A stretch of DNA of 64,000 nucleotides from Armatimonadota bacterium (GTDB lineage: Bacteria > Armatimonadota > Fimbriimonadia > Fimbriimonadales > GBS-DC): NCBI GenBank assembly GCA_037445735.1, contig JBBIJY010000001.1, positions 63,883 through 127,882 on the forward strand. The letters are read 5' to 3'. A program made the position numbers and the translations under genes. Below are positions 1 to 64,000 of the stretch, one piece after another; position 1 is the first letter of the stretch, and the number at the start of each line of letters is the position of its first letter. A model generated the notes under the pieces. That model was not told the origin of the DNA. It did not search any database and was given only the letters and a program-made list of their open reading frames with translations.

Positions 1-372
1 GCTGAACGGTTGCGAAAAATCGGTATGCACCACCTCATGCTCAAACAGCGTATGAACCGTGCGCGTGAAATCGAGAAAATCGCTGAGAATCACGAGCGTG
101 CCAGGGACCCAATCAGGGCGCAGGGAGCCGACGGCAGCCGTTGCCAGCACCGCCTGCACCCCCTGCTCCCGCAACAGTTGCACATGGCGACGATGGTCAA
201 TCTGGTGCGGAGGCACACGATGCCCCTTGCTGTGGCGCGGCAACAACAGCACCGGGCAACCCTCCAGCTGACCGTGCAGCAGATAGACCTCACCTGGCAA
301 TGCCTGCTCCTGCTGCAACACAAAGCCCGGCAGCTGCTGCACGCCGGTGCCACCGATGATCGCGGCTTTCAT
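1..372 (-). CDS. mtnP: 5'-methylthioadenosine / purine nucleoside phosphorylase family protein, N-terminal 124 codons (3' end outside window)
   Basis: Own minus-strand translation from ATG (rc of cat at 370-372): MKAAIIGGTGVQQLPG...LLLPRHSKGHRVPPHQIDHRRHVQLLREQGVQAVLATAAVGSLRPDWVPGTLVILSDFLDFT. The IIGGTG, RH-x-GH..P and A-GSL..PG motifs are typical of the MTAP/PNP family. Not in the ORF track because no stop lies inside the window. Confidence 0.65.
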   Translation of the reverse strand, partial: MKAAIIGGTGVQQLPGFVLQQEQALPGEVYLLHGQLEGCPVLLLPRHSKGHRVPPHQIDHRRHVQLLREQGVQAVLATAAVGSLRPDWVPGTLVILSDFLDFTRTVHTLFEHEVVHTDFSQPFS

Positions 373-440
373 CGCCGGTGCAACTGCCCTGCCGTACCCG
401 ATTGACCGCGCAATTGGCGCGTCGATGGAGCCAGCGGCTC

Positions 441-1136
441 CTATTCAGAGCGGCGCTTGCGCCCGCGCCGCGCCGGTGCTGCCTCCGCTCTGGGCTGCTG
501 CGCCTCTTCGGCTTTCGCCTGCGCCTCGTACGCTTTCTGGATGCTCAGGCGCACCAGCTCAGCGACCCGATTGAGTTCGGTGACGCTGGCTGCACGCGCC
601 GCTTCGGGACGCACCGCCACCTCCAGCCACGGCGTGACCATGAAGCGATGCCACTCTTCAGGCGTCGGGTAGGGCGATCCCGTGGGGCGTGGCGCAGCAA
701 CGGCATAAGCGGGCGCCGGCGCCTCCGCCACCAGCGCCTTCGCCGCCTCGCCCATCCGCTGCACCAGCTCCTTCTCCGAGCGGCTCTCCAGCACCGACTC
801 AATCAGCCCCTCAATCTCCTCCACGCTCTTGTTCTCAATCATCCGCTGCACCGCCCGCAGCGGAATGTATTGAGACTGAAGCACCTTGAGCGCGACCAGC
901 TGCAGCAGATGGTGGTAGTCATACAGCACCCGATTGCCCATCCGCTTGCTGGGCGGGTCAATGAGCCGGTTCGCCGCATAGAAGCGCACAGTCCGCACAT
1001 CCGGGAAGGTCACCACCTTGTAGCGCGGCTGCACAGGAGCCCACTGCTCGAGCAGACTATTGGCAACCGCCACCAGCTCCTCGATCGTAAAGTACTCCTG
1101 CTGCCGATACTGCCTCAGCATGTCGATGGGTCTCAT
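441..1136 (-). CDS. MerR-family-like transcriptional regulator
   Basis: Internal ATG (M111) of ORF 441..1466. The N-terminus (FTIEELVAVANSLL...VRTVRFYAANRLIDPP...RVLYDYHHLLQLVALKVLQS) resembles a MerR HTH plus dimerisation helix; the C-terminal tail is Ala/Glu-rich. The longer ORF start would run through the divergent M23 peptidase gene start at 1259. Confidence 0.55.
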   Translation of the reverse strand: MRPIDMLRQYRQQEYFTIEELVAVANSLLEQWAPVQPRYKVVTFPDVRTVRFYAANRLIDPPSKRMGNRVLYDYHHLLQLVALKVLQSQYIPLRAVQRMIENKSVEEIEGLIESVLESRSEKELVQRMGEAAKALVAEAPAPAYAVAAPRPTGSPYPTPEEWHRFMVTPWLEVAVRPEAARAASVTELNRVAELVRLSIQKAYEAQAKAEEAQQPRAEAAPARRGRKRRSE

Positions 1137-1258
1137 AGTAGCCAGAGTATACCCGATGCATATCACTACCATGCAACGGTTGAACCCTTTTTTGACCGAT
1201 TGGTGCAGTTTCGGGCAGGATTTGGAGCCGCGTTGACGAACGGGTATAGTCAGGGGCA

Positions 1259-2416
1259 ATGTGGACGCGCGCACAGGGATGGTGGCTGCTGATTTGCGCA
1301 GGCGGGCTGCTCCTGCTCTCCCCGCTTGCGCCGCAACCCGATAAAAGCCAGCAGCAGCAGAAACTGCAGCAGGAGCTGAAGAGCCTGCAGGGTCAGATCG
1401 GGCAGCTGCGCTCGCAGCTGCGGCAAAAAAAGCACGAGGAACGCAGGGTGCGCCGCGATCTGGCAACCCTGGACGCCCAGATCGACGCCATCACCCGCCG
1501 CCTGCGCGACACGCGCGACCGCTTAGCCCGTGCCCGCAAGGAACAGCGCCAGCTGGCGAAACGGCTGGCGATCCTCACCGAGCGGCTCCAGCGACGACAG
1601 GCGTTGCTCATCCAGCGCCTGCGCGCCGCCTATAAACACCGCACCATCTCGTACCTGAATGTGCTGCTGGGCGCCAGCAGCATGCGCGAGCTGACCAGCC
1701 GGGGCTATGTGCTGCGCCAGATTGTGAAGACCGACCGCGCACTGCTCGATGCCGTGCGAGCCGACCAGCAGGCGGTCGCAAAAGCAAAGGCGCGAATGGA
1801 CGCACTCGTCGCCGAAATAGCCGGTCTGGAGCGCGACCTGCGGGCGCAGGCGAGCGAACTGCAGCGGGCACATCAGGAAAAACGCGAAACGCTGCGCCAG
1901 ATTGCCAGCGAGCGCGCCCTCTATGAACGGCAATTAGCCGAGCTGGAAGCCGAATCGCAGGCGATTGCCCGCCGCCTGCGCGCACTGATGGAAACCCCCG
2001 CCGGACGCGCCCGCGCCAACCAGCGATGGTCAGGGCGATTCATTCGCCCCGTGAACGGCACCATCACCTCCCGCTACGGTATGCGAGTCCATCCCATCTT
2101 CAAGGTGCGTCGCATGCATAATGGCATCGACTTCTCCGCCCCGCACGGAACCCCAATTGCCGCCGCCGATTCGGGCGTGGTGGTCGAAGCCCGCTACATA
2201 CGCGGCTACGGCAACACCGTGATTATCGATCACGGCGGCGGCGTCGCCACCCTCTATGCACACTGCTCCGCAATCCTGGTCAGCGAAGGACAGACCGTGC
2301 AACGGGGGCAGATCATCGCGCGAGTCGGCAGCACGGGCTACGCCACCGGACCCCATCTCCACTTCGAAGTGCGCATCAACGGCGACCCGGTGAACCCCGC
2401 AGGCTATGGCTTCTAA
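1259..2416 (+). CDS. M23 family metallopeptidase with N-terminal signal anchor and long coiled coil (EnvC-like murein hydrolase activator type)
   Basis: ORF 1259..2416. N-terminal hydrophobic segment, Q/L/R-rich heptad region, and a C-terminal M23 signature (HNGIDFSAPHGTPI...GNTVIIDHGGGVATLYAH...GSTGYATGPHLHFEV). Confidence 0.85.
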   Translation: MWTRAQGWWLLICAGGLLLLSPLAPQPDKSQQQQKLQQELKSLQGQIGQLRSQLRQKKHEERRVRRDLATLDAQIDAITRRLRDTRDRLARARKEQRQLAKRLAILTERLQRRQALLIQRLRAAYKHRTISYLNVLLGASSMRELTSRGYVLRQIVKTDRALLDAVRADQQAVAKAKARMDALVAEIAGLERDLRAQASELQRAHQEKRETLRQIASERALYERQLAELEAESQAIARRLRALMETPAGRARANQRWSGRFIRPVNGTITSRYGMRVHPIFKVRRMHNGIDFSAPHGTPIAAADSGVVVEARYIRGYGNTVIIDHGGGVATLYAHCSAILVSEGQTVQRGQIIARVGSTGYATGPHLHFEVRINGDPVNPAGYGF

Positions 2417-3525
2417 AAGACACCCTCACGAGTCGCCGCAACCAGCCAGTCAACCACGGCGCACAGGTCGCCGCCCGATTCATCATAAATGCGCAGCTGC
2501 CAGTCCGCACTCGTGCCCTCTTTCACGATGCGACGCGCGTGCTTCGCCTCCTCCCAGCAGCCCAGCTGCTCCGCATAAGGGCGAATGAGCGCCAGCAGCT
2601 CCTCCAGCAACTCCTCATAGGGCACGCTCTTGCCGATGCCAAAATCGATCAGCTCGCCCCGCACGCCATGCCGCACCGCCCGCCACTTGTTCTCCCGAAT
2701 CAAATCACGATGATACAGCCGCCAGCTCTGATTGTTGCGCCGCAAATCGTACAGAAACGCCACCAGCGACTGGACCATCGCCACAATGCACACTGCGTCC
2801 TCAATGCGCGTGCACACATCGCAGATGCGGAACTCCAGCGTTTTATAGTGCGGATGCGGGCGCACATCCCACCACACCTTCGTGCGGTCATCAATCGCGC
2901 CCACCCGCTCCAGCGTGCCCATGAAGACATCATAGTCGGCGTAGGAGCGAAAGGCATCGGGAATGCCAGTGCGAGGCAGGGTTTCGAACACCACGCTCCG
3001 ATACGACATCAGCCCCGTGCGCCGACCGTCCCAGAAGGGCGAGCTGACCGAGAGCGCCAGCAAATGCGGCAAAAAATAGCGCACCTGATTGAAAATATCG
3101 ATGGTCAGCTCCAGATCACCGATGCCCACATGCACATGCATGCCGAAAATGAGCAGGCGGCGAGCAATGTCCTGCATGTTCTCTTCCAGCGCCTTGTAGC
3201 GCAGCTTCGGCGTGATGGTCTGATCAATCCAGCGGGAGAAGGGATGTGTGCCCGCGGCCACAATACGCTTACCGTTCGACTCGGCAATCTCGATGAGGGC
3301 GCCGCGCAGCCGACGCAGCTCGTCGCGCACCTGCTGCACAGTCTCGCAGACCTGACTGCCCACCTCGATCTGCGACTGCATGAACTCCTCTTTCACCTGA
3401 TCCTGCAGGCGCACGCGCCCGTCAGGCAAAATCTTGGACACATACGAATCGAGGGCGCGCGTCCCGGCGTCCACAATCTGGTACTCCTCCTCGACGCCCA
3501 GCGTCAACGGTAACCCCTTGAACAT
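2413..3525 (-). CDS. Carboxylate-amine ligase, YbdK / glutamate-cysteine ligase family 2
   Basis: ORF 2413..3525. Motifs LTLGVEEEYQIVD, GTHPFS, FGMHVHVGI and WWDVRPHP are typical of GCS2/YbdK proteins. Confidence 0.85.
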   Translation of the reverse strand: MFKGLPLTLGVEEEYQIVDAGTRALDSYVSKILPDGRVRLQDQVKEEFMQSQIEVGSQVCETVQQVRDELRRLRGALIEIAESNGKRIVAAGTHPFSRWIDQTITPKLRYKALEENMQDIARRLLIFGMHVHVGIGDLELTIDIFNQVRYFLPHLLALSVSSPFWDGRRTGLMSYRSVVFETLPRTGIPDAFRSYADYDVFMGTLERVGAIDDRTKVWWDVRPHPHYKTLEFRICDVCTRIEDAVCIVAMVQSLVAFLYDLRRNNQSWRLYHRDLIRENKWRAVRHGVRGELIDFGIGKSVPYEELLEELLALIRPYAEQLGCWEEAKHARRIVKEGTSADWQLRIYDESGGDLCAVVDWLVAATREGVF

Positions 3526-3587
3526 ACACGCTCACCAGCGAAAAGATTCGCCCACCAGCGCGTGTTGTCCTGCCTGTGTGGCTATCC

Positions 3588-4445
3588 CTACGCGGCAACA
3601 ACCTGCCGCATGGCAGCGACCGCCTCGAAGACACGCGCAAGAATGACTTCGCGGGTCTCGTCAGGCAGGCAAATCAGCTGCTCGGCTTCGGAAGGGATCG
3701 GTGGTAGAGCAAAGCCCTGATCGCTGCGGCTCTGTTGATAGCTCCACTGGTCTGCTACCATCAGGCAAGCCGTCGGTATGCGGAGGTCGCCATCGGGCAG
3801 AGCGGGTGCATGATGATTGCCGATAAGATGCACCAGCAACGGAGGCAGCTGCCAGCCGTCGGCAATCAGCGCGCCCACCTCCGCGTGATCCATGCCCAGC
3901 ATCGCGCCCTCCACCTCATGACGGGTTCGCTGTGCATCCGCCGCGCGCAACACCTGCTGATACTCTCTGGGGAAACGAGTGTGCAAAAACAGGATGCCGA
4001 TGTCGTGTAAAAGCCCCGCCATAAAGGCGTTCTCCGCCTGACGGATGCATCGCCCCTGCGCCAGCGCGATTTCGCGGGCAATCCCGGCGCAGGCGAACGA
4101 ATGCTCCCACAGCTCCAGCTCCAGCGGGCTGGGCACCCGACCGTGGCGCAGCGCCATAAACGCCGACACGCCAAGCACCAGATTCTTGACCGTGTGGAAG
4201 CCCAGCACAATCACTGCCTGCTTCACCGTGCTGATGGTGCGCGTCAGCCCGTAATAAGCGGAGTTCGCCAGATGTAGCACCTTCACCGTGAGGGCGGGAT
4301 CGGTTGTGATGAGGCGCTCTACCTGCTCAGCGGTCGCGTTCTCGCTCTCCACCAGCTCGACCAGCTGCGTCACCAGCCCTGGCAGCGCGGGCAGCTCGTG
4401 AATCGCGCGCTCAATGTCCCTGCGCACATCACTCGCCATAATCAT
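3588..4445 (-). CDS. HDOD domain-containing signalling protein (intact copy)
   Basis: ORF 3588..4445. LPALPGLVTQLVELVESENATAEQVERLITTDPALTVKVLHLANSAYYGL followed by an HD-like region (LLHDIG, GMDHAEVGA, GNHH). The duplication unit starts inside this gene at 4124. Confidence 0.8.
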   Translation of the reverse strand: MIMASDVRRDIERAIHELPALPGLVTQLVELVESENATAEQVERLITTDPALTVKVLHLANSAYYGLTRTISTVKQAVIVLGFHTVKNLVLGVSAFMALRHGRVPSPLELELWEHSFACAGIAREIALAQGRCIRQAENAFMAGLLHDIGILFLHTRFPREYQQVLRAADAQRTRHEVEGAMLGMDHAEVGALIADGWQLPPLLVHLIGNHHAPALPDGDLRIPTACLMVADQWSYQQSRSDQGFALPPIPSEAEQLICLPDETREVILARVFEAVAAMRQVVAA

Positions 4446-4548
4446 AGTGCCCCGATGTATGATGCAGATTCAGGGCTATTATCGGACGGTTGCGGGATTC
4501 TCTGCAGGGCGGCGGTCATTCCCTCTTGACTGGCTCCTGCGCAAAATG

Positions 4549-4557
4549 TGGTATAAT
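4549..4557 (+). promoter_or_regulatory. Putative extended -10 element (TGgTATAAT) for the secreted PPC/dockerin gene; repeated at 7453..7461
   Basis: tggtataat at 4549-4557, about 34 nt upstream of ATG 4591, which is preceded by AGGAGG at 4581-4586. The nearest TTGACT (4526-4531) is 20 nt away, so the -35 assignment is weak. Confidence 0.4.
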
Positions 4558-4590
4558 AGAGGTGCGGCTGAGGCCGCGAAAGGAGGTTCG

Positions 4591-6486
4591 ATGATGCAAC
4601 GCAATGGCTGGTTTCGCTGGATGGGGCTGATCAGCATCGCCCTCTGTGTGAGCGCGCCGATGCTGGCGCAGAAGGGGGTACCGTCTCCCAAAGACCAGTT
4701 CGACAAGCCGCGTCCGACGCTCATCGTGGAACCGGTGAATGTCGGTCCGCGCAACCCGGCTCTCTATGCTCCCTATAACGGGGGCGATTTCTCCCCGGCA
4801 AGCGGCGATGTGGTTGTCGTCGATGTAACGGGCACACCCAGCTATGATAGCGCGGGTGCATCGTGCAATGTGCGGCTCACTATCCCCGCACCCGCTGGTA
4901 GAGATAACTTCAACGGCATCGGCTGGGATGTGTGTCTGACGGCAACCTCACCCAGCTGGCGCTGCGAAATCGCCGTGCTGATCACCAATGTGAACGGCGA
5001 AGGCTATATTCTGCGACCGGGCGCTGTTGATTGCTCCGCTGGCTCCGGTTGCTACTCCAGCGGCGCCGTGAACAAGCTGTGCGATGTGTACGGCTTCCCC
5101 GATCTGCCGCTACCCGACGGCAATCTCTACCTGGAGTTCTTCGAAACCTTTGATGACTTCGGTGGCTGCGGGCAGGACGGCAACTGGGACAGCGGCACGC
5201 TCTCCCTGCAGTTTGGTACCACCCCGCCATTCACGGGCTGGGACGAGGCAGTCAACGGTGGTGGAGACGCTGGTGATACCCCTGAAACCGCTCAGAGCAC
5301 TGGCAGCGGCGCGCTGACCGCCATTCGGGGCGATCTGGAAGCCGACGGCGTGGATATGTACGCTATCTACATTTCCGATCCCGCCCTCTTCAGCGCATCG
5401 CTCCGCTGCGGCGCCCTGTTCGACACCCAGCTCTTCCTGTTCGACGCGAACGGCAAGGGTGTGGTGCACAACGACGACACCTTCGGGCTGATCTCTTACA
5501 TCGATAACTCCACCTTCTGTATTCCAGGTCCGGGTGTCTACTACCTTGCCGTGAGCCGATATAACCGCGACCCGGTGGGCTGTGGTGGTGGGCTCATCTG
5601 GAACAACACACCCTTCACAGAAATCCGTTGTCCCGATGGTCCCGAATCGACCTCGCGCGTGTCAGGCTGGTCGGGCTCTACAGGCGCCGCTGGCACCTAC
5701 ACCATCGTCCTGCAGGGCGCCGAGGGCGCCAGTGCGGGTGATCCCGACGATTGTCCGCCACCACCGATCGATCGCTGGGACGAGACCGCTAACGGCGGCG
5801 GCGATGCGGGCGATCTGCCCTCCACCGCGCAGGCTGTTTCGCGACCCGAAGCAGAACCCTGCGCAACGGCGGTCACACGCATCACGGGCAACCGAGCAAG
5901 CACCACCGACGCCGACATGTACATCATCTGCATCACCGACCCGAACAGCTTCGTCGCCAGCACGGTGGGCGGCGCGGGCTTCGATACCCAGCTGTTCCTG
6001 TTCAAGTGCGACGGCACGGGCGTGGTGCATAACGACGACTCCAGCGCAACTGTCCAATCCCAGATCGACAACTCCACAGGCTGTATCACCGAGCCGGGCA
6101 CCTACCTGCTGGCAATCACGGGCTACAACCAGGATCCGGTCGACGCCGGCGGGCAGCTCATCTGGAACAACACGCCCTTCGGTGAGGTGCGCTGTCCCGA
6201 TGGTCCGGGCGCAGGAAACCCGATAGCAGGCTGGACAGGTGATGGCGACTCCGGTATCTACACCATCCAGCTGCAGGGCGCCTACTTTGTCAGCCCGGCA
6301 GGCTGCGTACCTGGCTGTCAGGGCGATGTGAACAGGGATGGCGTGGTGGATGACGCCGACCTGTTAGCTGTGCTGTTCGCCTTCGGCAACTTCTGCTCGG
6401 GTTGCCCCGAGGACCTGAACGGCGACAACATGGTCGACGACGCCGACCTGCTGATCGTGCTGTTCAACTTCGGCTGCGGCGGCTAA
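4591..6486 (+). CDS. Secreted protein: signal peptide, N-terminal domain, two ~165-aa PPC (pre-peptidase C-terminal)-like repeats, C-terminal dockerin-type double EF-hand (copy 1)
   Basis: In-frame ATG at 4591 with AGGAGG 5 nt upstream. Signal peptide [27 protein letters not shown]. Internal repeats [13 protein letters not shown]...DMYAIYI...FDTQLFLFD and [13 protein letters not shown]...DMYIICI...[10 protein letters not shown]-terminus [21 protein letters not shown]...[21 protein letters not shown]. Confidence 0.8.
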   Translation: MMQRNGWFRWMGLISIALCVSAPMLAQKGVPSPKDQFDKPRPTLIVEPVNVGPRNPALYAPYNGGDFSPASGDVVVVDVTGTPSYDSAGASCNVRLTIPAPAGRDNFNGIGWDVCLTATSPSWRCEIAVLITNVNGEGYILRPGAVDCSAGSGCYSSGAVNKLCDVYGFPDLPLPDGNLYLEFFETFDDFGGCGQDGNWDSGTLSLQFGTTPPFTGWDEAVNGGGDAGDTPETAQSTGSGALTAIRGDLEADGVDMYAIYISDPALFSASLRCGALFDTQLFLFDANGKGVVHNDDTFGLISYIDNSTFCIPGPGVYYLAVSRYNRDPVGCGGGLIWNNTPFTEIRCPDGPESTSRVSGWSGSTGAAGTYTIVLQGAEGASAGDPDDCPPPPIDRWDETANGGGDAGDLPSTAQAVSRPEAEPCATAVTRITGNRASTTDADMYIICITDPNSFVASTVGGAGFDTQLFLFKCDGTGVVHNDDSSATVQSQIDNSTGCITEPGTYLLAITGYNQDPVDAGGQLIWNNTPFGEVRCPDGPGAGNPIAGWTGDGDSGIYTIQLQGAYFVSPAGCVPGCQGDVNRDGVVDDADLLAVLFAFGNFCSGCPEDLNGDNMVDDADLLIVLFNFGCGG

Positions 6487-6531
6487 GCCCTCACCCTCTG
6501 CCCCCTCTCCCACGCTGTGGGAGAGGGGGGG
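6487..6531. repeat. GC-rich palindromic element (box GCCCTCACCC plus 13-bp-stem hairpin), directly after the stop codon
   Basis: gccctcaccc tctg ccccctctcccac-gct-gtgggagaggggg. It begins 1 nt after the TAA at 6484-6486. Candidate terminator, but no clean T-tract follows. Confidence 0.75.
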
Positions 6532-6650
6532 TATTCTGGCACAAAGGTTGCTGCATTTCAAGTATCACTGAGCAGAGCCGCTCCTTCCCCAACGGCGCGT
6601 TTCGGTTCCTACGCTTATCTGGCAACACCCTTCACAGGGAGGCACAGGCA

Positions 6651-7027
6651 ATGATCGTTGTGATGCAACCGGGGGCAACCCCCGAACAGGTTCGCGATGT
6701 GGAAGAGCGACTGCGCCAGTTCGGGTTCGACATCCACCCGATCTATGGCGTGGAGCGCACCGTGATCGCGGCAGTCGGCGCACCCGAACTGGACCGCAAC
6801 GAAGCCAAAGAACAGCTCGAATCGCTGCCATGGGTGGAACAGGTCACCCTGGTGCTGAAGCCCTACAAGTTTGTCTCAAAAAAGTTTCGCGAACGCACGA
6901 TTGTGGAGGTGAACGGACTGCCGATAGGGGGCGAGCTGTTCGTGGTGATGGCAGGTCCCTGCACGGTGGAGAGCGAGGAACAACTCCTCAAAACGGCGCA
7001 GGCGGTGCATCAGGCGGGCGCCCACAT
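6651..7027 (+). pseudogene. Truncated 5' fragment of DAHP synthase (first ~125 codons) ending at the duplication junction
   Basis: Identical to 9555..9931 ([21 protein letters not shown]...[24 protein letters not shown]). After 7027 the frame reads antisense HDOD sequence (ORF 6402..7181). Confidence 0.75.
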
Positions 7028-7349
7028 GCGGGCTGGGCACCCGACCGTGGCGCAGCGCCATAAACGCCGACACGCCAAGCACCAGATTCTTGACCGTGTG
7101 GAAGCCCAGCACAATCACTGCCTGCTTCACCGTGCTGATGGTGCGCGTCAGCCCGTAATAAGCGGAGTTCGCCAGATGTAGCACCTTCACCGTGAGGGCG
7201 GGATCGGTTGTGATGAGGCGCTCTACCTGCTCAGCGGTCGCGTTCTCGCTCTCCACCAGCTCGACCAGCTGCGTCACCAGCCCTGGCAGCGCGGGCAGCT
7301 CGTGAATCGCGCGCTCAATGTCCCTGCGCACATCACTCGCCATAATCAT
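7028..7349 (-). pseudogene. Truncated 5' fragment of the HDOD gene (first ~107 codons) ending at the duplication junction
   Basis: ORF 6876..7349 begins with the same MIMASDVRRDIERAIHELPALPG...FMALRHGRVPSP as 3588..4445, then continues into antisense aroF sequence. Confidence 0.75.
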
Positions 7350-7494
7350 AGTGCCCCGATGTATGATGCAGATTCAGGGCTATTATCGGACGGTTGCGGG
7401 ATTCTCTGCAGGGCGGCGGTCATTCCCTCTTGACTGGCTCCTGCGCAAAATGTGGTATAATAGAGGTGCGGCTGAGGCCGCGAAAGGAGGTTCG

Positions 7495-9390
7495 ATGATG
7501 CAACGCAATGGCTGGTTTCGCTGGATGGGGCTGATCAGCATCGCCCTCTGTGTGAGCGCGCCGATGCTGGCGCAGAAGGGGGTACCGTCTCCCAAAGACC
7601 AGTTCGACAAGCCGCGTCCGACGCTCATCGTGGAACCGGTGAATGTCGGTCCGCGCAACCCGGCTCTCTATGCTCCCTATAACGGGGGCGATTTCTCCCC
7701 GGCAAGCGGCGATGTGGTTGTCGTCGATGTAACGGGCACACCCAGCTATGATAGCGCGGGTGCATCGTGCAATGTGCGGCTCACTATCCCCGCACCCGCT
7801 GGTAGAGATAACTTCAACGGCATCGGCTGGGATGTGTGTCTGACGGCAACCTCACCCAGCTGGCGCTGCGAAATCGCCGTGCTGATCACCAATGTGAACG
7901 GCGAAGGCTATATTCTGCGACCGGGCGCTGTTGATTGCTCCGCTGGCTCCGGTTGCTACTCCAGCGGCGCCGTGAACAAGCTGTGCGATGTGTACGGCTT
8001 CCCCGATCTGCCGCTACCCGACGGCAATCTCTACCTGGAGTTCTTCGAAACCTTTGATGACTTCGGTGGCTGCGGGCAGGACGGCAACTGGGACAGCGGC
8101 ACGCTCTCCCTGCAGTTTGGTACCACCCCGCCATTCACGGGCTGGGACGAGGCAGTCAACGGTGGTGGAGACGCTGGTGATACCCCTGAAACCGCTCAGA
8201 GCACTGGCAGCGGCGCGCTGACCGCCATTCGGGGCGATCTGGAAGCCGACGGCGTGGATATGTACGCTATCTACATTTCCGATCCCGCCCTCTTCAGCGC
8301 ATCGCTCCGCTGCGGCGCCCTGTTCGACACCCAGCTCTTCCTGTTCGACGCGAACGGCAAGGGTGTGGTGCACAACGACGACACCTTCGGGCTGATCTCT
8401 TACATCGATAACTCCACCTTCTGTATTCCAGGTCCGGGTGTCTACTACCTTGCCGTGAGCCGATATAACCGCGACCCGGTGGGCTGTGGTGGTGGGCTCA
8501 TCTGGAACAACACACCCTTCACAGAAATCCGTTGTCCCGATGGTCCCGAATCGACCTCGCGCGTGTCAGGCTGGTCGGGCTCTACAGGCGCCGCTGGCAC
8601 CTACACCATCGTCCTGCAGGGCGCCGAGGGCGCCAGTGCGGGTGATCCCGACGATTGTCCGCCACCACCGATCGATCGCTGGGACGAGACCGCTAACGGC
8701 GGCGGCGATGCGGGCGATCTGCCCTCCACCGCGCAGGCTGTTTCGCGACCCGAAGCAGAACCCTGCGCAACGGCGGTCACACGCATCACGGGCAACCGAG
8801 CAAGCACCACCGACGCCGACATGTACATCATCTGCATCACCGACCCGAACAGCTTCGTCGCCAGCACGGTGGGCGGCGCGGGCTTCGATACCCAGCTGTT
8901 CCTGTTCAAGTGCGACGGCACGGGCGTGGTGCATAACGACGACTCCAGCGCAACTGTCCAATCCCAGATCGACAACTCCACAGGCTGTATCACCGAGCCG
9001 GGCACCTACCTGCTGGCAATCACGGGCTACAACCAGGATCCGGTCGACGCCGGCGGGCAGCTCATCTGGAACAACACGCCCTTCGGTGAGGTGCGCTGTC
9101 CCGATGGTCCGGGCGCAGGAAACCCGATAGCAGGCTGGACAGGTGATGGCGACTCCGGTATCTACACCATCCAGCTGCAGGGCGCCTACTTTGTCAGCCC
9201 GGCAGGCTGCGTACCTGGCTGTCAGGGCGATGTGAACAGGGATGGCGTGGTGGATGACGCCGACCTGTTAGCTGTGCTGTTCGCCTTCGGCAACTTCTGC
9301 TCGGGTTGCCCCGAGGACCTGAACGGCGACAACATGGTCGACGACGCCGACCTGCTGATCGTGCTGTTCAACTTCGGCTGCGGCGGCTAA
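7495..9390 (+). CDS. Secreted PPC-repeat / dockerin protein (copy 2, identical to 4591..6486)
   Basis: ORF 7318..9390 has the same 690-aa translation as 4414..6486; same start reasoning shifted by +2904. Confidence 0.8.
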
Positions 9391-9435
9391 GCCCTCACCC
9401 TCTGCCCCCTCTCCCACGCTGTGGGAGAGGGGGGG
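9391..9435. repeat. GC-rich palindromic element (duplicate of 6487..6531)
   Basis: Lies within duplication copy 2; identical sequence. Confidence 0.75.
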
Positions 9436-9554
9436 TATTCTGGCACAAAGGTTGCTGCATTTCAAGTATCACTGAGCAGAGCCGCTCCTTCCCCAACGGC
9501 GCGTTTCGGTTCCTACGCTTATCTGGCAACACCCTTCACAGGGAGGCACAGGCA

Positions 9555-10574
9555 ATGATCGTTGTGATGCAACCGGGGGCAACCCCCGAACAGGTTCGCG
9601 ATGTGGAAGAGCGACTGCGCCAGTTCGGGTTCGACATCCACCCGATCTATGGCGTGGAGCGCACCGTGATCGCGGCAGTCGGCGCACCCGAACTGGACCG
9701 CAACGAAGCCAAAGAACAGCTCGAATCGCTGCCATGGGTGGAACAGGTCACCCTGGTGCTGAAGCCCTACAAGTTTGTCTCAAAAAAGTTTCGCGAACGC
9801 ACGATTGTGGAGGTGAACGGACTGCCGATAGGGGGCGAGCTGTTCGTGGTGATGGCAGGTCCCTGCACGGTGGAGAGCGAGGAACAACTCCTCAAAACGG
9901 CGCAGGCGGTGCATCAGGCGGGCGCCCACATCCTGCGCGGCGGCGCATTCAAACCCAGCACCAGCCCCTACTCCTTTCACGGCATGGGACGCACCGCGCT
10001 CGAACTGCTCCAGCAGGCACGCGAACTCACAGGCATGCCCGTCATCACCGAAGTGATGGACCCCCGCATGGTCGCCCTGGTCTGCGACTATGCCGACATC
10101 CTGCAGATTGGCACGCGCAATATGCAGAACTACGACCTGCTGCGCGAGGTGGGGCAGACGCGCAAACCCGTGATGCTCAAGCGCGGCATGTGGGCAACCT
10201 ATGAAGAGTGGCTGCAGGCTGCCGAATACATCTGGCTGGGCGGCAACGAGCAAATTATTCTGTGTGAGCGGGGCATCCGCACCTATGAAACCTATACGCG
10301 CAACACGCTCGATTTAAACGCTGTGCCCGCCATCCGCGAGCTGTCGCACCTGCCGATTATCGTCGACCCGAGCCATGGCACGGGTCGCGCCTCACTGGTG
10401 CCCGCGATGACCCGCGCCGCGCTGGCAGCAGGCGCAGACGGCGTGATCATCGAGGTGCATCCCGATCCCGCCCGCGCACTCAAGGACGGCGCCCAGTCGC
10501 TGACACCCGACGCCTTCCGCGAACTGATGCGCACGCTCCGACCGCTCGCCGAAGTGATGGAACGCCGACTCTGA
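9555..10574 (+). CDS. aroF: 3-deoxy-7-phosphoheptulonate (DAHP) synthase, type I-beta with N-terminal ferredoxin-like regulatory domain (intact copy)
   Basis: In-frame ATG at 9555 preceded by GGGAGG (9541-9546). Motifs [33 protein letters not shown] and IVDPSHGTG. The ~80-aa N-terminal extension resembles that of Thermotoga-type DAHPS. Confidence 0.9.
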
Positions 10575-10613
10575 TGGCGGGAAAGCACCGCCAGAGCGCG
10601 AATCGGGTTCCTG

Positions 10614-11654
10614 ATGGACACCCTGGTGCAGGAAGCGATTGAACAGCGCGTCTTTCCCGGCGCGGTGTGCGCCGCATTAATGGGCGGGCGCATCCGCTAT
10701 CAGAACGCATGGGGCACAACCGACCCCGACAGCCCGACCGCCACGAGCGCCAGCACCCTCTATGACCTCGCCTCGCTCACCAAGCCGCTGGCGACCGCCA
10801 CGCTCACCCTGCTGGCGCTGGAAGAAGGCAGGCTCACCCTGGAAACGCCCCTCACACGCTTCTTTGCGGGCGCGAAGCATCTGCAGGGGATCACAATTCG
10901 CCACCTGCTAACCCACACATCGGGGCTGCCTGCCTGGAAGCCGCTCTACCGCGAGGCGCAGGGGCGCACCGCCGTCGTCGAAGCCGTCCTGCAAACCCCA
11001 CTGCAGCGACTGCCCGGCACAGGCTACACCTACAGCGATCTGGGCTACATCCTGCTCGGCGCCATCCTGGAGCAGGTGTACGAGCGCTCGCTGAGGGAAC
11101 TGTTTCAGGCGCGGGTGGCGGAGCCGCTGGGCATGGGCAGCACAGGCTTCGTCCCGCCCGCCGACTGGCAGCCTCGCATCGCGCCCACCGCCAACTCCGA
11201 ATCGCGCGAGGGGCAAATCCTGCGCGGCGAGGTGCATGACGAGAACGCGCACGCGATGGAGGGCGTCGCCGGACACGCCGGGCTGTTCGGCACCCTCGAA
11301 GATTTAATCCGATTCGCCCTCATGATCCTGCGCGGCGGGCGACCCCTGCTCTCCTACTATTCGGTGCAGGCGTTCCTGAACCCGCAGGTGCAGATTGGTC
11401 AGCAGCCGCCGGGAATGCATACGCTGGCGCTGTTCGCACATCCGAACCCCCTGCTGCCGCGCGGCGACCTGTTCCCGACACGCTGTGTGGGGCATTCGGG
11501 CTTCACGGGCACACTGATGCTGTTCGACCCGCAAACCGAACTGGCGGTGATCGTGTTGACCAACCATGTCTACTATTCGCGCGAGAAAGATTCCTATCTG
11601 GACTATCGGCGGCGGCTGCTGAACGCGCTGGCTGCCCATATCGGTGAGGTATAG
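10614..11654 (+). CDS. Serine hydrolase, beta-lactamase-related (S12-like) family
   Basis: ORF 10614..11654. SxxK motif (ASLTKP), YSD (TYSDLGY) and HSG (GHSGFTG) triad elements. Confidence 0.8.
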   Translation: MDTLVQEAIEQRVFPGAVCAALMGGRIRYQNAWGTTDPDSPTATSASTLYDLASLTKPLATATLTLLALEEGRLTLETPLTRFFAGAKHLQGITIRHLLTHTSGLPAWKPLYREAQGRTAVVEAVLQTPLQRLPGTGYTYSDLGYILLGAILEQVYERSLRELFQARVAEPLGMGSTGFVPPADWQPRIAPTANSESREGQILRGEVHDENAHAMEGVAGHAGLFGTLEDLIRFALMILRGGRPLLSYYSVQAFLNPQVQIGQQPPGMHTLALFAHPNPLLPRGDLFPTRCVGHSGFTGTLMLFDPQTELAVIVLTNHVYYSREKDSYLDYRRRLLNALAAHIGEV

Positions 11655-11670
11655 GAGGTACAATCGCGCT

Positions 11671-12969
11671 ATGCGTGCATGGCGAACGATCCGCTGGCTG
11701 AGCGTCTGGCTGCTGATTGTCAGCAGCGTCAGCGCGGTTTCGGAGCCGGTGCTGTGGGGCATCACGCTCAGCGAATACGCGCTGCGTCGGGAACAGTTAC
11801 GTGAGCGCGCGGGCGAGCAGGCAATCATCGTGGCGGGCGAATCCGCCACCCCCGTGCGCCTCAGGTTCCGTCAGGACAGCAACTTCATGTATCTCACAGG
11901 CGTGGAGGCGCCCGGTGCAGTGCTGGTGCTGCTGCCTGATAAGAGCCTACTGAACGCGGGTGAGGTGCTGTTTTTGCGGGAGCAGTCGCCCGTCGCGCGC
12001 CTTTTTGACGGCGAACTGCCCGCGCCCGACGAACGCACCCGGCGCATGACGGGCATCGAGTCGGTGCGCTCCAGCCGCGAGCTGCAGGAGTTCCTGAAAC
12101 AGCTCGCGCAAACGCACCCGAAAATCCTGCTCAATCGGCTGGCACGCAACGCGGGGCTGGACCAACTCTTGCGCGAAGCCAATCCACAGGTTCAGCTGGG
12201 CAATGTAGAGCCATTGATTTTTGCGCTGCGCAGCCGCAAATCGCCCGCCGAGCTGCGCCTGATTCGCGCCGCCATCAACGCCACCATCGAAGCGCATCGG
12301 GCAACGGCGCGCACCGTCGCGCCCGGCGTGCATGAGTATGAGCTGGAGGCGGTCATTCAGGCGGCGTTCCGACGACACGGCTCCGAACGCGACGCCTTCC
12401 CCTGCATCGTCGGCTCCGGACCCAACAGCTGCATTCTGCACTATAATGCGAACCGCCGGCGCATGCAGGCGGGCGAGCTGGTGGTGGTGGACATCGGTGC
12501 AGAATACAGCTACTACGCTGCGGACATCACACGCACCTATCCCGTGTCGGGCAGGTTCACCCCCCGCCAGCGCGAACTCTATCGAGCCGTGCTGGCAGCC
12601 CAGAAAGCCGCCGAACGCGCCGCCAGACCCGGCATCACTTTGCGCGAGCTGGACCGCATCGCCCGCGAGAGCCTGCGCAACGCGCCCCTGCGCGCCCGAG
12701 ACACCGACGGCAAAGAGTACACACTGGATCACTTCTTCCGACACGGGCTGGGACACTCGCTGGGAATGGATGTGCATGACCCCGAAACAGGTCAGCCCCT
12801 CCAGCCCGGCGCCGTGTTCACAATCGAACCCGGCATCTACATCCCCACCGAGAACATCGGCATCCGCATCGAAGACGACTACCTGATGACCGAGCGCGGG
12901 GTCATCAAGCTGAGCGCAGCGTTGCCCTCCGAACCCGATGCCATCGAACGCATGATGAAACGCCGTTAG
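11671..12969 (+). CDS. Xaa-Pro aminopeptidase (M24B family), with signal peptide
   Basis: ATG 11671 lies downstream of AGGAGG (11653-11658); the ORF-track start at 11644 is a GTG overlapping the upstream gene. Motifs VVDIGAEYSYYAADITRT, HGLGHSLGMDVHD, EPGIY and IRIEDD. Confidence 0.8.
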   Translation: MRAWRTIRWLSVWLLIVSSVSAVSEPVLWGITLSEYALRREQLRERAGEQAIIVAGESATPVRLRFRQDSNFMYLTGVEAPGAVLVLLPDKSLLNAGEVLFLREQSPVARLFDGELPAPDERTRRMTGIESVRSSRELQEFLKQLAQTHPKILLNRLARNAGLDQLLREANPQVQLGNVEPLIFALRSRKSPAELRLIRAAINATIEAHRATARTVAPGVHEYELEAVIQAAFRRHGSERDAFPCIVGSGPNSCILHYNANRRRMQAGELVVVDIGAEYSYYAADITRTYPVSGRFTPRQRELYRAVLAAQKAAERAARPGITLRELDRIARESLRNAPLRARDTDGKEYTLDHFFRHGLGHSLGMDVHDPETGQPLQPGAVFTIEPGIYIPTENIGIRIEDDYLMTERGVIKLSAALPSEPDAIERMMKRR

Positions 12970-13011
12970 CGGGTATCATCAGAGCATCTTTTTGCCTCAG
13001 GGAGGAGAACC

Positions 13012-14931
13012 ATGCGAACAGGATGGATAGTGTTGCTTGGGCTGATATTAAGCGTGCCGTTCGGAACAGCGCAGCAAAGTGAAGAAGATTTGCGCCAGCA
13101 CTGGGCATATCAGGCGATAGAGCAGTTGCAGCGACTGGGCATTTTAGAGGGTTATCCCGACGGTTCGTTCCGTCCCGATCGTCCGCTGACCCGCGCGGAG
13201 TTCGCGCAGGCGGTGTCGCGCGCCTATCGCGTGATTGATGAACGGCTGCGCAACCTGCAGCGGCGGGTGGAAACCTTCGTTACGCCCGCGCCGCCAACCC
13301 TGCCCACCGATGAGGCACGCCAGCGACGCATCCAGCGACTGGAAGAGGCAGTTCAGGAACTCAAAAAGCTCCAGGAAGTGGTGCAGACGCTGGAGCGACT
13401 GATGCCGATGGTGCGCACCGATATCGACATGCGCAGCGAGCAGGTCAGCACGCTGAAAGAGGAGCTGCAGGCGCTCCAGCAGCGACTGGAACAGCTCACC
13501 GCACGCTTCTCGTGGCAGGGCGACCTCACCTTCGGCGGCTACTCCACCCACAGCTTCGACGGACGCAGCGCGTTCACCCTCAACGGCAACCCCATAAACC
13601 CCTCTGGCAGGTTCCTGCAGAGCGACGCCTTCGTTCAGGAGCTGGCGCTGACCGTTCAGGGGCGCGCGAACGAGCGGGTGTCCGGTAAAGCCACCCTCAT
13701 CATCGGCAACTACCTCTCCTACCTGCGCAGCCCCACCCGTAACGCCGATTCGTTCCACAGTGCGCCTGCCCCGTTCCTGCTGCAGAGCAACACCGATTTC
13801 GCCCTCTGGGAAGCCTACATTCAGACCACACTGCCCCTGTTCGGGCGACAGGTCGAAGTCACGCTGGGGCGACTGCCGCTGCGCTTCACACCCTACACCC
13901 TGCAACGAATCGACCCCGATATCTATCTGGATGTCCCGCGCTATGATGATGGCGCGTTCCGGGTGGATGGCGTGCTGTTCGGCACAGGCGGCGACCGCTA
14001 TCGGCTGAACCTGTTCGCAGCCAGCGTGCATCGGCGTCGCTCCGCGGTGGCGCAGGCGTCGCAAATCTTCTTCGCCAACCACAACGCCTCCGTCTCCGCG
14101 CCCGCCGACCAGATAATCGGCTTGCGAACGGAGTACAGGGCGGTGCGGGGCGAGGAAAATTTCGTCAATATCGGGCTGACCCTCTTCGCAGCGGGCATCG
14201 GCAGGGGCAACACCTTCCGCCACCTGACTAACCCAACGCAACCCGCTGACCGCGTGGATGTGCTGGGGCTGGATGCCAGCGGGCGATGGAGCAACATCCG
14301 ATTCGGGCTGGAATACGCCCAGAGCGTCGTCTATGAGGGCGATAACCGCCGTGTCGCACGGAACAACACTGCCTTCGATGCCTATGCCGAGTACGACTTC
14401 AGCGATCGACTCGGCGGGCGACTGGGCTACCGCGAAATCATGCCCTTCTTTATCGCGCCCGGCAATTGGGGACGAATCGGCTACCTCTATAACCCATCCG
14501 ACATCAAGGGCAGCTACCTGAACCTGCGCTATAAGGCATCCGAACGCCTGAACGCATCGCTGGCTGCAGCGTTCTACACGGGCACTGCCCGACTTCGACT
14601 GCCCCAGCGCGGCTACTTTAGCAGCGATAAGCTCAACCGCTATCAGCTCGATGTCAGCTATCAGATCAACCCGCGCTGGCAACTGAAAGTGAGCTATGAG
14701 AATGTCGCCTGGCGCATCCGTAGCTTCGTGTTCGGCGGAGCGCGCGGCAGCCCCGAATGGAACTATCTCACCCTGCAACTGAGCTACAATCTGGGCGAGA
14801 ACGCCGCGCTGAACATCCTGTACCAGTTCATCGATGCGAACGGCAAGGGCGTGCCGCAACTGAGCGGCGGTCCAGGCGCAACAGGCAACCGTGCGGGCGT
14901 TGCAGCAACCACCCTGCGCGTGCAGTTCTGA
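13012..14931 (+). CDS. SLH domain - coiled coil - beta-barrel outer membrane protein (OmpM/Slp-like OM tether/porin)
   Basis: Signal peptide, then an SLH motif (WAYQAIEQLQRLGILEGYPDGSFRPDRPLTRAEFAQAV), then heptad-rich residues ~90-160, then alternating beta-strand-like sequence ending in a C-terminal ...TLRVQF (terminal Phe typical of OM barrels). Confidence 0.75.
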   Translation: MRTGWIVLLGLILSVPFGTAQQSEEDLRQHWAYQAIEQLQRLGILEGYPDGSFRPDRPLTRAEFAQAVSRAYRVIDERLRNLQRRVETFVTPAPPTLPTDEARQRRIQRLEEAVQELKKLQEVVQTLERLMPMVRTDIDMRSEQVSTLKEELQALQQRLEQLTARFSWQGDLTFGGYSTHSFDGRSAFTLNGNPINPSGRFLQSDAFVQELALTVQGRANERVSGKATLIIGNYLSYLRSPTRNADSFHSAPAPFLLQSNTDFALWEAYIQTTLPLFGRQVEVTLGRLPLRFTPYTLQRIDPDIYLDVPRYDDGAFRVDGVLFGTGGDRYRLNLFAASVHRRRSAVAQASQIFFANHNASVSAPADQIIGLRTEYRAVRGEENFVNIGLTLFAAGIGRGNTFRHLTNPTQPADRVDVLGLDASGRWSNIRFGLEYAQSVVYEGDNRRVARNNTAFDAYAEYDFSDRLGGRLGYREIMPFFIAPGNWGRIGYLYNPSDIKGSYLNLRYKASERLNASLAAAFYTGTARLRLPQRGYFSSDKLNRYQLDVSYQINPRWQLKVSYENVAWRIRSFVFGGARGSPEWNYLTLQLSYNLGENAALNILYQFIDANGKGVPQLSGGPGATGNRAGVAATTLRVQF

Positions 14932-14967
14932 CCTCCCTTCAGGGGGAGGGGGTATGGGTGAGGGGGC
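14932..14967. repeat. GC-rich palindromic element (reverse orientation), directly after the stop codon
   Basis: cctccc-ttcagg-gggagg hairpin followed by gggtatgggtgagggggc (reverse complement of the CCCTCACCC box). It fills most of the 48-nt gap before cysS. Confidence 0.65.
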
Positions 14968-14979
14968 ATTTCAGGTATC

Positions 14980-16422
14980 ATGCCCGTACCTATGAGCGAG
15001 CTGCGCATCTACAACACACTGACGCGCCAGGAAGAGGTGTTCACACCGCGCGAGGCGGGCAGAGTCAGCATCTACGCCTGCGGGCTGACCCCCCAGGCGC
15101 CCGCCCATGTCGGACACATGCGCGGCGTGATCGTCATGGACATCGTGCAACGCTGGTTCGAACAGCTCGGCTACGAAGTGAACTTCGTGCAGAACTTCAC
15201 CGACATCGACGACAAAATCATTCGCCGCGCTCAGGAAGAAGGCATCAGCACGCAGGAGGTCGCCGAAAAGTACAGCCGCATGTATATTGAGGACGCGCAG
15301 GCACTGGGCGTGCGCCTGCCCCGATTCGTGAAGGTCACCGAGCATATGCCCGACATCATCGAGATGGTGCAGCGCCTCGTGGAGTACGGCTACGCCTATG
15401 TGGTCGATGGCGATGTCTACTTCTCCGTCGAGAAGTTCCCCGGCTATGGCAAGCTGTCGGGGCGCAGCCTCGACGAGATGAAGGCGGGCGCGCGCGTGGA
15501 AGTGGACGAACGCAAGCGCAACCCGCTCGATTTCGCATTGTGGAAAGCTGCCAAGCCCGGTGAACCCGCATGGGACAGCCCCTGGGGACCAGGGCGCCCC
15601 GGCTGGCACATCGAATGCTCCACGCTCAGCCTGAAATATCTCGGTGCAGCGTTCGATATCCACGCAGGCGGAATGGACCTTATCTTCCCTCACCACGAGA
15701 ACGAGATCGCGCAGTCGGAAGCCTATCTGCGCTGCGAGAAGCCCTTCGTGCGCTACTGGCTGCACTGGGGTCCCGTGCGCCTCAAGGAGCAGAAGATGTC
15801 GAAGTCGACGGGCGTGTTCGTGCCGATCCGCGAGCTGCGCCAGCAGTACGAGCCAGCGGTCATCCGGCTGTTTCTGCTGTCGGTCGCCTATCGCACGCCC
15901 CTGGAGTTCGCCTATGAGCGGCTGGAAGAATCGAAGTCCGCGCTGGAGCGGGTGCGCACGGCGGTTCAGCGTGCCCGCGCCCTGCTGCGCACGCTGCCAC
16001 AACCCCCTGAACCCAACGAGAGCGTCGCCCAGCCCTACAAAGCGCAGTTTACCGACGCGATGAACAGCGATTTCAACACGGCGCAGGCGCTGGCGGTCGC
16101 CTTCGAACTGGTGCGTGAACTGAATCAGCACCTCAGCGATTCCGAAAGCGCGGGCGTCGCAGCGCAGGCACCCGCGCTCGCCGCCCTGCTGAACACCCTG
16201 CAATGGATGATGGAGACAGTGCTGGGCATCCCGCTCACGCGAGCGGAATCCATCGAAAGCGAGCTGCTCGATTCACTGATGGCGCGCGTGATCGAGTGGC
16301 GCCAGCAGCTGCGCGAGCGCAAACTGTTCGATCTGGCAGACCGCATTAGAGATGACCTCAAAGCGCTGGGCATCCTGCTGGAGGACACCCCCCAGGGCAC
16401 GCTCTGGCGCCGCAAAGAGTAA
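14980..16422 (+). CDS. cysS: Cysteine--tRNA ligase
   Basis: ORF 14980..16422. HIGH-type motif (PAHVGHMRG), KMSKS present (KMSKSTG), and the characteristic CGLTP / WHIECS segments. Confidence 0.95.
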   Translation: MPVPMSELRIYNTLTRQEEVFTPREAGRVSIYACGLTPQAPAHVGHMRGVIVMDIVQRWFEQLGYEVNFVQNFTDIDDKIIRRAQEEGISTQEVAEKYSRMYIEDAQALGVRLPRFVKVTEHMPDIIEMVQRLVEYGYAYVVDGDVYFSVEKFPGYGKLSGRSLDEMKAGARVEVDERKRNPLDFALWKAAKPGEPAWDSPWGPGRPGWHIECSTLSLKYLGAAFDIHAGGMDLIFPHHENEIAQSEAYLRCEKPFVRYWLHWGPVRLKEQKMSKSTGVFVPIRELRQQYEPAVIRLFLLSVAYRTPLEFAYERLEESKSALERVRTAVQRARALLRTLPQPPEPNESVAQPYKAQFTDAMNSDFNTAQALAVAFELVRELNQHLSDSESAGVAAQAPALAALLNTLQWMMETVLGIPLTRAESIESELLDSLMARVIEWRQQLRERKLFDLADRIRDDLKALGILLEDTPQGTLWRRKE

Positions 16423-16423
16423 A

Positions 16424-16466
16424 CCCCCTCTCCCACAGCGTGGGAGAGGGGGCAGGGGGTGAGGGA
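16424..16466. repeat. GC-rich palindromic element filling the gap between convergent cysS and the MFS gene
   Basis: ccccctctcccac-agc-gtgggagaggggg, which is the exact reverse complement of the 6501-6529 hairpin, followed by cagggggtgaggg (box in reverse orientation). Confidence 0.8.
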
Positions 16467-17813
<1,347 letters not shown>

Positions 17814-17885
17814 CGTTGCACCTCCCGTGTGGAGTTGATTTTCGCGGCATGGTGCAGATTTCCTGTCGCTTTACAAACGCGCTTT

Positions 17886-20243
17886 TCAGATGAGGCTAAC
17901 TGTCAGCAGCCAGCTTTCGAGGGTGGGCGGGGCGTGGTGCAGCCAGCGCAGGCGCGGATGGCGCGGCATCGCGTTCAACACTATCTGGATGGCGGAGCCG
18001 TAGTCGCCATAGGTGTAGGCTCGCAGCGCGTCGGATAGATCGGGCAACTCGCGCAGGCGCGGTGCCAGCGCCCGCTCGATGAGCCGATCACGGTGCATCT
18101 CGTCGGCGGTCAGCAGCGCATACAGCACCTCCTCCCGCTGAAGCAGGTGAGCAATCGCGAGCGCAATCTGCTGACGCGCCAGCGGCGAGCTGCTGCGCCC
18201 CAGCGCCTCCAGCAATAACGGGATGTCATCCATGCTCCCGTGCCGTGCGAGCGCACGGGTTAGTGCGGGCAAAACCGCCGGCGATGCCTCCGCCCGCAAC
18301 TGGCGGCGCAATCGGTCTGCCAGGCTCGGATCGGGCGGCAGATTCGCCAGCGCAACGGCTGACTCGGCACGCACCTCTGCATGAGGCGACTGCAGGTATT
18401 CCGCCAGCGCGGTTCCCAGCTCGGCAAGTGAGATGCCCGCTTCGCCCGCCTGTGGAATCAGCGTACCCATCGCTTCGATGATGCGCGACTGCTCCAGCGG
18501 TCCTGGCGACTGGCGCAGCCGCTGGAGCAGGGCAGGAAGCACCGTTGCATCACCCAGCTGACGCAACGCCTGCACGACCGCAAGGCGCGTTTCAATAGCG
18601 TCGGCTTGCAGCAGGGGCAGCAGATGGGGCACAACGCGCGGGTCGCCTATCTTGCCCAGTGCCTCGACACATTCGGGCACAATATCGCTGGTGGGGTCGG
18701 TCAGCATCTGCAGCAGGGCGGGGATAGCGCGGGGGTCACCGATTGCGCCGAGCGCCCGCGCCGCCTCACGCCGCACCGCGCCCGACGGGTCGCGCAGCGC
18801 ATGCACCAGCTCCTCCACTGCCAGCGCGGTCTTCTGCTCCGCCAGCGTGCGAATGGCGTGCAGGCGACTGGTCTCATCCGCACGGCGGCGCAGCTGGCGC
18901 ATCGCCAGCCAGCCGCGCGGACGCACCGACGAGCGCAACCGCTGCACCACATAGCGCGTGGGCATCCCCTCTGGCTCATGCACCCGCGCCAGCCACGGCA
19001 ACGAGAGCAGCCGAAACAGCGACGCACCACCAAACAGCACATAAAATCGATACGGGTCCGCCACCAGCGGGCGCATCAGCTCCATCAGCGTGCCACTCAG
19101 CAGTGTCGCCAGCCCGCCCACCGTCGCCACCACCGCCGATAGCGCACCCATATACAGCGCCCGCTGCTCCGCTGGCGCCACCGCCACATTCAGATTAAAC
19201 TGCGTCAAGCCCACACCCGCCCAGAAGAAACCCGCCAGCACCTGAATGCCCATAATCACGCCCACGCTCCACCCATAACGCTCGGGATGAGTCAGCAACC
19301 ACAACCACGGCAGAAACACCACACCCCCCGCCGCCAAAAACAGCAACGGGCGATTGCCGAACTTGTCCGCCAGATAGCCCCATAACGGCATGCTCGCACT
19401 GCTGAACAGCGCCGCCACCAGACCCGCCATCTGAACCATCAGGTAGGGCATCCGTATCTGCTCCAGCATATAGACCGTGAAGAACTGCCCCGCAAACATC
19501 TGCCCGAACACGAAGGTGATGTTAAACATCAACAGATGGCGGAAGTTGGGACTGCGGAACGGCTCCCGATAGAACGCCATCAGCCCGCGCAGACCCCGCT
19601 GTGGCGACGGCTCGCGCGGCACCTCCGGCATCCGCGAGAGCGACCAGAGCGACAGAAACAGGCAGAGCGCACCCAGCGCGAACAGCACCGCGAACCCATA
19701 TTCGGGTGGGAAGCGGTGGTGCTCCACCGCCTGATCCAGAAACAGCGCGGGAGGCAACGCCGCCGCAGCCGACACCAGCCCCAGAATCATGTTCCGCCTG
19801 CCAAAGTAGCGCCCCCGCTGATCGGGCGGCACCAGATCGGTCAACCACGCCAGAAACGCCGGCGCCGCGATAGAACCGAACACCGCCGAGAGAATCAGCA
19901 GCGCGACGAACAGCTCCTTGCGGGGCAGAGGCGCATCCAGAAGCGGCAACGATGCAATCGCCACCCACGGCAGGCGCGACCAGAACGCATAGCGCAGCAC
20001 CAGCCTGCGCCGACTGGGCGCCACATCCGCCAGGTACGCCGCCAGAAACTGGATCGCGCCCGTGAGCGCGGGCACAGCGGTAATCACGCCCAACCAGAAG
20101 TCGTTCGCGCCCAGCAACCGCGCCAACCCTATCTGGAACGCGCCCCCTGTCAACGCCACATACAGCGTGAAGAAGACCGCATCCCAGTTCGCCCAGCGTA
20201 AACCCCGCAGCACCTCCAGACGCGAGAGCCGCTCCCCCTTCAT
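17886..20243 (-). CDS. MFS transporter fused to a C-terminal HEAT-repeat (PBS-lyase-like) domain
   Basis: The N-terminal ~420 aa contain multiple TM segments. The C-terminal ~350 aa contain repeated ..ALRDPSGAVRREAARALGAIGDPRAIPALLQML.. HEAT-like units. Confidence 0.8.
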   Translation of the reverse strand: MKGERLSRLEVLRGLRWANWDAVFFTLYVALTGGAFQIGLARLLGANDFWLGVITAVPALTGAIQFLAAYLADVAPSRRRLVLRYAFWSRLPWVAIASLPLLDAPLPRKELFVALLILSAVFGSIAAPAFLAWLTDLVPPDQRGRYFGRRNMILGLVSAAAALPPALFLDQAVEHHRFPPEYGFAVLFALGALCLFLSLWSLSRMPEVPREPSPQRGLRGLMAFYREPFRSPNFRHLLMFNITFVFGQMFAGQFFTVYMLEQIRMPYLMVQMAGLVAALFSSASMPLWGYLADKFGNRPLLFLAAGGVVFLPWLWLLTHPERYGWSVGVIMGIQVLAGFFWAGVGLTQFNLNVAVAPAEQRALYMGALSAVVATVGGLATLLSGTLMELMRPLVADPYRFYVLFGGASLFRLLSLPWLARVHEPEGMPTRYVVQRLRSSVRPRGWLAMRQLRRRADETSRLHAIRTLAEQKTALAVEELVHALRDPSGAVRREAARALGAIGDPRAIPALLQMLTDPTSDIVPECVEALGKIGDPRVVPHLLPLLQADAIETRLAVVQALRQLGDATVLPALLQRLRQSPGPLEQSRIIEAMGTLIPQAGEAGISLAELGTALAEYLQSPHAEVRAESAVALANLPPDPSLADRLRRQLRAEASPAVLPALTRALARHGSMDDIPLLLEALGRSSSPLARQQIALAIAHLLQREEVLYALLTADEMHRDRLIERALAPRLRELPDLSDALRAYTYGDYGSAIQIVLNAMPRHPRLRWLHHAPPTLESWLLTVSLI

Positions 20244-20923
20244 AGCGTCCGAACCTCTATCCGCCAGTCCACAATGTCCAGATCGGGATCCGCCACATCG
20301 CCCGACACCTCAATCCCCGTATCCGCATTCCGAAAAATGCGGTTCTGATCGATGCGAATGTTCAGATAGCGATTGATCTCCACGCGGCTGTCGCCCAGTG
20401 CGTCCCACGCTTTCGGCGTCGGGTCGTTCGGGTCTAACGGCACGCGATCCGTCGCGATGAAGTTCACCTGCACATAGATCATCGCCCGCGCCGCGTCAGG
20501 GTCAGGAATGAATTGCGTCAGATCAACCTCGAAGCGCAGACGGTTGCTGTTCGCGCCCACAGGCTCCGACACGCGCGGCGCACCGATATAAACAAAATTG
20601 AGCAGGTTGGAGCCTTCCACCACCCGATACAGCCCGTAGCCACCCTGCGGCTGAGACGAATCGAAACGCATAAAATGGGTGAACGCGCCCGCCGCAAAGC
20701 CGTTGCCCCACGGACGGGTCACCACCGGAATGGGTCCCTGCTGACCGGTGGGGTCATTGCTGAGATTGAACAGCACGAAGTAAGTATATTCAGGGCGTAT
20801 CCGCCCTGCAACCTGCAGTTCAATCACCAGCCGGCGCACGCCCGCCCCCGCAGGAGTGGAGGGGAACCGTGCGCAGCCCGTCAGCCCCAGAAGCAACCCC
20901 AGCCACAACCCGTGCGCCTTCAC
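20240..20923 (-). CDS. Lipoprotein of unknown function
   Basis: Lipobox LGLLLGLTG-C at the N-terminus. Its stop overlaps the start of the MFS-HEAT gene (ATGA at 20240-20243), implying translational coupling. Confidence 0.65.
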   Translation of the reverse strand: MKAHGLWLGLLLGLTGCARFPSTPAGAGVRRLVIELQVAGRIRPEYTYFVLFNLSNDPTGQQGPIPVVTRPWGNGFAAGAFTHFMRFDSSQPQGGYGLYRVVEGSNLLNFVYIGAPRVSEPVGANSNRLRFEVDLTQFIPDPDAARAMIYVQVNFIATDRVPLDPNDPTPKAWDALGDSRVEINRYLNIRIDQNRIFRNADTGIEVSGDVADPDLDIVDWRIEVRTL

Positions 20924-21074
20924 CCGCAGGAGTATACCTTGACCGCTCTAAACCTCCGAAGAGTGTTCGAAAATTCCGATTGTGGAGGCTGGTCGCCCCA
21001 CTGCCGAAACCCTCCCCCCAGAGGGCAAGGAAATTCTTTTACCCGCACGGTGGATTGAGGTAAGCTCGAAAGGG

Positions 21075-22442
21075 ATGGGAAAGGTTTCAGGCGACACGAT
21101 AGCAGCGGTAGCGACGCCACCGGGTGAGGGCGGCATCGGCATCGTGCGGGTCAGCGGACCGCTGGCGTTCACGCTTGCCGAACGCATCTTCCGGCAGGCA
21201 CGCCCCACCGCGCTGGAGAGCCACCGCATCTACTTCGGCACCCTCTGTGATCCCGACACGGGCGAGGCGCTGGATCGCGCCCTGCTGCTGACTTTCCGCG
21301 CCCCGCACAGCTACACGGGCGAGGATGTGGTCGAGTTCAGCTGCCATGGCAGTCCCTTGCTTTTGCGGCGCGTGTTGAGCCTGCTCTGGCGGCTGGGCGC
21401 CCGACCCGCGCAACCGGGCGAGTTCACCCAGCGCGCCTTCCTGAACGGCAAGCTCGACCTGGCGCAGGCAGAAGCGGTCGCCGACCTCATTCGCGCCCGC
21501 ACCGAAAGCCAGCTCCGTGCCGCCCTCTACCTGCACGAGGGCAAACTCTCCCGCGCCATCCGCCAGCTGAACGACCAGCTGCTCGCGCTCTTAGCCGAAG
21601 TGGAAGCCACCATCGACTTTTCGGAGGAGATCGGTGAGCTGGATCGCGAATCGTTTGCCCGACGACTTCAAGCCCTGCTGGATCAGCTCAGTCAGCTGCT
21701 TCGGACGGCGCAGTCGGGGCGCCTCCTGCGCGAGGGCGTGCGCGTCGCCATCGTGGGACGACCCAATGTGGGCAAGTCGTCCCTGCTGAACGCCCTGCTG
21801 GGCGAAGACCGTGCGATTGTTACGCCCATTCCCGGCACCACGCGCGACCTCATCGAGGAGGCGTTCCAGATTCAGGGCATACCCATCGTGGTGCTGGACA
21901 CCGCCGGGCTGCGCGAGAACCCGGACCCCGTGGAGCAAATGGGCATCGAGCGCACGCATCGCGCGATGGAGCATGCCGACCTGCTGCTAATTGTGCTCGA
22001 TGTGAGCGAGGGGCTGACCGCCGACGATCGCGCCCTGCTCAAGCGGTTGCCCGTGAACAAGCCTCACATCATCGTCTGGAACAAAGCCGATCTGGTGGCG
22101 GAGAGCGTCATTCCGCCCCCTGTCGGGGAGGTCGCCGTGAAGGTCTCCGCGCTCACAGGCGCGGGGCTGGACAGGCTCTGCACCGCGATTCTGGAACGGA
22201 TGAACCTGACAGGTGTGGGCGAGGAAAGCCTGCTGCTGACCCATCAACGCCATGTGCAGGCGGTGGAGGACGCCTGCCGGCATCTGCAGAGCGCGCTGCA
22301 GGCAACGCGCGCCGAACTGCCCGCCGACCTGATCGCGGTCGACCTGCGCGCGGCATGGCAGGCACTGGGCGAAATCACAGGTGAGAGCGTCGACGAGACA
22401 CTCATCCAGCGCATCTTTCAGGACTTCTGCATCGGCAAGTAA
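21075..22442 (+). CDS. mnmE: tRNA modification GTPase MnmE
   Basis: Internal ATG (M32) of ORF 20982..22442 gives a typical ~455-aa MnmE: [23 protein letters not shown]-domain motifs GRPNVGKSS / DTAGLR / NKAD, and the C-terminal FCIGK. Confidence 0.9.
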
Positions 22443-22451
22443 ACGCAGGGT

Positions 22452-23123
22452 ATGCTTGCTGCGATGGGTTCAGAAATCGTTCAGCAGGTGGTGCACAGGC
22501 TGGAGGCGCGATATGGCGTCGCGCAGTGGAAGCCGCGCATGGAGCCGCTGGAAGAGCTGATCCACTGCATTCTCTCCCAGCACACTTCGGACACCAACTC
22601 GTTTCGGGCGTTTCGGGCGCTGCGGGAGGCGTTCCCCAGCTGGCAGGCGGTGGTGGACGCGCCCACCGAGCAGGTCGCTGCAGCCATTCGCGCGGGCGGG
22701 CTGGCAAACCAGAAGGCGCCGCGCATTCAGGCGGTGCTGCGCACCCTCTACCAGCAGTTCGGCGACTACTCGCTGGACGCGCTCCAGCAGATGGACACCG
22801 AGTCGGCACGCCGATTCCTGCTGAGTCTGCCCGGCATCGGACCCAAGTGCGCGGCGATTGTGCTGTGCTTCTCGCTGGGACGCCCTGTGATACCGGTGGA
22901 CACGCATGTGTTTCGGGTGTCGTGGCGATTGGGGCTGATTCCACGCTCCATCGGCGAGGCGAAGGCGCATCAGGCGCTGGAGGCGATGGTGCCGCCCGAT
23001 CTGGCGTATCGGTTCCATGTCGCGCTCATTCGGCACGGGCGCGCCCTCTGCAAAGCGCAGCGCCCGCTGTGCGAGCAGTGCCCCCTCACCGACCTCTGCG
23101 CCTACTACCGCAACGCCACATAG
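22452..23123 (+). CDS. nth: Endonuclease III-like HhH-GPD DNA glycosylase with 4Fe-4S cluster loop
   Basis: HhH motif (LLSLPGIGPKCAAIVL), catalytic region (PVDTHVFRV), and C-terminal Cys ligands C-x6-C-x2-C-x5-C (CKAQRPLCEQCPLTDLC). Confidence 0.8.
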   Translation: MLAAMGSEIVQQVVHRLEARYGVAQWKPRMEPLEELIHCILSQHTSDTNSFRAFRALREAFPSWQAVVDAPTEQVAAAIRAGGLANQKAPRIQAVLRTLYQQFGDYSLDALQQMDTESARRFLLSLPGIGPKCAAIVLCFSLGRPVIPVDTHVFRVSWRLGLIPRSIGEAKAHQALEAMVPPDLAYRFHVALIRHGRALCKAQRPLCEQCPLTDLCAYYRNAT

Positions 23124-23890
23124 AACACCCGATCCGAATCGCGCAGCGGCGGCTGGAAGGTGTAGGCGTCGCAGGCATGAACGACGCGAAAGCCCGCGTC
23201 GGTAAGCATCGCGCGCACCTCCGCCTCGCTGTACGCCCGCTGACGATGAACCTCCACAAAATAGCGCTCCCGATTGCCCTCCTGCACCCAGAACTCCATG
23301 CGCACGGTGCAGAGGCGTGTGGCGCGGTCATACTCGCTGCGCCAGCGATAGCGAATGGGCGCACTGCGCCGCCGCTCCGACTGGTCAAACATCCGATGCA
23401 CAAAGGCGTACTCGGTGTTCAGGTCAAAAATGAACGCCCCGGGCAGGTTCAGATGGCGATGGACGCGCCGCAGGCACTCGGCGAACCGCGCAGGCTCGAT
23501 AATGTTGTTCAGGCTGTCGAACACGCTCACCACCAGATCGAAGGTGAAGGGCAGGTCTAACTCGGCAGCATCCTGCACAAAGTAGGGAATCTCATAGCCG
23601 CTCTCCTGCGCCTTTCGGCGTGCCTGTTCGATCATTGGCGCGGAGATGTCCACGCCGACCACCGAATAGCCCTCCAGATAAAACAGCTCGGTGAGGTTGC
23701 CCGTGCCGCAGCAGAGGTCCAGCACGCGCTGCGGAAAGCCTGCAGGCGGGGTTATCTTTTCCTCTTCCAGCACATGCGTGAGCAACGCCTCGATGTAGTG
23801 GAACCACCAGGTGTAGGGGATTCCACGCATCAGGCAGTCGTAGTAGGGCGCGACCGCCTGAAACGGCTCAGACGGCGAAGAGGCTGTCAT
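23105..23890 (-). CDS. Class I SAM-dependent methyltransferase
   Basis: Motif I VLDLCCGTGNLT, followed by VVGVDIS and post-I elements. Convergent 19-nt overlap with the nth-like gene. Confidence 0.8.
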   Translation of the reverse strand: MTASSPSEPFQAVAPYYDCLMRGIPYTWWFHYIEALLTHVLEEEKITPPAGFPQRVLDLCCGTGNLTELFYLEGYSVVGVDISAPMIEQARRKAQESGYEIPYFVQDAAELDLPFTFDLVVSVFDSLNNIIEPARFAECLRRVHRHLNLPGAFIFDLNTEYAFVHRMFDQSERRRSAPIRYRWRSEYDRATRLCTVRMEFWVQEGNRERYFVEVHRQRAYSEAEVRAMLTDAGFRVVHACDAYTFQPPLRDSDRVFYVALR

Positions 23891-24539
23891 CCAGACCCTG
23901 ATTCACCCTGATATTGGAGTTCACCGTGCGCCCGCCGAAGCGTTGCGCCGCATTATAGACCTCCACGCGCGTCGGTATCCAGATGCCAGGCGCGGCTTCG
24001 ATCGGCTGCTTGTATTCAAAGCGGGCGCGATACTTGCCTGTGCGACTGTACCACACGCGCCGCACCGTGATGCGCTTCTGCGGGTCAAGCCACACGATAT
24101 GCGTCGATTCGTCGTCGCCGTAGTTCCATCGGAGTTCAAACACAGAGAGCGTCGTGCCGCCCTCCCTCTCCTCGCGCTGGAACCTCGCTTCGAGCTGACG
24201 GGCGAGGGCGGGCGTGATAAAGCCGAAATCGAGGGTCGTCTGACGCTTGCCAGGCGAGTTGGACACATCATCCCGCACACGCTGACCGGGCGCAATCACC
24301 AGTTTAATACCGCCGTTGATAATGTAGATGATTCGTCGGGACAGCACCTCCGATTCGAGGCGCAGCTTGAACGGCTCCTTGTAGTAAGCCTTCATCCACT
24401 TGAAGCGATAGGAGTTGGCGAAGTCCTCGTTGATTCGGCGCAGCTCGCCCAATCGCACGCCTTCCGCCTTCACATCCATCTGGAAGTCGCGCAGCCTGTC
24501 CTGCACCATCGCACGAAAATCGGGCACCAAGCGTATCAT
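23868..24539 (-). CDS. Hypothetical protein (possibly LolA/RseB-like fold)
   Basis: ORF 23868..24539. No signal peptide seen. The fold guess rests only on weak resemblance to lipoprotein-sorting-like proteins. Confidence 0.45.
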   Translation of the reverse strand: MIRLVPDFRAMVQDRLRDFQMDVKAEGVRLGELRRINEDFANSYRFKWMKAYYKEPFKLRLESEVLSRRIIYIINGGIKLVIAPGQRVRDDVSNSPGKRQTTLDFGFITPALARQLEARFQREEREGGTTLSVFELRWNYGDDESTHIVWLDPQKRITVRRVWYSRTGKYRARFEYKQPIEAAPGIWIPTRVEVYNAAQRFGGRTVNSNIRVNQGLDDSLFAV

Positions 24540-24684
24540 AGCTCTGATTATACCCCCGCTGCCTTTTGCACGAATGGCTGGGTGATGCTTTGATGGGTAG
24601 ATCGCCTCTTTATCGGCAGGAATCGCCCATCACCTGGCGTATTCCACTCTTAGCGAGGTGAGCAGCGATGCTCCGGGTTAGCCG

Positions 24685-25332
24685 ATGTTCGCCCTGGCGC
24701 GATTCAGCGGTGACAGAGAGGCTCTCGCGCTGTGGTGTGCTTCACACCGGTGCACAGTTGGGCAGGAGGTGGCGGTTGTGAAGATCCCACCCTGCGACCC
24801 GTTGCGTGATCTGACGCCCGATCTGCAGAAGGCTGCCCGTGCTGCTGTGCGGTATGCGTGCCAGCACTTTTGCCCGCCTGCTTACTCGCTCGACTACTGG
24901 CGCGACGAGTGCCTCCAGATTGCTGCCGTTGCTGTCTGGCATGCCAGACAGCACTATAAGCCCGACCTGAACATCTCCTGCACCACTTATGCCTACATAT
25001 GCGCTCTGCGAGCGCTCAAAAAGGAGTACGAGCGCGTTTGCCGCCTTTACAATCGGGAGGTCGTCTGGCCCACGGACCCCGAAACGGGTGAAGAGATGGA
25101 GGTGGAAGACACAAGCGCGTATGAAGCAATCGAGTGGGCAGTGTGCTCCAGCGAGCTGTGGGCAGCCCTGACAAAGCTGGAGGAGCCTGACCACTGGCTG
25201 GTAGAACAGGTATGGATTGAAGAACACTGCCAGATGGAGGTGGCGCAGGAGCTGGGCATTTCGCAAGCCACACTGTCCCGGCGTCTGGCGCGAATCAGGG
25301 CGAAGCTGCGCCAGTGGCTGGGCGATGAGTAG
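24685..25332 (+). CDS. Sigma-70 family (ECF-like) RNA polymerase sigma factor, unusually Cys-rich
   Basis: Region-2-like N-terminus (SGDREALALWCASH..., WHARQHY). Region 4 HTH (MEVAQELGISQATLSRRLARIRAKLRQWL). About 11 Cys residues. No adjacent anti-sigma gene recognised. Confidence 0.65.
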   Translation: MFALARFSGDREALALWCASHRCTVGQEVAVVKIPPCDPLRDLTPDLQKAARAAVRYACQHFCPPAYSLDYWRDECLQIAAVAVWHARQHYKPDLNISCTTYAYICALRALKKEYERVCRLYNREVVWPTDPETGEEMEVEDTSAYEAIEWAVCSSELWAALTKLEEPDHWLVEQVWIEEHCQMEVAQELGISQATLSRRLARIRAKLRQWLGDE

Positions 25333-25459
25333 TCGGGGTGATCTGAGGCAGATTGGGGAACGAAACCTGCAAGAGGGCTGCATAAAACGACGACGGCGAG
25401 ACTATTAATATCCCTGTGGAAGGGGATACAAACCCCTTCGAAAGGGAGGCATAGCGGAA

Positions 25460-28400
25460 ATGTTAACACGGCTCAATCTTGGCGTTTTGTTGTTCGCTGT
25501 GACGCTGGGTGCAGCGCTCTATGCCCAGCAAGACTGTGACGCGTGTGTGCGTATTCGCGATGCGCGAATCAATTGCCCGAGCGACGCATCAGGCAATATC
25601 ACCTGGACCTTTGAGGTGACCAACGACTCGGACTTCGCCGCGACCTACCTGTTCTTTCTGACGACGCCGCCTGGTGTTTCCGTTTCACCCAATCCCATCG
25701 TTTTTGACCCGCCGCTGGCGCCGGGTGAAACGCGCCCTGTAACAGTTACCATCAGCGGCGCGCTGCCCGGACAGCAACTCTGTTTCGACCTCGTGCTCTA
25801 TAACGCGCAACTCAATCGGTGCTGTCGGGTTCGACACTGCATCACGATCCCGGGATGCTGTTTTGCGGTGACCGATGAGGTGGTCTGGTGCGAACCTGGC
25901 ACAGGCGACTTTATCTACCAGTTCACGATTTTCAACCAGTTCCCGGCGATTATCCAGTATGTGGTGATTGTGTCGGAGACGCCGGGGGTGTCGGTGGATC
26001 CGCAGGTGATTTATCTGGTGCCGCCGCTGGGCTATCTGCAATCGCGCACGCTGCAGGTGCGGTTGCACGGAGCCGTCCCAGGACAAACGGTGCGCCTGCG
26101 GATAGGCTTGCTGGACATCTTCGGGCGATTCTGCTGCTCGGAAGTGCGCGAGATCACCATGCCACCGTGCTGTTTGACCTTCCGCGCGCGTGTGGAATGC
26201 ACGCCAGAGGGTGGGCGGATGACTATCTGCGTCACCAACTGGTTCCCTGCAAATGCCTGCTTTGTGGGCATCACGCCCGTCACACCGGGGGTTGTCGTGG
26301 AGCCTGCGCTGGTGGCGTTGGATCCGCCCTTGCAGTTTGGGCAGACACGCTGTTTTACCGTGCAGTTGCGCTACACGGCGGGTGGTGGCTGTCCGCGCGA
26401 AGTCTGCTTTGTGCTGACCCTGTACGACTGCTTCTTCCGCCAGTGCTGCGCCGTGCGAGGCTGCGTGCAGGCGCCTGCATTGCCTATCAGCCGCACCTAC
26501 ACGACCAGCCAGGATTTCCTGGAAGGCGAGCTGGACAATGTGAACCTGAACATCCCCGACCAGCTCCAGCTGAACCCGGTGGATGAAACCACTATCACCT
26601 ACCCCTACGCGTGGTTCGCGAACTGGGTGGATGGCACGGTGTCCAAGTTCGATATGCGCACGGGCAAAGAGGTGGCGCGCTACTACACGGGACCCATAAC
26701 TGGCGTTTGTCGCCAAGCGCAACCGTCGCGCATGTCGGTGGATGCTGACGGCAACCTGTGGGTCATCAACCGAGCGGTGCAGTATGTAACCGTGGTGCAG
26801 ATTCTGAACGACTCGTTCATCGACCGCAACGGCGATAGTCAGGAGCAGACCTCGCGCGATTTGAACAACAACGGCTGTATTGATCCCGACGAGATATTGC
26901 CGTGGGGTCAGGATGAGCGTGTGGCGCGCGTGTATGCGATTCGTCGTCCCGATGGCGACATTCCTGGCGTTGATCAGTTGGGTCGAGGGGTGGTTGTGGA
27001 CTCCAACGGCTACATCTGGGCAGGGCTGTGGAACGAGGCTCGTGTGGTGCAGATTGCGCCTGACCTCGATCCGTTCCAGTACCGTCCCGATGCCTGGATA
27101 GATGCCTGCCAGGCGCCGCCTCCCCAGCTCTATCCGCCGCTGCTGGAGTCGGTGTCAACATCGCCTGCCCGCCCATACGGTTTGACACTGGCGCCTAACG
27201 GCTTCCTGTACGGGGCATCGCTTAGTCCCTACATCTTTGAGATCTGCCCTGGCGACCCGAATGTGCCTGGTGATGCCCAGCTAACGAGGGTCATCAACAT
27301 TCCAGGCTTCGTCACCTACGGCATCGCTGTTGACCAGCAGTGCCGCGTGTGGTCCGTGAATGCTTGGGGCGGCCATATCGCTGGCTACGATCCCACTACT
27401 GACACCTTGAAACTATCAAACCAGGCGTTTGGCGGCCTCTGGCGCGGCTGCACGGTTGACCCGAACGGGTGTATCTGGACATCGGCAACCTCCCCCAGCG
27501 GCATGGTGGTGAAGTGGTGCATTCCCGACTTCAACGATCCCAACACCTGGACTGTACAGACGCAGACCTACAACACCCACAACGGTGGCACGGGCATTGC
27601 TGCGACGGTCGCTCCCCCGAACTCGGGTCTGCCCTTCTCCATCATCGTGGCTGGCGGTAGCGAAGCACCTGCTGGCTGGACGCAGATTAACCCCATCACC
27701 ATGGCTCCACTCGCCAGCGATACCTGCCCGCACAATCGGCTGGCGGTCTACAACTACACCGACTTCACGGGGTCGCTGCTGCGCATCACCCAGCAGACAG
27801 GGAGCTGGACAGTGGTGTACGACAGCGGCTGCGACGACACCCAGTGGGGCGTGGTGCGCTGGAACGCCTTTGTGCCGCCGGGCGCCGTGCTGAAGGTCAG
27901 GGTGCGCGCGTCCAACATCTTTGGCGGGTGGCCTGAGTACGAAGAGGTGCAGAATGGTCAGGCGTTCTGCCAGCGCGGGCGCTACCTGCAGGTGCAGGTG
28001 GTCTTCTCGCGTCGCCGACAGGGTCAGCAGTGCAGTCGTGAGGTGTGCCGCGGCGCGTTCGGTGATAGCCCCATCCTGTATGACCTGACGATTGCGTCGC
28101 TGTGCGAGTGTCCGCGCGGCACCCTGCAGGGCACGCTCTACTGCGATCGCAATCGCAACGGCTCGCAGGACGCCAGCGAGAACGGGCTGGCAGGCTGGAC
28201 GGTCGTGCTGCGCGACACGCACGGCAATACTGCCAGCGTGGCCACCGACGCGCAGGGGCACTATGAGGTAGAGACGCTGCCCTCGGGGCGGTACGAGGTG
28301 GCGGTGGTGATTCCGCCTGCCTGGCGCGCGGTTACGCCTGCGACGGGACGCTACGAGGTGGAGGTGCAGGAAGGTCGCGCCTATCGCCTCGACTTCGGCG

Positions 28401-28576
28401 TGTCGCTGCGGGCGGATGTGAACGCCGACGGCATCGTGAATGATGCTGACCTGCTGGCGGTGCTGTTCGCCTTCGGCAGTACTGGTCAGGAGCTGGCAGA
28501 GGATGTAACCGAAGACGGCGTGGTCGACGACGCCGACCTGTTGATGGTGCTGTTCAGCTTCGGTCAGCACTGCTGA
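25460..28576 (+). CDS. Large secreted protein: signal peptide, three ~105-aa Cys-rich Ig-like repeats, beta-propeller-like central region, SdrD/Cna-B-like domain, C-terminal dockerin-type module
   Basis: Signal peptide MLTRLNLGVLLFAVTLGAALYA. Three repeats end in CC motifs (RCCRVRHCITIPGCC / RFCCSEVREITMPPCC / RQCCAVRGC). Also GTLYCDRNRNGSQD...GWTVVLRD...GHYEV...GRYEV, and the C-terminus [21 protein letters not shown]...[21 protein letters not shown]. Confidence 0.8.
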   Translation: MLTRLNLGVLLFAVTLGAALYAQQDCDACVRIRDARINCPSDASGNITWTFEVTNDSDFAATYLFFLTTPPGVSVSPNPIVFDPPLAPGETRPVTVTISGALPGQQLCFDLVLYNAQLNRCCRVRHCITIPGCCFAVTDEVVWCEPGTGDFIYQFTIFNQFPAIIQYVVIVSETPGVSVDPQVIYLVPPLGYLQSRTLQVRLHGAVPGQTVRLRIGLLDIFGRFCCSEVREITMPPCCLTFRARVECTPEGGRMTICVTNWFPANACFVGITPVTPGVVVEPALVALDPPLQFGQTRCFTVQLRYTAGGGCPREVCFVLTLYDCFFRQCCAVRGCVQAPALPISRTYTTSQDFLEGELDNVNLNIPDQLQLNPVDETTITYPYAWFANWVDGTVSKFDMRTGKEVARYYTGPITGVCRQAQPSRMSVDADGNLWVINRAVQYVTVVQILNDSFIDRNGDSQEQTSRDLNNNGCIDPDEILPWGQDERVARVYAIRRPDGDIPGVDQLGRGVVVDSNGYIWAGLWNEARVVQIAPDLDPFQYRPDAWIDACQAPPPQLYPPLLESVSTSPARPYGLTLAPNGFLYGASLSPYIFEICPGDPNVPGDAQLTRVINIPGFVTYGIAVDQQCRVWSVNAWGGHIAGYDPTTDTLKLSNQAFGGLWRGCTVDPNGCIWTSATSPSGMVVKWCIPDFNDPNTWTVQTQTYNTHNGGTGIAATVAPPNSGLPFSIIVAGGSEAPAGWTQINPITMAPLASDTCPHNRLAVYNYTDFTGSLLRITQQTGSWTVVYDSGCDDTQWGVVRWNAFVPPGAVLKVRVRASNIFGGWPEYEEVQNGQAFCQRGRYLQVQVVFSRRRQGQQCSREVCRGAFGDSPILYDLTIASLCECPRGTLQGTLYCDRNRNGSQDASENGLAGWTVVLRDTHGNTASVATDAQGHYEVETLPSGRYEVAVVIPPAWRAVTPATGRYEVEVQEGRAYRLDFGVSLRADVNADGIVNDADLLAVLFAFGSTGQELAEDVTEDGVVDDADLLMVLFSFGQHC

Positions 28577-28590
28577 AGCGTTTCCCGCTC

Positions 28591-28635
28591 CATCCCCCCT
28601 CCTGAAGCTTCAGGAGGGGGGATGTTTATTTTTTT
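28591..28635 (+). terminator. Rho-independent terminator: perfect 34-nt palindrome plus T-tract
   Basis: catcccccctcctgaag/cttcaggaggggggatg (28591-28624) followed by tttattttttt (28625-28635), 15 nt after the stop of 25460..28576. Confidence 0.8.
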
Positions 28636-28656
28636 AACGGCAGAGGAGGTGTGTTC

Positions 28657-29067
28657 CTATCTCCTCCGCTCAGTTTGCAGTCGACGCAGATAGGTCTCCA
28701 GCAGCAGGGCGGCGGCGATGGAGTCCTGAACGGCGCGACGCTGCCGACGACGATAACCACCCTGCAACAGCCGGCGCTCCGCCTCCTGACTGCTCAACCG
28801 CTCATCGACGGTGTCGATGGGAACCTCAAGATGGGCGCGCAGCGCTTCAATAAACGCCTGCACCTGCTGGGCGCGCGAACCCGCCTCGCCCGAAAGCCGA
28901 TAGGGCATGCCCACCACGATTCGGTCAGGCTTCTGCTCCTGCAGGAAGCGCAATACCGCCTGCAAATCGTTCGGCAGCACCGCGGCGGGCAGGGCCACAC
29001 CCACCTCCATCTCGGCAACCGCCGCTCCGATGCGCTTCTCGCCGTAATCGAGCGCGACGATTCGCAT
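28657..29067 (-). CDS. ruvX: Holliday junction resolvase RuvX (YqgF family)
   Basis: MRIVALDYGEKRIGAAVAE... N-terminus and a ~136-aa length typical of YqgF/RuvX. Confidence 0.9.
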   Translation of the reverse strand: MRIVALDYGEKRIGAAVAEMEVGVALPAAVLPNDLQAVLRFLQEQKPDRIVVGMPYRLSGEAGSRAQQVQAFIEALRAHLEVPIDTVDERLSSQEAERRLLQGGYRRRQRRAVQDSIAAALLLETYLRRLQTERRR

Positions 29068-29071
29068 GAGA

Positions 29072-30100
29072 CTACTCCCAGCTCAGCACCACCTTGCCCG
29101 CCGCGCCCGAAGCGGTCAGCTCGAACGCCCGCTCATACTCCTGCCAGGGCAGAATATGCGTGATGGCGGGGCGGATGTCGAGCCTGCCCGACGCCAGCAG
29201 CGCCTGCATCGCCTCCCATGTGGCGTGCAGTTGCCGCCCCAGAATGGCGTGAACCTGCACGGCTTTGAAGATGAGCGCGTTCAGGTCGACGGGCACCGGC
29301 TGGGTGAACAGCCCCAGCAGGCTGATGTGCCCGCCGGGGCGAATCGCGTCGGTGATGAGCGCGACTGCCGACGGATGCCCCGACATCTCCAGCGCGACAT
29401 CGACGCCCAGCCCCTCCGTCTCGCGCCGAATGATGCCCAGCACATCGTCCTGTTGCGGGTCCAGCACCCGATCCGCGCCCATCTGCTCGGCGAGCTGGCG
29501 TCGATAGGGGCGCACTTCGGTCGCATAGATGCGGGCGGCGCCGCACGCGCGGGCAACCGCGATGCTGAACAGCCCGATCGCGCCGCAGCCTGTGATCAGC
29601 ACCGTGCTGCCTGCAATCGGCGTCGCCAGCACCGCATGCACCGCGTTGCCCAGCGGGTCCTGAACAGTGGCGACTTCGGGCGGGATGCGCGGGTCGGTCT
29701 TCTGCGCGTTCGCGGCGGGCACAGCAATAGAGGGCGCGAAGCAGCCGTCAACATCGACGCCCAGAATGCGCGTGCTCTGACACACATGCGCCTGCCCCAG
29801 TCGGCACGGCTTGCAGACCCCGCAGGTGATGTGGCTCTCGCCCGCCACAAAATCGCCCGGCTGAAGATGAGTCACGCCTTCACCGACCGCCTCCACAACA
29901 CCACAGAACTCATGCCCGATAATCAGCGGCGGACGCAAACGCGACTGCGCCCACGAATCCCAGTGGTAGATGTGAAGATCGGTGCCGCACAGTGAAGTGC
30001 GCAGGATACGCACCAGCACCCTATCGGGCTGAAGAGTCGGCTCCGGCACTTCGCATAGCTCCAGCCCTACCCCAGCCTGCGTTTTGCAGATTGCTTTCAT
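29072..30100 (-). CDS. tdh: L-threonine 3-dehydrogenase (Zn-dependent MDR family)
   Basis: Internal ATG (M29) of ORF 29072..30184. MKAICK...LCGTDLHIYHWDSWAQ...GHEFCGVV...GESHITCGVCKPCR...FDP/QDPLGNAVH...GKVVLSWE aligns along its whole length with my recollection of E. coli Tdh. Confidence 0.9.
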   Translation of the reverse strand: MKAICKTQAGVGLELCEVPEPTLQPDRVLVRILRTSLCGTDLHIYHWDSWAQSRLRPPLIIGHEFCGVVEAVGEGVTHLQPGDFVAGESHITCGVCKPCRLGQAHVCQSTRILGVDVDGCFAPSIAVPAANAQKTDPRIPPEVATVQDPLGNAVHAVLATPIAGSTVLITGCGAIGLFSIAVARACGAARIYATEVRPYRRQLAEQMGADRVLDPQQDDVLGIIRRETEGLGVDVALEMSGHPSAVALITDAIRPGGHISLLGLFTQPVPVDLNALIFKAVQVHAILGRQLHATWEAMQALLASGRLDIRPAITHILPWQEYERAFELTASGAAGKVVLSWE

Positions 30101-30241
30101 CGCCCGATTGACATAACCCGCAGCCGCCGCGCTGCACCGATACTGTACCCGTTCGCAAGCAAGTAAGTCAAGAGGTCGGGGCATCCCTTGATTTCTTAGT
30201 CAGGCTAAAGGTATACTCTATAAAGAATGGAGGCAATGGCT

Positions 30242-30616
30242 ATGCAGACGGAGATGAGAGAGGCTTTGCAGGAGGCGTTTACGGCGTCCGAGGGCGGCTT
30301 TGTCGCGATTAACTACATCACCTGCACGCCCGAATACCGCGAGCGGTTTGAGTATCTCTTTCGCACGCGCGCTCGCGCGATCGACAGGATGCCTGGCTTT
30401 CGCGGGATGTATGTATTGCGTCCCCAGCGCGAGGGTGATCCCTATCTGGTGGTCAGCCACTGGGACAGCGAGGAGCATTTTCGCGCGTGGGTTCAGTCGC
30501 CTGAGTTTCTGGAGGGACATCGGCGCGGTTTTGAGGACATTCGCGAGGCGAAGGCGCGTGGCGAACAGCCCCCGATGACCTCCGACTTCCGCACCTACGA
30601 GGTGATTGCCCGCTAA
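30242..30616 (+). CDS. Antibiotic biosynthesis monooxygenase (ABM) / heme-degrading monooxygenase-like protein
   Basis: ABM-like core (FVAINYITCTPEYRERFEYLFRTRARAIDRMPGFRGMYVLRP...VVSHWDSEEHFRAWVQSPEF). ATG 30242 lies 8 nt after GGAGG (30229-30233); alternative in-frame ATGs at 30227 and 30236. Confidence 0.75.
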   Translation: MQTEMREALQEAFTASEGGFVAINYITCTPEYRERFEYLFRTRARAIDRMPGFRGMYVLRPQREGDPYLVVSHWDSEEHFRAWVQSPEFLEGHRRGFEDIREAKARGEQPPMTSDFRTYEVIAR

Positions 30617-30635
30617 GCCCGGCATGCGGTACAAT
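30606..30635 (+). promoter_or_regulatory. Putative promoter of TA cassette 1 (TTGCCC-N18-TACAAT)
   Basis: The -10 TACAAT at 30630-30635 ends 8 nt before the GTG at 30644, so the transcript would be leaderless or nearly so. The same architecture recurs at 31400-31429. Confidence 0.4.
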
Positions 30636-30705
30636 AGGGTCGGGTGAAACCCGTGCCGAAACTGGAACTGACGGATGAGCAGGTTGTGGAGCTGATTCTG
30701 CAGCT
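30619..30705. repeat. Conserved 5' boundary block of TA cassette 1 (pairs with 31413..31499)
   Basis: 30619-30684 matches 31413-31478 with two mismatches seen (30621 and 30640); similarity then decays over the next ~20 nt. Offset is 794 nt. Confidence 0.85.
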
Positions 30706-30907
30706 ACCACCAGAGCGACAGAGAGCGGTACTGCAGATACTGAACGCCGCGCGCGATGCATGGTGGGCGCGTATCGTAGCAGAAGGTGAACAGCAAATGC
30801 GCCGTCTCTGTGCTGAACGCGGGCTAAACTGGGACTCGATGACCGAAGAGGAACGCGAAGCGTTTATTGACGACCTGATCCACGAGGATCGCGCGTGCGC
30901 CCAATAG
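30644..30907 (+). CDS. Putative antitoxin of PIN-toxin module 1
   Basis: 87-aa ORF with a GTG start that overlaps the downstream PIN gene by 13 nt. The N-terminal MKPVPKLELTDEQV is shared with the cassette 2 antitoxin. The start could instead be the GTG at 30653. Confidence 0.55.
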   Translation: MKPVPKLELTDEQVVELILQLPPERQRAVLQILNAARDAWWARIVAEGEQQMRRLCAERGLNWDSMTEEEREAFIDDLIHEDRACAQ

Positions 30908-31308
30908 CGGTATTTGATACCAACATTCTATTTTCTGGCTTGGGCTGGCAGGGGACAGCTCATCAGTGCCTTCAACTGGCGCGCGGAGGTCTGGTGGAAT
31001 CGGTGACCTGCCAGGAAATATTGAGCGAGCTGCAAAATGCGCTTCGACTAAAGCGGCGAATGCCTGAAGAAGATATTGTTAGAGCTATAAGCGAGATTTC
31101 GCTTTTCTCGAGGGTTGTTCATATATCGAACGCCCTTTCTGGCATCGTGGCAGACCCTGATGATCATAAGGTGCTGGAGTGTGCGGTGGTAGGGGGTGCG
31201 ACGCATATCGTTACGGGCGACCGTCGCCATCTCTTGCCACTGGACAGCTATCAGGGCATCGCCATCGTCAGCGCCGCCGATTTTGTGAAGCTCCTCACTC
31301 CGCCATGA
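30895..31308 (+). CDS. PIN-domain toxin (putative toxin-antitoxin system ribonuclease)
   Basis: MRPIAVFDTNILFSGL... (first acidic PIN residue in DTN), then ...HIVTGDRRHLL. 137 aa. GTG start overlaps the antitoxin stop. Confidence 0.75.
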   Translation: MRPIAVFDTNILFSGLGWQGTAHQCLQLARGGLVESVTCQEILSELQNALRLKRRMPEEDIVRAISEISLFSRVVHISNALSGIVADPDDHKVLECAVVGGATHIVTGDRRHLLPLDSYQGIAIVSAADFVKLLTPP

Positions 31309-31316
31309 CAGGAACC
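31277..31316. repeat. Conserved 3' boundary block of TA cassette 1 (identical to 32078..32117)
   Basis: The 40-nt sequence ccgattttgtgaagctcctcactccgccatgacaggaacc is present at both sites. Here it encodes the toxin C-terminus (ADFVKLLTPP*). Confidence 0.9.
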
Positions 31317-31399
31317 CCCATCGTGTTTGTGCTGGATCGGGCATAAGGCGCACGCAGTGGTTGACATGCGGGCATCGAGCTTTCACACCTGCGGAGCGA

Positions 31400-31429
31400 T
31401 TGCTCGCCAGAGCCAGCATGCGGTACAAT
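31400..31429 (+). promoter_or_regulatory. Putative promoter of TA cassette 2 (TTGCTC-N18-TACAAT)
   Basis: The -10 TACAAT at 31424-31429 ends 8 nt before the GTG at 31438; it lies within the duplicated 5' block. Confidence 0.4.
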
Positions 31430-31499
31430 AGGGTCAGGTGAAACCCGTGCCGAAACTGGAACTGACGGATGAGCAGGTCATCGAGCTGGTGCGCCAGCT
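31413..31499. repeat. Conserved 5' boundary block of TA cassette 2
   Basis: See 30619..30705. Confidence 0.85.
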
Positions 31500-31707
31500 A
31501 TCGCCCATCAGCAAGCAGAAGGTGCTGGAGGCGCTGGTGAAAGATGCTTCTGTGGCAGAAGGCGAGCCGCCTGCTACAGATACAGAGGCTTTCACCGCGC
31601 TACCCTGCTTCGGGATGTGGTCTGACCGCGAAGAGATGCGCGACAGCGCGGATTGGGTACGCAAGGAGCGAGCGCGATGGCAACAACGAATGGAGCCGCA
31701 GGACTAA
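31438..31707 (+). CDS. Putative antitoxin of VapC-type module 2
   Basis: 89-aa ORF with the same first 14 residues as 30644..30907 but a divergent remainder. Overlaps the downstream PIN gene. Confidence 0.55.
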   Translation: MKPVPKLELTDEQVIELVRQLSPISKQKVLEALVKDASVAEGEPPATDTEAFTALPCFGMWSDREEMRDSADWVRKERARWQQRMEPQD

Positions 31708-32045
31708 CCGATACCGACATTCTTGTTGATGCCCTGCGAGGCTTTGCAGATGGAATCGCATTTCTGGCTAACCAACACGCGACTTCAGGCGTCCGAATCA
31801 GCATCGTCTCGGCGATGGAACTGGTTGCGGGCTGCCGCAACGCTACAGAACTCGCTCTGCTACAACAGTTTCTTCAGCACATCATCCTTTTGCCAGTCAG
31901 CACTTCCATTTCGCAAAGAGCCTACCAGTTGATGGAATCGTATTTTCTCAGTCATGGCTTACTTATCCCTGACGCCCTGATAGCAGCCACCGCGATGGAG
32001 CATGATTTGGTACTGTATACTAAAATACTCGCCACTTCCAGATGA
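31677..32045 (+). CDS. vapC: VapC-type PIN-domain toxin, probably frameshifted near the 3' end (restored end at 32077)
   Basis: MATTNGAAGLTDTDILVDAL...ISIVSAMELV...LIPDALIAATAMEHDLVLYTK. After the A4 run (32022-32025) the -1 frame reads NTRHFQMIPELQLLRPY*, a typical VapC C-terminus, while the annotated frame gives ILATSR*. Confidence 0.7.
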   Translation: MATTNGAAGLTDTDILVDALRGFADGIAFLANQHATSGVRISIVSAMELVAGCRNATELALLQQFLQHIILLPVSTSISQRAYQLMESYFLSHGLLIPDALIAATAMEHDLVLYTKILATSR

Positions 32046-32077
32046 TACCTGAACTGCAGCTACTCCGCCCCTACTAA

Positions 32078-32117
32078 CCGATTTTGTGAAGCTCCTCACT
32101 CCGCCATGACAGGAACC
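32078..32117. repeat. Conserved 3' boundary block of TA cassette 2 (non-coding here)
   Basis: Identical 40 nt to 31277..31316. It begins immediately after the TAA (32075-32077) of the frame-restored VapC. Confidence 0.9.
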
Positions 32118-32145
32118 TCCTCTTTTCAGGGCGAAACGAGGGGGT

Positions 32146-35100
32146 ATGCGGTGGGTTCGTAGAGGCTGGCTGGTTGGATGGCTGGTTGGTGTGATTGCTG
32201 GCGGGTACGCGCAGGCGGTGGTGAAGTTCGCGCGGTATCCTGCGCCATCGCCCGACGGCACACAACTGGTCTTCTCCTATCAGGGCGATTTATGGCTGGC
32301 GCCCCTCACAGGCGGACAGGCACAACGGCTCACCGTACACGAGGGTTATGATTTCGCGCCCGTGTGGTCGCCCGACGGTAAAAAGATTGCCTTCACCTCC
32401 GATCGCTACGGCAACGACGATCTGTTCGTGCTGTATCTGGACACGGGGCGCATTCAGCGGCTGACATGGTATTCGGGCACCGATCGCACGCTGGGCTGGA
32501 CGCCCGACAGTCAGGCGGTGATTTTCGAATCTCAGCGCGACTGGGAGCCGTATGGGGTGCGCTCGGTATCCTATGTGGCGCCGTTGAGTGGCGGCACGCC
32601 GTATCGCCTGCACGATGTGGAGGGCACGCCCGCCGCGCTCGCGCCCGACGGCAAGCAAGTCGCCTTCGTGCGTCGCCATAGCGCATGGTGGCGCAAGGGC
32701 TATCGGGGCAGCGCGACGGGCGACCTGTGGCTCCATCAGCTCGACAGCGACCGCTTCGTTCGCCTGACCGACACCGACACGCCCGATACCTTCCCGATGT
32801 GGGCGCCCGACGGACGCACGCTCTACTTCGTTTCCGAGCGCGATGGAACCTATAACCTCTACGCGATGGAGGTCGCCACACGGCGGGTGCGCCCGCTCAC
32901 ACGCTTCAAAGAGGACGGCGTGCGCTTCCCGCAAATCAGTGCGAACGGGCGCGTGATCGTCTTCGAGCAGGGCATGGATATCTGGCGGCTGGAGCTGCCG
33001 TCGGGCAATCTGCAGCCCATCGCGCTCACCATCCCTGCCGACGATGAACGCGGCATGCCAGAGGTCGTGCGCACTTTCACGGGCAACATCTCCGAGTATG
33101 CCGTTGCGCCCAGCGGCAAGGAGGTCGCTTTCGTGGTGCGTGGCGAAATCTTCGCGACGCGCTTCCCCGACGGCGGCATCACGCGCAATCTCACAGAGAC
33201 CGTCGAACCCGAATCGGGACTCACATGGTCGCCCGACAGCAAGGTGCTGATTTTCGCTGCAGAGCGGGAGGGTCAGAGCGACCTCTATCGGCTCACTTCG
33301 GATGACCCCGAAGAACCGCGCCTGCGCCGCGCTCGCAAGCTCAGGCTCGAACCGCTCACTCAAACGCCCGACAGCGAGACCTCCCCACGCCTCTCGCCAG
33401 ACGGCAAAAAGCTTGCCTTCCGTCGCGGCGCGGGCGATCTGGTGGTGATGGACATCGAGACGCGGCAGGAGCGCGTGCTGGTCAAAGGCTGGAACCTGGG
33501 CGATTTCCTCTGGTCGCCCGACAGTCGCTGGCTGGCGTATGAGCAGGCGGACGAGAACTACAACAGCGACATCTGGATTGTATCGGCGGAGGGCGGCGAG
33601 CCAGTGAACCTGACGCGCCATCCGCGCAACGACAGCTCGCCCTCATGGTCGGCGGATGGGCGTGCGCTGGTGTTCCTCTCTGAACGCGACACCGACACGC
33701 CCAATATCTACTTCGTCTATCTGCGCAAAGAGGACGACGAGAAGACCCGCGCCGACCGCGAGGACGAGGAAGACGCCCGCCACGACGCGCCCAGCAAAGA
33801 GGGGAAAACGGAGCAGAAACCGCCACAGGTGCAGATCGACTTTGAGGACATTCACCTGCGCATTCGCGCCGTCACGCGCTATGCGGACGGCGTACAGGAG
33901 GCAGTCGTCTCACCCGATGCGGAGCGCATCGCCTACCGCACCGCCTATCAGGGTCAGTCGGACCTCTATACTATCAGGTGGGATGGCACGGACGAAAAGC
34001 GGCTCACCACGGGCGGGATGAACCCGACACAAATCGTCTGGAGCAGCGACGGCAAAACGCTCTACTTTCTGAGCCGGGGGCGCCTACAGCGCGTCGCGGC
34101 GACGGGCGGCACGCCGCAGGCGACCAGCACCGAAGTGCAGATTCGCATCCGTCCCGATGCCGAGCGCGCCTACCTGCTCGATGCCGTCTGGCGCACGCTG
34201 AACGAAACCTTCTATGATCCCAACTTTCACGGCGTCAACTGGAGCGCGATGCGCATAAAGTATCGCCCCTATCTGCCCTACGCGCGGGCGGAGCGCGACT
34301 TCACTGCGCTGGTCTATCTGATGCTGGGCGAGCTGCGCTCGTCGCATGTGAGCTTCAGCCCCGCGCAGGGCGATTCAGAAGAGGGCGGTCAGCCAACTGG
34401 CATGCTGGGCGTGGTGTGGAGTAATCGGCGCGATGGGGAAGGCTTGCTGATTGAGCGTGTTCTGCCGAACACGCCCGCCGCCCGCCGCGAGGTCAACCTC
34501 CAGCCAGGCGAGCGCGTGCTAACAATCGACGGACAGCGCATCACGCCCACCACCAGTGTGTGGCGGCTGTTAGAGGGCAAGGTGGATAAGCGGGTTGAAC
34601 TGCTGGTGCGTCAGCCTGATGGCAAGGAGCGCAGAGTGTACTTGCGCCCCATCTCAATCAGCGAATATAACCACGCCCGCTATCGCGACTGGGTGCAGCG
34701 CAATCGGCGCTATGTGGAGCAGAAGAGTGGGGGCAGGCTGGGCTATGTGCATATTCAGGCGATGGGCGAACAGAGCCTGCGCGAGTTCATTCGCGACCTC
34801 TATGCCGCCGCCTACGGCAAGCAGGGGCTGATCATCGATGTGCGCTTCAACGGTGGCGGGCGCACCGCCGATTACCTGCTCGCGATTCTGCATGTGCCGC
34901 GCCATGCCTACACCGTCGGGCGTGGCGGCAAGCCCGGCTACCCGCACGACCGCCTGCCCGTGCCCGAATGGACGAAACCCATCGCCGTGCTGTGCAACTA
35001 CGCCAGTTTCAGCAACGCCGAGATTTTCGCGCACGCTATCAAGACGCTCCGACGCGGACCGCTCATCGGCACACCCACCGCAGGCGGGGTCATCAGCACA

Positions 35101-35307
35101 GGACAGCGCACCCTGATGGACGGCAGCCGCGTCAGCACGCCCGGACGCGGCTGGTACACCATCGATAAGGGTATCAACCTGGAGGGCAACGGCGCCCAGC
35201 CCGACCACCTTGTGGAAGACATGCCCGATGACCTGACAGCAGGGCGCGACCGCCAGCTCGATAAAGCCATCGAAGCGCTGCTGGAGCGCCTGCGCCAAGG
35301 CGGCTGA
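32146..35307 (+). CDS. Tricorn protease homolog (TolB-like beta-propellers, PDZ, S41 peptidase domain)
   Basis: 1053 aa. Repeated SPDG/APDG propeller motifs (PAPSPDGTQLVF, WSPDGKKIAFTSDR...), a PDZ-like segment (GLLIERVLPNTPAA...GERVLTIDG), and an S41 region (GLIIDVRFNGGGRTADYL, SNAEIFA). Confidence 0.85.
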   Translation: MRWVRRGWLVGWLVGVIAGGYAQAVVKFARYPAPSPDGTQLVFSYQGDLWLAPLTGGQAQRLTVHEGYDFAPVWSPDGKKIAFTSDRYGNDDLFVLYLDTGRIQRLTWYSGTDRTLGWTPDSQAVIFESQRDWEPYGVRSVSYVAPLSGGTPYRLHDVEGTPAALAPDGKQVAFVRRHSAWWRKGYRGSATGDLWLHQLDSDRFVRLTDTDTPDTFPMWAPDGRTLYFVSERDGTYNLYAMEVATRRVRPLTRFKEDGVRFPQISANGRVIVFEQGMDIWRLELPSGNLQPIALTIPADDERGMPEVVRTFTGNISEYAVAPSGKEVAFVVRGEIFATRFPDGGITRNLTETVEPESGLTWSPDSKVLIFAAEREGQSDLYRLTSDDPEEPRLRRARKLRLEPLTQTPDSETSPRLSPDGKKLAFRRGAGDLVVMDIETRQERVLVKGWNLGDFLWSPDSRWLAYEQADENYNSDIWIVSAEGGEPVNLTRHPRNDSSPSWSADGRALVFLSERDTDTPNIYFVYLRKEDDEKTRADREDEEDARHDAPSKEGKTEQKPPQVQIDFEDIHLRIRAVTRYADGVQEAVVSPDAERIAYRTAYQGQSDLYTIRWDGTDEKRLTTGGMNPTQIVWSSDGKTLYFLSRGRLQRVAATGGTPQATSTEVQIRIRPDAERAYLLDAVWRTLNETFYDPNFHGVNWSAMRIKYRPYLPYARAERDFTALVYLMLGELRSSHVSFSPAQGDSEEGGQPTGMLGVVWSNRRDGEGLLIERVLPNTPAARREVNLQPGERVLTIDGQRITPTTSVWRLLEGKVDKRVELLVRQPDGKERRVYLRPISISEYNHARYRDWVQRNRRYVEQKSGGRLGYVHIQAMGEQSLREFIRDLYAAAYGKQGLIIDVRFNGGGRTADYLLAILHVPRHAYTVGRGGKPGYPHDRLPVPEWTKPIAVLCNYASFSNAEIFAHAIKTLRRGPLIGTPTAGGVISTGQRTLMDGSRVSTPGRGWYTIDKGINLEGNGAQPDHLVEDMPDDLTAGRDRQLDKAIEALLERLRQGG

Positions 35308-35319
35308 TTCGCCGTTCGG

Positions 35320-36603
35320 CTACCGATAGCCTATCAGCACGGGGTTCTCCAGCACGCGCTTCAGCTCCTGTAAGAATCGGGCGCCCGTCGCACCGTCCAG
35401 CACGCGATGGTCGCACGAGAGCGTGACCTTCATGCGGGAGCGAGGCTGAATGGAGCCGTCGTCCATCACCACAGGCACCTTCTTCACCGCGCCAACCGCC
35501 AGAATCGCGCTCGCGGGCGGGTTGATAATCGCCGCGAACTCGTCAATATCGAACATGCCCAGATTCGACACGGTAAAGGTGTTGCCCGTCATCTCATCAG
35601 GTAACAGTTTGCCCTCGCGCGCCTTCTGGATGAGCGCCTGCGCCTCCTGCGCAATGCGCAGCAGCGGCTTGCTCTCGCAGTGGCGCACAACGGCGACCAG
35701 CAGACCCTCGTCCACCGCAACGGCGATCCCGATATGGATGCCGTCGGCATAGACCAGCGTCCCGTCGCGATAGGAGGCGTTGACAAGGGGGTGCTTCTCA
35801 ATCGCGACGGCACACGCCTTGAGAACCAGATCGTTCACGCTGACGCGCACGCCCTCCTCGAGGCGATTGAGCGTTTCGCGCAGGGCGAGCGCTTCCTCCA
35901 TGTCGATTTCGATGGTGAGGTAGAAGTGGGGGATGGTCTGCTTGGCTTCGGTGGTGCGCTGAGCGGTGATCTGGCGCAGGCGGTTCAACGACTCCGTGCG
36001 GGCGGCGATGGGCGCAGGTGCAGGCGCGACGGCAGCGGGTTGCGCCGCGCGCTGCTGGAGATACGCCAGCACATCGCGCTCCACGATGCGCCCCTGCGGT
36101 CCCGTGCCTTTCAGCAGGCGCAGGTCGATGCCATGCTCCCGCGCGATTTTGCGAGCGAGCGGGGAGGCGAGGATGCGTTCAGCCCTCACCCCCTGACCCT
36201 CTCCCCCGCTGGGGGCGAGGGGAGTTTCAGCCCTCTCCCCCACTGGGGGAGAGGGTACGGGTGAGGGGGCAATCGTGGGCGGGACGCCCACGCTACTCGG
36301 TGGTACGGGTGAGGGGGCTTCGGCAGGTTTGCCGTCCCGATCAAGTTCGGCGGGCAGCGATTCGCCTTCGGCTAAGATATACGCCAGCGGGGTGTTGATG
36401 GGCACGGTCGCGCCCTCCTGAACACGAATGCCGCGCAGGATACCCGATGCGGGCGCCTCCAGCTCAATCGTTGCCTTGTCGGTCGCGATTTCAGCAATCG
36501 GCTCGCCCGCTTTGACCATCTCGCCCTCCTGCTTGAGCCAGCGGACGAGCGTGCCCTCCTCCATCGCGTCGCCCATCTTCGGCATTATCACGGTCTGCAT
36601 CAT
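35320..36603 (-). CDS. pdhC: Dihydrolipoamide acyltransferase (E2) of a pyruvate/2-oxoacid dehydrogenase complex
   Basis: Lipoyl domain (EIATDKATIELEAP), Pro/Ala/Gly linker, subunit-binding domain (ASPLARKIAREHGIDL), and catalytic DHRVLDG. Confidence 0.9.
   Translation of the reverse strand: MMQTVIMPKMGDAMEEGTLVRWLKQEGEMVKAGEPIAEIATDKATIELEAPASGILRGIRVQEGATVPINTPLAYILAEGESLPAELDRDGKPAEAPSPVPPSSVGVPPTIAPSPVPSPPVGERAETPLAPSGGEGQGVRAERILASPLARKIAREHGIDLRLLKGTGPQGRIVERDVLAYLQQRAAQPAAVAPAPAPIAARTESLNRLRQITAQRTTEAKQTIPHFYLTIEIDMEEALALRETLNRLEEGVRVSVNDLVLKACAVAIEKHPLVNASYRDGTLVYADGIHIGIAVAVDEGLLVAVVRHCESKPLLRIAQEAQALIQKAREGKLLPDEMTGNTFTVSNLGMFDIDEFAAIINPPASAILAVGAVKKVPVVMDDGSIQPRSRMKVTLSCDHRVLDGATGARFLQELKRVLENPVLIGYR
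36182..36318. repeat. Cluster of about 2.5 GC-rich palindromic elements inside the E2 linker coding region
   Basis: gccctcaccccctgaccctctcccccgctgggggcgagggga, then ccctctcccccactgggggagagggtacgggtgagggggc, then gtacgggtgagggggc. Translated on the minus strand as APSPVPP...APSPVPSPPVGERAETPLAPSGGEGQGVRA. Confidence 0.75.
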
Positions 36604-36613
36604 TCCAGCCTCC

Positions 36614-37588
36614 CTATGTCAGCACCTGCCTGACCGCCGCGATCACATCGTCCACCTGCGGGTAGGCGGCGCGTTCCAGATATTTGTTGTAGGGCATCGG
36701 CACATCGGCGCCCGCCACGCGCAGCACGGGCGCGTCCAGCCAGTCGAACGCCTGCTCCTGAATCTGGGCGGCAATCTCCGCGCCGAAGCCGCAGTAGCGC
36801 CAGTCATCGTGCAGGGCAATCGCGCGGTGCGTCTTGCGCACCGAGTTGAACACCGTCTCCCAGTCGCAGGGCATGAGCGTGCGCAGGTCGACAATCTCCA
36901 CCTCGATACCCTCCTGCTGGAGGCGTTCGGCAGCCTGCTGGGCGAGCAGCACCCCGCGCGAATAGGTGATGATCGACACATCGCGCCCGACGCGCTTGAT
37001 GTCCGCCACGCCGAACGGGATGGTGTATTCACCATCGGGCACCTCACCCCGCGTCAGGTACAGCTGCGGATGCTCAATAAACATCACGGGGTTATTGTCG
37101 CGGATGGCGGTCTTCAGCAGCCCTTTGGCGTCGGCAGGTGTGGAGGGCAGCACCACCTTCAAGCCCGGCGAATGCGCCACCCACAGCTCGAAACTGTGCG
37201 AATGCTGGGCTGCCAGCTGCTTGCCCGGTCCAGCAGGACCGCGAATCACGAGCGGCACAGGGCATGCCCCGCCCGATTTGTAGAGAATCTTCGCCGCATG
37301 GTTCACAATCTGATCCATCGCCAGGAAGGCGAAGCTCCAGGTCATCACCTCCACGACGGGTCGCAGTCCCTCCATCGCCGCCCCGATCGCAATCGCGATA
37401 AAGCCCGGCTCGGAGATGGGCGTGTCCCACACCCGATTCGGTCCATACTTCTGGAACAGCCCCTCCGTGACGCGAAAAGTGCCCTGATAGCGTCCGATGT
37501 CTTCGCCAATCAGGAACACCGTTTCGTCTCTGTCCATCTCCTCGATCAGCGCTTCGCGAATGGCTTCGCGGAACAGTCTGGTTGCCAT
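36614..37588 (-). CDS. pdhB: 2-oxoacid (pyruvate) dehydrogenase E1 component, beta subunit
   Basis: 324 aa. MATRLFREAIREALIEEMDRDETVFLIGEDIG... and the transketolase-like Pyr/C-terminal domains typical of E1 beta. Confidence 0.9.
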   Translation of the reverse strand: MATRLFREAIREALIEEMDRDETVFLIGEDIGRYQGTFRVTEGLFQKYGPNRVWDTPISEPGFIAIAIGAAMEGLRPVVEVMTWSFAFLAMDQIVNHAAKILYKSGGACPVPLVIRGPAGPGKQLAAQHSHSFELWVAHSPGLKVVLPSTPADAKGLLKTAIRDNNPVMFIEHPQLYLTRGEVPDGEYTIPFGVADIKRVGRDVSIITYSRGVLLAQQAAERLQQEGIEVEIVDLRTLMPCDWETVFNSVRKTHRAIALHDDWRYCGFGAEIAAQIQEQAFDWLDAPVLRVAGADVPMPYNKYLERAAYPQVDDVIAAVRQVLT

Positions 37589-37603
37589 GCTGGAAACCTC
37601 CGT

Positions 37604-38611
37604 TCAGTCGGCGAACACATGCTGCCAGAGCTCGTCCAGCGGTGGGTCAGCGCTCTCATCGGCGTAGCGGGCAGCTTCTTCGACGATGCGCTGCGCCTGC
37701 TGGTCAATCGCTTCCAGCTCCTGCTCGGTGCAGATGCCGTTCTGCAGCAGGTAGTGTTGCAGGTTCGGGATGGGGTCGCGCTTGCGCCACTCTTCGATCT
37801 CCTCGCGCGTGCGATACGAGCCAGGATCGGTGATGTCGGCGGCGCCGTGCCCCACGAAGCGATAGGTGATTGCCTCCACGAAGTAGGGTTCCTGGCGCGT
37901 GCGCACATGGTGGATGATCTCGCGCGCCGCCTCGCGCACCTTCAGCACATCCATGCCGTCGATCTGGCAGCTGGGAAAGCCGTACACGGAGGCGCGCTCC
38001 GCCAGGTTCGTCACCGCCGAGTGCAGTTCGACGGGCGTGCCCATCGCGTACTTATTGTTCTCCACGATGTAGACGATGGGCAGCTTCCACAGCCCTGCCA
38101 TATTGAGGCATTCGTGCAGCAGTCCGGCGTTCATCGCGCCGTCGCCGAAGAAGCAGAGCGTGATGCCGTCGCTCTGCCGATACTTCTGGCTGAAGGCGAC
38201 GCCCGTCGCGATGCCGATCACGCCGCCCACAATCGCGTAGCCACCCAGAAAGTTATGCGCCTTATCATAAAAGTGCATCGAGCCGCCCTTGCCGCGGCAC
38301 AGCCCGGTGACCTTGCCGTACAGTTCCGCCATCACGCGGCGCGGGTCGCTGCCCAGCGCCAGCACATAGCCGTGATCGCGATAGTGCCCCAGCACGCGGT
38401 CGTTCGGCTGCAACTGCGAGATGAAGCCAACTGCCAGCGCCTCCTCACCGATATACAGGTGAAGATAGCCACCAATCTTGTCCTGGCGATACGCCCGATC
38501 GCAGTGCTGCTCGAAGTGCCGAATCAGCACCATCTGGCGATAGAGTTCCAGCAGCTCCTCGCGCTCCTCTTTGGAGAGCGCCGCCTTTTTCGTTCGGGTA
38601 CGGGTACTCAT
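37604..38611 (-). CDS. pdhA: 2-oxoacid (pyruvate) dehydrogenase E1 component, alpha subunit
   Basis: Internal ATG (M39) of ORF 37604..38725, preceded by GGAGG (rc of 38617-38621). LELYRQMVLIRHFE, and a ThDP motif (FFGDGAMNAG...NN). Confidence 0.9.
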   Translation of the reverse strand: MSTRTRTKKAALSKEEREELLELYRQMVLIRHFEQHCDRAYRQDKIGGYLHLYIGEEALAVGFISQLQPNDRVLGHYRDHGYVLALGSDPRRVMAELYGKVTGLCRGKGGSMHFYDKAHNFLGGYAIVGGVIGIATGVAFSQKYRQSDGITLCFFGDGAMNAGLLHECLNMAGLWKLPIVYIVENNKYAMGTPVELHSAVTNLAERASVYGFPSCQIDGMDVLKVREAAREIIHHVRTRQEPYFVEAITYRFVGHGAADITDPGSYRTREEIEEWRKRDPIPNLQHYLLQNGICTEQELEAIDQQAQRIVEEAARYADESADPPLDELWQHVFAD

Positions 38612-38723
38612 AGCAACCTCCTTCTGTGCGCGGAGTGCCTGCCGCCCCATCGCGTGCAACGCCGACGCATCATAAGTGTACCCGACTGACAGGCGGGAAT
38701 GCCGTTTCGGGGCGCGAATCACC

Positions 38724-40022
38724 ATGCTGGCGATGGCGAACTATCTGTTGCGGCACGGGCGCGTGATAGACCCCGCTCAGGGGCTGGATAGTCGAGCCGA
38801 TGTGCGCATTCGGGACGGGCGAATCGCCGAGATTGCACCCCAGCTCACGCCTGAAGCGGGCGAAACGCTCATCGACTGCGCCGACTGCTGGGTCGCGCCC
38901 GGGCTGGTGGACATCCATGTGCATCTGCGCGAGCCAGGTCAGAGCTATAAGGAGACTCTTCAGTCGGGCGGTGAGGCGGCGGTCGCGGGTGGGTTCACCT
39001 CCATCTGCTGTATGCCGAACACGGAGCCGCCGCTCGATAGCCCTGCGCTGGTGCGCGAGCTGCTGTGGCGGGCGGAGCGCGAATCGCCCTGCAGGGTCTA
39101 TGTGGTGGCGGCGCTCACGCAGGCGATGCGCGGCGAGCAGCTCTGCGACTATGCGGCGCTCAGGCAGGCGGGCGCGGTCGCTGTCAGCGACGATGCGTTC
39201 CCCATCCAGTCGGCAGCGGTCATGCGACGGGCGATGCGCGCCTGCGCCGCAATCGGGCTGCCCGTGCTGACCCACTGCGAGGATCAGAGCCTGACCACTG
39301 GCGCGTCGATGCATGAGGGCGAGGTGAGCGCACGGCTGGGGCTGCGCGGAATGCCTGCCTCCGCCGAAACAATAATGATTGCCCGCAACGCCCTGCTCGC
39401 GCTCGAAACGGGCTGCCACCTCCACATCCAGCACCTGTCAACGGCTGTCGGACTGGAGCTGGTTCGGCTCTTTCGGCGGCTGGGCGCGTCGCTCACGACG
39501 GAAGTCACGCCCCACCATCTGCTGCTGACCCATCATGCCTGCGACGGTTTCAACACCGACGCGAAGATGAACCCGCCGTTGCGCACGCAGGCGGACTGCG
39601 ACGCGCTCAGCGAAGGGCTGATTGCAGGCGACATCGACTGCATAGCGACCGACCACGCGCCTCACGCCGCCTTTGAGAAGGAGCAGCCGTTCGGTCAGGC
39701 GCCGTTCGGGATTGTGGGGCTGGAGACCGCACTGGGCTGCATTCTGCACTGGAACGCGGCGCGAGGCGAGCCGCTCAGTCCGCTGGAGCTGCTTTATCGA
39801 CTCAGCACGCGCCCCGCGCAGATACTGGGCTTGCCCGCAGGCACTTTGCAGGTGGGCGCGCCCGCCGATGTGGTGGTGATCGACCCCAGCGCCCGCTGGA
39901 CGGTGGACCCTGCCGGGTTCCGTTCGCTGGGCAAAAGCACGCCCTTCGCCCGCTGGGAACTGCCGGGCAGGGTACGCTACACCTTTGTTGGCGGCGAGCG
40001 CGTGTATCCACCCTCTCCCTGA
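38724..40022 (+). CDS. pyrC: Dihydroorotase
   Basis: Internal ATG of ORF 38676..40022. Motifs VDIHVHLREPG, CMPNTEPP and ATDHAPH. The last codons (PPSP*) are encoded by a palindromic-element-like sequence. Confidence 0.9.
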   Translation: MLAMANYLLRHGRVIDPAQGLDSRADVRIRDGRIAEIAPQLTPEAGETLIDCADCWVAPGLVDIHVHLREPGQSYKETLQSGGEAAVAGGFTSICCMPNTEPPLDSPALVRELLWRAERESPCRVYVVAALTQAMRGEQLCDYAALRQAGAVAVSDDAFPIQSAAVMRRAMRACAAIGLPVLTHCEDQSLTTGASMHEGEVSARLGLRGMPASAETIMIARNALLALETGCHLHIQHLSTAVGLELVRLFRRLGASLTTEVTPHHLLLTHHACDGFNTDAKMNPPLRTQADCDALSEGLIAGDIDCIATDHAPHAAFEKEQPFGQAPFGIVGLETALGCILHWNAARGEPLSPLELLYRLSTRPAQILGLPAGTLQVGAPADVVVIDPSARWTVDPAGFRSLGKSTPFARWELPGRVRYTFVGGERVYPPSP

Positions 40023-40082
40023 AGAAAGGGAAGGATTACAAATCCCCCGCGCTCCAGAATGGGGGAAGATACGGGTGAGGGG
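40011..40082. repeat. Degenerate GC-rich palindromic element spanning the pyrC stop and the whole convergent intergenic gap
   Basis: ccctctccc-tga-agaaagggaagg, then tccccc...ggggga, then acgggtgagggg (box in reverse orientation). It ends 1 nt before the stop of 40084..40905. Confidence 0.55.
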
Positions 40083-40083
40083 T

Positions 40084-40905
40084 TCATTTTCCCGCCTGCA
40101 GGGTGACCCGATGCGCGTAATCGTTGCCCGCCTCATCTCGCCGCCGATGAACCACCACCTGCACGGGCAATTTGATTTTATCGATAGCCACCGCCTTGCC
40201 TTTGAGCGTGAAAACGGTCTTCTCGTCATATCGAAACTGGCGTACATCGCCTGCCTGCGTGCGCACCTTCAGCATCTGGGCGTTTTTATCGATGGCTTGC
40301 AATGTGCCCCGAACGGTTGGCAGGGTGCGCTCGCGCCCGATTGCCGCCTGCTGCTCGCTATCGCTCACCACCAGCGCCATCGTGTCCAGATTCGAGAGCA
40401 GGCGCGGTGCCAGATAGATTTTCTCGCCCGCCTGAAATGCTTCCGGCGTCGCAGGTTGACCTTTTTTCACAAAGCGCGTGCTGGGATTGATTTTATACAC
40501 GAAGCGCGTGCGGTCGGCAAACTCCACAATCAGGTACTCCTCCTCAATTCCCATCAGCGTGCCCTGCACAACGCCGCGTCGCACCCGCTCCAGCCACTTC
40601 CATGTGTCGGGGTCCGCCATCTCGCGGAGAATAGGGCGCGTGGCGGTGCCCACGCTCAGTCGAACCATCACGGGCTTGCCCACCATCTCCCGAAACGACT
40701 CCAGCGAAGCGGGCTGCCTGTTGAGCCACAGGCGCGCTTTTTTGTGCAGGCTCACACTCAGCTCGGCTCTGCCAGCACGCTTGAGAACAACCGAATCCCC
40801 TTCAGGTTCAAACTTTACAAGATGCGCCTGAAAAATTTCGGTCTCGGCATATAGGGTCAGCATCAGCCCGCTCACGATGAGCAGAACCAGTCCCTTCGCC
40901 CACAT
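40084..40905 (-). CDS. Hypothetical secreted/membrane-anchored protein
   Basis: Internal ATG (M40) preceded by GGAGG (rc of 40914-40918). N-terminal hydrophobic segment MWAKGLVLLIVSGLMLTLYA. No recognisable domain. Confidence 0.5.
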   Translation of the reverse strand: MWAKGLVLLIVSGLMLTLYAETEIFQAHLVKFEPEGDSVVLKRAGRAELSVSLHKKARLWLNRQPASLESFREMVGKPVMVRLSVGTATRPILREMADPDTWKWLERVRRGVVQGTLMGIEEEYLIVEFADRTRFVYKINPSTRFVKKGQPATPEAFQAGEKIYLAPRLLSNLDTMALVVSDSEQQAAIGRERTLPTVRGTLQAIDKNAQMLKVRTQAGDVRQFRYDEKTVFTLKGKAVAIDKIKLPVQVVVHRRRDEAGNDYAHRVTLQAGK

Positions 40906-40995
40906 CACACGAACCTCCTGCACCCACCCCGATTCGGGAAGCCCTGCCCCACTCCTGCTGGATAGCCGATCCGGGAGCTGACCACTCACGATGGG

Positions 40996-41016
40996 TATAA
41001 TCGCTGGCGAGGGAGG
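40996..41016 (+). promoter_or_regulatory. Putative -10 (TATAAT 40996-41001) and RBS (GGGAGG 41011-41016) of aspA
   Basis: gggtataatcgctggcgagggaggcagcaATG. The -35 element was not convincingly identified. Confidence 0.35.
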
Positions 41017-41021
41017 CAGCA

Positions 41022-42416
41022 ATGGCGCAGAGAATCGAAAAGGATGCGCTGGGCGAGCGGGCGATACCCGCCGAAGTCTACTGGGGGTTGCAGACCCTGC
41101 GAGCGCAGGAGAACTTCCCCATCAGCGGCATCACCGAGCCGCCCCTGATGATCGACGCCTATGTGCTGCTCAAAAAAGCGTGCGCACAGGCGAATATGGA
41201 ACTGGGGCTGATCCCTGAACCCATCGGCAAAGCCATCATGCAGGCTGCCGACGAGGTGCTATCAGGCAAACTGCGCGACCAGTTCCCCACTGACATCTTC
41301 CATCAGGGCGCCGGCACCTCGTTCCACATGAATGTGAATGAGGTGCTGGCAAATCGCGCTATTGAGATCCTGGGCGGACAAAAGGGCGATTACACCATCG
41401 TTCACCCGAACGACCATGTGAACTTCGGGCAGTCGACGAACGACACCTTCCCGACGGCGATGCGCATCGCGGTGCGGATAGCGCTGGAGCAACTGTTCCC
41501 CGCGCTGGACCAGCTAACGGAGGGGTTCACGCTCAAGGGGCGCGAGTTCGACCATGTGTTGAAGTCGGGGCGCACCCACCTGCAGGACGCCGTGCCCATC
41601 CGACTGGGACAGGAATTCACCGCCTACGCCGTCACGGTGCGCAAGTGCCGGCGCCTGCTGGAGACTGCCGCGCATGAGGTGGAGGAGCTGGGCATTGGTG
41701 GCAGCGCGGTCGGCACCGGACTGAACACGCACCCGCAATACCGCTTCCGCGTGGTGGAACTGGTGCGCCAGTGGACAGGACTGCCCTTCCGACCCGCCGA
41801 TGACCTGCGCGAGGCGATGCAGAGCCAGATGCCCATCGCCTGCGTTGGCGCCGCCCTTCGCATCCTCGCGCTGGAAATCACCCGCATCGCTAATGACCTG
41901 CGCCTGCTGGCTTCCGGACCCCTGACAGGCTTCGCCGAAATCGTGCTGCCCGCCGTGCAACCAGGCAGCAGCATCATGCCCGGCAAGGTCAACCCCAGCA
42001 TCCCCGAAATGGTCAATATGGTCTGCTTCCAGGTGATCGGTTGCGCCACCACCATCGATTACGCGGTGCAGGCAGGTCAGCTGGAGCTGAATGTAATGAT
42101 GCCCGTGATGGCGTATAATGCGCTCTTCGCGCTGCAGATTATCACAAACGCCCTGCGCATGTTCGACGAGCGGTGCGTGCGGGGCATCGTGGCGAACGAG
42201 GAAAAGTGCCGCTGGTACGCCGAGACCAGCCCCAGCCTCGCCACCGCGCTCAACCCCTATGTGGGCTATGCAACGGCAGCAGAAATCGTGAAACAGGCTC
42301 TGCGTGAGAACCGCAGCATCATCGATGTGGTGCGCGAGCGCGGACTGCTCACCGAAGAGCAGATTCGAGAACTGCTCGACCCCTACAAAATGACCGAACC
42401 CAACCTGGGAGATTAG
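41022..42416 (+). CDS. aspA: Aspartate ammonia-lyase (fumarase/aspartase superfamily)
   Basis: GSSIMPGKVNP signature. QGAGTSFHMNVNEV (aspartase-like, rather than the fumarase QTGSGTQ). 464 aa. Confidence 0.8.
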   Translation: MAQRIEKDALGERAIPAEVYWGLQTLRAQENFPISGITEPPLMIDAYVLLKKACAQANMELGLIPEPIGKAIMQAADEVLSGKLRDQFPTDIFHQGAGTSFHMNVNEVLANRAIEILGGQKGDYTIVHPNDHVNFGQSTNDTFPTAMRIAVRIALEQLFPALDQLTEGFTLKGREFDHVLKSGRTHLQDAVPIRLGQEFTAYAVTVRKCRRLLETAAHEVEELGIGGSAVGTGLNTHPQYRFRVVELVRQWTGLPFRPADDLREAMQSQMPIACVGAALRILALEITRIANDLRLLASGPLTGFAEIVLPAVQPGSSIMPGKVNPSIPEMVNMVCFQVIGCATTIDYAVQAGQLELNVMMPVMAYNALFALQIITNALRMFDERCVRGIVANEEKCRWYAETSPSLATALNPYVGYATAAEIVKQALRENRSIIDVVRERGLLTEEQIRELLDPYKMTEPNLGD

Positions 42417-43282
42417 AGCGCTCCGCGCGCGAGCTGTTGCAGCACGGGGTCGTCGGGGAAGTAAGTTAGCCCACGCCGCGCCCATTCGCGCTGCTCACTG
42501 AGCCGCTGCTCGCGATGCTTCAGGATTGCCAGCCAGCGATAGGCGTCGCGCCAGCCCTCACGCTCAAACGGGTTCTGCAGAATCATCGAAGCGTTGCCCG
42601 CCTGCACCCACCGATCGCCGTTTGCAACCGCTTGCCGAAAGTAGCGCTCCGCCTGCGCATCATCGCCCAGCTGCACCAGCGTGTGGCGCCCCAGCTCGGT
42701 GAAGAGGGCAATACTGCGCGGGTTGTGGCGCGCGCCCTCCTTCAAAAACGCCATCGCCTCGCGCAGGTTGCGCTTATTATCGAACAGAATCATCTGCGCC
42801 CCGACCAGATAGCCCTGCACGAAGGTCGGGTCGACCCATGTCATGAAGCGATAGAGGGGCAGCACCTCGCGCACAGGGCGATGGAAGTGATGGCGCACAT
42901 CGAAAAAGGGCTTCACCTGCCGCTCGATATCGCCCCAGAGCCAGCGCGGGTCGCGCTCCGGTTCGGGGATGACGCTGGTCTCATCTTCATGATGGTGAAC
43001 CTCGTCCGCGCTGGAGGCTTCCCGCGCGGTGCCCAGCCGCTTCTCCCGTTCGGTCATCGGGCGCAGTTGCACGCCGCCATGCGTGTATTCGTCCGTTTTG
43101 ACCCAGAGATAGCCTGCCAGGCTGGAGCGCAGCTCGCCTATCACCGAGACCATCGCATGGCGGTCATAAAGCGTCTGCGCAGCCAGCGTGTCGGCACGCT
43201 GGACCTGCACAGGCAACGCGAGCCGCACCGCGACACCCCCAACCAGACCCAGCGGAACCAGCACCAGCGCTATTGATCGCAT
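42413..43282 (-). CDS. Hypothetical membrane-anchored protein with TPR-like C-terminal region
   Basis: N-terminal TM segment (MRSIALVLVPLGLVGGVAV). Lies 3 nt downstream of the ABC-2 permease gene, so likely in the same operon. Confidence 0.5.
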   Translation of the reverse strand: MRSIALVLVPLGLVGGVAVRLALPVQVQRADTLAAQTLYDRHAMVSVIGELRSSLAGYLWVKTDEYTHGGVQLRPMTEREKRLGTAREASSADEVHHHEDETSVIPEPERDPRWLWGDIERQVKPFFDVRHHFHRPVREVLPLYRFMTWVDPTFVQGYLVGAQMILFDNKRNLREAMAFLKEGARHNPRSIALFTELGRHTLVQLGDDAQAERYFRQAVANGDRWVQAGNASMILQNPFEREGWRDAYRWLAILKHREQRLSEQREWARRGLTYFPDDPVLQQLARGAL

Positions 43283-43285
43283 CGC

Positions 43286-44068
43286 TCACCCCAGCACCTG
43301 CCTGCGAAACCGCAGCCAGCCCAGCAACAGATAAGCGCCGCCGCTACCGAGCGCGTAGACCGCCATCGCGCCTATCACCCACCAGGCAATCGGGTCCCAG
43401 TCGTACACCACCTTCTGGCTCATGTCGAAAAGGTCATAATGGGGCAAAACGCCGTAGAGCCAGTTGAGCCAGAGGGCATCCAGCCCGCGCTCCCAGTGCG
43501 CCATCAGCAGGAGCCGATTGAACAGACCCGACCCGAACGCCAGTATCAGGCTGAGAGTCACATTCGCCGCGGGCGTCAGATAGACCGAGAGCGCGACCCC
43601 CAGCGCGCACAGCCAGCCGATGCCGATCAGCTTCAGCAGCAGATACTGCCCGAAGATGGGCTTGAGCGGGACGCCCAGCATCAGAAGCAGCAGCCATGCC
43701 GCTCCCGCCAGGATCAGAAAGCATGCGCCCGCCGTGATGAACGCGGTCAACCACTTGCCCATCAGCAGCTGCCCGCGCGTGATGGGGCGCGCCAGCAGCG
43801 GATAAATCGTGCGCCGCTGAACCTCGTCGGGCAACTGACGCGCCGCTATCAGCACCGTCAGCACCGTGCTGAATATCCCCATCGCCAGAAAGGTGGTATC
43901 TTTGATAAAAATCTCCAGCCCGCGCACGCCGAACACGCGAAAGGTCGACGCGCCCAGCACCATCAGCGCCATCAGCATCAGCACCACATAGAGGTCTTTG
44001 CGCCGCAGGGTCTCCAGCAGTCCCGCGACGGTCAGCGCACGACAGACCTGAATCAGCGAGACACTCAT
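43286..44068 (-). CDS. ABC-2 type transporter permease
   Basis: Internal ATG (M50) forms an ATGA overlap with the ATPase stop (44065-44068). About six hydrophobic segments. Confidence 0.7.
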   Translation of the reverse strand: MSVSLIQVCRALTVAGLLETLRRKDLYVVLMLMALMVLGASTFRVFGVRGLEIFIKDTTFLAMGIFSTVLTVLIAARQLPDEVQRRTIYPLLARPITRGQLLMGKWLTAFITAGACFLILAGAAWLLLLMLGVPLKPIFGQYLLLKLIGIGWLCALGVALSVYLTPAANVTLSLILAFGSGLFNRLLLMAHWERGLDALWLNWLYGVLPHYDLFDMSQKVVYDWDPIAWWVIGAMAVYALGSGGAYLLLGWLRFRRQVLG

Positions 44069-44826
44069 GCTGCCACCTCCTGCGCCAGCGCGTCTGCGCC
44101 CTGCTGCACCGTGCGGATGAAGTAGTCCTCCAGCGATTCGAATCGTCCGCTCAGCTCGCTGAGCGTATGCTCGGCGATGAGGCGTCCGCGATGGATAACC
44201 AGAATGCGGTCGCACAGGCTGGCGACCTCGCCCAGCTCGTGCGAGGAGAAGAAGATGGTGGCGCCCCGCTCGCGCTGAAGACGCAGTAAATCGCGCAGCT
44301 CGCGCCTGCCAACGGGATCAAGCCCTGACGAGACCTCATCCAGAATCAGCAGTTTCGGGTTGCCCAGCAGCGCCTGCGCGATACCGAGCCGCTGGAGCAT
44401 GCCTTTGGACAGGTGGCGATTGAGTGTGTGCATTTTAGGGGCGATGCCGACCGCCGCCAGCAGTGCTTCGATCTGGGCATTCAGGCTGTGCCCCGTTAGC
44501 CCCTGCAGGGCGCCGTAGAGGCGCATGGTCTCGTAAGGGGTCAGGTAGGGCGAGTAGAGCGCGGTTTCGGGCAGGAAGCCGACCAGCTGGCGGGCGCGCG
44601 CGTCGGTCGCTGGCTGCCCGAACAGGCGCACCTCGCCTGCCGTCGGCGGCTGGAAGCCCATCAGCACCTTGATAGTTGAACTCTTGCCGGCGCCGTTGAC
44701 GCCCAGAAAGCCCACAATCTCGCCCTCGCGCACCCCGAACGAGAGGCGATCCACCGCGCGCACAGGCGGTCGGAACGCCTGCCGATACTCCACCACCAGC
44801 TCGCGCACCTCAATCGCCCACATCAC
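44065..44826 (-). CDS. ABC transporter ATP-binding protein
   Basis: Walker A GVNGAGKSS, signature LSKGMLQRL, Walker B LLILDEVSSGLD. Confidence 0.9.
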   Translation of the reverse strand: MMWAIEVRELVVEYRQAFRPPVRAVDRLSFGVREGEIVGFLGVNGAGKSSTIKVLMGFQPPTAGEVRLFGQPATDARARQLVGFLPETALYSPYLTPYETMRLYGALQGLTGHSLNAQIEALLAAVGIAPKMHTLNRHLSKGMLQRLGIAQALLGNPKLLILDEVSSGLDPVGRRELRDLLRLQRERGATIFFSSHELGEVASLCDRILVIHRGRLIAEHTLSELSGRFESLEDYFIRTVQQGADALAQEVAA

Positions 44827-44869
44827 CGCCTATTATCGGCAACCGTTCGATGCCTGATTAGCCCGAAAG

Positions 44870-44899
44870 TTGCCTGGTCTCCACTCGCGCAGGTATAAT
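44870..44899 (+). promoter_or_regulatory. Putative sigma-70 promoter of cruF (TTGCCT-N18-TATAAT)
   Basis: ttgcct at 44870-44875 and tataat at 44894-44899. ATG at 44920 follows AGGTGA. Confidence 0.45.
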
Positions 44900-44919
44900 C
44901 GCTGCACTTCAGGTGAACG

Positions 44920-45735
44920 ATGGATAGGGCGGCGCGGGTTCTGCTCATCTGCAACGCAGCCATCGTGCTGCTCAGCATCGCGGGCTTCTGGGCGTTTACC
45001 AGCGGTCTGCCTGTGCCCGCGTGGAACTACTACGCGCTCACAAAGTGGCTGACCATCGCGAATGTAGTAACGGGTGTGTTGTGTGCGCTGTTCGCGATGG
45101 CTCACGAGCAGGGCTGGCGCCCGACGCTTGTTCTGCTCGCGCTCGCCACCATTCTGGCAGGTACCATGGAGCTGATAGGCACCACCACCGGCTTCCCCTT
45201 CGGGCGGTATCAATACACCGATTTGCTGGGCTATAAACTGCTTGGGCATGTGCCGCTGCTGATTCCGCCCAGCTGGTTCATGATGCTCTATCCCGCGTTG
45301 CAGCTGGCATCGCTGCGGCTGGATGGCTGGCTGGCGCGCGCGGGCGTGGCGGCGGTGATTCTGACCCTCTGGGATGTCGCACTGGATCCCGCCGCGACAA
45401 CCGGCTTCGCGCAGTGGCACTGGCACCAGCAGGGTTCGTTCTGGGGACGGGTGCCAGGGGTGCATTTTTATTCGATGCCACTGGAGAACTGGCTGGGCTG
45501 GCTGCTAACAGGTGGGCTGATCAGCGCACTCTATTTGCGCCTGCAACCGCAATGGAGACCCGTTCGCCACAGCGTGAGCCTCTGGCTCTATCTGGTGCAG
45601 TGTGGGTTTGTGGCGGTCATGGCGGTGCTGCTGGAACGCTGGTGGGCAGCCATTTGCTGGCTGATGGGATTTGGGGCAGTGCTGACGGGACTGCGTTTCT
45701 GGTCGGCTTCGGTCAGGGTTCGCGCAGAGTGTTAG
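44920..45735 (+). CDS. cruF: Carotenoid biosynthesis membrane protein, CruF-like carotenoid 1,2-hydratase family
   Basis: Polytopic membrane protein with ELIGTTTGFPFGRYQYT and PPSWFMM segments that I recognise from the CruF/DUF422 (Caroten_synth) family. Adjacent to crtB/crtI. Confidence 0.7.
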   Translation: MDRAARVLLICNAAIVLLSIAGFWAFTSGLPVPAWNYYALTKWLTIANVVTGVLCALFAMAHEQGWRPTLVLLALATILAGTMELIGTTTGFPFGRYQYTDLLGYKLLGHVPLLIPPSWFMMLYPALQLASLRLDGWLARAGVAAVILTLWDVALDPAATTGFAQWHWHQQGSFWGRVPGVHFYSMPLENWLGWLLTGGLISALYLRLQPQWRPVRHSVSLWLYLVQCGFVAVMAVLLERWWAAICWLMGFGAVLTGLRFWSASVRVRAEC

Positions 45736-46432
45736 CCTGGGAAGGCGACCAGCGCTCATGGTCCGAGAGCCGACCGCGCAATACCGTGCGGAACCGTTCA
45801 GGGCAGTCGCGCCGTGCCGCGCTGAGCTGCTGGAGCAGCGCCTGCACGCATGTTCGTGCCTCGTTCAGCCATTCGTCAGGGTTAGACCGACCGCTCTCAA
45901 ATGGCTCGCCAACCAGAACATACGCCTCCGGATACTGGTGTATCCCTGTAACGATTTCGATAGCCATCGGCAGCAGGCAGACGGCAGGCAGCTGGCGGTG
46001 CAGCCAGTGCAGCGCACGCTGGAACGCCCATACCTCTGGTGCAGGATGCAGCTCACCTTCAGGGAAAAGAAACAGCAGATTGCCAGGTTGCTGAAGCTGC
46101 CAGATTGTTCGGCGCACGGCGCGCATTCGTAGAGCAATATTATCGTTGGGGAAGGGCATCGCGCCCAGACTCCAGAAGGGGGGGAACCGACGCCATTCGC
46201 GCATCCAGACCATCGCCCGCACACCCCACACCCGACTCAGCCAGTAGCACAGATAGCCGTCCCACCAGTAGTGATGCGGGGCGAACAGAATCGCTGGCGT
46301 GCGCTCCGACGGCTGTGCCCGCTCCCACACATAGACCGCCCGAAAATGCTGGCGCAGAGCGCGTTCAATCAGCCAGCCCGTGAACAGACCCAGAGGGCGC
46401 TGAATCAGCCCGGATAAAAGCGACCTTTCCAC
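45713..46432 (-). CDS. Acyltransferase (PlsC/lysophospholipid acyltransferase-like), candidate carotenoid-glycoside acyltransferase
   Basis: HxxxxD motif (APHHYWWDGY) and FPEGE motif. GTG at 46432 chosen as the start because the long ORF (to 46906) would overlap 500 nt of the GT2 gene. Start is uncertain. Confidence 0.6.
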   Translation of the reverse strand: MERSLLSGLIQRPLGLFTGWLIERALRQHFRAVYVWERAQPSERTPAILFAPHHYWWDGYLCYWLSRVWGVRAMVWMREWRRFPPFWSLGAMPFPNDNIALRMRAVRRTIWQLQQPGNLLFLFPEGELHPAPEVWAFQRALHWLHRQLPAVCLLPMAIEIVTGIHQYPEAYVLVGEPFESGRSNPDEWLNEARTCVQALLQQLSAARRDCPERFRTVLRGRLSDHERWSPSQANTLREP

Positions 46433-47535
46433 CGAATCGTCCCCCGCAGGTTCCAGATGAGTGAGCGTATCAACACGCCCAGCGCCAGCGCGACCGAGAG
46501 CGGATAGAACAGTCCATACCAGAAGGGCAGCCCGACGCAACGCCCTGATACACCGAACAAAAGCACCGCCAACCCGATACAGCCGATTCGCCACAACACC
46601 GGACCCCACACCAGTGGCAGCCAGTAAAGCATCACCATCGCCAGACCAATCGCTATGGCGGGCCATACACCCCGACAGAGCGCGACCGCGTTCTTGGAAT
46701 AGCCATCCACTGCCTCTGCCAATCGGCGATACATGTGGGTGGATAGAAAACGCGAACCATGCAGAATCTGAATCTGGCTGGCGCCGCTTCGTTGCTGACG
46801 GCAGCGTTTGACCAGCTGGGCAATGCTTACATCGTCCAGCATGCAGCCCGCCACCGCTTGATGCGGCTGATCCTGCGCGTAGGCGTCCGCACGATAGGCA
46901 AGACACTGCCCGTTCGCGAAGCCGAACGCAGGGTTCGGATGCGACTCGGCAAGCGGTAGCGGCAGAAGGGTGAACAGCGATGCCATCACCACCTGATGCA
47001 GGAGCGCATCGCCCAGCCCTGCGGGCACGATGCGCGGAATGACCGTGATCAGCACCGCTTCAGGCGAGCGCGCGATTGCCTGACCGAGCCACAGCAGGAA
47101 ATCGCGCTCCGGCTCCACATCGGCATCCAGAAACACCAGCGCCTGTGCGCCAAACCGAAGCGCCGCGTTGCCCAGCTGATAGCACGCCCACGCCTTGCCA
47201 GTCCAGCCGTTGGGCTTCGGCTGGGTTGGAACCAGCTGGAAGCCATACCGTTCCGCGTTCCGCTGGAGCCACTGCGTGCTGCCATCGCTGGATTCGTCGT
47301 CGTAGATCAGAACGGCGCACGGCGCCCACGATTGCGACTGCAAAGCCCATAGCAGGTGGGGTAGATTGTGTCGCTCGTTACGCACAGGGATCAGCACCAC
47401 CAGGCGGGGCAGGCTCAGCGCGTCTGCTAAAGCGTCCCGCTGTACACGCCGTCGCCGATGAAATAGATTAATCACCAGCACGACACCCTGCGTCAGGAGC
47501 ATCAGCCCAATCGCCACCTGCACAACCGTTGCCAT
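46405..47535 (-). CDS. Family 2 glycosyltransferase with C-terminal membrane segments, candidate carotenoid glycosyltransferase (CruC/CrtQ-like)
   Basis: VLIPVRNE...YDDESSDGS...FLDADV GT2 motifs. Position between the acyltransferase and crtB. Confidence 0.75.
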   Translation of the reverse strand: MATVVQVAIGLMLLTQGVVLVINLFHRRRRVQRDALADALSLPRLVVLIPVRNERHNLPHLLWALQSQSWAPCAVLIYDDESSDGSTQWLQRNAERYGFQLVPTQPKPNGWTGKAWACYQLGNAALRFGAQALVFLDADVEPERDFLLWLGQAIARSPEAVLITVIPRIVPAGLGDALLHQVVMASLFTLLPLPLAESHPNPAFGFANGQCLAYRADAYAQDQPHQAVAGCMLDDVSIAQLVKRCRQQRSGASQIQILHGSRFLSTHMYRRLAEAVDGYSKNAVALCRGVWPAIAIGLAMVMLYWLPLVWGPVLWRIGCIGLAVLLFGVSGRCVGLPFWYGLFYPLSVALALGVLIRSLIWNLRGTIRWKGRFYPG

Positions 47536-47574
47536 CGCCCTTGCAGCGCATTCGGAATCTTACCTGTTCACAGC

Positions 47575-48585
47575 GTGCAATCGGGTATCCTTCAGGGCAG
47601 GCGCGTTTACAGGGAGGGCTGGATAGTTGTGGCGCTGGACGATGCGTTAGGGCAGTGGCGCGCATGGGAAGCGGAGCTGGTGAATCGGGCAACCAGCGTC
47701 TCAGAGGAGTATCTGGAACCCTATCCTGTCGATCCTGCGGAGCTGCGATCAGCATATGCGCGTTGCGAGCAGATTACACGCACGCACAGTCGAACCTTCT
47801 ATTTAGCGTCGGCGTTTATGCCGCGTCCGAAGCGGCGGGCGATCCGCGCCCTGTATGCCTTCTGCCGCGTGAGCGACGATATGGTGGACCGAAGCGAGGG
47901 CAATTCGGCAGCCAGGCTGTCAGCATGGCGGCGTGCGGTGCTGGATGAGAAGGTCAGCGACCCCGTGCTGACCGCCTGGCGCGACACGCTCGCCCGCTAT
48001 CGCATCCCCATCGGCTATATGTTCCAGCTGCTGGACACGCTGGAGACCGACCTCACAACGGCTCGCTACGCCACCTTCAAACAGCTGGCACACTACTGCT
48101 ACGGGGTGGCGTCCACCGTCGGGCTGATGTCGATGCACATTATCGGTTATACCGATCGGCGAGCCGTCGAGTATGCGGTGCGTCTGGGCGTCGCGCTACA
48201 GCTGACCAACATTCTGCGTGATGTGGGCGAAGACTGGCGTCGAGGTCGGCTCTATCTGCCGCTGAGCGAGCTGGATGCCTTCGAGTTGAGTGAGCGCGAC
48301 ATCGCAGCGGGACGCCTCTCATCGCAGTGGTGCGACTTCATGCGATTCCAGATTGCACGGGCAAGACGGCTGTATGCCGCTGCTCTGCCGGGCATCGCAT
48401 GGCTCCACCGCGATGGGCGGTTCGCCGTTACCGCCGCGGCAGAACTGTATCGCGCTATTCTGGACGATATCGAAAAACACGGCTACGATGTATTTCGCCG
48501 ACGCGCCCATGTCAGCGGTTGGCGCAAACTCATCGCCCTCCCTGCCATCGCATGGCGCACCTGCACCCTGCACTCCGTCCAGTAG
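47575..48585 (+). CDS. crtB: Phytoene synthase
   Basis: Motifs [34 protein letters not shown] and [18 protein letters not shown]. The ORF-track start is a GTG at 47575; an alternative GTG at 47629 follows AGGGAGGG (47611-47618). Confidence 0.85.
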
Positions 48586-48587
48586 CC

Positions 48588-50084
48588 ATGAGTCAGCCGC
48601 GCACAGTGGTGATTGGAGCCGGGTTTGGTGGATTGGCGATTGCCGCCCGCCTCTGCGCACGCGGGCATCAGGTGGAGCTGTTCGAAAAGCTCGACAAACC
48701 TGGCGGGCGCGCCTACACCTTCATACAGGACGGCTTCACCTTCGACGGCGGTCCAACCGTCATCACCGCACCGTTCCTGTTCGACGAGCTGTTCGCAATA
48801 GCAGGACGCAGACGCAGCGACTATGTGGAGTTCATTCCCATCAATCCCTTCTACCGAATCTTTGACCATCAGGGCAACTACTTTGAGTATAACGGCGACA
48901 CCGACTATGTACTGACGCAGATTGAGCGGTGGAATCCCGCCGATAAGGAAGGCTATCGGCAACTGCTGGAACGAACGCGCACCCTCTTCCAGAAGGGCTT
49001 CATCGAGCTGGCAGATAAACCCTTTCTGTCGTTCACAGACATGGTGCGCGTCGTGCCCGACCTGATCCGCCTGCAGTCGTACCGTTCTGTTTACAGCTAT
49101 GTGGCACAATTTATCCAGCATGAGTTTCTGCGCCGCTGTTTCACTTTCCATCCGCTTTTGATAGGGGGCAACCCCTTCACCGCTTCTTCGATCTATGCGC
49201 TGATCCACTATCTGGAGCGTGAATGGGGTGTCTGGTACGCTCGTGGCGGCACAGGCGCGCTGGTGCAGGCGCTGGTGCGCCTGATTGAGGAACAGGGCGG
49301 ACATATCCACCTCAACACAGAAGTGGCGGAGATTGTAATTGAGGGTCGGCGAGCGAAGGGCGTGCGCCTCAACGATGGTCGATTCGTGCCCGGCGATTAT
49401 GTGGTCTGTAATGCCGATGTCCCCTATGCCTATATGAACCTGATTGCGCCCCAGCATCGCAGCTGGCGCAACTCCGATTTCCGCTATAAACGGCTGACCC
49501 GCTACAGCATGTCGCTGGTGGTCATCTACTTTGGCACCAATCGTCTTTACCGCGATACACCGCTGGCGCATCACAACATCATGCTGAGCGCGCATTATCG
49601 CGAGTTGATCGAGCAGATTTTTGGCGCGCGCTCCCTGCCGCAGGAGTTTTCGCTCTATCTGCACATGCCGACACTGACCGATCCAGCGCTGGCGCCTGAG
49701 GGGTACGAGGCGTTCTATGTGCTCGCACCTGTGCCCCATCTGGGCGCACCTATCGATTGGGAGCGTGAGGCGCGACCCTACCGCGATGCGATTATGCAGT
49801 TCCTGGAACAGCACTATCTGCCTGACCTGCGTCGGCATATCGTGACGGAACGAATGATCGACCCGCGCTACTTTCGCGATCGGCTCAACACCTATCTGGG
49901 CACTGGGTTCTCGATTCAGCCGCTGCTTCTGCAGTCGGCATGGTTTCGCCCGCACAACCGCTCCGAAGATGTGGACAATCTCTACTTTGTGGGCGCGGGC
50001 ACGCATCCAGGCGCAGGCTTGCCAGGCGTGCTCTGCTCCGCCAAAGCGGTCGATTCGCTCATTTCTGGAGGTTCACTCAAATGA
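48588..50084 (+). CDS. crtI: Phytoene desaturase (CrtI, C40 type)
   Basis: ATG 2 nt after the crtB stop. [19 protein letters not shown]...[23 protein letters not shown]...[21 protein letters not shown]...[14 protein letters not shown] closely parallels my recollection of Pantoea CrtI. Confidence 0.9.
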
Positions 50085-50539
50085 TTTATGTGCTTCATCG
50101 GGAGCAGATTATCCCGGCACCGCTTGAGCGTGTGTGGGACTACTTCGCAACGCCGCTGAATCTGAACGCGATTACACCGCCCGATCTGCACTTTGAGATT
50201 GTGCGCGGCGGCGAACAGCGCATGTACGCCGGGCAGGTGATTGAATATCGGGTGTCGATAGTGCCCGGCGTGCGGGTGCGCTGGCTTACCCAGATAACCC
50301 ATGTGGAGCCGTTGCGCATGTTTATCGATGAACAGCGCATCGGACCCTACCGACTCTGGATCCATGAGCATCGGTTCGTGCCAGAGGGCGACTCGGTGCG
50401 AATGATTGACCATGTGACCTATGCGCTTCCGTTCGGCGTGATAGGGCGGCTGGCGCATGCACTGTTTGTGCGGCGTCGCCTGGACCACATTTTTGATTTT
50501 CGGCGGCGGAAGGTGGAGGAACTGTTCGGGGGTCAGTAA
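50081..50539 (+). CDS. SRPBCC (START/cyclase-dehydrase-like) family protein
   Basis: ATG overlaps the crtI stop (ATGA at 50081-50084), with GGAGG at 50067-50071. [28 protein letters not shown]... is typical of small SRPBCC proteins. Confidence 0.65.
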
Positions 50540-50555
50540 GGTAGACTTGCATGGG

Positions 50556-52772
<2,217 letters not shown>

Positions 52773-52776
52773 GCGC

Positions 52777-53190
52777 ATGGAGTATCATAAAAGCGGGATG
52801 AAACCGAACGAGTTGCTGGAACGGTTGCAAGCGCCGCCGATACCGCTGCGAATCGATGAGGACGGCGCGCTGCGTGTCGGTGAAACGCGGATCACGCTGG
52901 AAACCGTGCTGATTGGCTTCCAGAATGGCAGCAGCCCAGAAGAGCTGGTGCTGCAGTACCCCGTGCTGAAACTCGAAGATGTCTACACCCTGCTGGCATA
53001 TTACCTGCATAATCGCGCCCTGTTTGACCAGTTTCTGGAATCCATTCGGCACGAGGCGGAAGCGAAGTTCGCCCATTATGAACGGCTCTACCCGACCGCC
53101 GATCTACGCAAACGCCTGCTGGTCAGCGGCGGGGCTGGGCATTATGCTCGCGCTGGAGCGCTTCAAAAATCTGCTCCACCTGCGCGTTGA
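52777..53190 (+). CDS. DUF433 domain-containing protein (antitoxin-like), no partner gene
   Basis: LRIDEDGALRVGETRITLETVLIGFQNGSSPEELVLQYPVLKLEDVYTLLAYYLHN matches the DUF433 pattern. Starts 4 nt after the copA stop; its 3' end overlaps convergent pheT by 68 nt. Confidence 0.6.
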   Translation: MEYHKSGMKPNELLERLQAPPIPLRIDEDGALRVGETRITLETVLIGFQNGSSPEELVLQYPVLKLEDVYTLLAYYLHNRALFDQFLESIRHEAEAKFAHYERLYPTADLRKRLLVSGGAGHYARAGALQKSAPPAR

Positions 53191-55249
53191 CCTCTTCATC
53201 GGTCAGCGTGCGTTCAGGATGGCGGAACACCAGCGCGAAGGCGAGGCTGTGGCAGCCTTCGGGCACCGGCGCGCCCGTGTAGCGGTCAAAAAGTTGCACC
53301 GATTCGAGCCATTCGCCGCCCGCCTGCCAGATGGTGGCAAACAGGCGCGCGGCGGGCACGCTCTGCGCCACAATCACAGCAATATCACGCAGAACGGGCG
53401 GTTGCGTCGGCAGCGGGCGATAGCGCACCTCGTGCGTGGACAACTCGCGCAACGCCTCCAGATCGAACTCGGCAAGGTAAACCCGTCGGCGGAACCCGTA
53501 CTGGCGCTGGAGTTCAGGATGCAGCTCGCCCAGCCGCCCCAGCCACCTGCCACTCGCTTCCACATCCGCCACGCGCCCTGGATGGAAGCGCCGATCCGCC
53601 TGAACTCCCTTGCCCCCCTCACCCGTGGAAGACTCAGAAACCTCCTTGCCCTGCTGGGGCGCGGGATCAAGATATTCCGCCTGAATGCCCAGCATGGTCA
53701 ATAGATGCTCCACCACGCCCTTGAGCGCGTAGAAGTCAGCCTCGCGCGGCTTGCCCGTCCAGTGCGGCGCGTGCAGGGCGCCCGTCATCACGATTCCCAG
53801 CGCGAGCCGCTCCTGATAGCCATCAGAACCCCTGCTGAACACACGCCCGATCTCGAACAGATGCAGGTCGGCAATCCCGTGTCGGCGGTTATGGTCCGCG
53901 GCAAACAGCAGCCCCGATAGAATCGAAGTGCGCAGATAGCGCAGCTCATCGCTCATCGGGTTGAGCAGTTCGACAGGCGGCAGAAGCTGCAGGGGGTTCG
54001 CTGGCTCCAGCGTGTGGCTGACAATCTCCTGCAGACCTGCGCCGAGCAGAATGGTGCGCACGCGCTCGGCGAAGGCGCCTTCCGGGCTATCTTTGCCCTG
54101 CGTGGTCAGCCCTGCAGGCGGCGATTCGGGGATGCGCTCATAGCCCAGAATGCGCCCCAGCTCCTCAATTACATCCTCCTCGCGCTTGAGGTCTTCATAG
54201 CGATAGAACGGAACCTGCAGGGTGAAGACGCCCGCTTCGCGCCCGACAGGTCGCAGGTTCAGTCGGGTCAGAACCGCCTGCGCCTCAGCGGGGTCTATCG
54301 CGAAGCCCAGCAGCTTTTCAGCGCGCGTGATCCGCACAGTCAGCTCGCGCGACGGGTACGGCTTCGGATACACATCCAGCACACCCGCCACCGCCACGAC
54401 ACCCGTCCACTGCTCAATCAGCTCGCACACGCGCACCTGCGCCGCAACCACCAGATTCGGGTCCACGAAACGCTCGAAGCGATAGGACGATTCGGTGCGC
54501 AGCCCCAGCTCGCGGGCGGTGCGCCGAATCGAAAGCGGATTAAAATGCGCCGATTCCATCAGGATATGGCGCGTTTGTGGGGTGACTTCCGTTTCTGCAC
54601 CACCCATGATGCCTGCGACGGCGACGGGGCGCACAGCATCGCAGATCATCAGCATCGGGGGCTTGATGGCGTGTTCGCGCCCATCCAGCGTCTGGATGCG
54701 CTCGCCCTCGCGCGCCTGCCGCACAACGATGCGCCTTTCCTGAAGCGTATCCAGGTCGAACGCATGCAGCGGCTGACCCAGCTCCAGCAGCACATAGTTG
54801 GTGGCGTCGACAATATTGTTGATGGGGCGCATGCCCGCCGCATGGAGACGCTGCTGAACCCTGACGGGCGAAGGCGCGATGCGCACATCCCTGATCACCC
54901 GCGCCGCATAGCGCGGACACAGGTCAGGGTCCAGAATCTCCACCGCTGCATACTGGGGCACCTCGCCAGGGTCGGGCGCAGGCGGGTTCAGAATCAGCGC
55001 GTTAAGCCGTTCAAACAGGGGTGTCGGCTGGCACAAGTCGCCCAGAATCGCGACCACCTCGCGAGCGATGCCAAAAATGCTCAAACAATCGCCCCGATTG
55101 GGCGTGATATAGAGCACCAGCACCTCACCATCGGGCGTGGTGTCGATCTCTTCCACTTCCAGCCCCGCCATCGTCAGCCGTTCGGCTAACGCCGACACGC
55201 TCAGGTCGAACTGCACGAACTCCTTCAGCCACTCAATCGGGACGCGCAT
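53123..55249 (-). CDS. pheT: Phenylalanine--tRNA ligase beta subunit (short form lacking the N-terminal OB-fold tRNA-binding domain)
   Basis: MRVPIEWLKEFV...AERLTMAGLEVEE then directly ITPNRGDCLSIFGIAREV. B3/4 (NYVLLELGQPLHAFD), B5, and the C-terminal FDX-ACB region (RDIAVIV...LFDRYTG). 708 aa. Confidence 0.9.
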   Translation of the reverse strand: MRVPIEWLKEFVQFDLSVSALAERLTMAGLEVEEIDTTPDGEVLVLYITPNRGDCLSIFGIAREVVAILGDLCQPTPLFERLNALILNPPAPDPGEVPQYAAVEILDPDLCPRYAARVIRDVRIAPSPVRVQQRLHAAGMRPINNIVDATNYVLLELGQPLHAFDLDTLQERRIVVRQAREGERIQTLDGREHAIKPPMLMICDAVRPVAVAGIMGGAETEVTPQTRHILMESAHFNPLSIRRTARELGLRTESSYRFERFVDPNLVVAAQVRVCELIEQWTGVVAVAGVLDVYPKPYPSRELTVRITRAEKLLGFAIDPAEAQAVLTRLNLRPVGREAGVFTLQVPFYRYEDLKREEDVIEELGRILGYERIPESPPAGLTTQGKDSPEGAFAERVRTILLGAGLQEIVSHTLEPANPLQLLPPVELLNPMSDELRYLRTSILSGLLFAADHNRRHGIADLHLFEIGRVFSRGSDGYQERLALGIVMTGALHAPHWTGKPREADFYALKGVVEHLLTMLGIQAEYLDPAPQQGKEVSESSTGEGGKGVQADRRFHPGRVADVEASGRWLGRLGELHPELQRQYGFRRRVYLAEFDLEALRELSTHEVRYRPLPTQPPVLRDIAVIVAQSVPAARLFATIWQAGGEWLESVQLFDRYTGAPVPEGCHSLAFALVFRHPERTLTDEEVNAQVEQIFEALQREHNAQPRR

Positions 55250-55261
55250 GGCAGGCTCCTC

Positions 55262-56269
55262 TCAGCCCAGAAGCGGGAACTGCGTCAGGAAGCGCAGGTC
55301 GTTCTCCAGGAACAGGCGCAGGTCGTCGATGCCGTACTGCAGCATCGGGATGCGCTCGATGCCCAGCCCGAAGGCGAAGCCCGAATAGCGTTCCGGGTCG
55401 ATGCCATACTGCTCCAGAATGCTGGGATGGATCAGCCCTGCGCCGCCCAGCTCCAGCCAGCCACCTTTCCACGAAATGGCGAAATCGACGCCCGGCTCCA
55501 CGAAGGGGAAATAGTCGGGTCGGAATCGCACGCGCACATCCTGTCCGAACATCGTGCGGGCGAACTGGGTGAGCGTGCCCTTCAGATGCGCCATGCTCAC
55601 GCCCTCGTCCACCATGAAGGCGTCCACCTGATGGAAGGTGTGGGAGTGGGTGGCGTCCACATTTTCGTAGCGGAAGCAGCGCCCGATGATGGCGATTCGC
55701 AGGGGCAGGGCGCGCTCCCCGCGCTGCACCTGTTCGAAGATGCGTCCCTGGATGGCGGTGGTCTGCGTGCGCAGCAGCCAGCCATCGCCCACATGGAAGG
55801 AGTTCTGCTCATCCATCGCGGGGTGGTCTTCGGGGTAGTTGAGTGCGCCGAAGTTGTAGCGGAAATGCTCCAGTTCGGGACCCTCGACGAACTCGAAGCC
55901 CAGCCCAATGAGGGCGGCTTTGACGCGGCGCATGGTGAGCGTGAGCGGGTGCAGGCGCGCGGGGCGGATGGGGATGCCGGGCAGGGTGATGTCGATGCGC
56001 TCGGCTTGCAGGCGTTGCTCCAGTTCGGTTCGGGTCAGCACGGCTCGCCGCGCATCAAGCCACTGTTCGATCTGCTCGCGGGCGCGATTGACTGCCTGTC
56101 CGAAGGCGGGGCGCTGGTCGGGTGGCAGGCTTCCGATCTGGCGCAGGAGCGTGCCGAGCGCGCCTTTTTTGCCGAGATAGCGCAACTCCACCGCGTCCAG
56201 TTCAGCGGTGGAGCTGCATCGCTCGATCTCTGCCTGCGCCTGAGCCAGAAGCTGCTGGATGGTGTCCAT
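55262..56269 (-). CDS. pheS: Phenylalanine--tRNA ligase alpha subunit
   Basis: N-terminal coiled coil, then class II motifs (FRYENVDATHSHTFHQVD, GAGLIHPSIL, GFAFGLGIERI). Confidence 0.95.
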   Translation of the reverse strand: MDTIQQLLAQAQAEIERCSSTAELDAVELRYLGKKGALGTLLRQIGSLPPDQRPAFGQAVNRAREQIEQWLDARRAVLTRTELEQRLQAERIDITLPGIPIRPARLHPLTLTMRRVKAALIGLGFEFVEGPELEHFRYNFGALNYPEDHPAMDEQNSFHVGDGWLLRTQTTAIQGRIFEQVQRGERALPLRIAIIGRCFRYENVDATHSHTFHQVDAFMVDEGVSMAHLKGTLTQFARTMFGQDVRVRFRPDYFPFVEPGVDFAISWKGGWLELGGAGLIHPSILEQYGIDPERYSGFAFGLGIERIPMLQYGIDDLRLFLENDLRFLTQFPLLG

Positions 56270-56290
56270 AAAGCGTCGGGAGGCGGGGCT

Positions 56291-56641
56291 TCAGGATGAG
56301 CCCCGCACGCTTTGCACCAGCATGGTGAAGGCGTCGGGGTCGCGCACCGCCATCTCCGCCAGCATCTTGCGGTTGACCGCGACGCCGCGCTCCGCCAGCG
56401 CGTGGATGAACTCGTGATAGCGGATGCCCTGCGCACGGCAGGCAGCACTGATTCGCGTGATCCATAGCCGCCGCAGGTCACGCTTGCGCTGACGGCGGTC
56501 GCGATACGCATAGAGCAGCGACTTCATCACCTGCTCATGCGCCTTGCGGAACAGCTTCCGCTTCGCGCTGTAGTAGCCTTTCGCCAGTCGCAGTATCTTT
56601 TTATGTCTTCGCCGGGTGACGGTTCCACCTTTGACACGCAT
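56291..56641 (-). CDS. rplT: 50S ribosomal protein L20
   Basis: Internal ATG preceded by GGAGG (rc of 56650-56654). [32 protein letters not shown]... Confidence 0.95.
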
Positions 56642-56696
56642 CGTGATAGCCTCCTCAGGCGTGGAGCTCGGGCGCAGGATGCGCCCGCTCCTGCGT

Positions 56697-56894
56697 TCAG
56701 CGTCCTGCCAGCAAGCGGTTAACGCGCCGATACTCGCCCTTGAAGAGTTCATCTTCGAGGTCGAGTCGGCGTTTGCGCGCGGGCGATTTACTGAGGAACA
56801 GGTGACTGTTCCCGGCTTTCTTGTGCATCAGTTTGCCCGTCGCTGTGCGTTTGAACCGCTTGGCGGCGGTCTTGCTCGTCTTCATCTTTGGCAT
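56697..56894 (-). CDS. rpmI: 50S ribosomal protein L35
   Basis: [28 protein letters not shown]..., 65 aa. RBS GGAGGAG lies upstream. Confidence 0.9.
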
Positions 56895-57456
56895 GCTGGG
56901 TATCTCCTCCTGCTTGCACGGTTGGGACGGTTTCGGTGCGGGCAGGTTTCCTGTGCGGTGCCAGCACCATCACCATCTGGCGTCCCTCCATCGTCGGCGG
57001 TCGCTCGATGAAGCCATCGTCCCGCAGGGCATCGGCGACCTTTTTGAGCAGCGTTTCGCCCATCTGCGGTCGCCCGATCTCCCGACTGCGGAAGATGACA
57101 ATAAATTTTACCTTATCGCCATCCTGCAGGAACTCGCGCGCGTTGCGCGTTTTGGTTTCGATGTCGTGTGCGCCCGTGCTGGGACGCAGGCGAATGGTCT
57201 TGACATCCGCCTGTTTGTGCTTGCGCTTCGACTCTTTGGCGAGTTTTTCCTGCTCGTAGCGATAGCGCCCGTAGTCGAGGATTCGGCACACGGGCGGGTT
57301 CGCGTTCGGCGCAACTTCCACCAGGTCGAGACCGCGCTCCTGCGCGATTTTGAGGGCGCGGCGAATGTGCATCACTCCGATCTGCTTCCCGTTCTCGTCA
57401 ATAACGCGCACCTCTCTGGCGCGGATCCGATTGTTGACCCTCAGTTCCTTCTGGAT
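56788..57456 (-). CDS. infC: Translation initiation factor IF-3, probable non-canonical AUC start; 3' tail overlaps rpmI
   Basis: The ORF-track GTG (57411) would remove the conserved N-terminal ..[18 protein letters not shown].. segment. That frame is open upstream to a TAA at 57475-57477 and contains no ATG/GTG/TTG. ATC at 57454-57456 follows GAGGGTGAG by 6 nt. There is no in-frame stop until 56788. Confidence 0.8.
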
Positions 57457-57500
57457 AGCTGGCTCACCCTCGCTTTATGTCTGGTTTGCATGTGCCCTGC

Positions 57501-57529
57501 ATTATACCATGCCTGACCTGCTTTGTCAA
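57501..57529 (-). promoter_or_regulatory. Consensus sigma-70 promoter of the infC-rpmI-rplT operon (TTGACA-N17-TATAAT with TG extension)
   Basis: Minus strand reads cTTGACAaagcaggtcaggcaTGgTATAATgc. -35 is the reverse complement of 57524-57529, -10 is the reverse complement of 57501-57506, with an exact 17-nt spacer. It lies ~45 nt upstream of the ATC start. Confidence 0.7.
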
Positions 57530-58794
57530 GTGGGTGGTTGCATGGTTGCCTGCCATGCATGCAACGCGCGCAGGGTGGCAGGAGGCAGGGCGTTCGCCGA
57601 GACCTGCACGCCCACCACGAACGGCTTGCTCATGGCGAGCGTGGACACCTGCTGCAGCCACTCCAGCAGCGGTTGCTCACCACTGGACGCCCGCCAGAAG
57701 GGATTCGCAGCAGCGGGCAGATTCAGCGTCAGATGCAGCGGCTTGCCCAGATCACCGTAATGCTCCAGCAGGCTGTCCAGATCGAGCAGGTCGAAGTCGT
57801 GCTCGTAGAGATGGAGATGGACACCCTCAAACGGCACGCCCCACTCCACACAGGCATGCAGCAGCTGGAACGCCGTGTGGCGATGATGCAGACTGTAGTG
57901 GGCGCCGAGCAGGCGCACGATGCCGAAATCGACCGCTCGCGCCGCCTCACACAGCACGCCAATCAACCTGACCTGCTCGCGCTCATTGCTCCCGATAGGG
58001 TTCAGGCTAAACGGCAGGTCGGACAGAACCTCCCAGTAGCGGATTCGCCCGCGATAGAGTCGGATGGCGTCGCAGAGACGCTGGAGGAGCGTGTCATGCA
58101 GGGGCTGGGGCAGCTGGGCTGCCTGCCGGATGAAGGCGGCGTCCAGCACCGATTCGCCGCGCACGAGCCGTCGCTCCTGCTGGGCTTGCTGAACCAGTGG
58201 TTCCCAGCGTTCGAGCGCAGGCTGGGTCATGCGGAGGCTGAGCTGGTTGAAGGGCGGATGAAGCGCCTGCATTATGGACAGGTCTGGCTCGTTGATGGCG
58301 GTGCCCCACACGAACAGTTCGCGCCCGCCCATGCGCTGGAGGCGCGTGCGTGCCACCGCAAGCGCAGCCTGCTCGCCTGCCTGCAGGCTCTTCTGCAGGC
58401 TCTGCAATAACGGCTCGCGTCCCGAATCGTCAGGCAGGAGCATCTGTGCCTGAATGCTCTCCAGCGGCACACCCTTGCGCTGATACTGTCTGATGAAGCT
58501 CAGACTGCGTTGGTAGCGGCTGCGAGCCAGCTCGCGCTCCAGCACAATCTCGCGCGTCTGCGAGCCGTAGCCCCTGCCGTTCGACCAGAGATAGAGGCAG
58601 CCGTAATTGGGCACCTCGAGCGGATAGGCAACGCCGAACGGCTCGCCCGGATAGGGAAGGCAAACCGCTCCCGTACAGAACTCACCCGCCTGAATGGGGA
58701 GCGGCTCGCGCCGAATGTCGGTCAGCCGCAGGAGCGAGGCGTCCAGCGCTGCGTCCATCAATCGGATACGAATCGGTTCCGCCACAGCCCTCAC
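57526..58794 (-). CDS. Hypothetical protein (possibly TIM-barrel glycoside-hydrolase-like)
   Basis: ORF 57526..58794, 422 aa, no overlapping better candidate. The fold guess is weak. Its stop lies within the infC promoter -35 box. Confidence 0.5.
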   Translation of the reverse strand: MRAVAEPIRIRLMDAALDASLLRLTDIRREPLPIQAGEFCTGAVCLPYPGEPFGVAYPLEVPNYGCLYLWSNGRGYGSQTREIVLERELARSRYQRSLSFIRQYQRKGVPLESIQAQMLLPDDSGREPLLQSLQKSLQAGEQAALAVARTRLQRMGGRELFVWGTAINEPDLSIMQALHPPFNQLSLRMTQPALERWEPLVQQAQQERRLVRGESVLDAAFIRQAAQLPQPLHDTLLQRLCDAIRLYRGRIRYWEVLSDLPFSLNPIGSNEREQVRLIGVLCEAARAVDFGIVRLLGAHYSLHHRHTAFQLLHACVEWGVPFEGVHLHLYEHDFDLLDLDSLLEHYGDLGKPLHLTLNLPAAANPFWRASSGEQPLLEWLQQVSTLAMSKPFVVGVQVSANALPPATLRALHAWQATMQPPT

Positions 58795-58835
58795 CAGATA
58801 TTATCGGTATCGGTGCAACCGATTTTGAGGACTTT

Positions 58836-61643
58836 TTATGTAAGCTGCTGGAGCCGCGTGGCAATTCGCTGATGGCGTTCCATCAGCTCCTGCTCCTGGG
58901 CGCGGGTCTCCTGCACCACTTCGGGGCGGGCGCGCTCCAGAAATTGGGGGTTGCGCAGGCGTGCCTGCACGCGCCGCAGCTCCTCCTCCACCCTGTTGAG
59001 TTCGCGCTGCAGGCGTTCACGCTCGCGCCCGATGTCGATGACGCCTTCGACGGGCAGGTAGACCTCCGCGCCGTCGGTGGGGTTCATCAGCGCGCGCTCC
59101 GTCGGCGTGCCCCAGCGAATCTCGCGGCACCAGGCGAGGTACTCCATCAGCGGCTGATGGCGCTGCAAGCGCATGCGACCGAGATTGTCCGTCGGATTCA
59201 ACCACACCAGCGGGATTTCGACGCCGGGCGTGATATTGACCTCCGCGCGCAGGTTGCGAATGGCGCGAATGGTTTCGAACACCTGTGCGATTTCGGCTTC
59301 CGCCTCAGGGTCGATAAGCGCGGGGTTCGCCTGCGGGAAGGGCGCACGGATCAGCGCAGGACAATCGGGCGTCGCGCCAATCGCCTGCCACAGCTCCTCG
59401 CTGATGTGCGGCATGTAGGGATGCAGCAGGCGCAGAATCTGGTCAAACAGGTAGACGAGCATCGCCTGCGTCCGGGCGCGGCGGGCGGTGTCCTGCAGGC
59501 GCGGCTTGCACGCCTCGATATACCAGTCGCACACCTCGCTCCAGATGAACTCATAGAGGGCGTTCGCGCCGTCATCGAAGCAGTAGTTCGTGAGCGCGGT
59601 CTGAACCGCGTCGATGGTGCGCTGCAGGCGGCTCAGCACCCAGCGATCCAGCACATCAGCAGGCTGTGCCCCCATCTGGCGCAGGGTCGCTAAATCGGCA
59701 TCGCTCAGGTTCAGCAGCACGAACCGCGTGGCGTTCCACACCTTGTTCGCGAAGTTGCGGGCGTTCACCACGCGCTCCTCATAGAAGCGGATCGACTGCT
59801 GCATGCCCGCCTGCTGAAGCAGCGACCAGCGCAGGGCGTCCGTGCCATACTTGTCGATCATCTCCAGCGGGTCGATGCCCGTGCCGAGCGATTTGGACAT
59901 CCGCCTGCCCTCTTTGTTCAGCACGGTCGCGTGGATGTACACCTCGTGGAAGGGCACATCGCCCACGAAATAAAGCCCCGTCATAATCATGCGGGCAACC
60001 CACAGGTAAAGAATCTCCTGCGCCGTAATCAGCACATTGGTGGGATAAAAAAGACGCAGCTCGTCCGAGGCGCGGGGCCAGCCCAACACGGTCTGGGGCC
60101 AGATGGCGGAGGAGAACCATGTGTCCAGCACATCGGGGTCGCGCACGAGGCGCGTGCTGCCACAACGCGGGCATCGGTCAGGCGCGCTCTTTTGCACAAT
60201 GGGGCTTTCCCGCCGCTTGAGGCGGTATCGCACCCCCTCACCCGTACCCTCTCCCCCTGATGGGAGAGAGGGACTTTGAACCCCCGCTCCCCTCTGGGGT
60301 GAGGGGTCAGTCAACAGCTCAAAGTTTTCGGGATGGCAATCGATGCAGTACCATGCGGGAATCTGGTGTCCCCACCAGAGCTGGCGGGAGATGCACCAGT
60401 CGCGAATGTTCTCCATCCAGTTCAGGTACATTTCGGTGTAGCGTTCGGGAATGAAGCGCACCTTGCCCTGCTTCACGACCTCGATGGCGGGTCTGGCGAT
60501 TGGCTCCATGCGGCAGAACCACTGCTCGCTCAGGAGCGGCTCGATGACCGTGTGGCAGCGTTCACAGCGCGAGAGCGGCACCGTGTGGTCTTCCACTTTC
60601 ACCAGATAGCCCGCCTGCTGAAGGTCCTCCACGATCAGCCGGCGCACCTCGTAGCGGTCTTTGCCATGATACTTTTGCAGGTAGGGGTTGGCGTGAGCGT
60701 TGAGTTCCTCGCGCAGGCGCTCGGTGTTGATGGTGGCGTCCTCGTTAATCACGATGGGGCGAGGCAGGTTGTGCCGCTGCCCCATTTCGAAGTCGTTCGG
60801 GTCGTGGGCGGGCGTCACCTTGACCGCGCCTGTGCCGAAGGCGGGATCGGGGTAGGGATCGGCAATCAGCGGGATGAGCCGGTTCACCAGTGGCAGGCGC
60901 AGGGTGCGTCCGATCAGCCCCTGATAGCGTCCATCGGCAGGGTTGACCGCCACCGCCACATCGCCCAGCATCGTTTCGGGGCGTGTGGTCGCAACCACCA
61001 CGCCGCCCTCGCCCTCCGCGAACGGATAGAGGATGTGATAGAGCTTGCCCGCCTCTTCCGTGCGCTCCAGCTCAATGTCGGAGAGGGCGGTTCGGCACCG
61101 GGGACACCAGTTGATGACGCGCTCGCCAATATAGAGATGCCCATCCTGCCACCAGCGCACAAACACCTCCAGCACGGCGTCGGCATATTCGGGGTCGAGC
61201 GTGAAGCGGGTATAGCGCCAGTCGTAGGAGCAGCCGAGCCGACGGAACTGCATCAGGATCGTGTTGCCATACTGCTCGCGCCACTGCCACACGCGCTCCA
61301 GGAACTTCTCACGCCCCAGTTGCTGGCGGGTCAGTCCCTCCTTGAGCAGTTCACGCTCCACCACATTCTGGGTGGCGATGCCCGCATGGTCGGTGCCCGG
61401 CACGCACAGCACATTGTAGCCCTGCATGCGCTTCCAGCGCAGCAGCACATCGTGGATGGTGTTGTTCAGCGCGTGCCCCATGTGGAGTGAACCCGTGATG
61501 TTGGGCGGCGGGATAGTGATGCAGTAGCGCGGGCGACCGTCATCGGCGATGACCGCCTCAAAATCGCCCCGCTCCAGCCACCACTGATACCGCCGCTGCT
61601 CCACCTGATGCGGGTCATAAGTTTTCGGCAACTCCTGCGCCAT
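58836..61643 (-). CDS. valS: Valine--tRNA ligase
   Basis: HIGH (SLHMGHAL), KMSKS (RMSKSLGTG), DVLDTWFSS, and a C-terminal coiled coil. Start placed at MAQELPKTYDP (61643) by analogy to the typical ValRS N-terminus; the ORF-track start is 61670. Confidence 0.95.
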   Translation of the reverse strand: MAQELPKTYDPHQVEQRRYQWWLERGDFEAVIADDGRPRYCITIPPPNITGSLHMGHALNNTIHDVLLRWKRMQGYNVLCVPGTDHAGIATQNVVERELLKEGLTRQQLGREKFLERVWQWREQYGNTILMQFRRLGCSYDWRYTRFTLDPEYADAVLEVFVRWWQDGHLYIGERVINWCPRCRTALSDIELERTEEAGKLYHILYPFAEGEGGVVVATTRPETMLGDVAVAVNPADGRYQGLIGRTLRLPLVNRLIPLIADPYPDPAFGTGAVKVTPAHDPNDFEMGQRHNLPRPIVINEDATINTERLREELNAHANPYLQKYHGKDRYEVRRLIVEDLQQAGYLVKVEDHTVPLSRCERCHTVIEPLLSEQWFCRMEPIARPAIEVVKQGKVRFIPERYTEMYLNWMENIRDWCISRQLWWGHQIPAWYCIDCHPENFELLTDPSPQRGAGVQSPSLPSGGEGTGEGVRYRLKRRESPIVQKSAPDRCPRCGSTRLVRDPDVLDTWFSSAIWPQTVLGWPRASDELRLFYPTNVLITAQEILYLWVARMIMTGLYFVGDVPFHEVYIHATVLNKEGRRMSKSLGTGIDPLEMIDKYGTDALRWSLLQQAGMQQSIRFYEERVVNARNFANKVWNATRFVLLNLSDADLATLRQMGAQPADVLDRWVLSRLQRTIDAVQTALTNYCFDDGANALYEFIWSEVCDWYIEACKPRLQDTARRARTQAMLVYLFDQILRLLHPYMPHISEELWQAIGATPDCPALIRAPFPQANPALIDPEAEAEIAQVFETIRAIRNLRAEVNITPGVEIPLVWLNPTDNLGRMRLQRHQPLMEYLAWCREIRWGTPTERALMNPTDGAEVYLPVEGVIDIGRERERLQRELNRVEEELRRVQARLRNPQFLERARPEVVQETRAQEQELMERHQRIATRLQQLT
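60231..60308. repeat. GC-rich palindromic element(s) inserted in frame in valS
   Basis: caccccctcacccgta ccctctccc-cctgat-gggagagagg ... cccctc-tggggt-gagggg. Translated on the minus strand as DPSPQRGAGVQSPSLPSGGEGTGEGV. Confidence 0.75.
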
Positions 61644-61709
61644 AGCGGAGAATATTGTACCTTTCACCATCGCCGCAGCGATTCAGGTATAATGGAGAGG
61701 TGGTGGCAG

Positions 61710-62709
61710 ATGGTGGAGCCACTATTCGAGAAGGGGCTGGGCACGGAACTGGAGGCGATGGTGTTTCGAGCGCCGCCTGGTGCCGAAATCCGCCTGAAAG
61801 CGGGTATCTATCGTCTTGAACGCCCCCTATTCATCACCAAGCCTCTCTCACTAATCGGCGATGGCATTCAGAAGACACGTATCGTCTGCAGCACGGAGGA
61901 GTGCGTGTTGAAGTTTCTGGGGAAAGGACGGTTTCGCGCGGAGGGTGTCGCGTTCTATCATCTTGGCAGGAAGTGGGGCGATGTGGTCGTGGTCGAGAAC
62001 GGAGAGGTGGACTTTAAGCGTTGTCGCTTTGTTGGGGGGGCGATGGAGCCGCTGGTATCGGCTCGGCGGTACAGGTGTGTGGTTGCGCGGTACAGTGCGT
62101 GGAACCATCCTTGAATGTGAGGCGGAAATGAACGAAAACGCAGGCATCCGTGTATCGGACAAAGCCCAGCCCCTTCTGCAAGCCAATCGCTGCTGCGAAA
62201 ATTATACTGGCATTCTGTATGACGGTGATTCAGCAGGCACTGCCAGGCGCAATGTGTGCAACACAAACCGAGCCGGAATCGTGCTGGATGGACGCGCCCG
62301 TCCGCTACTGGAGGGAAATGTGTGCAGCTTCAACCGCCACGGCGGGATTATCTATCTTGGCGGTGCGGCAGGTATCGCTCGCAGGAACATCTGTAACCAG
62401 AATCGGGTGAGGGGGATCGAGATCGCAGAGCAAGCCAGACCGGTACTGGAAGCCAATCAATGCATCCAGAATGAGGACGGCATCGTCTACTTCCATACGG
62501 CGGCAGGTGTTGCCCGACGCAACATTTGCCGTCTCAATATCTGTGGGATCGGGGTCACCGATCAGGCACAACCTCTCCTCGAATCGAACACCTGCGAGGC
62601 TAATCACCTGTTTGGCTTGCGCATTTTCAGCACGGCGCGTCCTGTGCTGAAAAACAATCGCTGTGTCAAAAACGGTCGGCAAGATATACAGGACGAGCGC
62701 CGTCGATAG
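61710..62709 (+). pseudogene. Right-handed beta-helix repeat protein split by a 1-nt frameshift at or near a G7 run (62034-62040)
   Basis: ORF 61608..62114 (...VVVVENGEVDFKRCRFVGG) and ORF 61945..62709 (GTGVWLRGTVRGTILECEAEMNENAGIRV... plus about 8 further ~23-aa N-x-x-GI repeats) overlap in different frames. Removing one G joins them into a 332-aa protein. ATG 61710 follows GGAGAGG. Confidence 0.65.
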
Positions 62710-62739
62710 CGACAGTTAAAATAGCCGTGTTCCGCAAGC

Positions 62740-64000
62740 TCATTTTAGCAACGCTGAGCCGAAAGTGTATTCATAGCGCATCGGGTTGTAGCGCTGATAG
62801 CCTCGTGGGGGAAACATCATCTGGGAGAGAGGATTATCCGCGTACAGACTGCGCCCGTGCTGAATAAAATATTCGAACTCCTCACGGAAGTTTTTGATGA
62901 AGGCGCGGATGGGCCAGGCGGCGGCGTCGCCCAATGCGCAGAAGCTACGCCCATCGATCTGGTCGCAGATGTCCAGCAGAAGGTCGATATCCGCCATGCG
63001 CCCCTTGCCCTGCAGGATGCGCTCCAGGATTTGCACCATCCAGCGGGTGCCCTCGCGGCATGGCGTGCATTTACCGCACGATTCGTGCGCGTAGAACTCC
63101 GCCGTGCGCCACGCGAAATGTACGATACAGGTGTGTTCGTTCAGCACGATGCAGCCACCGGAACCGACCATACTGCCCTTTTCCATCAGCTCCTCATAGC
63201 CGATGATCGCGTCCTCACATTTATCGGCGGGCAGGATGGGCATCGAGGAGCCGCCCGGTATGATGCCCTTGAGCTTGCCGCCCGCCATGCCACCCGCCAG
63301 CTCGATGAGCTCCATCAGCGGCGTGCCAAACTCAATTTCATAGTTGCCTGGTCGGTTCACATGCCCGCTGACGGAAAAAATCTTGGTGCCGCGGCTGTTT
63401 CGAGTGCTGGCGCCGTACTGGGCGTACCACTCACCGCCGTTGAGGATGATGTGCGGCACGCAGGAGAGCGTCTCGCAGTTGTTGATGAGCGTGGGGCAGT
63501 CCCATAAGCCGGCGACGGTGGGCAGGGGCGCGTGCGGGAACTTCAGGCGCGGCATGCCCCGCTCGCCCATCAGGCTCGACATCATCGCCGACTCCTCGCC
63601 ACACTCATAGGAGCCTGCGCCCATGTGAATGTAGATGTCGTGATCGAACCCGCTGCCGAGAATGTTTTTGCCGAGGTAGCCTGCGCGATAGGCTTGATCG
63701 ATGGCTTTGCGCACCTTGCGGGCGCACTCCACATACTCGCCCCGAATGTAGATGTAGCCGATGCGGGCGCGCACTGCATAGCCTGCGATTATCATGCCTT
63801 CAATCAGCTGGTGAGGGGCGCGATACATCAGCTCGAAATCTTTGAAGGTGCCCGGTTCGCCCTCATCGGAGTTGCACAGCACATAGTGGAGCTTATCGTC
63901 ATCTTTGGGAATGCCGTTCCATTTGATCCATGCGGGGAAGCCTGCGCCACCGCGCCCGCGCAGACCCGACTTCTTAATTTCGTCGATGACCGCCTGGCGC
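62740..64000 (-). CDS. nuoF: NADH-quinone oxidoreductase subunit F (5' end outside window)
   Basis: ORF 62740..63882 continues open to the window edge (own translation upstream: ...GLRGRGGAGFPAWIKWNGIP...). Motifs GEPGTFKD, GAGSYECGEE and ESCGKCTPCREG (N3 cluster). Confidence 0.9.
   Translation of the reverse strand, partial: RQAVIDEIKKSGLRGRGGAGFPAWIKWNGIPKDDDKLHYVLCNSDEGEPGTFKDFELMYRAPHQLIEGMIIAGYAVRARIGYIYIRGEYVECARKVRKAIDQAYRAGYLGKNILGSGFDHDIYIHMGAGSYECGEESAMMSSLMGERGMPRLKFPHAPLPTVAGLWDCPTLINNCETLSCVPHIILNGGEWYAQYGASTRNSRGTKIFSVSGHVNRPGNYEIEFGTPLMELIELAGGMAGGKLKGIIPGGSSMPILPADKCEDAIIGYEELMEKGSMVGSGGCIVLNEHTCIVHFAWRTAEFYAHESCGKCTPCREGTRWMVQILERILQGKGRMADIDLLLDICDQIDGRSFCALGDAAAWPIRAFIKNFREEFEYFIQHGRSLYADNPLSQMMFPPRGYQRYNPMRYEYTFGSALLK

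Follow-up and report, generated by a model that had tools for sequence, protein, structure and literature searches.

The stretch of genomic DNA analysed here (the window, 64,000 nucleotides), which comes from an Armatimonadota (Fimbriimonadales) bacterium of an uncultured hot-spring/subsurface population, very probably carries a real and very recent head-to-tail chromosomal duplication of 2,904 bp that arose in one natural Fimbriimonadales population. Most likely this duplication is RecA-independent and at or near fixation in that single population. An earlier note on this DNA had posed the choice between a recent gene amplification and an assembly artefact; junction k-mers, sequencing depth and a sister population all favour real amplification, since the novel junction is present at about genome depth, the unit at twice the depth of its flanks, and a 96%-identical sister is single-copy.

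Direct base comparison within the window evidenced a match at 2,904 of 2,904 positions (0 mismatches) between 4124-7027 and 7028-9931, and a second repeat scan recovered the same repeat with a spacing of 2904, in agreement with the base-perfect duplication that had been claimed. Identity stops sharply on both sides: the preceding base is A before 4124 and T before 7028, and the next base is G after 7027 and C after 9931. The absence of a spacer between the copies and of microhomology at 7027/7028 (0 bp), also claimed before, was confirmed base by base. The novel junction joins ...GCGCCCACAT to GCGGGCTGGG..., and reads spanning it would show ...GGCGGGCGCCCACAT followed by GCGGGCTGGGCACCC... The window contains zero N, and a perfect repeat of 2.9 kb cannot occur by chance.

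Gene calls agreed with the array order proposed earlier, namely an intact HDOD gene, the secreted-protein gene with its promoter region, an aroF-5'/HDOD-5' junction, a second secreted-protein gene and an intact aroF, encoding DAHP synthase (Table 1). The left breakpoint (4123/4124) follows codon 107 of the HDOD gene, and the right breakpoint (9931/9932) falls in codon 126 of the DAHP synthase gene. As is general for tandem duplications, no gene would have been destroyed, HDOD and DAHP synthase each retaining one intact copy, and the joint would leave two truncated, convergent gene fragments. These overlap at the junction: the DAHP synthase fragment consists of 125 native residues, comprising the ferredoxin-like regulatory domain and the start of the barrel, followed by 51 out-of-context residues from the antisense of HDOD, and the HDOD fragment of 107 native residues with a 50-residue tail.

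Table 1. Coordinates of the duplication, its junction and the genes of the array (window positions)
Feature	Coordinates	Strand	Remarks
HDOD/HD-domain signalling protein gene, intact, 285 aa	3588-4445	-	Pfam HDOD 2.8e-59, HD 9.5e-10
11-nt word CGGCGCAGGCG	4085-4095	+	39 nt left of left breakpoint
Duplication unit, copy 1	4124-7027		2,904 bp; every base identical to 7028-9931
Divergent intergenic (putative promoter) region between HDOD and secreted-protein genes	4446-4590		Inside the unit, so repeated at 7350-7494
Secreted DVUA0089-family/PPC-like/dockerin gene, copy 1, 631 aa	4591-6486	+	NCBIfam NF038127
REP-like GC-rich palindrome directly after secreted-gene stop	6488-6537		Repeated at 9392-9441
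Truncated DAHP synthase 5' fragment	6651-7181	+	Pfam DAHP_snth_FXD 2.4e-20
Truncated HDOD 5' fragment	6876-7349	-	Pfam HDOD 3.7e-26, profile positions 1-85 of 196
Novel head-to-tail junction 7027/7028	6998-7057		60-nt Logan contig of run X1, k-mer depth 23.5
Duplication unit, copy 2	7028-9931		Base comparison and repeat scan
Secreted-protein gene, copy 2, with own upstream region	7495-9390	+	tblastn 100% over 631 aa
DAHP synthase gene, intact, 339 aa	9555-10574	+	NCBIfam NF006421, 479 bits

The maximal ORFs of the secreted-protein gene start at 4414 and 7318; the start codon at 4591 is preceded by AAAGGAGG, and the gene most likely starts there rather than at 4414. The assignment of 4446-4590 as the promoter region was made from its position, as a scan of this region for the sigma-70 consensus returned nothing convincing and the sigma-70 and terminator consensus scans gave nothing beyond shuffle expectation. 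The palindrome that follows the stop codon is likely a transcript-end hairpin; further copies are found elsewhere in the window, and its depth in the metagenome run described below reaches 100-400x. No member of an Rfam RNA family was detected anywhere in the window.

Support for the duplication was provided by a public metagenome run (X1) that matches the window base for base, whose Logan contigs (k=31) constitute an independent assembly. A 60-nt contig of this run corresponds exactly to the junction interval, so that the junction-spanning check suggested in the earlier note, here approximated on contigs, found the junction k-mers at 23.5x; the halves of this contig also map to the unit edge (4124-4153), and among the runs searched the junction words are present in X1 only. 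The suggested comparison of depths was likewise favourable: the unit interior is at 30.3-31.2x and the flanks are very even over 20 kb (15.4-18.1x), giving a unit/flank ratio of about 1.95 and a copy number of about 2. The left-flank contig (14.1x) stops 30 nt inside the unit and the right-flank contig (12.5x) begins 30 nt ahead of the unit end, which, together with the approximately doubled unit and the 60-nt junction contig, is the signature of a loop in a de Bruijn graph. Both depth and junction evidence consist of contigs of X1, not raw reads, and linkage of the two copies by read pairs or long reads was not seen. The identity of the copies in the assembled contig of the window is partly forced, as a de Bruijn graph assembly walks one path twice; in X1, the contigs of the unit are single and unbranched (1,833 nt at 31.2x and 528 nt at 30.3x, covering 81% of the unit), which independently supports a near-zero divergence of the copies, although bubble popping may have masked a few SNPs specific to one copy.

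One stretch of about 400 bp per copy (5957-6353, equal to 8861-9257; ~14% of the unit) had no counterpart at >=95% identity among the Logan contigs of X1. Since similar holes in this run (27702-28074 and 28339-28594) adjoin the dockerin modules of a different gene that is present in one copy, the gap was tentatively attributed to cleaning of the graph around dockerin words of very high copy number. A 536-nt contig of X1 (25.6x) that starts exactly at 5927 was considered as the true continuation of the gene, with 5957-6353 being foreign. This candidate was rejected as the main reading, as the contig has a dockerin pair of its own, with another linker, and the path of the window through dockerin, linker, stop codon, REP element and aroF upstream region is present in X1 at 25-30x, meaning that, under either reading, 5956 and 6354 must be connected by a sequence absent from the Logan contigs. 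In addition, another run (X4) contains the window's version of the stretch at 96-99% identity. The gap is nonetheless kept as a caveat.

Regarding the state of the array in the population, a mixture of single-copy cells and cells with at least three copies that average about 2, instead of a fixed two-copy state, is rather unlikely. Rapid expansion and contraction is a known behaviour of tandem amplifications, a single-copy form has no diagnostic k-mers and would therefore be invisible in X1, and the junction depth (23.5x) exceeds the difference between unit and flank depths (about 15x) expected for two copies. On the other hand, the unit/flank ratio is close to an integer, and the 30 k-mers of the junction contig are too few for its depth to be determined precisely; the excess may be noise over these 30 k-mers or reflect some cells with more than two copies.

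An assembly artefact, in which a spurious loop was walked in a single-copy genome lacking a real junction, is very improbable: perfect copies are what is expected when a graph assembler walks one path twice, and the own reads of the source contig were not part of the comparison, but this reading is largely refuted by the doubled depth of the unit in X1 and by junction 31-mers that, in an independent assembly, are far above the level of errors or chimeras. The same junction and the same doubled depth would be produced by one chromosomal copy accompanied by roughly one excised DNA circle of 2.9 kb per genome, and short-read or contig data cannot tell the junction of a circle from that of a tandem. 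Such a circle is nonetheless scarcely probable, as the segment ends inside two housekeeping-type genes, lacks terminal repeats, a recombinase, a replication gene and att-like sites, and would have to keep an implausibly stable 1:1 stoichiometry in spite of not replicating. Finally, a whole-genome-amplification or library artefact (an early chimeric molecule that was later amplified) can practically be dismissed: low-biomass subsurface samples are sometimes amplified and the run record does not give the type of library, but the flat depth of the 20-kb flanks speaks against chimeras and a bias from amplification and is unlike that of MDA data, the 2x block is clean and its sharp edges coincide exactly with the junction coordinates, and chimeras formed by MDA are as a rule inverted rather than direct.

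A real chromosomal duplication is further favoured by the single-copy arrangement of a sister population, a comparison that had been proposed in the earlier note. In a second run (X2), which represents a population with ~96% nucleotide identity to the window, two contigs run on past the unit edges, one at 19.8x into aroF and one at 20.7x into HDOD, the depth at both breakpoints equals that of the X2 flanks and no junction contig was found; this population is therefore single-copy at both breakpoints. Exact-protein look-ups with the secreted protein (with two starts), DAHP synthase and HDOD returned no other public contig. A genome scan with DAHP synthase detected one close MAG (L001, 99% aa), whose 3.9-kb contig starts inside the secreted-protein gene and hence gives no information on copy number, and more distant relatives (76-88%) without the HDOD-gene-aroF order. 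Homologs of the secreted protein detected by a metagenome scan (52-83% identity) are located in other genomic contexts and none of them is arranged in tandem.

In relation to the origin of the duplication, the surroundings of the breakpoints (±300 bp) share no significant homology, the best local alignment scoring 23 compared with a shuffle mean of 21.5 and a maximum of 31, and the R-D-R-D-R structure of repeat-mediated homologous-recombination duplications, with direct repeats of at least tens of bp at both breakpoints, is absent. The longest word common to both surroundings has 11 nt (CGGCGCAGGCG) and lies away from the joint; at the right breakpoint it lies 34 nt to the left (6994-7004 and 9898-9908), and the empirical chance that two random window points share such a word in their ±40-nt surroundings is 0.005, a figure attached to a post hoc observation. 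Microhomology-mediated formation at GCGGGC (6 nt), CCCACA or this 11-nt word was considered and discarded, since the joint observed is not the one that any of these words would give. The unit does not correspond to a mobile element (IS, composite transposon or integrative element), as it has no terminal inverted or direct repeats and no transposase or integrase is encoded in it or within 10 kb, where the context is one of housekeeping genes. The previous claim that inverted repeats and transposases are lacking holds for the unit ends and for transposases; inside the unit, however, there is the REP-like palindrome.

As the breakpoints share no homology at the joint, a homology-independent join between the positions in HDOD and aroF is suggested, which could be achieved by Ku/LigD-type end joining or by a template switch between sister chromatids during replication. 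Spontaneous RecA-independent tandem duplication and amplification is classic in Salmonella and E. coli (lac, ampC). The array resembles such bacterial duplications in being a head-to-tail chromosomal segment with breakpoints at arbitrary points inside genes, without flanking repeats and with 0-bp junction microhomology, and in that the flanking genes are kept and the dose of the enclosed gene and promoter is doubled. It differs from laboratory duplications, which typically span tens to hundreds of kb, in the size of the unit (2.9 kb, one gene) and in having been found, seemingly fixed or nearly so, in a natural, uncultured population without laboratory selection. Having a microhomology of 0 bp and lacking the signature of homologous recombination, it belongs to the blunt-junction, non-homologous class; tandem duplications with 0-4 bp microhomology and without such a signature are a recognised class in bacteria, described in evolution lines of Pseudomonas fluorescens SBW25 (bioRxiv 10.64898/2026.05.22.727201). 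Thus, the duplication is a known kind of event, ordinary in genomic terms, that opens no long-standing question; its value is that of a clean, blunt-junction and homology-independent example from a wild uncultured population and not from a selection experiment. Since the repeat reflects biology rather than faulty assembly, the contig should keep both copies instead of being "corrected" to one.

The 631-aa product of the duplicated gene contains a signal peptide, an N-terminal beta-sandwich without a family match, two PPC-like domains and a putative C-terminal dockerin. The "PPC/dockerin" label given to it earlier stood in part: Pfam PPC (PF04151, 25.0 bits) and Dockerin_1 (PF00404, 15.4 bits) are both below their gathering thresholds (25.9 and 22.9, respectively), while NCBIfam NF038127 (DVUA0089 family) matched two stretches, corresponding to two domains, with 56.1 bits against a cut-off of 29, and fold comparison also supports the label. 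Close homologs carry the same NCBI name, and the C-terminus contains two 22-residue D-x-N-x-D-G-x-V-D-D-A-D-L-L repeats; a duplicated Ca-binding loop-helix is expected of type I dockerins. In Foldseek searches with an AF2 model (pLDDT 86), the predicted fold matched PPC-type collagen-binding domains (5iku and 3jqw), including the tandem collagen-binding domains of ColG (E 4.8e-7) and the ColH domain (TM 0.60), and the C-terminus superposed on the cellulosomal dockerin 2y3n_B (TM 0.80, rmsd 1.2 A, 33% identity). Based on this model, the domains are predicted to be PPC-like in fold, being marginal by sequence. The protein is thus similar to the clostridial collagenases ColG/ColH in its predicted binding domains and, unlike them, has no detectable catalytic domain. 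A literature search by name found no experimentally known function for the DVUA0089 family, and no RNA runs containing the gene were found. To our knowledge, no cohesin partner has been described in the phylum Armatimonadota.

The secreted protein is unusually variable between strains, with a strain-variable domain, and its homologs are widespread in Fimbriimonadales with several paralogs per genome. Since the entire upstream region was duplicated along with the gene, a twofold gene dose is presumed, and for a putative binding protein of this strain-variable class both dosage and diversification plausibly matter. A perfect direct repeat of 2.9 kb would be readily lost by homologous recombination; this ease of loss, together with the occurrence of the repeat in nearly every genome of the population, is suggestive either of selection for a larger amount of the surface/secreted binding protein or of a recent clonal sweep carrying the duplication.

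It may also be speculated, although this is fairly unlikely, that the duplication is selectively kept at or near fixation as the first step to a new paralog, in a fast-diversifying family whose second binding domain is cassette-swapped between strains; if true, an uncultured thermophilic Armatimonadota population would here have been caught in nature in the course of amplification-then-divergence. A multi-paralog family, a strain-variable domain and a duplicate of zero divergence are what the innovation-amplification-divergence model expects as a first step; in contrast to that model, no divergence between the copies is visible and no tandem pairs of the family within 10 kb were seen in relatives, and innovation-amplification-divergence is here a possible future of the gene, not an observation. 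As a side possibility, the free-standing 125-residue ferredoxin-like fragment of DAHP synthase generated at the joint might be expressed and perturb the feedback control of aromatic amino-acid synthesis.

Base comparison of 4124-7027 with 7028-9931 in the window, which contains no N bases, found 2,904 of 2,904 positions equal, with identity breaking off sharply at each end and the 7027|7028 joint showing no spacer and 0 bases of microhomology. A repeat finder run on the window gave the same spacing. These observations bear out the base-perfect tandem copies and the blunt joint described in an earlier note. Graph assembly in part imposes the perfect identity seen in the contig; this identity is backed by unbranched contigs at twofold depth over 81% of the unit in X1, a public metagenome run, but bubble popping could have erased a few SNPs specific to one copy.

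The earlier note had proposed either a very recent amplification or an assembly artefact. A word index of public runs was queried with the junction region, and 99% of its words were found in X1, one subsurface-metagenome run, whose study is described as a subsurface or spring metagenome and includes several runs with a relative; among the indexed runs, the junction words occurred in X1 only. The Logan contigs of this run, an assembly separate from the window's own, showed zero differences from the window wherever they exist. On the left, the flank contig, 1,033 nt long at depth 14.1, stops exactly 30 nt (k-1) inside the unit; on the right, a flank contig of 160 nt (12.5x), beyond which lies one of 1,474 nt (15.4x), starts exactly 30 nt short of the unit's end. 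The interior is represented by two contigs, 1,833 nt (31.2x) and 528 nt (30.3x) long, each single and without branches. A further contig of 60 nt, at depth 23.5, spans exactly 6998-7057, i.e., the thirty 31-mers that exist only where the unit end is joined to the unit start. This set of contigs is the graph signature of a loop. Since depth is flat over the next 20 kb (15.4, 15.6, 16.9, 18.1, 15.8, 15.8, and 16.8), the unit stands at 1.95 times genome depth.

The evidence from X1, and from the run with a sister population (X2), consists of contigs, in which linkage of the two copies on one molecule is not directly visible; the signals of a tandem pair would arise equally from one 2.9-kb circle per genome, or from a population that mixes cells with one copy and cells with three or more. 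The depth of the junction contig (23.5x) exceeds the 15x expected from unit minus flank, which may be noise, as only 30 k-mers are involved, or may reflect some cells with more than two copies. Chimeras from whole-genome amplification could also create such a junction, and the flat flank depth over 20 kb speaks against them. An assembly artefact is rejected, given the loop signature, the approximately twofold unit depth and the restriction of the junction words to X1.

X1 has no Logan contigs at 95% identity or above over 5957-6353 (= 8861-9257). Similar holes at 27702-28074 and 28339-28594 border the dockerin modules of another gene, which is single-copy, the holes beside dockerin-coding modules measuring about 250-400 nt, and dockerin-coding words exceed 1,000 depth in all runs of the study, so that these modules are very common in these communities. 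Based on this evidence, the holes are probably due to graph cleaning beside very high-copy words. The window's version of 5957-6353 is carried at 96-99% identity by another metagenome run (X4), and this stretch is therefore native to the window's lineage.

The relative in X2 is ~96% identical to the window (77 differences in 2,074 nt). One of its contigs (3,226 nt, 19.8x) runs from the unit's right end directly into the DAHP synthase gene (aroF) and another (2,471 nt, 20.7x) from the unit's left end directly back into the HDOD gene, both at the depth of the X2 flanks, and no junction-spanning contig was found among the X2 contigs. This relative has the single-copy arrangement; the duplication is therefore younger than the 4% split. 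One population thus carries the head-to-tail junction and a doubled segment dose, and its sister one copy. Real amplification was upheld by junction, depth and sister population, and the artefact was not; the window contig is correct and the duplication should be kept.

Coordinates of the array genes and of the variable domain
Feature	Position	Strand	Remarks
HDOD/HD-domain gene, intact	3588-4445	-	Pfam HDOD 2.8e-59
Secreted-protein gene, 631 aa	4591-6486 and 7495-9390	+	two copies
Truncated DAHP synthase fragment	6651-7181	+	125 native residues + 51-residue nonsense tail
Truncated HDOD fragment	7349-6876	-	107 native residues + 50-residue tail
DAHP synthase gene, intact	9555-10574	+	NCBIfam NF006421, 479 bits
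Variable second PPC-like domain	8562-9158 (= 5658-6254) vs L001:300-900		DNA identity drop

The unit starts after codon 107 of the HDOD gene and ends in codon 126 of the DAHP synthase gene, enclosing a 145-bp divergent intergenic region, one secreted-protein gene and a REP-like palindrome. The array reads intact HDOD, gene copy 1, truncated DAHP synthase, truncated HDOD, gene copy 2 and intact DAHP synthase; no gene was lost, as expected of a tandem duplication. The truncated fragments are convergent and overlapping, the native DAHP synthase residues comprising the ferredoxin-like regulatory domain and the barrel start. For the secreted gene, 4591 is the most likely start, giving the length tabulated, as this ATG has AAAGGAGG just before it and a signal peptide after it, whose A-Q end is invariant among homologues. 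REP-like GC-rich palindromes (core CCCTCTCCC...GGGAGAGGG) occur in the window at 6488-6537, 9392-9441, 16416-16465, 36197-36290, 51861-51950 and about 60247; they are intergenic, many lying immediately past stop codons, including that of the secreted gene, and their words reach 100-400x in X1 vs a genome depth of 16x.

No breakpoint repeat able to support homologous recombination was found (the best local alignment of +-300 bp scored no better than shuffles), and the earlier observation that transposases are absent held, with no transposase or integrase either inside the unit or up to 10 kb from it. Genes around it encode an M23 peptidase, a glutamate-cysteine-ligase-like protein, a serine hydrolase, Xaa-Pro aminopeptidase, an SLH porin, CysRS, MFS transporters and MnmE. 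Joints that are blunt and lack a homologous-recombination signature form an established class, ascribed to Ku/LigD-type end joining or to template switching during replication (bioRxiv 10.64898/2026.05.22.727201); the window duplication belongs to this class, and either process may have made its joint. An 11-nt direct repeat, CGGCGCAGGCG, lies at 4085-4095, 6994-7004 and 9898-9908, to the left of the two breakpoints at distances of 39 nt (left breakpoint) and 34 nt (right breakpoint); the empirical chance of such sharing near two random window points is about 0.005, for an observation made post hoc. The joint does not fall on this word, from whose register it is shifted by 5 nt; the word may have helped to bring the breakpoint sites together, or may be a coincidence.

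The secreted protein matches NCBIfam NF038127 (DVUA0089 family) twice above cut-off, and Pfam PPC and Dockerin_1 below cut-offs only. A confident AlphaFold2 model built from 38 homologues (mean pLDDT 86) predicts three beta-sandwich domains after a signal peptide, and a two-helix module at the C-terminus. In Foldseek searches the model resembled the tandem PPC-type collagen-binding domains of ColG (5iku, E 4.8e-7) and that of ColH (3jqw, TM 0.60), and its predicted C-terminus a cellulosomal dockerin (2y3n_B, TM 0.80, rmsd 1.2 A, 33% identity). No catalytic domain was detected in the protein, which is best read as a putative non-enzymatic, Ca-dependent binding protein, secreted or surface-anchored. 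The family is widespread in Fimbriimonadales, the order of Armatimonadota to which the organism is assigned from its closest genomes, with several paralogues per genome; close homologues occupy other genomic contexts and were never seen as tandem pairs.

Compared with the closest MAG (L001), DAHP synthase is 99% and neighbouring genes are 96-98% identical in amino acids, the secreted protein only 77%. In the second PPC-like domain, DNA identity falls from 96-97% to 53-81%, recovering to 96% beyond it; the borders are sharp, and an X1 contig contains a third, mosaic version. This domain behaves as a hypervariable cassette, in a pattern that looks like cassette exchange with paralogues and suggests recombination with these or diversifying selection. 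A second dockerin-bearing secreted protein (25460-28576, 1,038 aa) has an SdrD_B/CarboxypepD_reg-like domain and dockerin repeats that match those of the duplicated gene at 70-74% DNA identity.

Because the whole upstream region is included, copy 2 should be expressed like copy 1, and the protein dose would be doubled. Since a 2.9-kb perfect direct repeat is readily lost by homologous recombination, its presence in about every genome of the population would point to selection for dose or a recent clonal sweep. The event is a new instance of the well-known spontaneous, homology-independent tandem duplication/gene amplification, slightly unusual in that it was observed in an uncultured natural population, at or near fixation and with no divergence visible yet, and in that the secreted protein involved varies among strains and belongs to a family with several paralogues. 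It fits the first step of amplification-divergence evolution without demonstrating it.

Elsewhere in the window, an SLH-domain porin and an MFS transporter with HEAT repeats fused to it lie at 13012-14931 and 17886-20243; in some diderm phyla, SLH-domain porins of this kind anchor the outer membrane to the cell wall. At 30644-32120, two adjoining antitoxin + PIN-toxin modules (30644-31308 and 31438-32045) are alike at their 5' ends (83% over 126 nt) and in a 3' tail of 43 nt (98%) but differ in the toxin body (PIN_3 vs PIN), a pattern resembling that of an older tandem duplication or toxin-antitoxin cassette swap.

Follow-up and report, generated by a model that had tools for sequence, protein, structure and literature searches.

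Why does a compact bacterial genome carry a dispersed family of GC-rich palindromes, both directly behind stop codons and inside essential genes? The question is raised by a 64,000-nucleotide (64-kb) stretch of an Armatimonadota genome, referred to here as the window, in a host whose DNA is 89% coding with a median gap of 60 nt. The most probable answer, in our judgement, is that the palindromes are selfish, structure-prone repeats of the BoxC class, which selection has filtered to post-stop positions and tolerant protein loops.

The first issue is whether such a family exists at all. At a G+C content of 62.6%, and in a source that looks like a metagenome-assembled genome, similar patterns might arise by chance from low-complexity runs rich in G/C, or be artefacts of assembly. 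However, the block CCCTCACCC occurs 14 times in the 64-kb window and CCCTCTCCC 15 times, against means of 0.61 and 0.49 in dinucleotide shuffles (maximum 3 for each); with about 0.5 copies expected per 9-mer, the excess is about 25-fold and real. Complete units of C-arm, loop, G-arm, loop and G-box number seven in the 64-kb window and zero in unrelated metagenome contigs totalling 732 kb, and the BoxC-type block pattern finds six exact and seven near-exact units in the window. The shuffle excess and the unit counts rule out chance low-complexity runs. Furthermore, block order and spacing are conserved, identical 29-nt hairpins recur at unlinked loci, the frames inside genes stay open, and one copy, in an ATPase gene, is common to an independent assembly (contig L001), all of which leaves chance or artefact with next to no probability. 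Both 9-mer blocks concentrate at nine loci. The first-pass annotation had spoken of at least ten, of which nine were listed; these nine are real, and eight are independent. The 9-mers at 21122 and 62405 stand alone and have probably arisen by chance.

The units share a fixed anatomy: C-arm CCCTCTCCCCC, a short loop, G-arm GGGGGAGAGGG, a spacer of 3-6 nt that is often TAC or TAT, and G-box GGGTGAGGGGGC. Two subtypes occur, box-CCTG-hairpin and hairpin-TAC-box. A full element consists of two inverted units around a short A/T-rich spacer, and in such pairs, found in the window at 36183-36270 and 60228-60318, the two boxes form 12-nt terminal inverted repeats (GCCCCCTCACCC ... GGGTGAGGGGGC). The earlier description of a dispersed palindromic family in both orientations is confirmed, and the hairpin at 6501-6529 is indeed the exact reverse complement of that at 16424-16452 (29/29 bases). 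The box, initially taken as a module of its own, is instead the third block of a published triplex/G-quadruplex motif and the terminal inverted repeat of the pairs. Copies range from perfect hairpins at 6501, 16424 and 51859 to decayed ones at 40011 and in the L001 ATPase gene.

The family had at first seemed impossible to place in any named class. Judged by its sequence, it is the class known as BoxC, PIT (potential intrastrand triplex) or TM_ECO, an identity that emerges from PMC4666352 and from direct BLAST. The TM_ECO intrastrand triplex motif is the PIT element (Holder et al. 2015, PMC4666352), and the BoxC element has been described as a 'G-quadruplex-hairpin-duplex switch', HPG1/HPG2 (Kaplan et al. 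2016, PMC5100583). In the window, three 9-nt blocks, CCCTCNCCC, GGGNGAGGG and GGGNGAGGG, follow each other in this order along one strand, identical to Table 1 of PMC4666352. The 51 nt at 36225-36275 match by BLAST with 84% identity over 94% of their length (48 nt), and such matches occur in 5,252 of 5,426 E. coli genomes with a median of 7 sites per genome. The single E. coli site inspected is intergenic, at cstA/ybdD, a locus that is among those in PMC5100583. The strict published expression (loop 3-6, spacer exactly 3) gives 0 matches in the window, where loops of 3-9 and 3-7 are needed. With stems longer by 2 bp, a first loop of really 3 nt is counted as 7 nt; the second measures 3 nt in three of the units and 5-6 nt in the other four. 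This spacing mismatch is a subfamily-level difference. A gathering-threshold Rfam scan of the whole window returned no family, the window contains no tRNA genes, and no transposase or RAYT gene is found among its genes (Pfam, 64 kb). A CRISPR-like array was considered and rejected.

The intergenic copies are tied to stop codons. The minus-strand single unit at 6487-6531 (dG -16.5 kcal/mol, z -4.0), which on the plus strand reads box GCCCTCACCC, TCTG and a 13-bp hairpin CCCCCTCTCCCAC/GTGGGAGAGGGGG, begins 0 nt past the TAA stop of a 690-aa secreted-protein gene (4414-6486) and opens a 389-nt gap. Its identical minus-strand copy at 9391-9435, listed originally as a duplicate, is no independent insertion and lies within a perfect 2,904-bp tandem duplication (4124-7027 = 7028-9931). 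On the plus strand, the unit at 14932-14967 (CCTCCC TTCA GGGGGAGG, TAT, G-box GGGTGAGGGGGC) has a weak hairpin of 7 bp (z -1.8) and a G4 motif; it starts 0 nt past the TGA stop of an SLH-porin gene (13012-14931) and makes up most of the 48-nt tandem gap before cysS (14980-16422). The plus-strand single unit at 16424-16466 (13-bp hairpin, CAGG, G-box GGGTGAGGGA) takes up the 44-nt gap that separates cysS (stop 16420-16422) from a convergent MFS gene (stop 16467-16469), 1 nt from the former stop and 0 nt from the latter. The plus-strand copy at 40011-40082 is a decayed paired element ending in TAC GGGTGAGGGG (fold z -0.9). An amidohydrolase/dihydroorotase-like gene (38676-40022) ends within this element: the first arm codes for the final residues of the gene (PSP), and the loop provides its TGA stop. 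Thus the placement 0-1 nt after stops claimed for intergenic copies holds at 6487, 14932 and 16424, while the filling of convergent gaps holds at 16424 only, the other copies lying in a tandem gap (14932), in a 389-nt gap (6487) or across a stop codon (40011).

Strong hairpins directly past stop codons could be functional RNA elements, either intrinsic terminators or hairpins that protect 3' ends from exonucleases, with the in-frame copies being accidents. Stabilisation of mRNA by REPs is known (PMC3733652), and the minus strand of the 16424 copy, with a 14-bp stem and a TTTACTCTTT tail, was flagged as terminator-like. It was the sole such flag: the terminator scan found no T-run at 6487, 9391, 14932 or 40011, so that a T-rich tail is present in one of five intergenic copies and the candidate-terminator idea is weak. 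A genuine terminator with a clear T-run lies in the same window at 28591-28634. The box has no consistent orientation with respect to the upstream gene, half of the copies are inside genes, where termination would be lethal, and PIT elements in E. coli are reported to have shown neither terminator nor promoter activity (PMC4666352). We regard an RNA function of the intergenic copies as unlikely.

Four further copies are in frame and stop-free, with Pfam domains on both sides of every insert. Residence within essential genes, as the first-pass annotation proposed, is borne out by these Pfam flanks and by orthologue comparison for ValRS, PheRS-beta, a PDH-type E2 and a copper P-type ATPase. The composite element at 36182-36318 (dG -47 kcal/mol, z -5.2) lies in the minus-strand E2 acyltransferase gene (35320-36603) and corresponds to aa 96-141, in the linker that joins the lipoyl domain to the E3-binding domain. 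Its parts are an inverted pair (36183-36221 and 36231-36270), a solo TAC and G-box (36304-36318) and a different small hairpin GTGGGCGGGACGCCCAC (36274-36290). The composite element at 51846-51965 (dG -51.5 kcal/mol, z -10) lies in the plus-strand ATPase gene (50457-52772) and corresponds to aa 464-503 in the HAD/nucleotide-binding region (N-domain); a box and ATA are combined there with two perfect hairpins of 11-13 bp, and the right end is decayed. In pheT (53123-55249, minus), the 53609 locus has a box without a hairpin, a minus-strand in-frame insert of 36 nt or 12 codons at 53606-53641 (VSESSTGEGGKG). The paired element at 60228-60318 is in frame in valS (58836-61670, minus), covering aa 451-481 in a variable loop; it would be translated as ...DPSPQRGAGVQSPSLPSGGEGTGEGV, with the predicted junction peptide SLPSGGEGTGEGVR. 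In a poor AlphaFold model of ValRS (14 sequences, mean pLDDT 62), aa 455-479 of the insert are coil with pLDDT below 50, as are many other segments.

The open frames suggest that the inserts are apparently translated. The encoded peptides are flexible, hydrophilic and rich in Pro, Ser, Gly and Glu (e.g. PSPxPSP and PLSPxGGEGTGEG), and all relatives have a natural Ala/Pro-rich linker at the E2 site, so one might see in the in-frame copies selected Pro/Gly-rich protein linkers with convergent codons rather than inserted DNA. That idea is very improbable. The same palindromic DNA, including its spacers, occurs in non-coding DNA in both orientations, which largely rules out convergence at the protein level; the inserts are missing from close orthologues, and arms that pair as DNA encode unrelated peptides on either side of the hairpin. 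With the 46-aa E2 insert as query, an exhaustive phmmer search found just 2 weak matches, and the 40-aa ATPase insert has no word triplet in common with any protein.

Comparison with contig L001, which has 94-97% nucleotide identity to the window, reveals presence/absence differences at the element sites. ValRS in the window is 84 nt longer than the orthologue in P0001/L001 (96% identical protein). In pheT the window has 36 nt more, the box insert being absent from the 94% identical L001 orthologue. The ATPase gene is longer by 45 nt and 3 nt (two indels, 16 codons together), with two hairpins in the window and a single, partly decayed one in L001. All length differences at element sites are multiples of 3. 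Either insertion or precise deletion could account for these differences, and the direction of every gain or loss event is a matter of inference. Outgroup ValRS proteins are mostly without the insert, and a relative with a 79% identical ValRS protein has a different paired element at the same codon position, which implies either a hot spot or an element retained for long and lost repeatedly. No target-site duplication is seen in the filled-versus-empty comparisons at ValRS, PheT and ATPase, and in the flank logo the outer flanks show A/T enrichment only. For the 6487, 14932 and 16424 sites, a metagenome scan with CysRS yielded no close strains, the nearest relatives being 75-77% identical; the E2 neighbourhood of the nearest relative, L079, is not syntenic past the PDH operon, so that the comparison there stops short of 40011.

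A census at the DNA level shows that the elements also occur elsewhere. In MAG JBBIML they are in frame in the SMC hinge and LpxK, with inverted pairs at loci L006, L052 and L058; other in-frame elements are found in pyruvate kinase of another Armatimonadota MAG, the E2 linker of Mesorhizobium and a radical-SAM gene of Hydrogenophaga. Eight reading frames elsewhere use the G-strand frame giving GGEGTGEG or GEGMGEG, and there is a TGA in a third G-strand frame. The 27 stem bases are near-identical in many phyla and in phage contigs, including a common mismatch variant CCCTCGCCC, a degree of constraint beyond that expected of purely neutral junk.

Conservation of stem bases across phyla is one of several observations that would fit a non-B DNA structure (triplex or G-quadruplex/hairpin switch) kept as a regulatory element or as a recombination and instability hot spot that generates useful variation. 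The window contains nine canonical G4 motifs, eight of them from elements, where 2.6 are expected, and the indels between the window and L001 fall at the element sites. A published oligonucleotide folds into a stable triplex in vitro, and rearrangements among E. coli strains are more frequent at TM loci, but no triplex signal was obtained in double-stranded DNA or in vivo (PMC4666352). Moreover, the L001 ATPase arm and the 40011 copy have decayed without apparent consequence, positions relative to promoters are inconsistent, and selfish palindromes predict equal instability. A retained structural role thus appears quite unlikely.

We favour the selfish-repeat explanation, which would work as follows. 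The element would be non-autonomous selfish DNA, whose single-strand hairpin, or triplex/G-quadruplex, may underlie gain, loss and local duplication. In such a compact genome, selection would retain harmless copies only: those right after stop codons, and those that have a length multiple of three, no stop in the frame used and a position in a surface loop or interdomain linker. The latter copies would then be translated as flexible peptides. Against this explanation stand the lack of a transposase or RAYT gene in the 64-kb window and of target-site duplications, the second paired element at the same ValRS position, and the constraint on the stem bases. A bolder extension, which we put forward tentatively and consider rather unlikely, is that BoxC/TM units are one sequence-conserved mobile element across many phyla and phage contigs that lacks a dedicated transposase, spreads through some universal host process for which the hairpin/triplex/G4 structure is the substrate, and repeatedly gives rise to new peptides in loops and linkers (PLSPxGGEGTGEG, PSPxPSP) of essential proteins, among them aminoacyl-tRNA synthetases, SMC, pyruvate kinase and E2 acyltransferases.

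Knowledge of BoxC/PIT/TM elements goes back to the 1990s. The element class is already known; what is new is its in-frame occurrence and its range across many phyla. This lineage combines high density, recent presence/absence differences and repeated in-frame residence in essential proteins, making it testable what mobilises the element and whether such repeats seed new protein segments. In practice, the inserts inflate or split gene calls and yield spurious "hypothetical proteins" in GC-rich metagenome-assembled genomes.

How do these elements compare with known repeats? Like MITEs, they form paired units with 12-nt terminal inverted repeats, are shorter than 150 bp, do not encode proteins on their own and show presence/absence polymorphism; the target-site duplication typical of MITEs is not seen at the three filled-versus-empty comparisons, with flanks only A/T-enriched. 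We know of no parent insertion sequence with matching ends. Rickettsia palindromic elements (RPEs) are AT-rich and are not known outside Rickettsia. They are described (Ogata et al. 2000, via PMC3184786) as palindromes of about 105-146 bp that lie in frame in coding genes, including housekeeping genes, and are translated as additional surface segments. Insertion in frame into coding genes is likewise found in the window, although going by these descriptions the two differ in composition, length and block structure, with no block structure in common. The window elements are therefore not classed as RPEs, and kinship in sequence would not be expected.

REP/BIME elements (Di Nocera et al. 2013, PMC3733652) are also short GC-rich palindromes that occur as single, dimer or mosaic forms, lie mostly downstream of genes with ends that can abut or supply stops, are in some cases intragenic, and differ in copy abundance among close strains. 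The REP-like and RPE-like behaviour noted at first reading, with stop-abutting intergenic copies and in-frame copies in essential genes, thus stands. In contrast to REPs, whose families are lineage-specific, the window elements have a third G-rich block and keep their sequence across phyla. No GTAG/CGTC tag lies beside the element hairpins, whose flanks are TAC/GTA and then the G-box. A GTAG tag was seen only at an unrelated small hairpin (36274-36295), on the opposite strand. REPs are mobilised by RAYT, an IS200/IS605-like Y1 transposase, whereas no RAYT gene lies within the 64-kb window.

BoxC elements share with those of the window the block order CCCTC(T/G)CCC, GGGAGAGGG, GGGTGAGGG, the occurrence as single units and inverted pairs of two subtypes, and a dispersed, multi-copy presence in both orientations at indel-prone loci with no linked transposase. 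The differences are of degree and setting. The host is an Armatimonadota bacterium, whereas BoxC was described from E. coli; stems are 11-13 bp against 9-10 bp, and spacers are TAC/TAT or 5-6 nt against TTA/CCG. About half of the window copies are inside genes, whereas E. coli copies are described as strictly intergenic (PMC4666352, PMC5100583), a location reported for E. coli but not strictly defining for the class; of the window copies, four lie in frame within genes and a fifth runs across a stop codon. Finally, the density of about 11 per 100 kb in the window is roughly 20-fold higher than that of E. coli K-12, where 23 published copies amount to about 0.5.

The observation made in the first-pass annotation, that a family of GC-rich palindromic elements recurs across the window, stands, and the family occurs well above chance. 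The 9-mer CCCTCACCC has 14 copies in the 64-kb window against 0.61 expected (maximum 3) in dinucleotide-preserving shuffles, and CCCTCTCCC has 15 against 0.49. These blocks are grouped at the annotated loci rather than spread evenly, isolated 9-mers at 21122 and 62405 being probably due to chance. When all parts of the complete unit (C-arm, loop, G-arm, spacer and G-box) are required, the window has seven units (10.9 per 100 kb) and related Armatimonadota contigs have six in 38 kb; unrelated metagenome contigs, 732 kb in total, contain none. As had been stated, all 29 bases of the 6501-6529 hairpin agree with the reverse complement of 16424-16452. The list of loci needs correction, since it announced ten but gave nine intervals, and 9391-9435 is not independent: it is the duplicate copy carried by a perfect 2,904-bp tandem duplication (4124-7027 and 7028-9931). 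In addition, the hairpin of the 14932 copy is weak, 40011-40082 is a decayed copy, and 53609 is a box without a hairpin. The tandem duplication itself doubles the gene of a 690-aa secreted protein, which has a weak PPC-domain match and a dockerin-like C-terminus, along with the element that belongs to it; a truncated copy of an HDOD gene remains at 6876-7349. The duplication may have arisen very recently or may be an assembly artefact.

On the G-rich strand, each unit consists, in order, of a C-arm (CCCTCTCCCCC or CCCCCTCTCCCAC), a 3-nt loop, a complementary G-arm, a spacer (TAC/TAT, or CAGG/CAGA/TCAGG) and a G-box (GGGTGAGGGGGC). Units come in two subtypes, box-CCTG-13-bp hairpin and 11-bp hairpin-TAC-box, and a full element joins one of each in inverted orientation around a short A/T-rich spacer (AGTTTCAG, TTCAAAGT, ACACCTG and similar), with the two boxes forming 12-nt terminal inverted repeats. 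Such inverted pairs lie at 36183-36270 and 60228-60318 in the window and at three loci of one related MAG (L006, L052 and L058). Folded as single strands, clean copies score far better than shuffles (z -4 to -10), single units reaching -16 kcal/mol and composites -47 to -51 kcal/mol. The G-arm, spacer and G-box together also make a canonical G3N3G3N3G3N3G3 motif, and the elements account for eight of the window's nine G-quadruplex motifs, against 2.6 expected. A second, distinct family of small hairpins, GTGGGC-N3-5-GCCCAC, has a copy at 36274-36295 in the E2 linker, followed by GCTAC, a GTAG tag on the other strand, in a REP-like manner. A similar GTGGGC-type hairpin forms a 23-nt insertion at 14889-14911 of L001, a contig of a near-identical relative (opposite window position 56667), adjoining an existing hairpin upstream of rplT/infC.

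The host is a Fimbriimonadales-like member of the Armatimonadota, judging by its ValRS and E2 relatives, for example those of 'bacterium HR15' and Fimbriimonadales MAGs. The window is compact (62.6% G+C, about 89% coding, median intergenic gap 60 nt); its lowest-G+C stretch (57%) holds two PIN-domain genes (30895-31308 and 31653-32045), likely toxin-antitoxin toxins. Intergenic copies begin 0 nt past a TAA stop (6487) or 0 nt past a TGA stop in the 48-nt gap preceding cysS (14932), or take up the 44 nt separating cysS from a convergent MFS gene (16424). At 40011, an amidohydrolase gene ends within the copy, which encodes the final residues PSP and whose loop provides the TGA stop. Directly downstream of this decayed element (40011-40082), about 1 kb (40023-41021) has no Pfam-supported gene on either strand and contains a terminator-like site at 40715-40734.

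The proposal that these copies act as terminators is mostly unsupported. Among the elements, a terminator scan of the window flagged only the minus strand of 16424, where a 14-bp stem precedes a T-rich tail (TTTACTCTTT); a T-run is absent from all other intergenic copies. An internal control for this genome is the textbook intrinsic terminator at 28591-28634, which follows a 1038-aa gene (25460-28576) and has a 15-17-bp perfect palindrome (CATCCCCCCTCCTGAAG/CTTCAGGAGGGGGGATG) followed by TTTATTTTTTT. Earlier work on PIT elements, cited by Holder et al. (PMC4666352), found no promoter or terminator activity, and Holder et al. themselves detected a triplex neither in duplex DNA nor in vivo (PMC4666352). 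A requirement for the structure at the sites concerned is disfavoured by the series of copies from perfect to decayed, in which the host frames remain intact.

Four copies are in frame within essential genes, as had been claimed; Pfam domains flank each insert on both sides and the reading frames are open through all four. The inserts occupy aa 96-141 of the E2 acyltransferase (the linker between lipoyl and E3-binding domains), aa 464-503 of a copper P-type ATPase (HAD/nucleotide-binding region), aa 537-548 of PheRS beta (within the tRNA_synthFbeta (CLM) domain match, aa 373-597) and aa 451-481 of ValRS (a variable loop). The predicted insert peptides are rich in Pro, Ser, Gly and Glu, e.g. 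PSPVPSPPVGER and SLPSGGEGTGEGV. In-frame residence is not peculiar to this window: among the genome loci listed, Pfam-confirmed cases are found in the SMC hinge and LpxK (both in MAG JBBIML), in the pyruvate kinase of a further MAG from the Armatimonadota, in a Mesorhizobium E2 linker and in a Hydrogenophaga radical-SAM gene. The G-strand frame giving ...GGEGTGEG or GEGMGEG is used by eight reading frames, five of them in Pfam-confirmed genes; of the remaining two frames, one encodes an Arg-rich peptide and the other has a TGA.

These insertions are polymorphic among close relatives. Relative to L001 (MAG GCA_037444405.1), which aligns collinearly with window 43005-64000 and is 94-97% identical to it in nucleotide sequence, the window has 84 nt more in valS, corresponding to the paired element, 36 nt more in pheT, and 45 and 3 nt more in the ATPase gene (two indels, 48 nt in all), each difference being a multiple of three. 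The window ATPase gene carries two perfect hairpins and that of L001 carries one, whose G-arm is decayed. Gain in the window's lineage would be the simplest reading of the ValRS insert, because in protein alignments it is missing from the closest homologue (96% identical, 907 aa) and from most relatives at 83-87% identity. At exactly the same codon position, however, a relative whose ValRS protein is 79% identical (L280, 4330-4470) has a different, well-formed paired element, and three further relatives have inserts of unrelated appearance; the position is therefore a hot spot, or else an insertion site that has long persisted with turnover of its contents. In E2, the linkers of relatives are of the ordinary Ala/Pro kind and about as long, and one relative, 78% identical in E2 protein sequence, carries a single hairpin unit in the linker (L281, 3320-3350). 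From the L280 and L281 copies, it follows that the same permissive sites are used repeatedly. No target-site duplication is visible at any compared event (ValRS, PheT and ATPase against relatives), and the outer flanks of the box show A/T enrichment only. L001 also lacks the 5.7-kb carotenoid cluster at 44843-50535 (Caroten_synth, family-2 glycosyltransferase, phytoene synthase and amine-oxidase-type desaturase), the flanking ABC-transporter and ATPase genes being adjacent there. Outside the window, its contig-edge gene (1-637) encodes a protein of the SufB/SufD type, 1,287 residues long, in which intein-splicing and LAGLIDADG matches occur as two sets.

Beyond these relatives, the 21-mer GGGAGAGGGTAYGGGTGAGGG has at least 77 loci in a 596-Gb species collection, where by arithmetic about 0.5-2.5 are expected depending on G+C. 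The loci listed come from Armatimonadota, Omnitrophota, Alpha-, Beta-, Gamma- and Deltaproteobacteria, Chloroflexota, Planctomycetota, Verrucomicrobiota, Elusimicrobia, NC10, Acidobacteria, Bacteroidia, Melainabacteria, Zixibacteria and others, and nearly all matches listed have the complementary C-arm upstream. More than 20 of them belong to the low-G+C Omnitrophota MAG JAMWCZ, in which three to five complete units are strung head to tail, repeating about every 40-53 nt (L005, 3190-3305; L028, 2500-2870). A looser pattern (G-arm/spacer/G-box) is present on at least 120 contigs of viral or proviral origin in IMG/VR; the C-arm is upstream in 68 of the 98 matches read from 80 contigs listed (L160-L239), with spacers that differ from match to match (CCG, TTA, TTG, CTG and others). 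A possible vehicle between lineages is phage. The C-arm variant CCCTCGCCC opposite GGGAGAGGG, with a fixed G.A mismatch, is dominant in E. coli and recurs in 20 loci of several phyla among L002-L078 and in 13 viral matches listed. This recurrence fits shared descent or horizontal spread better than independent hairpin evolution.

The window elements are probably best explained as a BoxC/TM-type selfish, structure-prone repeat. In a compact genome, the surviving copies would be only those in harmless positions: copies that landed just past stop codons, and copies lying in frame and stop-free within tolerant loops or linkers. The elements would then be mobile rather than only deletion-prone, and the inserts presumably translated and carried as neutral passengers. 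No transposase or RAYT (REP-associated tyrosine transposase) gene is found by Pfam among the window genes. The main observation that a selfish repeat leaves unaccounted for is the strong conservation of the stem across phyla.

The first-pass annotation could place the family in no named class, a view now superseded. By sequence comparison, the elements correspond to a class already known and named: TM_ECO, 5'-CCCTCNCCC N3-6 GGGNGAGGG N3 GGGNGAGGG, earlier called BoxC (1990s) and PIT (potential intrastrand triplex, 2000) (PMC4666352). E. coli copies such as CCCTCTCCCTGTGGGAGAGGGCCGGGGTGAGGGC (Table 1 of PMC4666352) have the same three blocks in identical order, and inverted pairs of two subtypes also occur there. 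The alignment is direct: of 5,426 complete E. coli genomes, 5,252 contain matches to window 36225-36275, with 84% identity across 94% of that segment, the median number of sites per genome being seven. The eight best E. coli matches listed have no annotated feature beneath them; the one site examined is intergenic, between cstA and ybdD, a locus present in the table of Kaplan et al. (PMC5100583), who described the E. coli TM_ECO loci as a G-quadruplex-hairpin-duplex switch. The strict published TM_ECO spacing has no match in the window because stems in the window exceed the published ones by 2-4 bp and the second spacer frequently measures 5-6 nt, a subfamily difference. The published occurrence of the pattern in 262 proteobacterial genomes (Holder et al., PMC4666352) is extended by the wider taxonomic distribution found here. 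In E. coli, all copies are intergenic (PMC4666352, PMC5100583). In-frame intragenic palindromic repeats are known in other families, such as the Rickettsia palindromic elements (PMC3184786), and intragenic copies are reported among some REPs, as are repeats supplying stop codons (PMC3733652). The window family adds a new member to the BoxC/TM_ECO class, from a new phylum and marked by longer stems, high density and frequent in-frame residence in essential genes.
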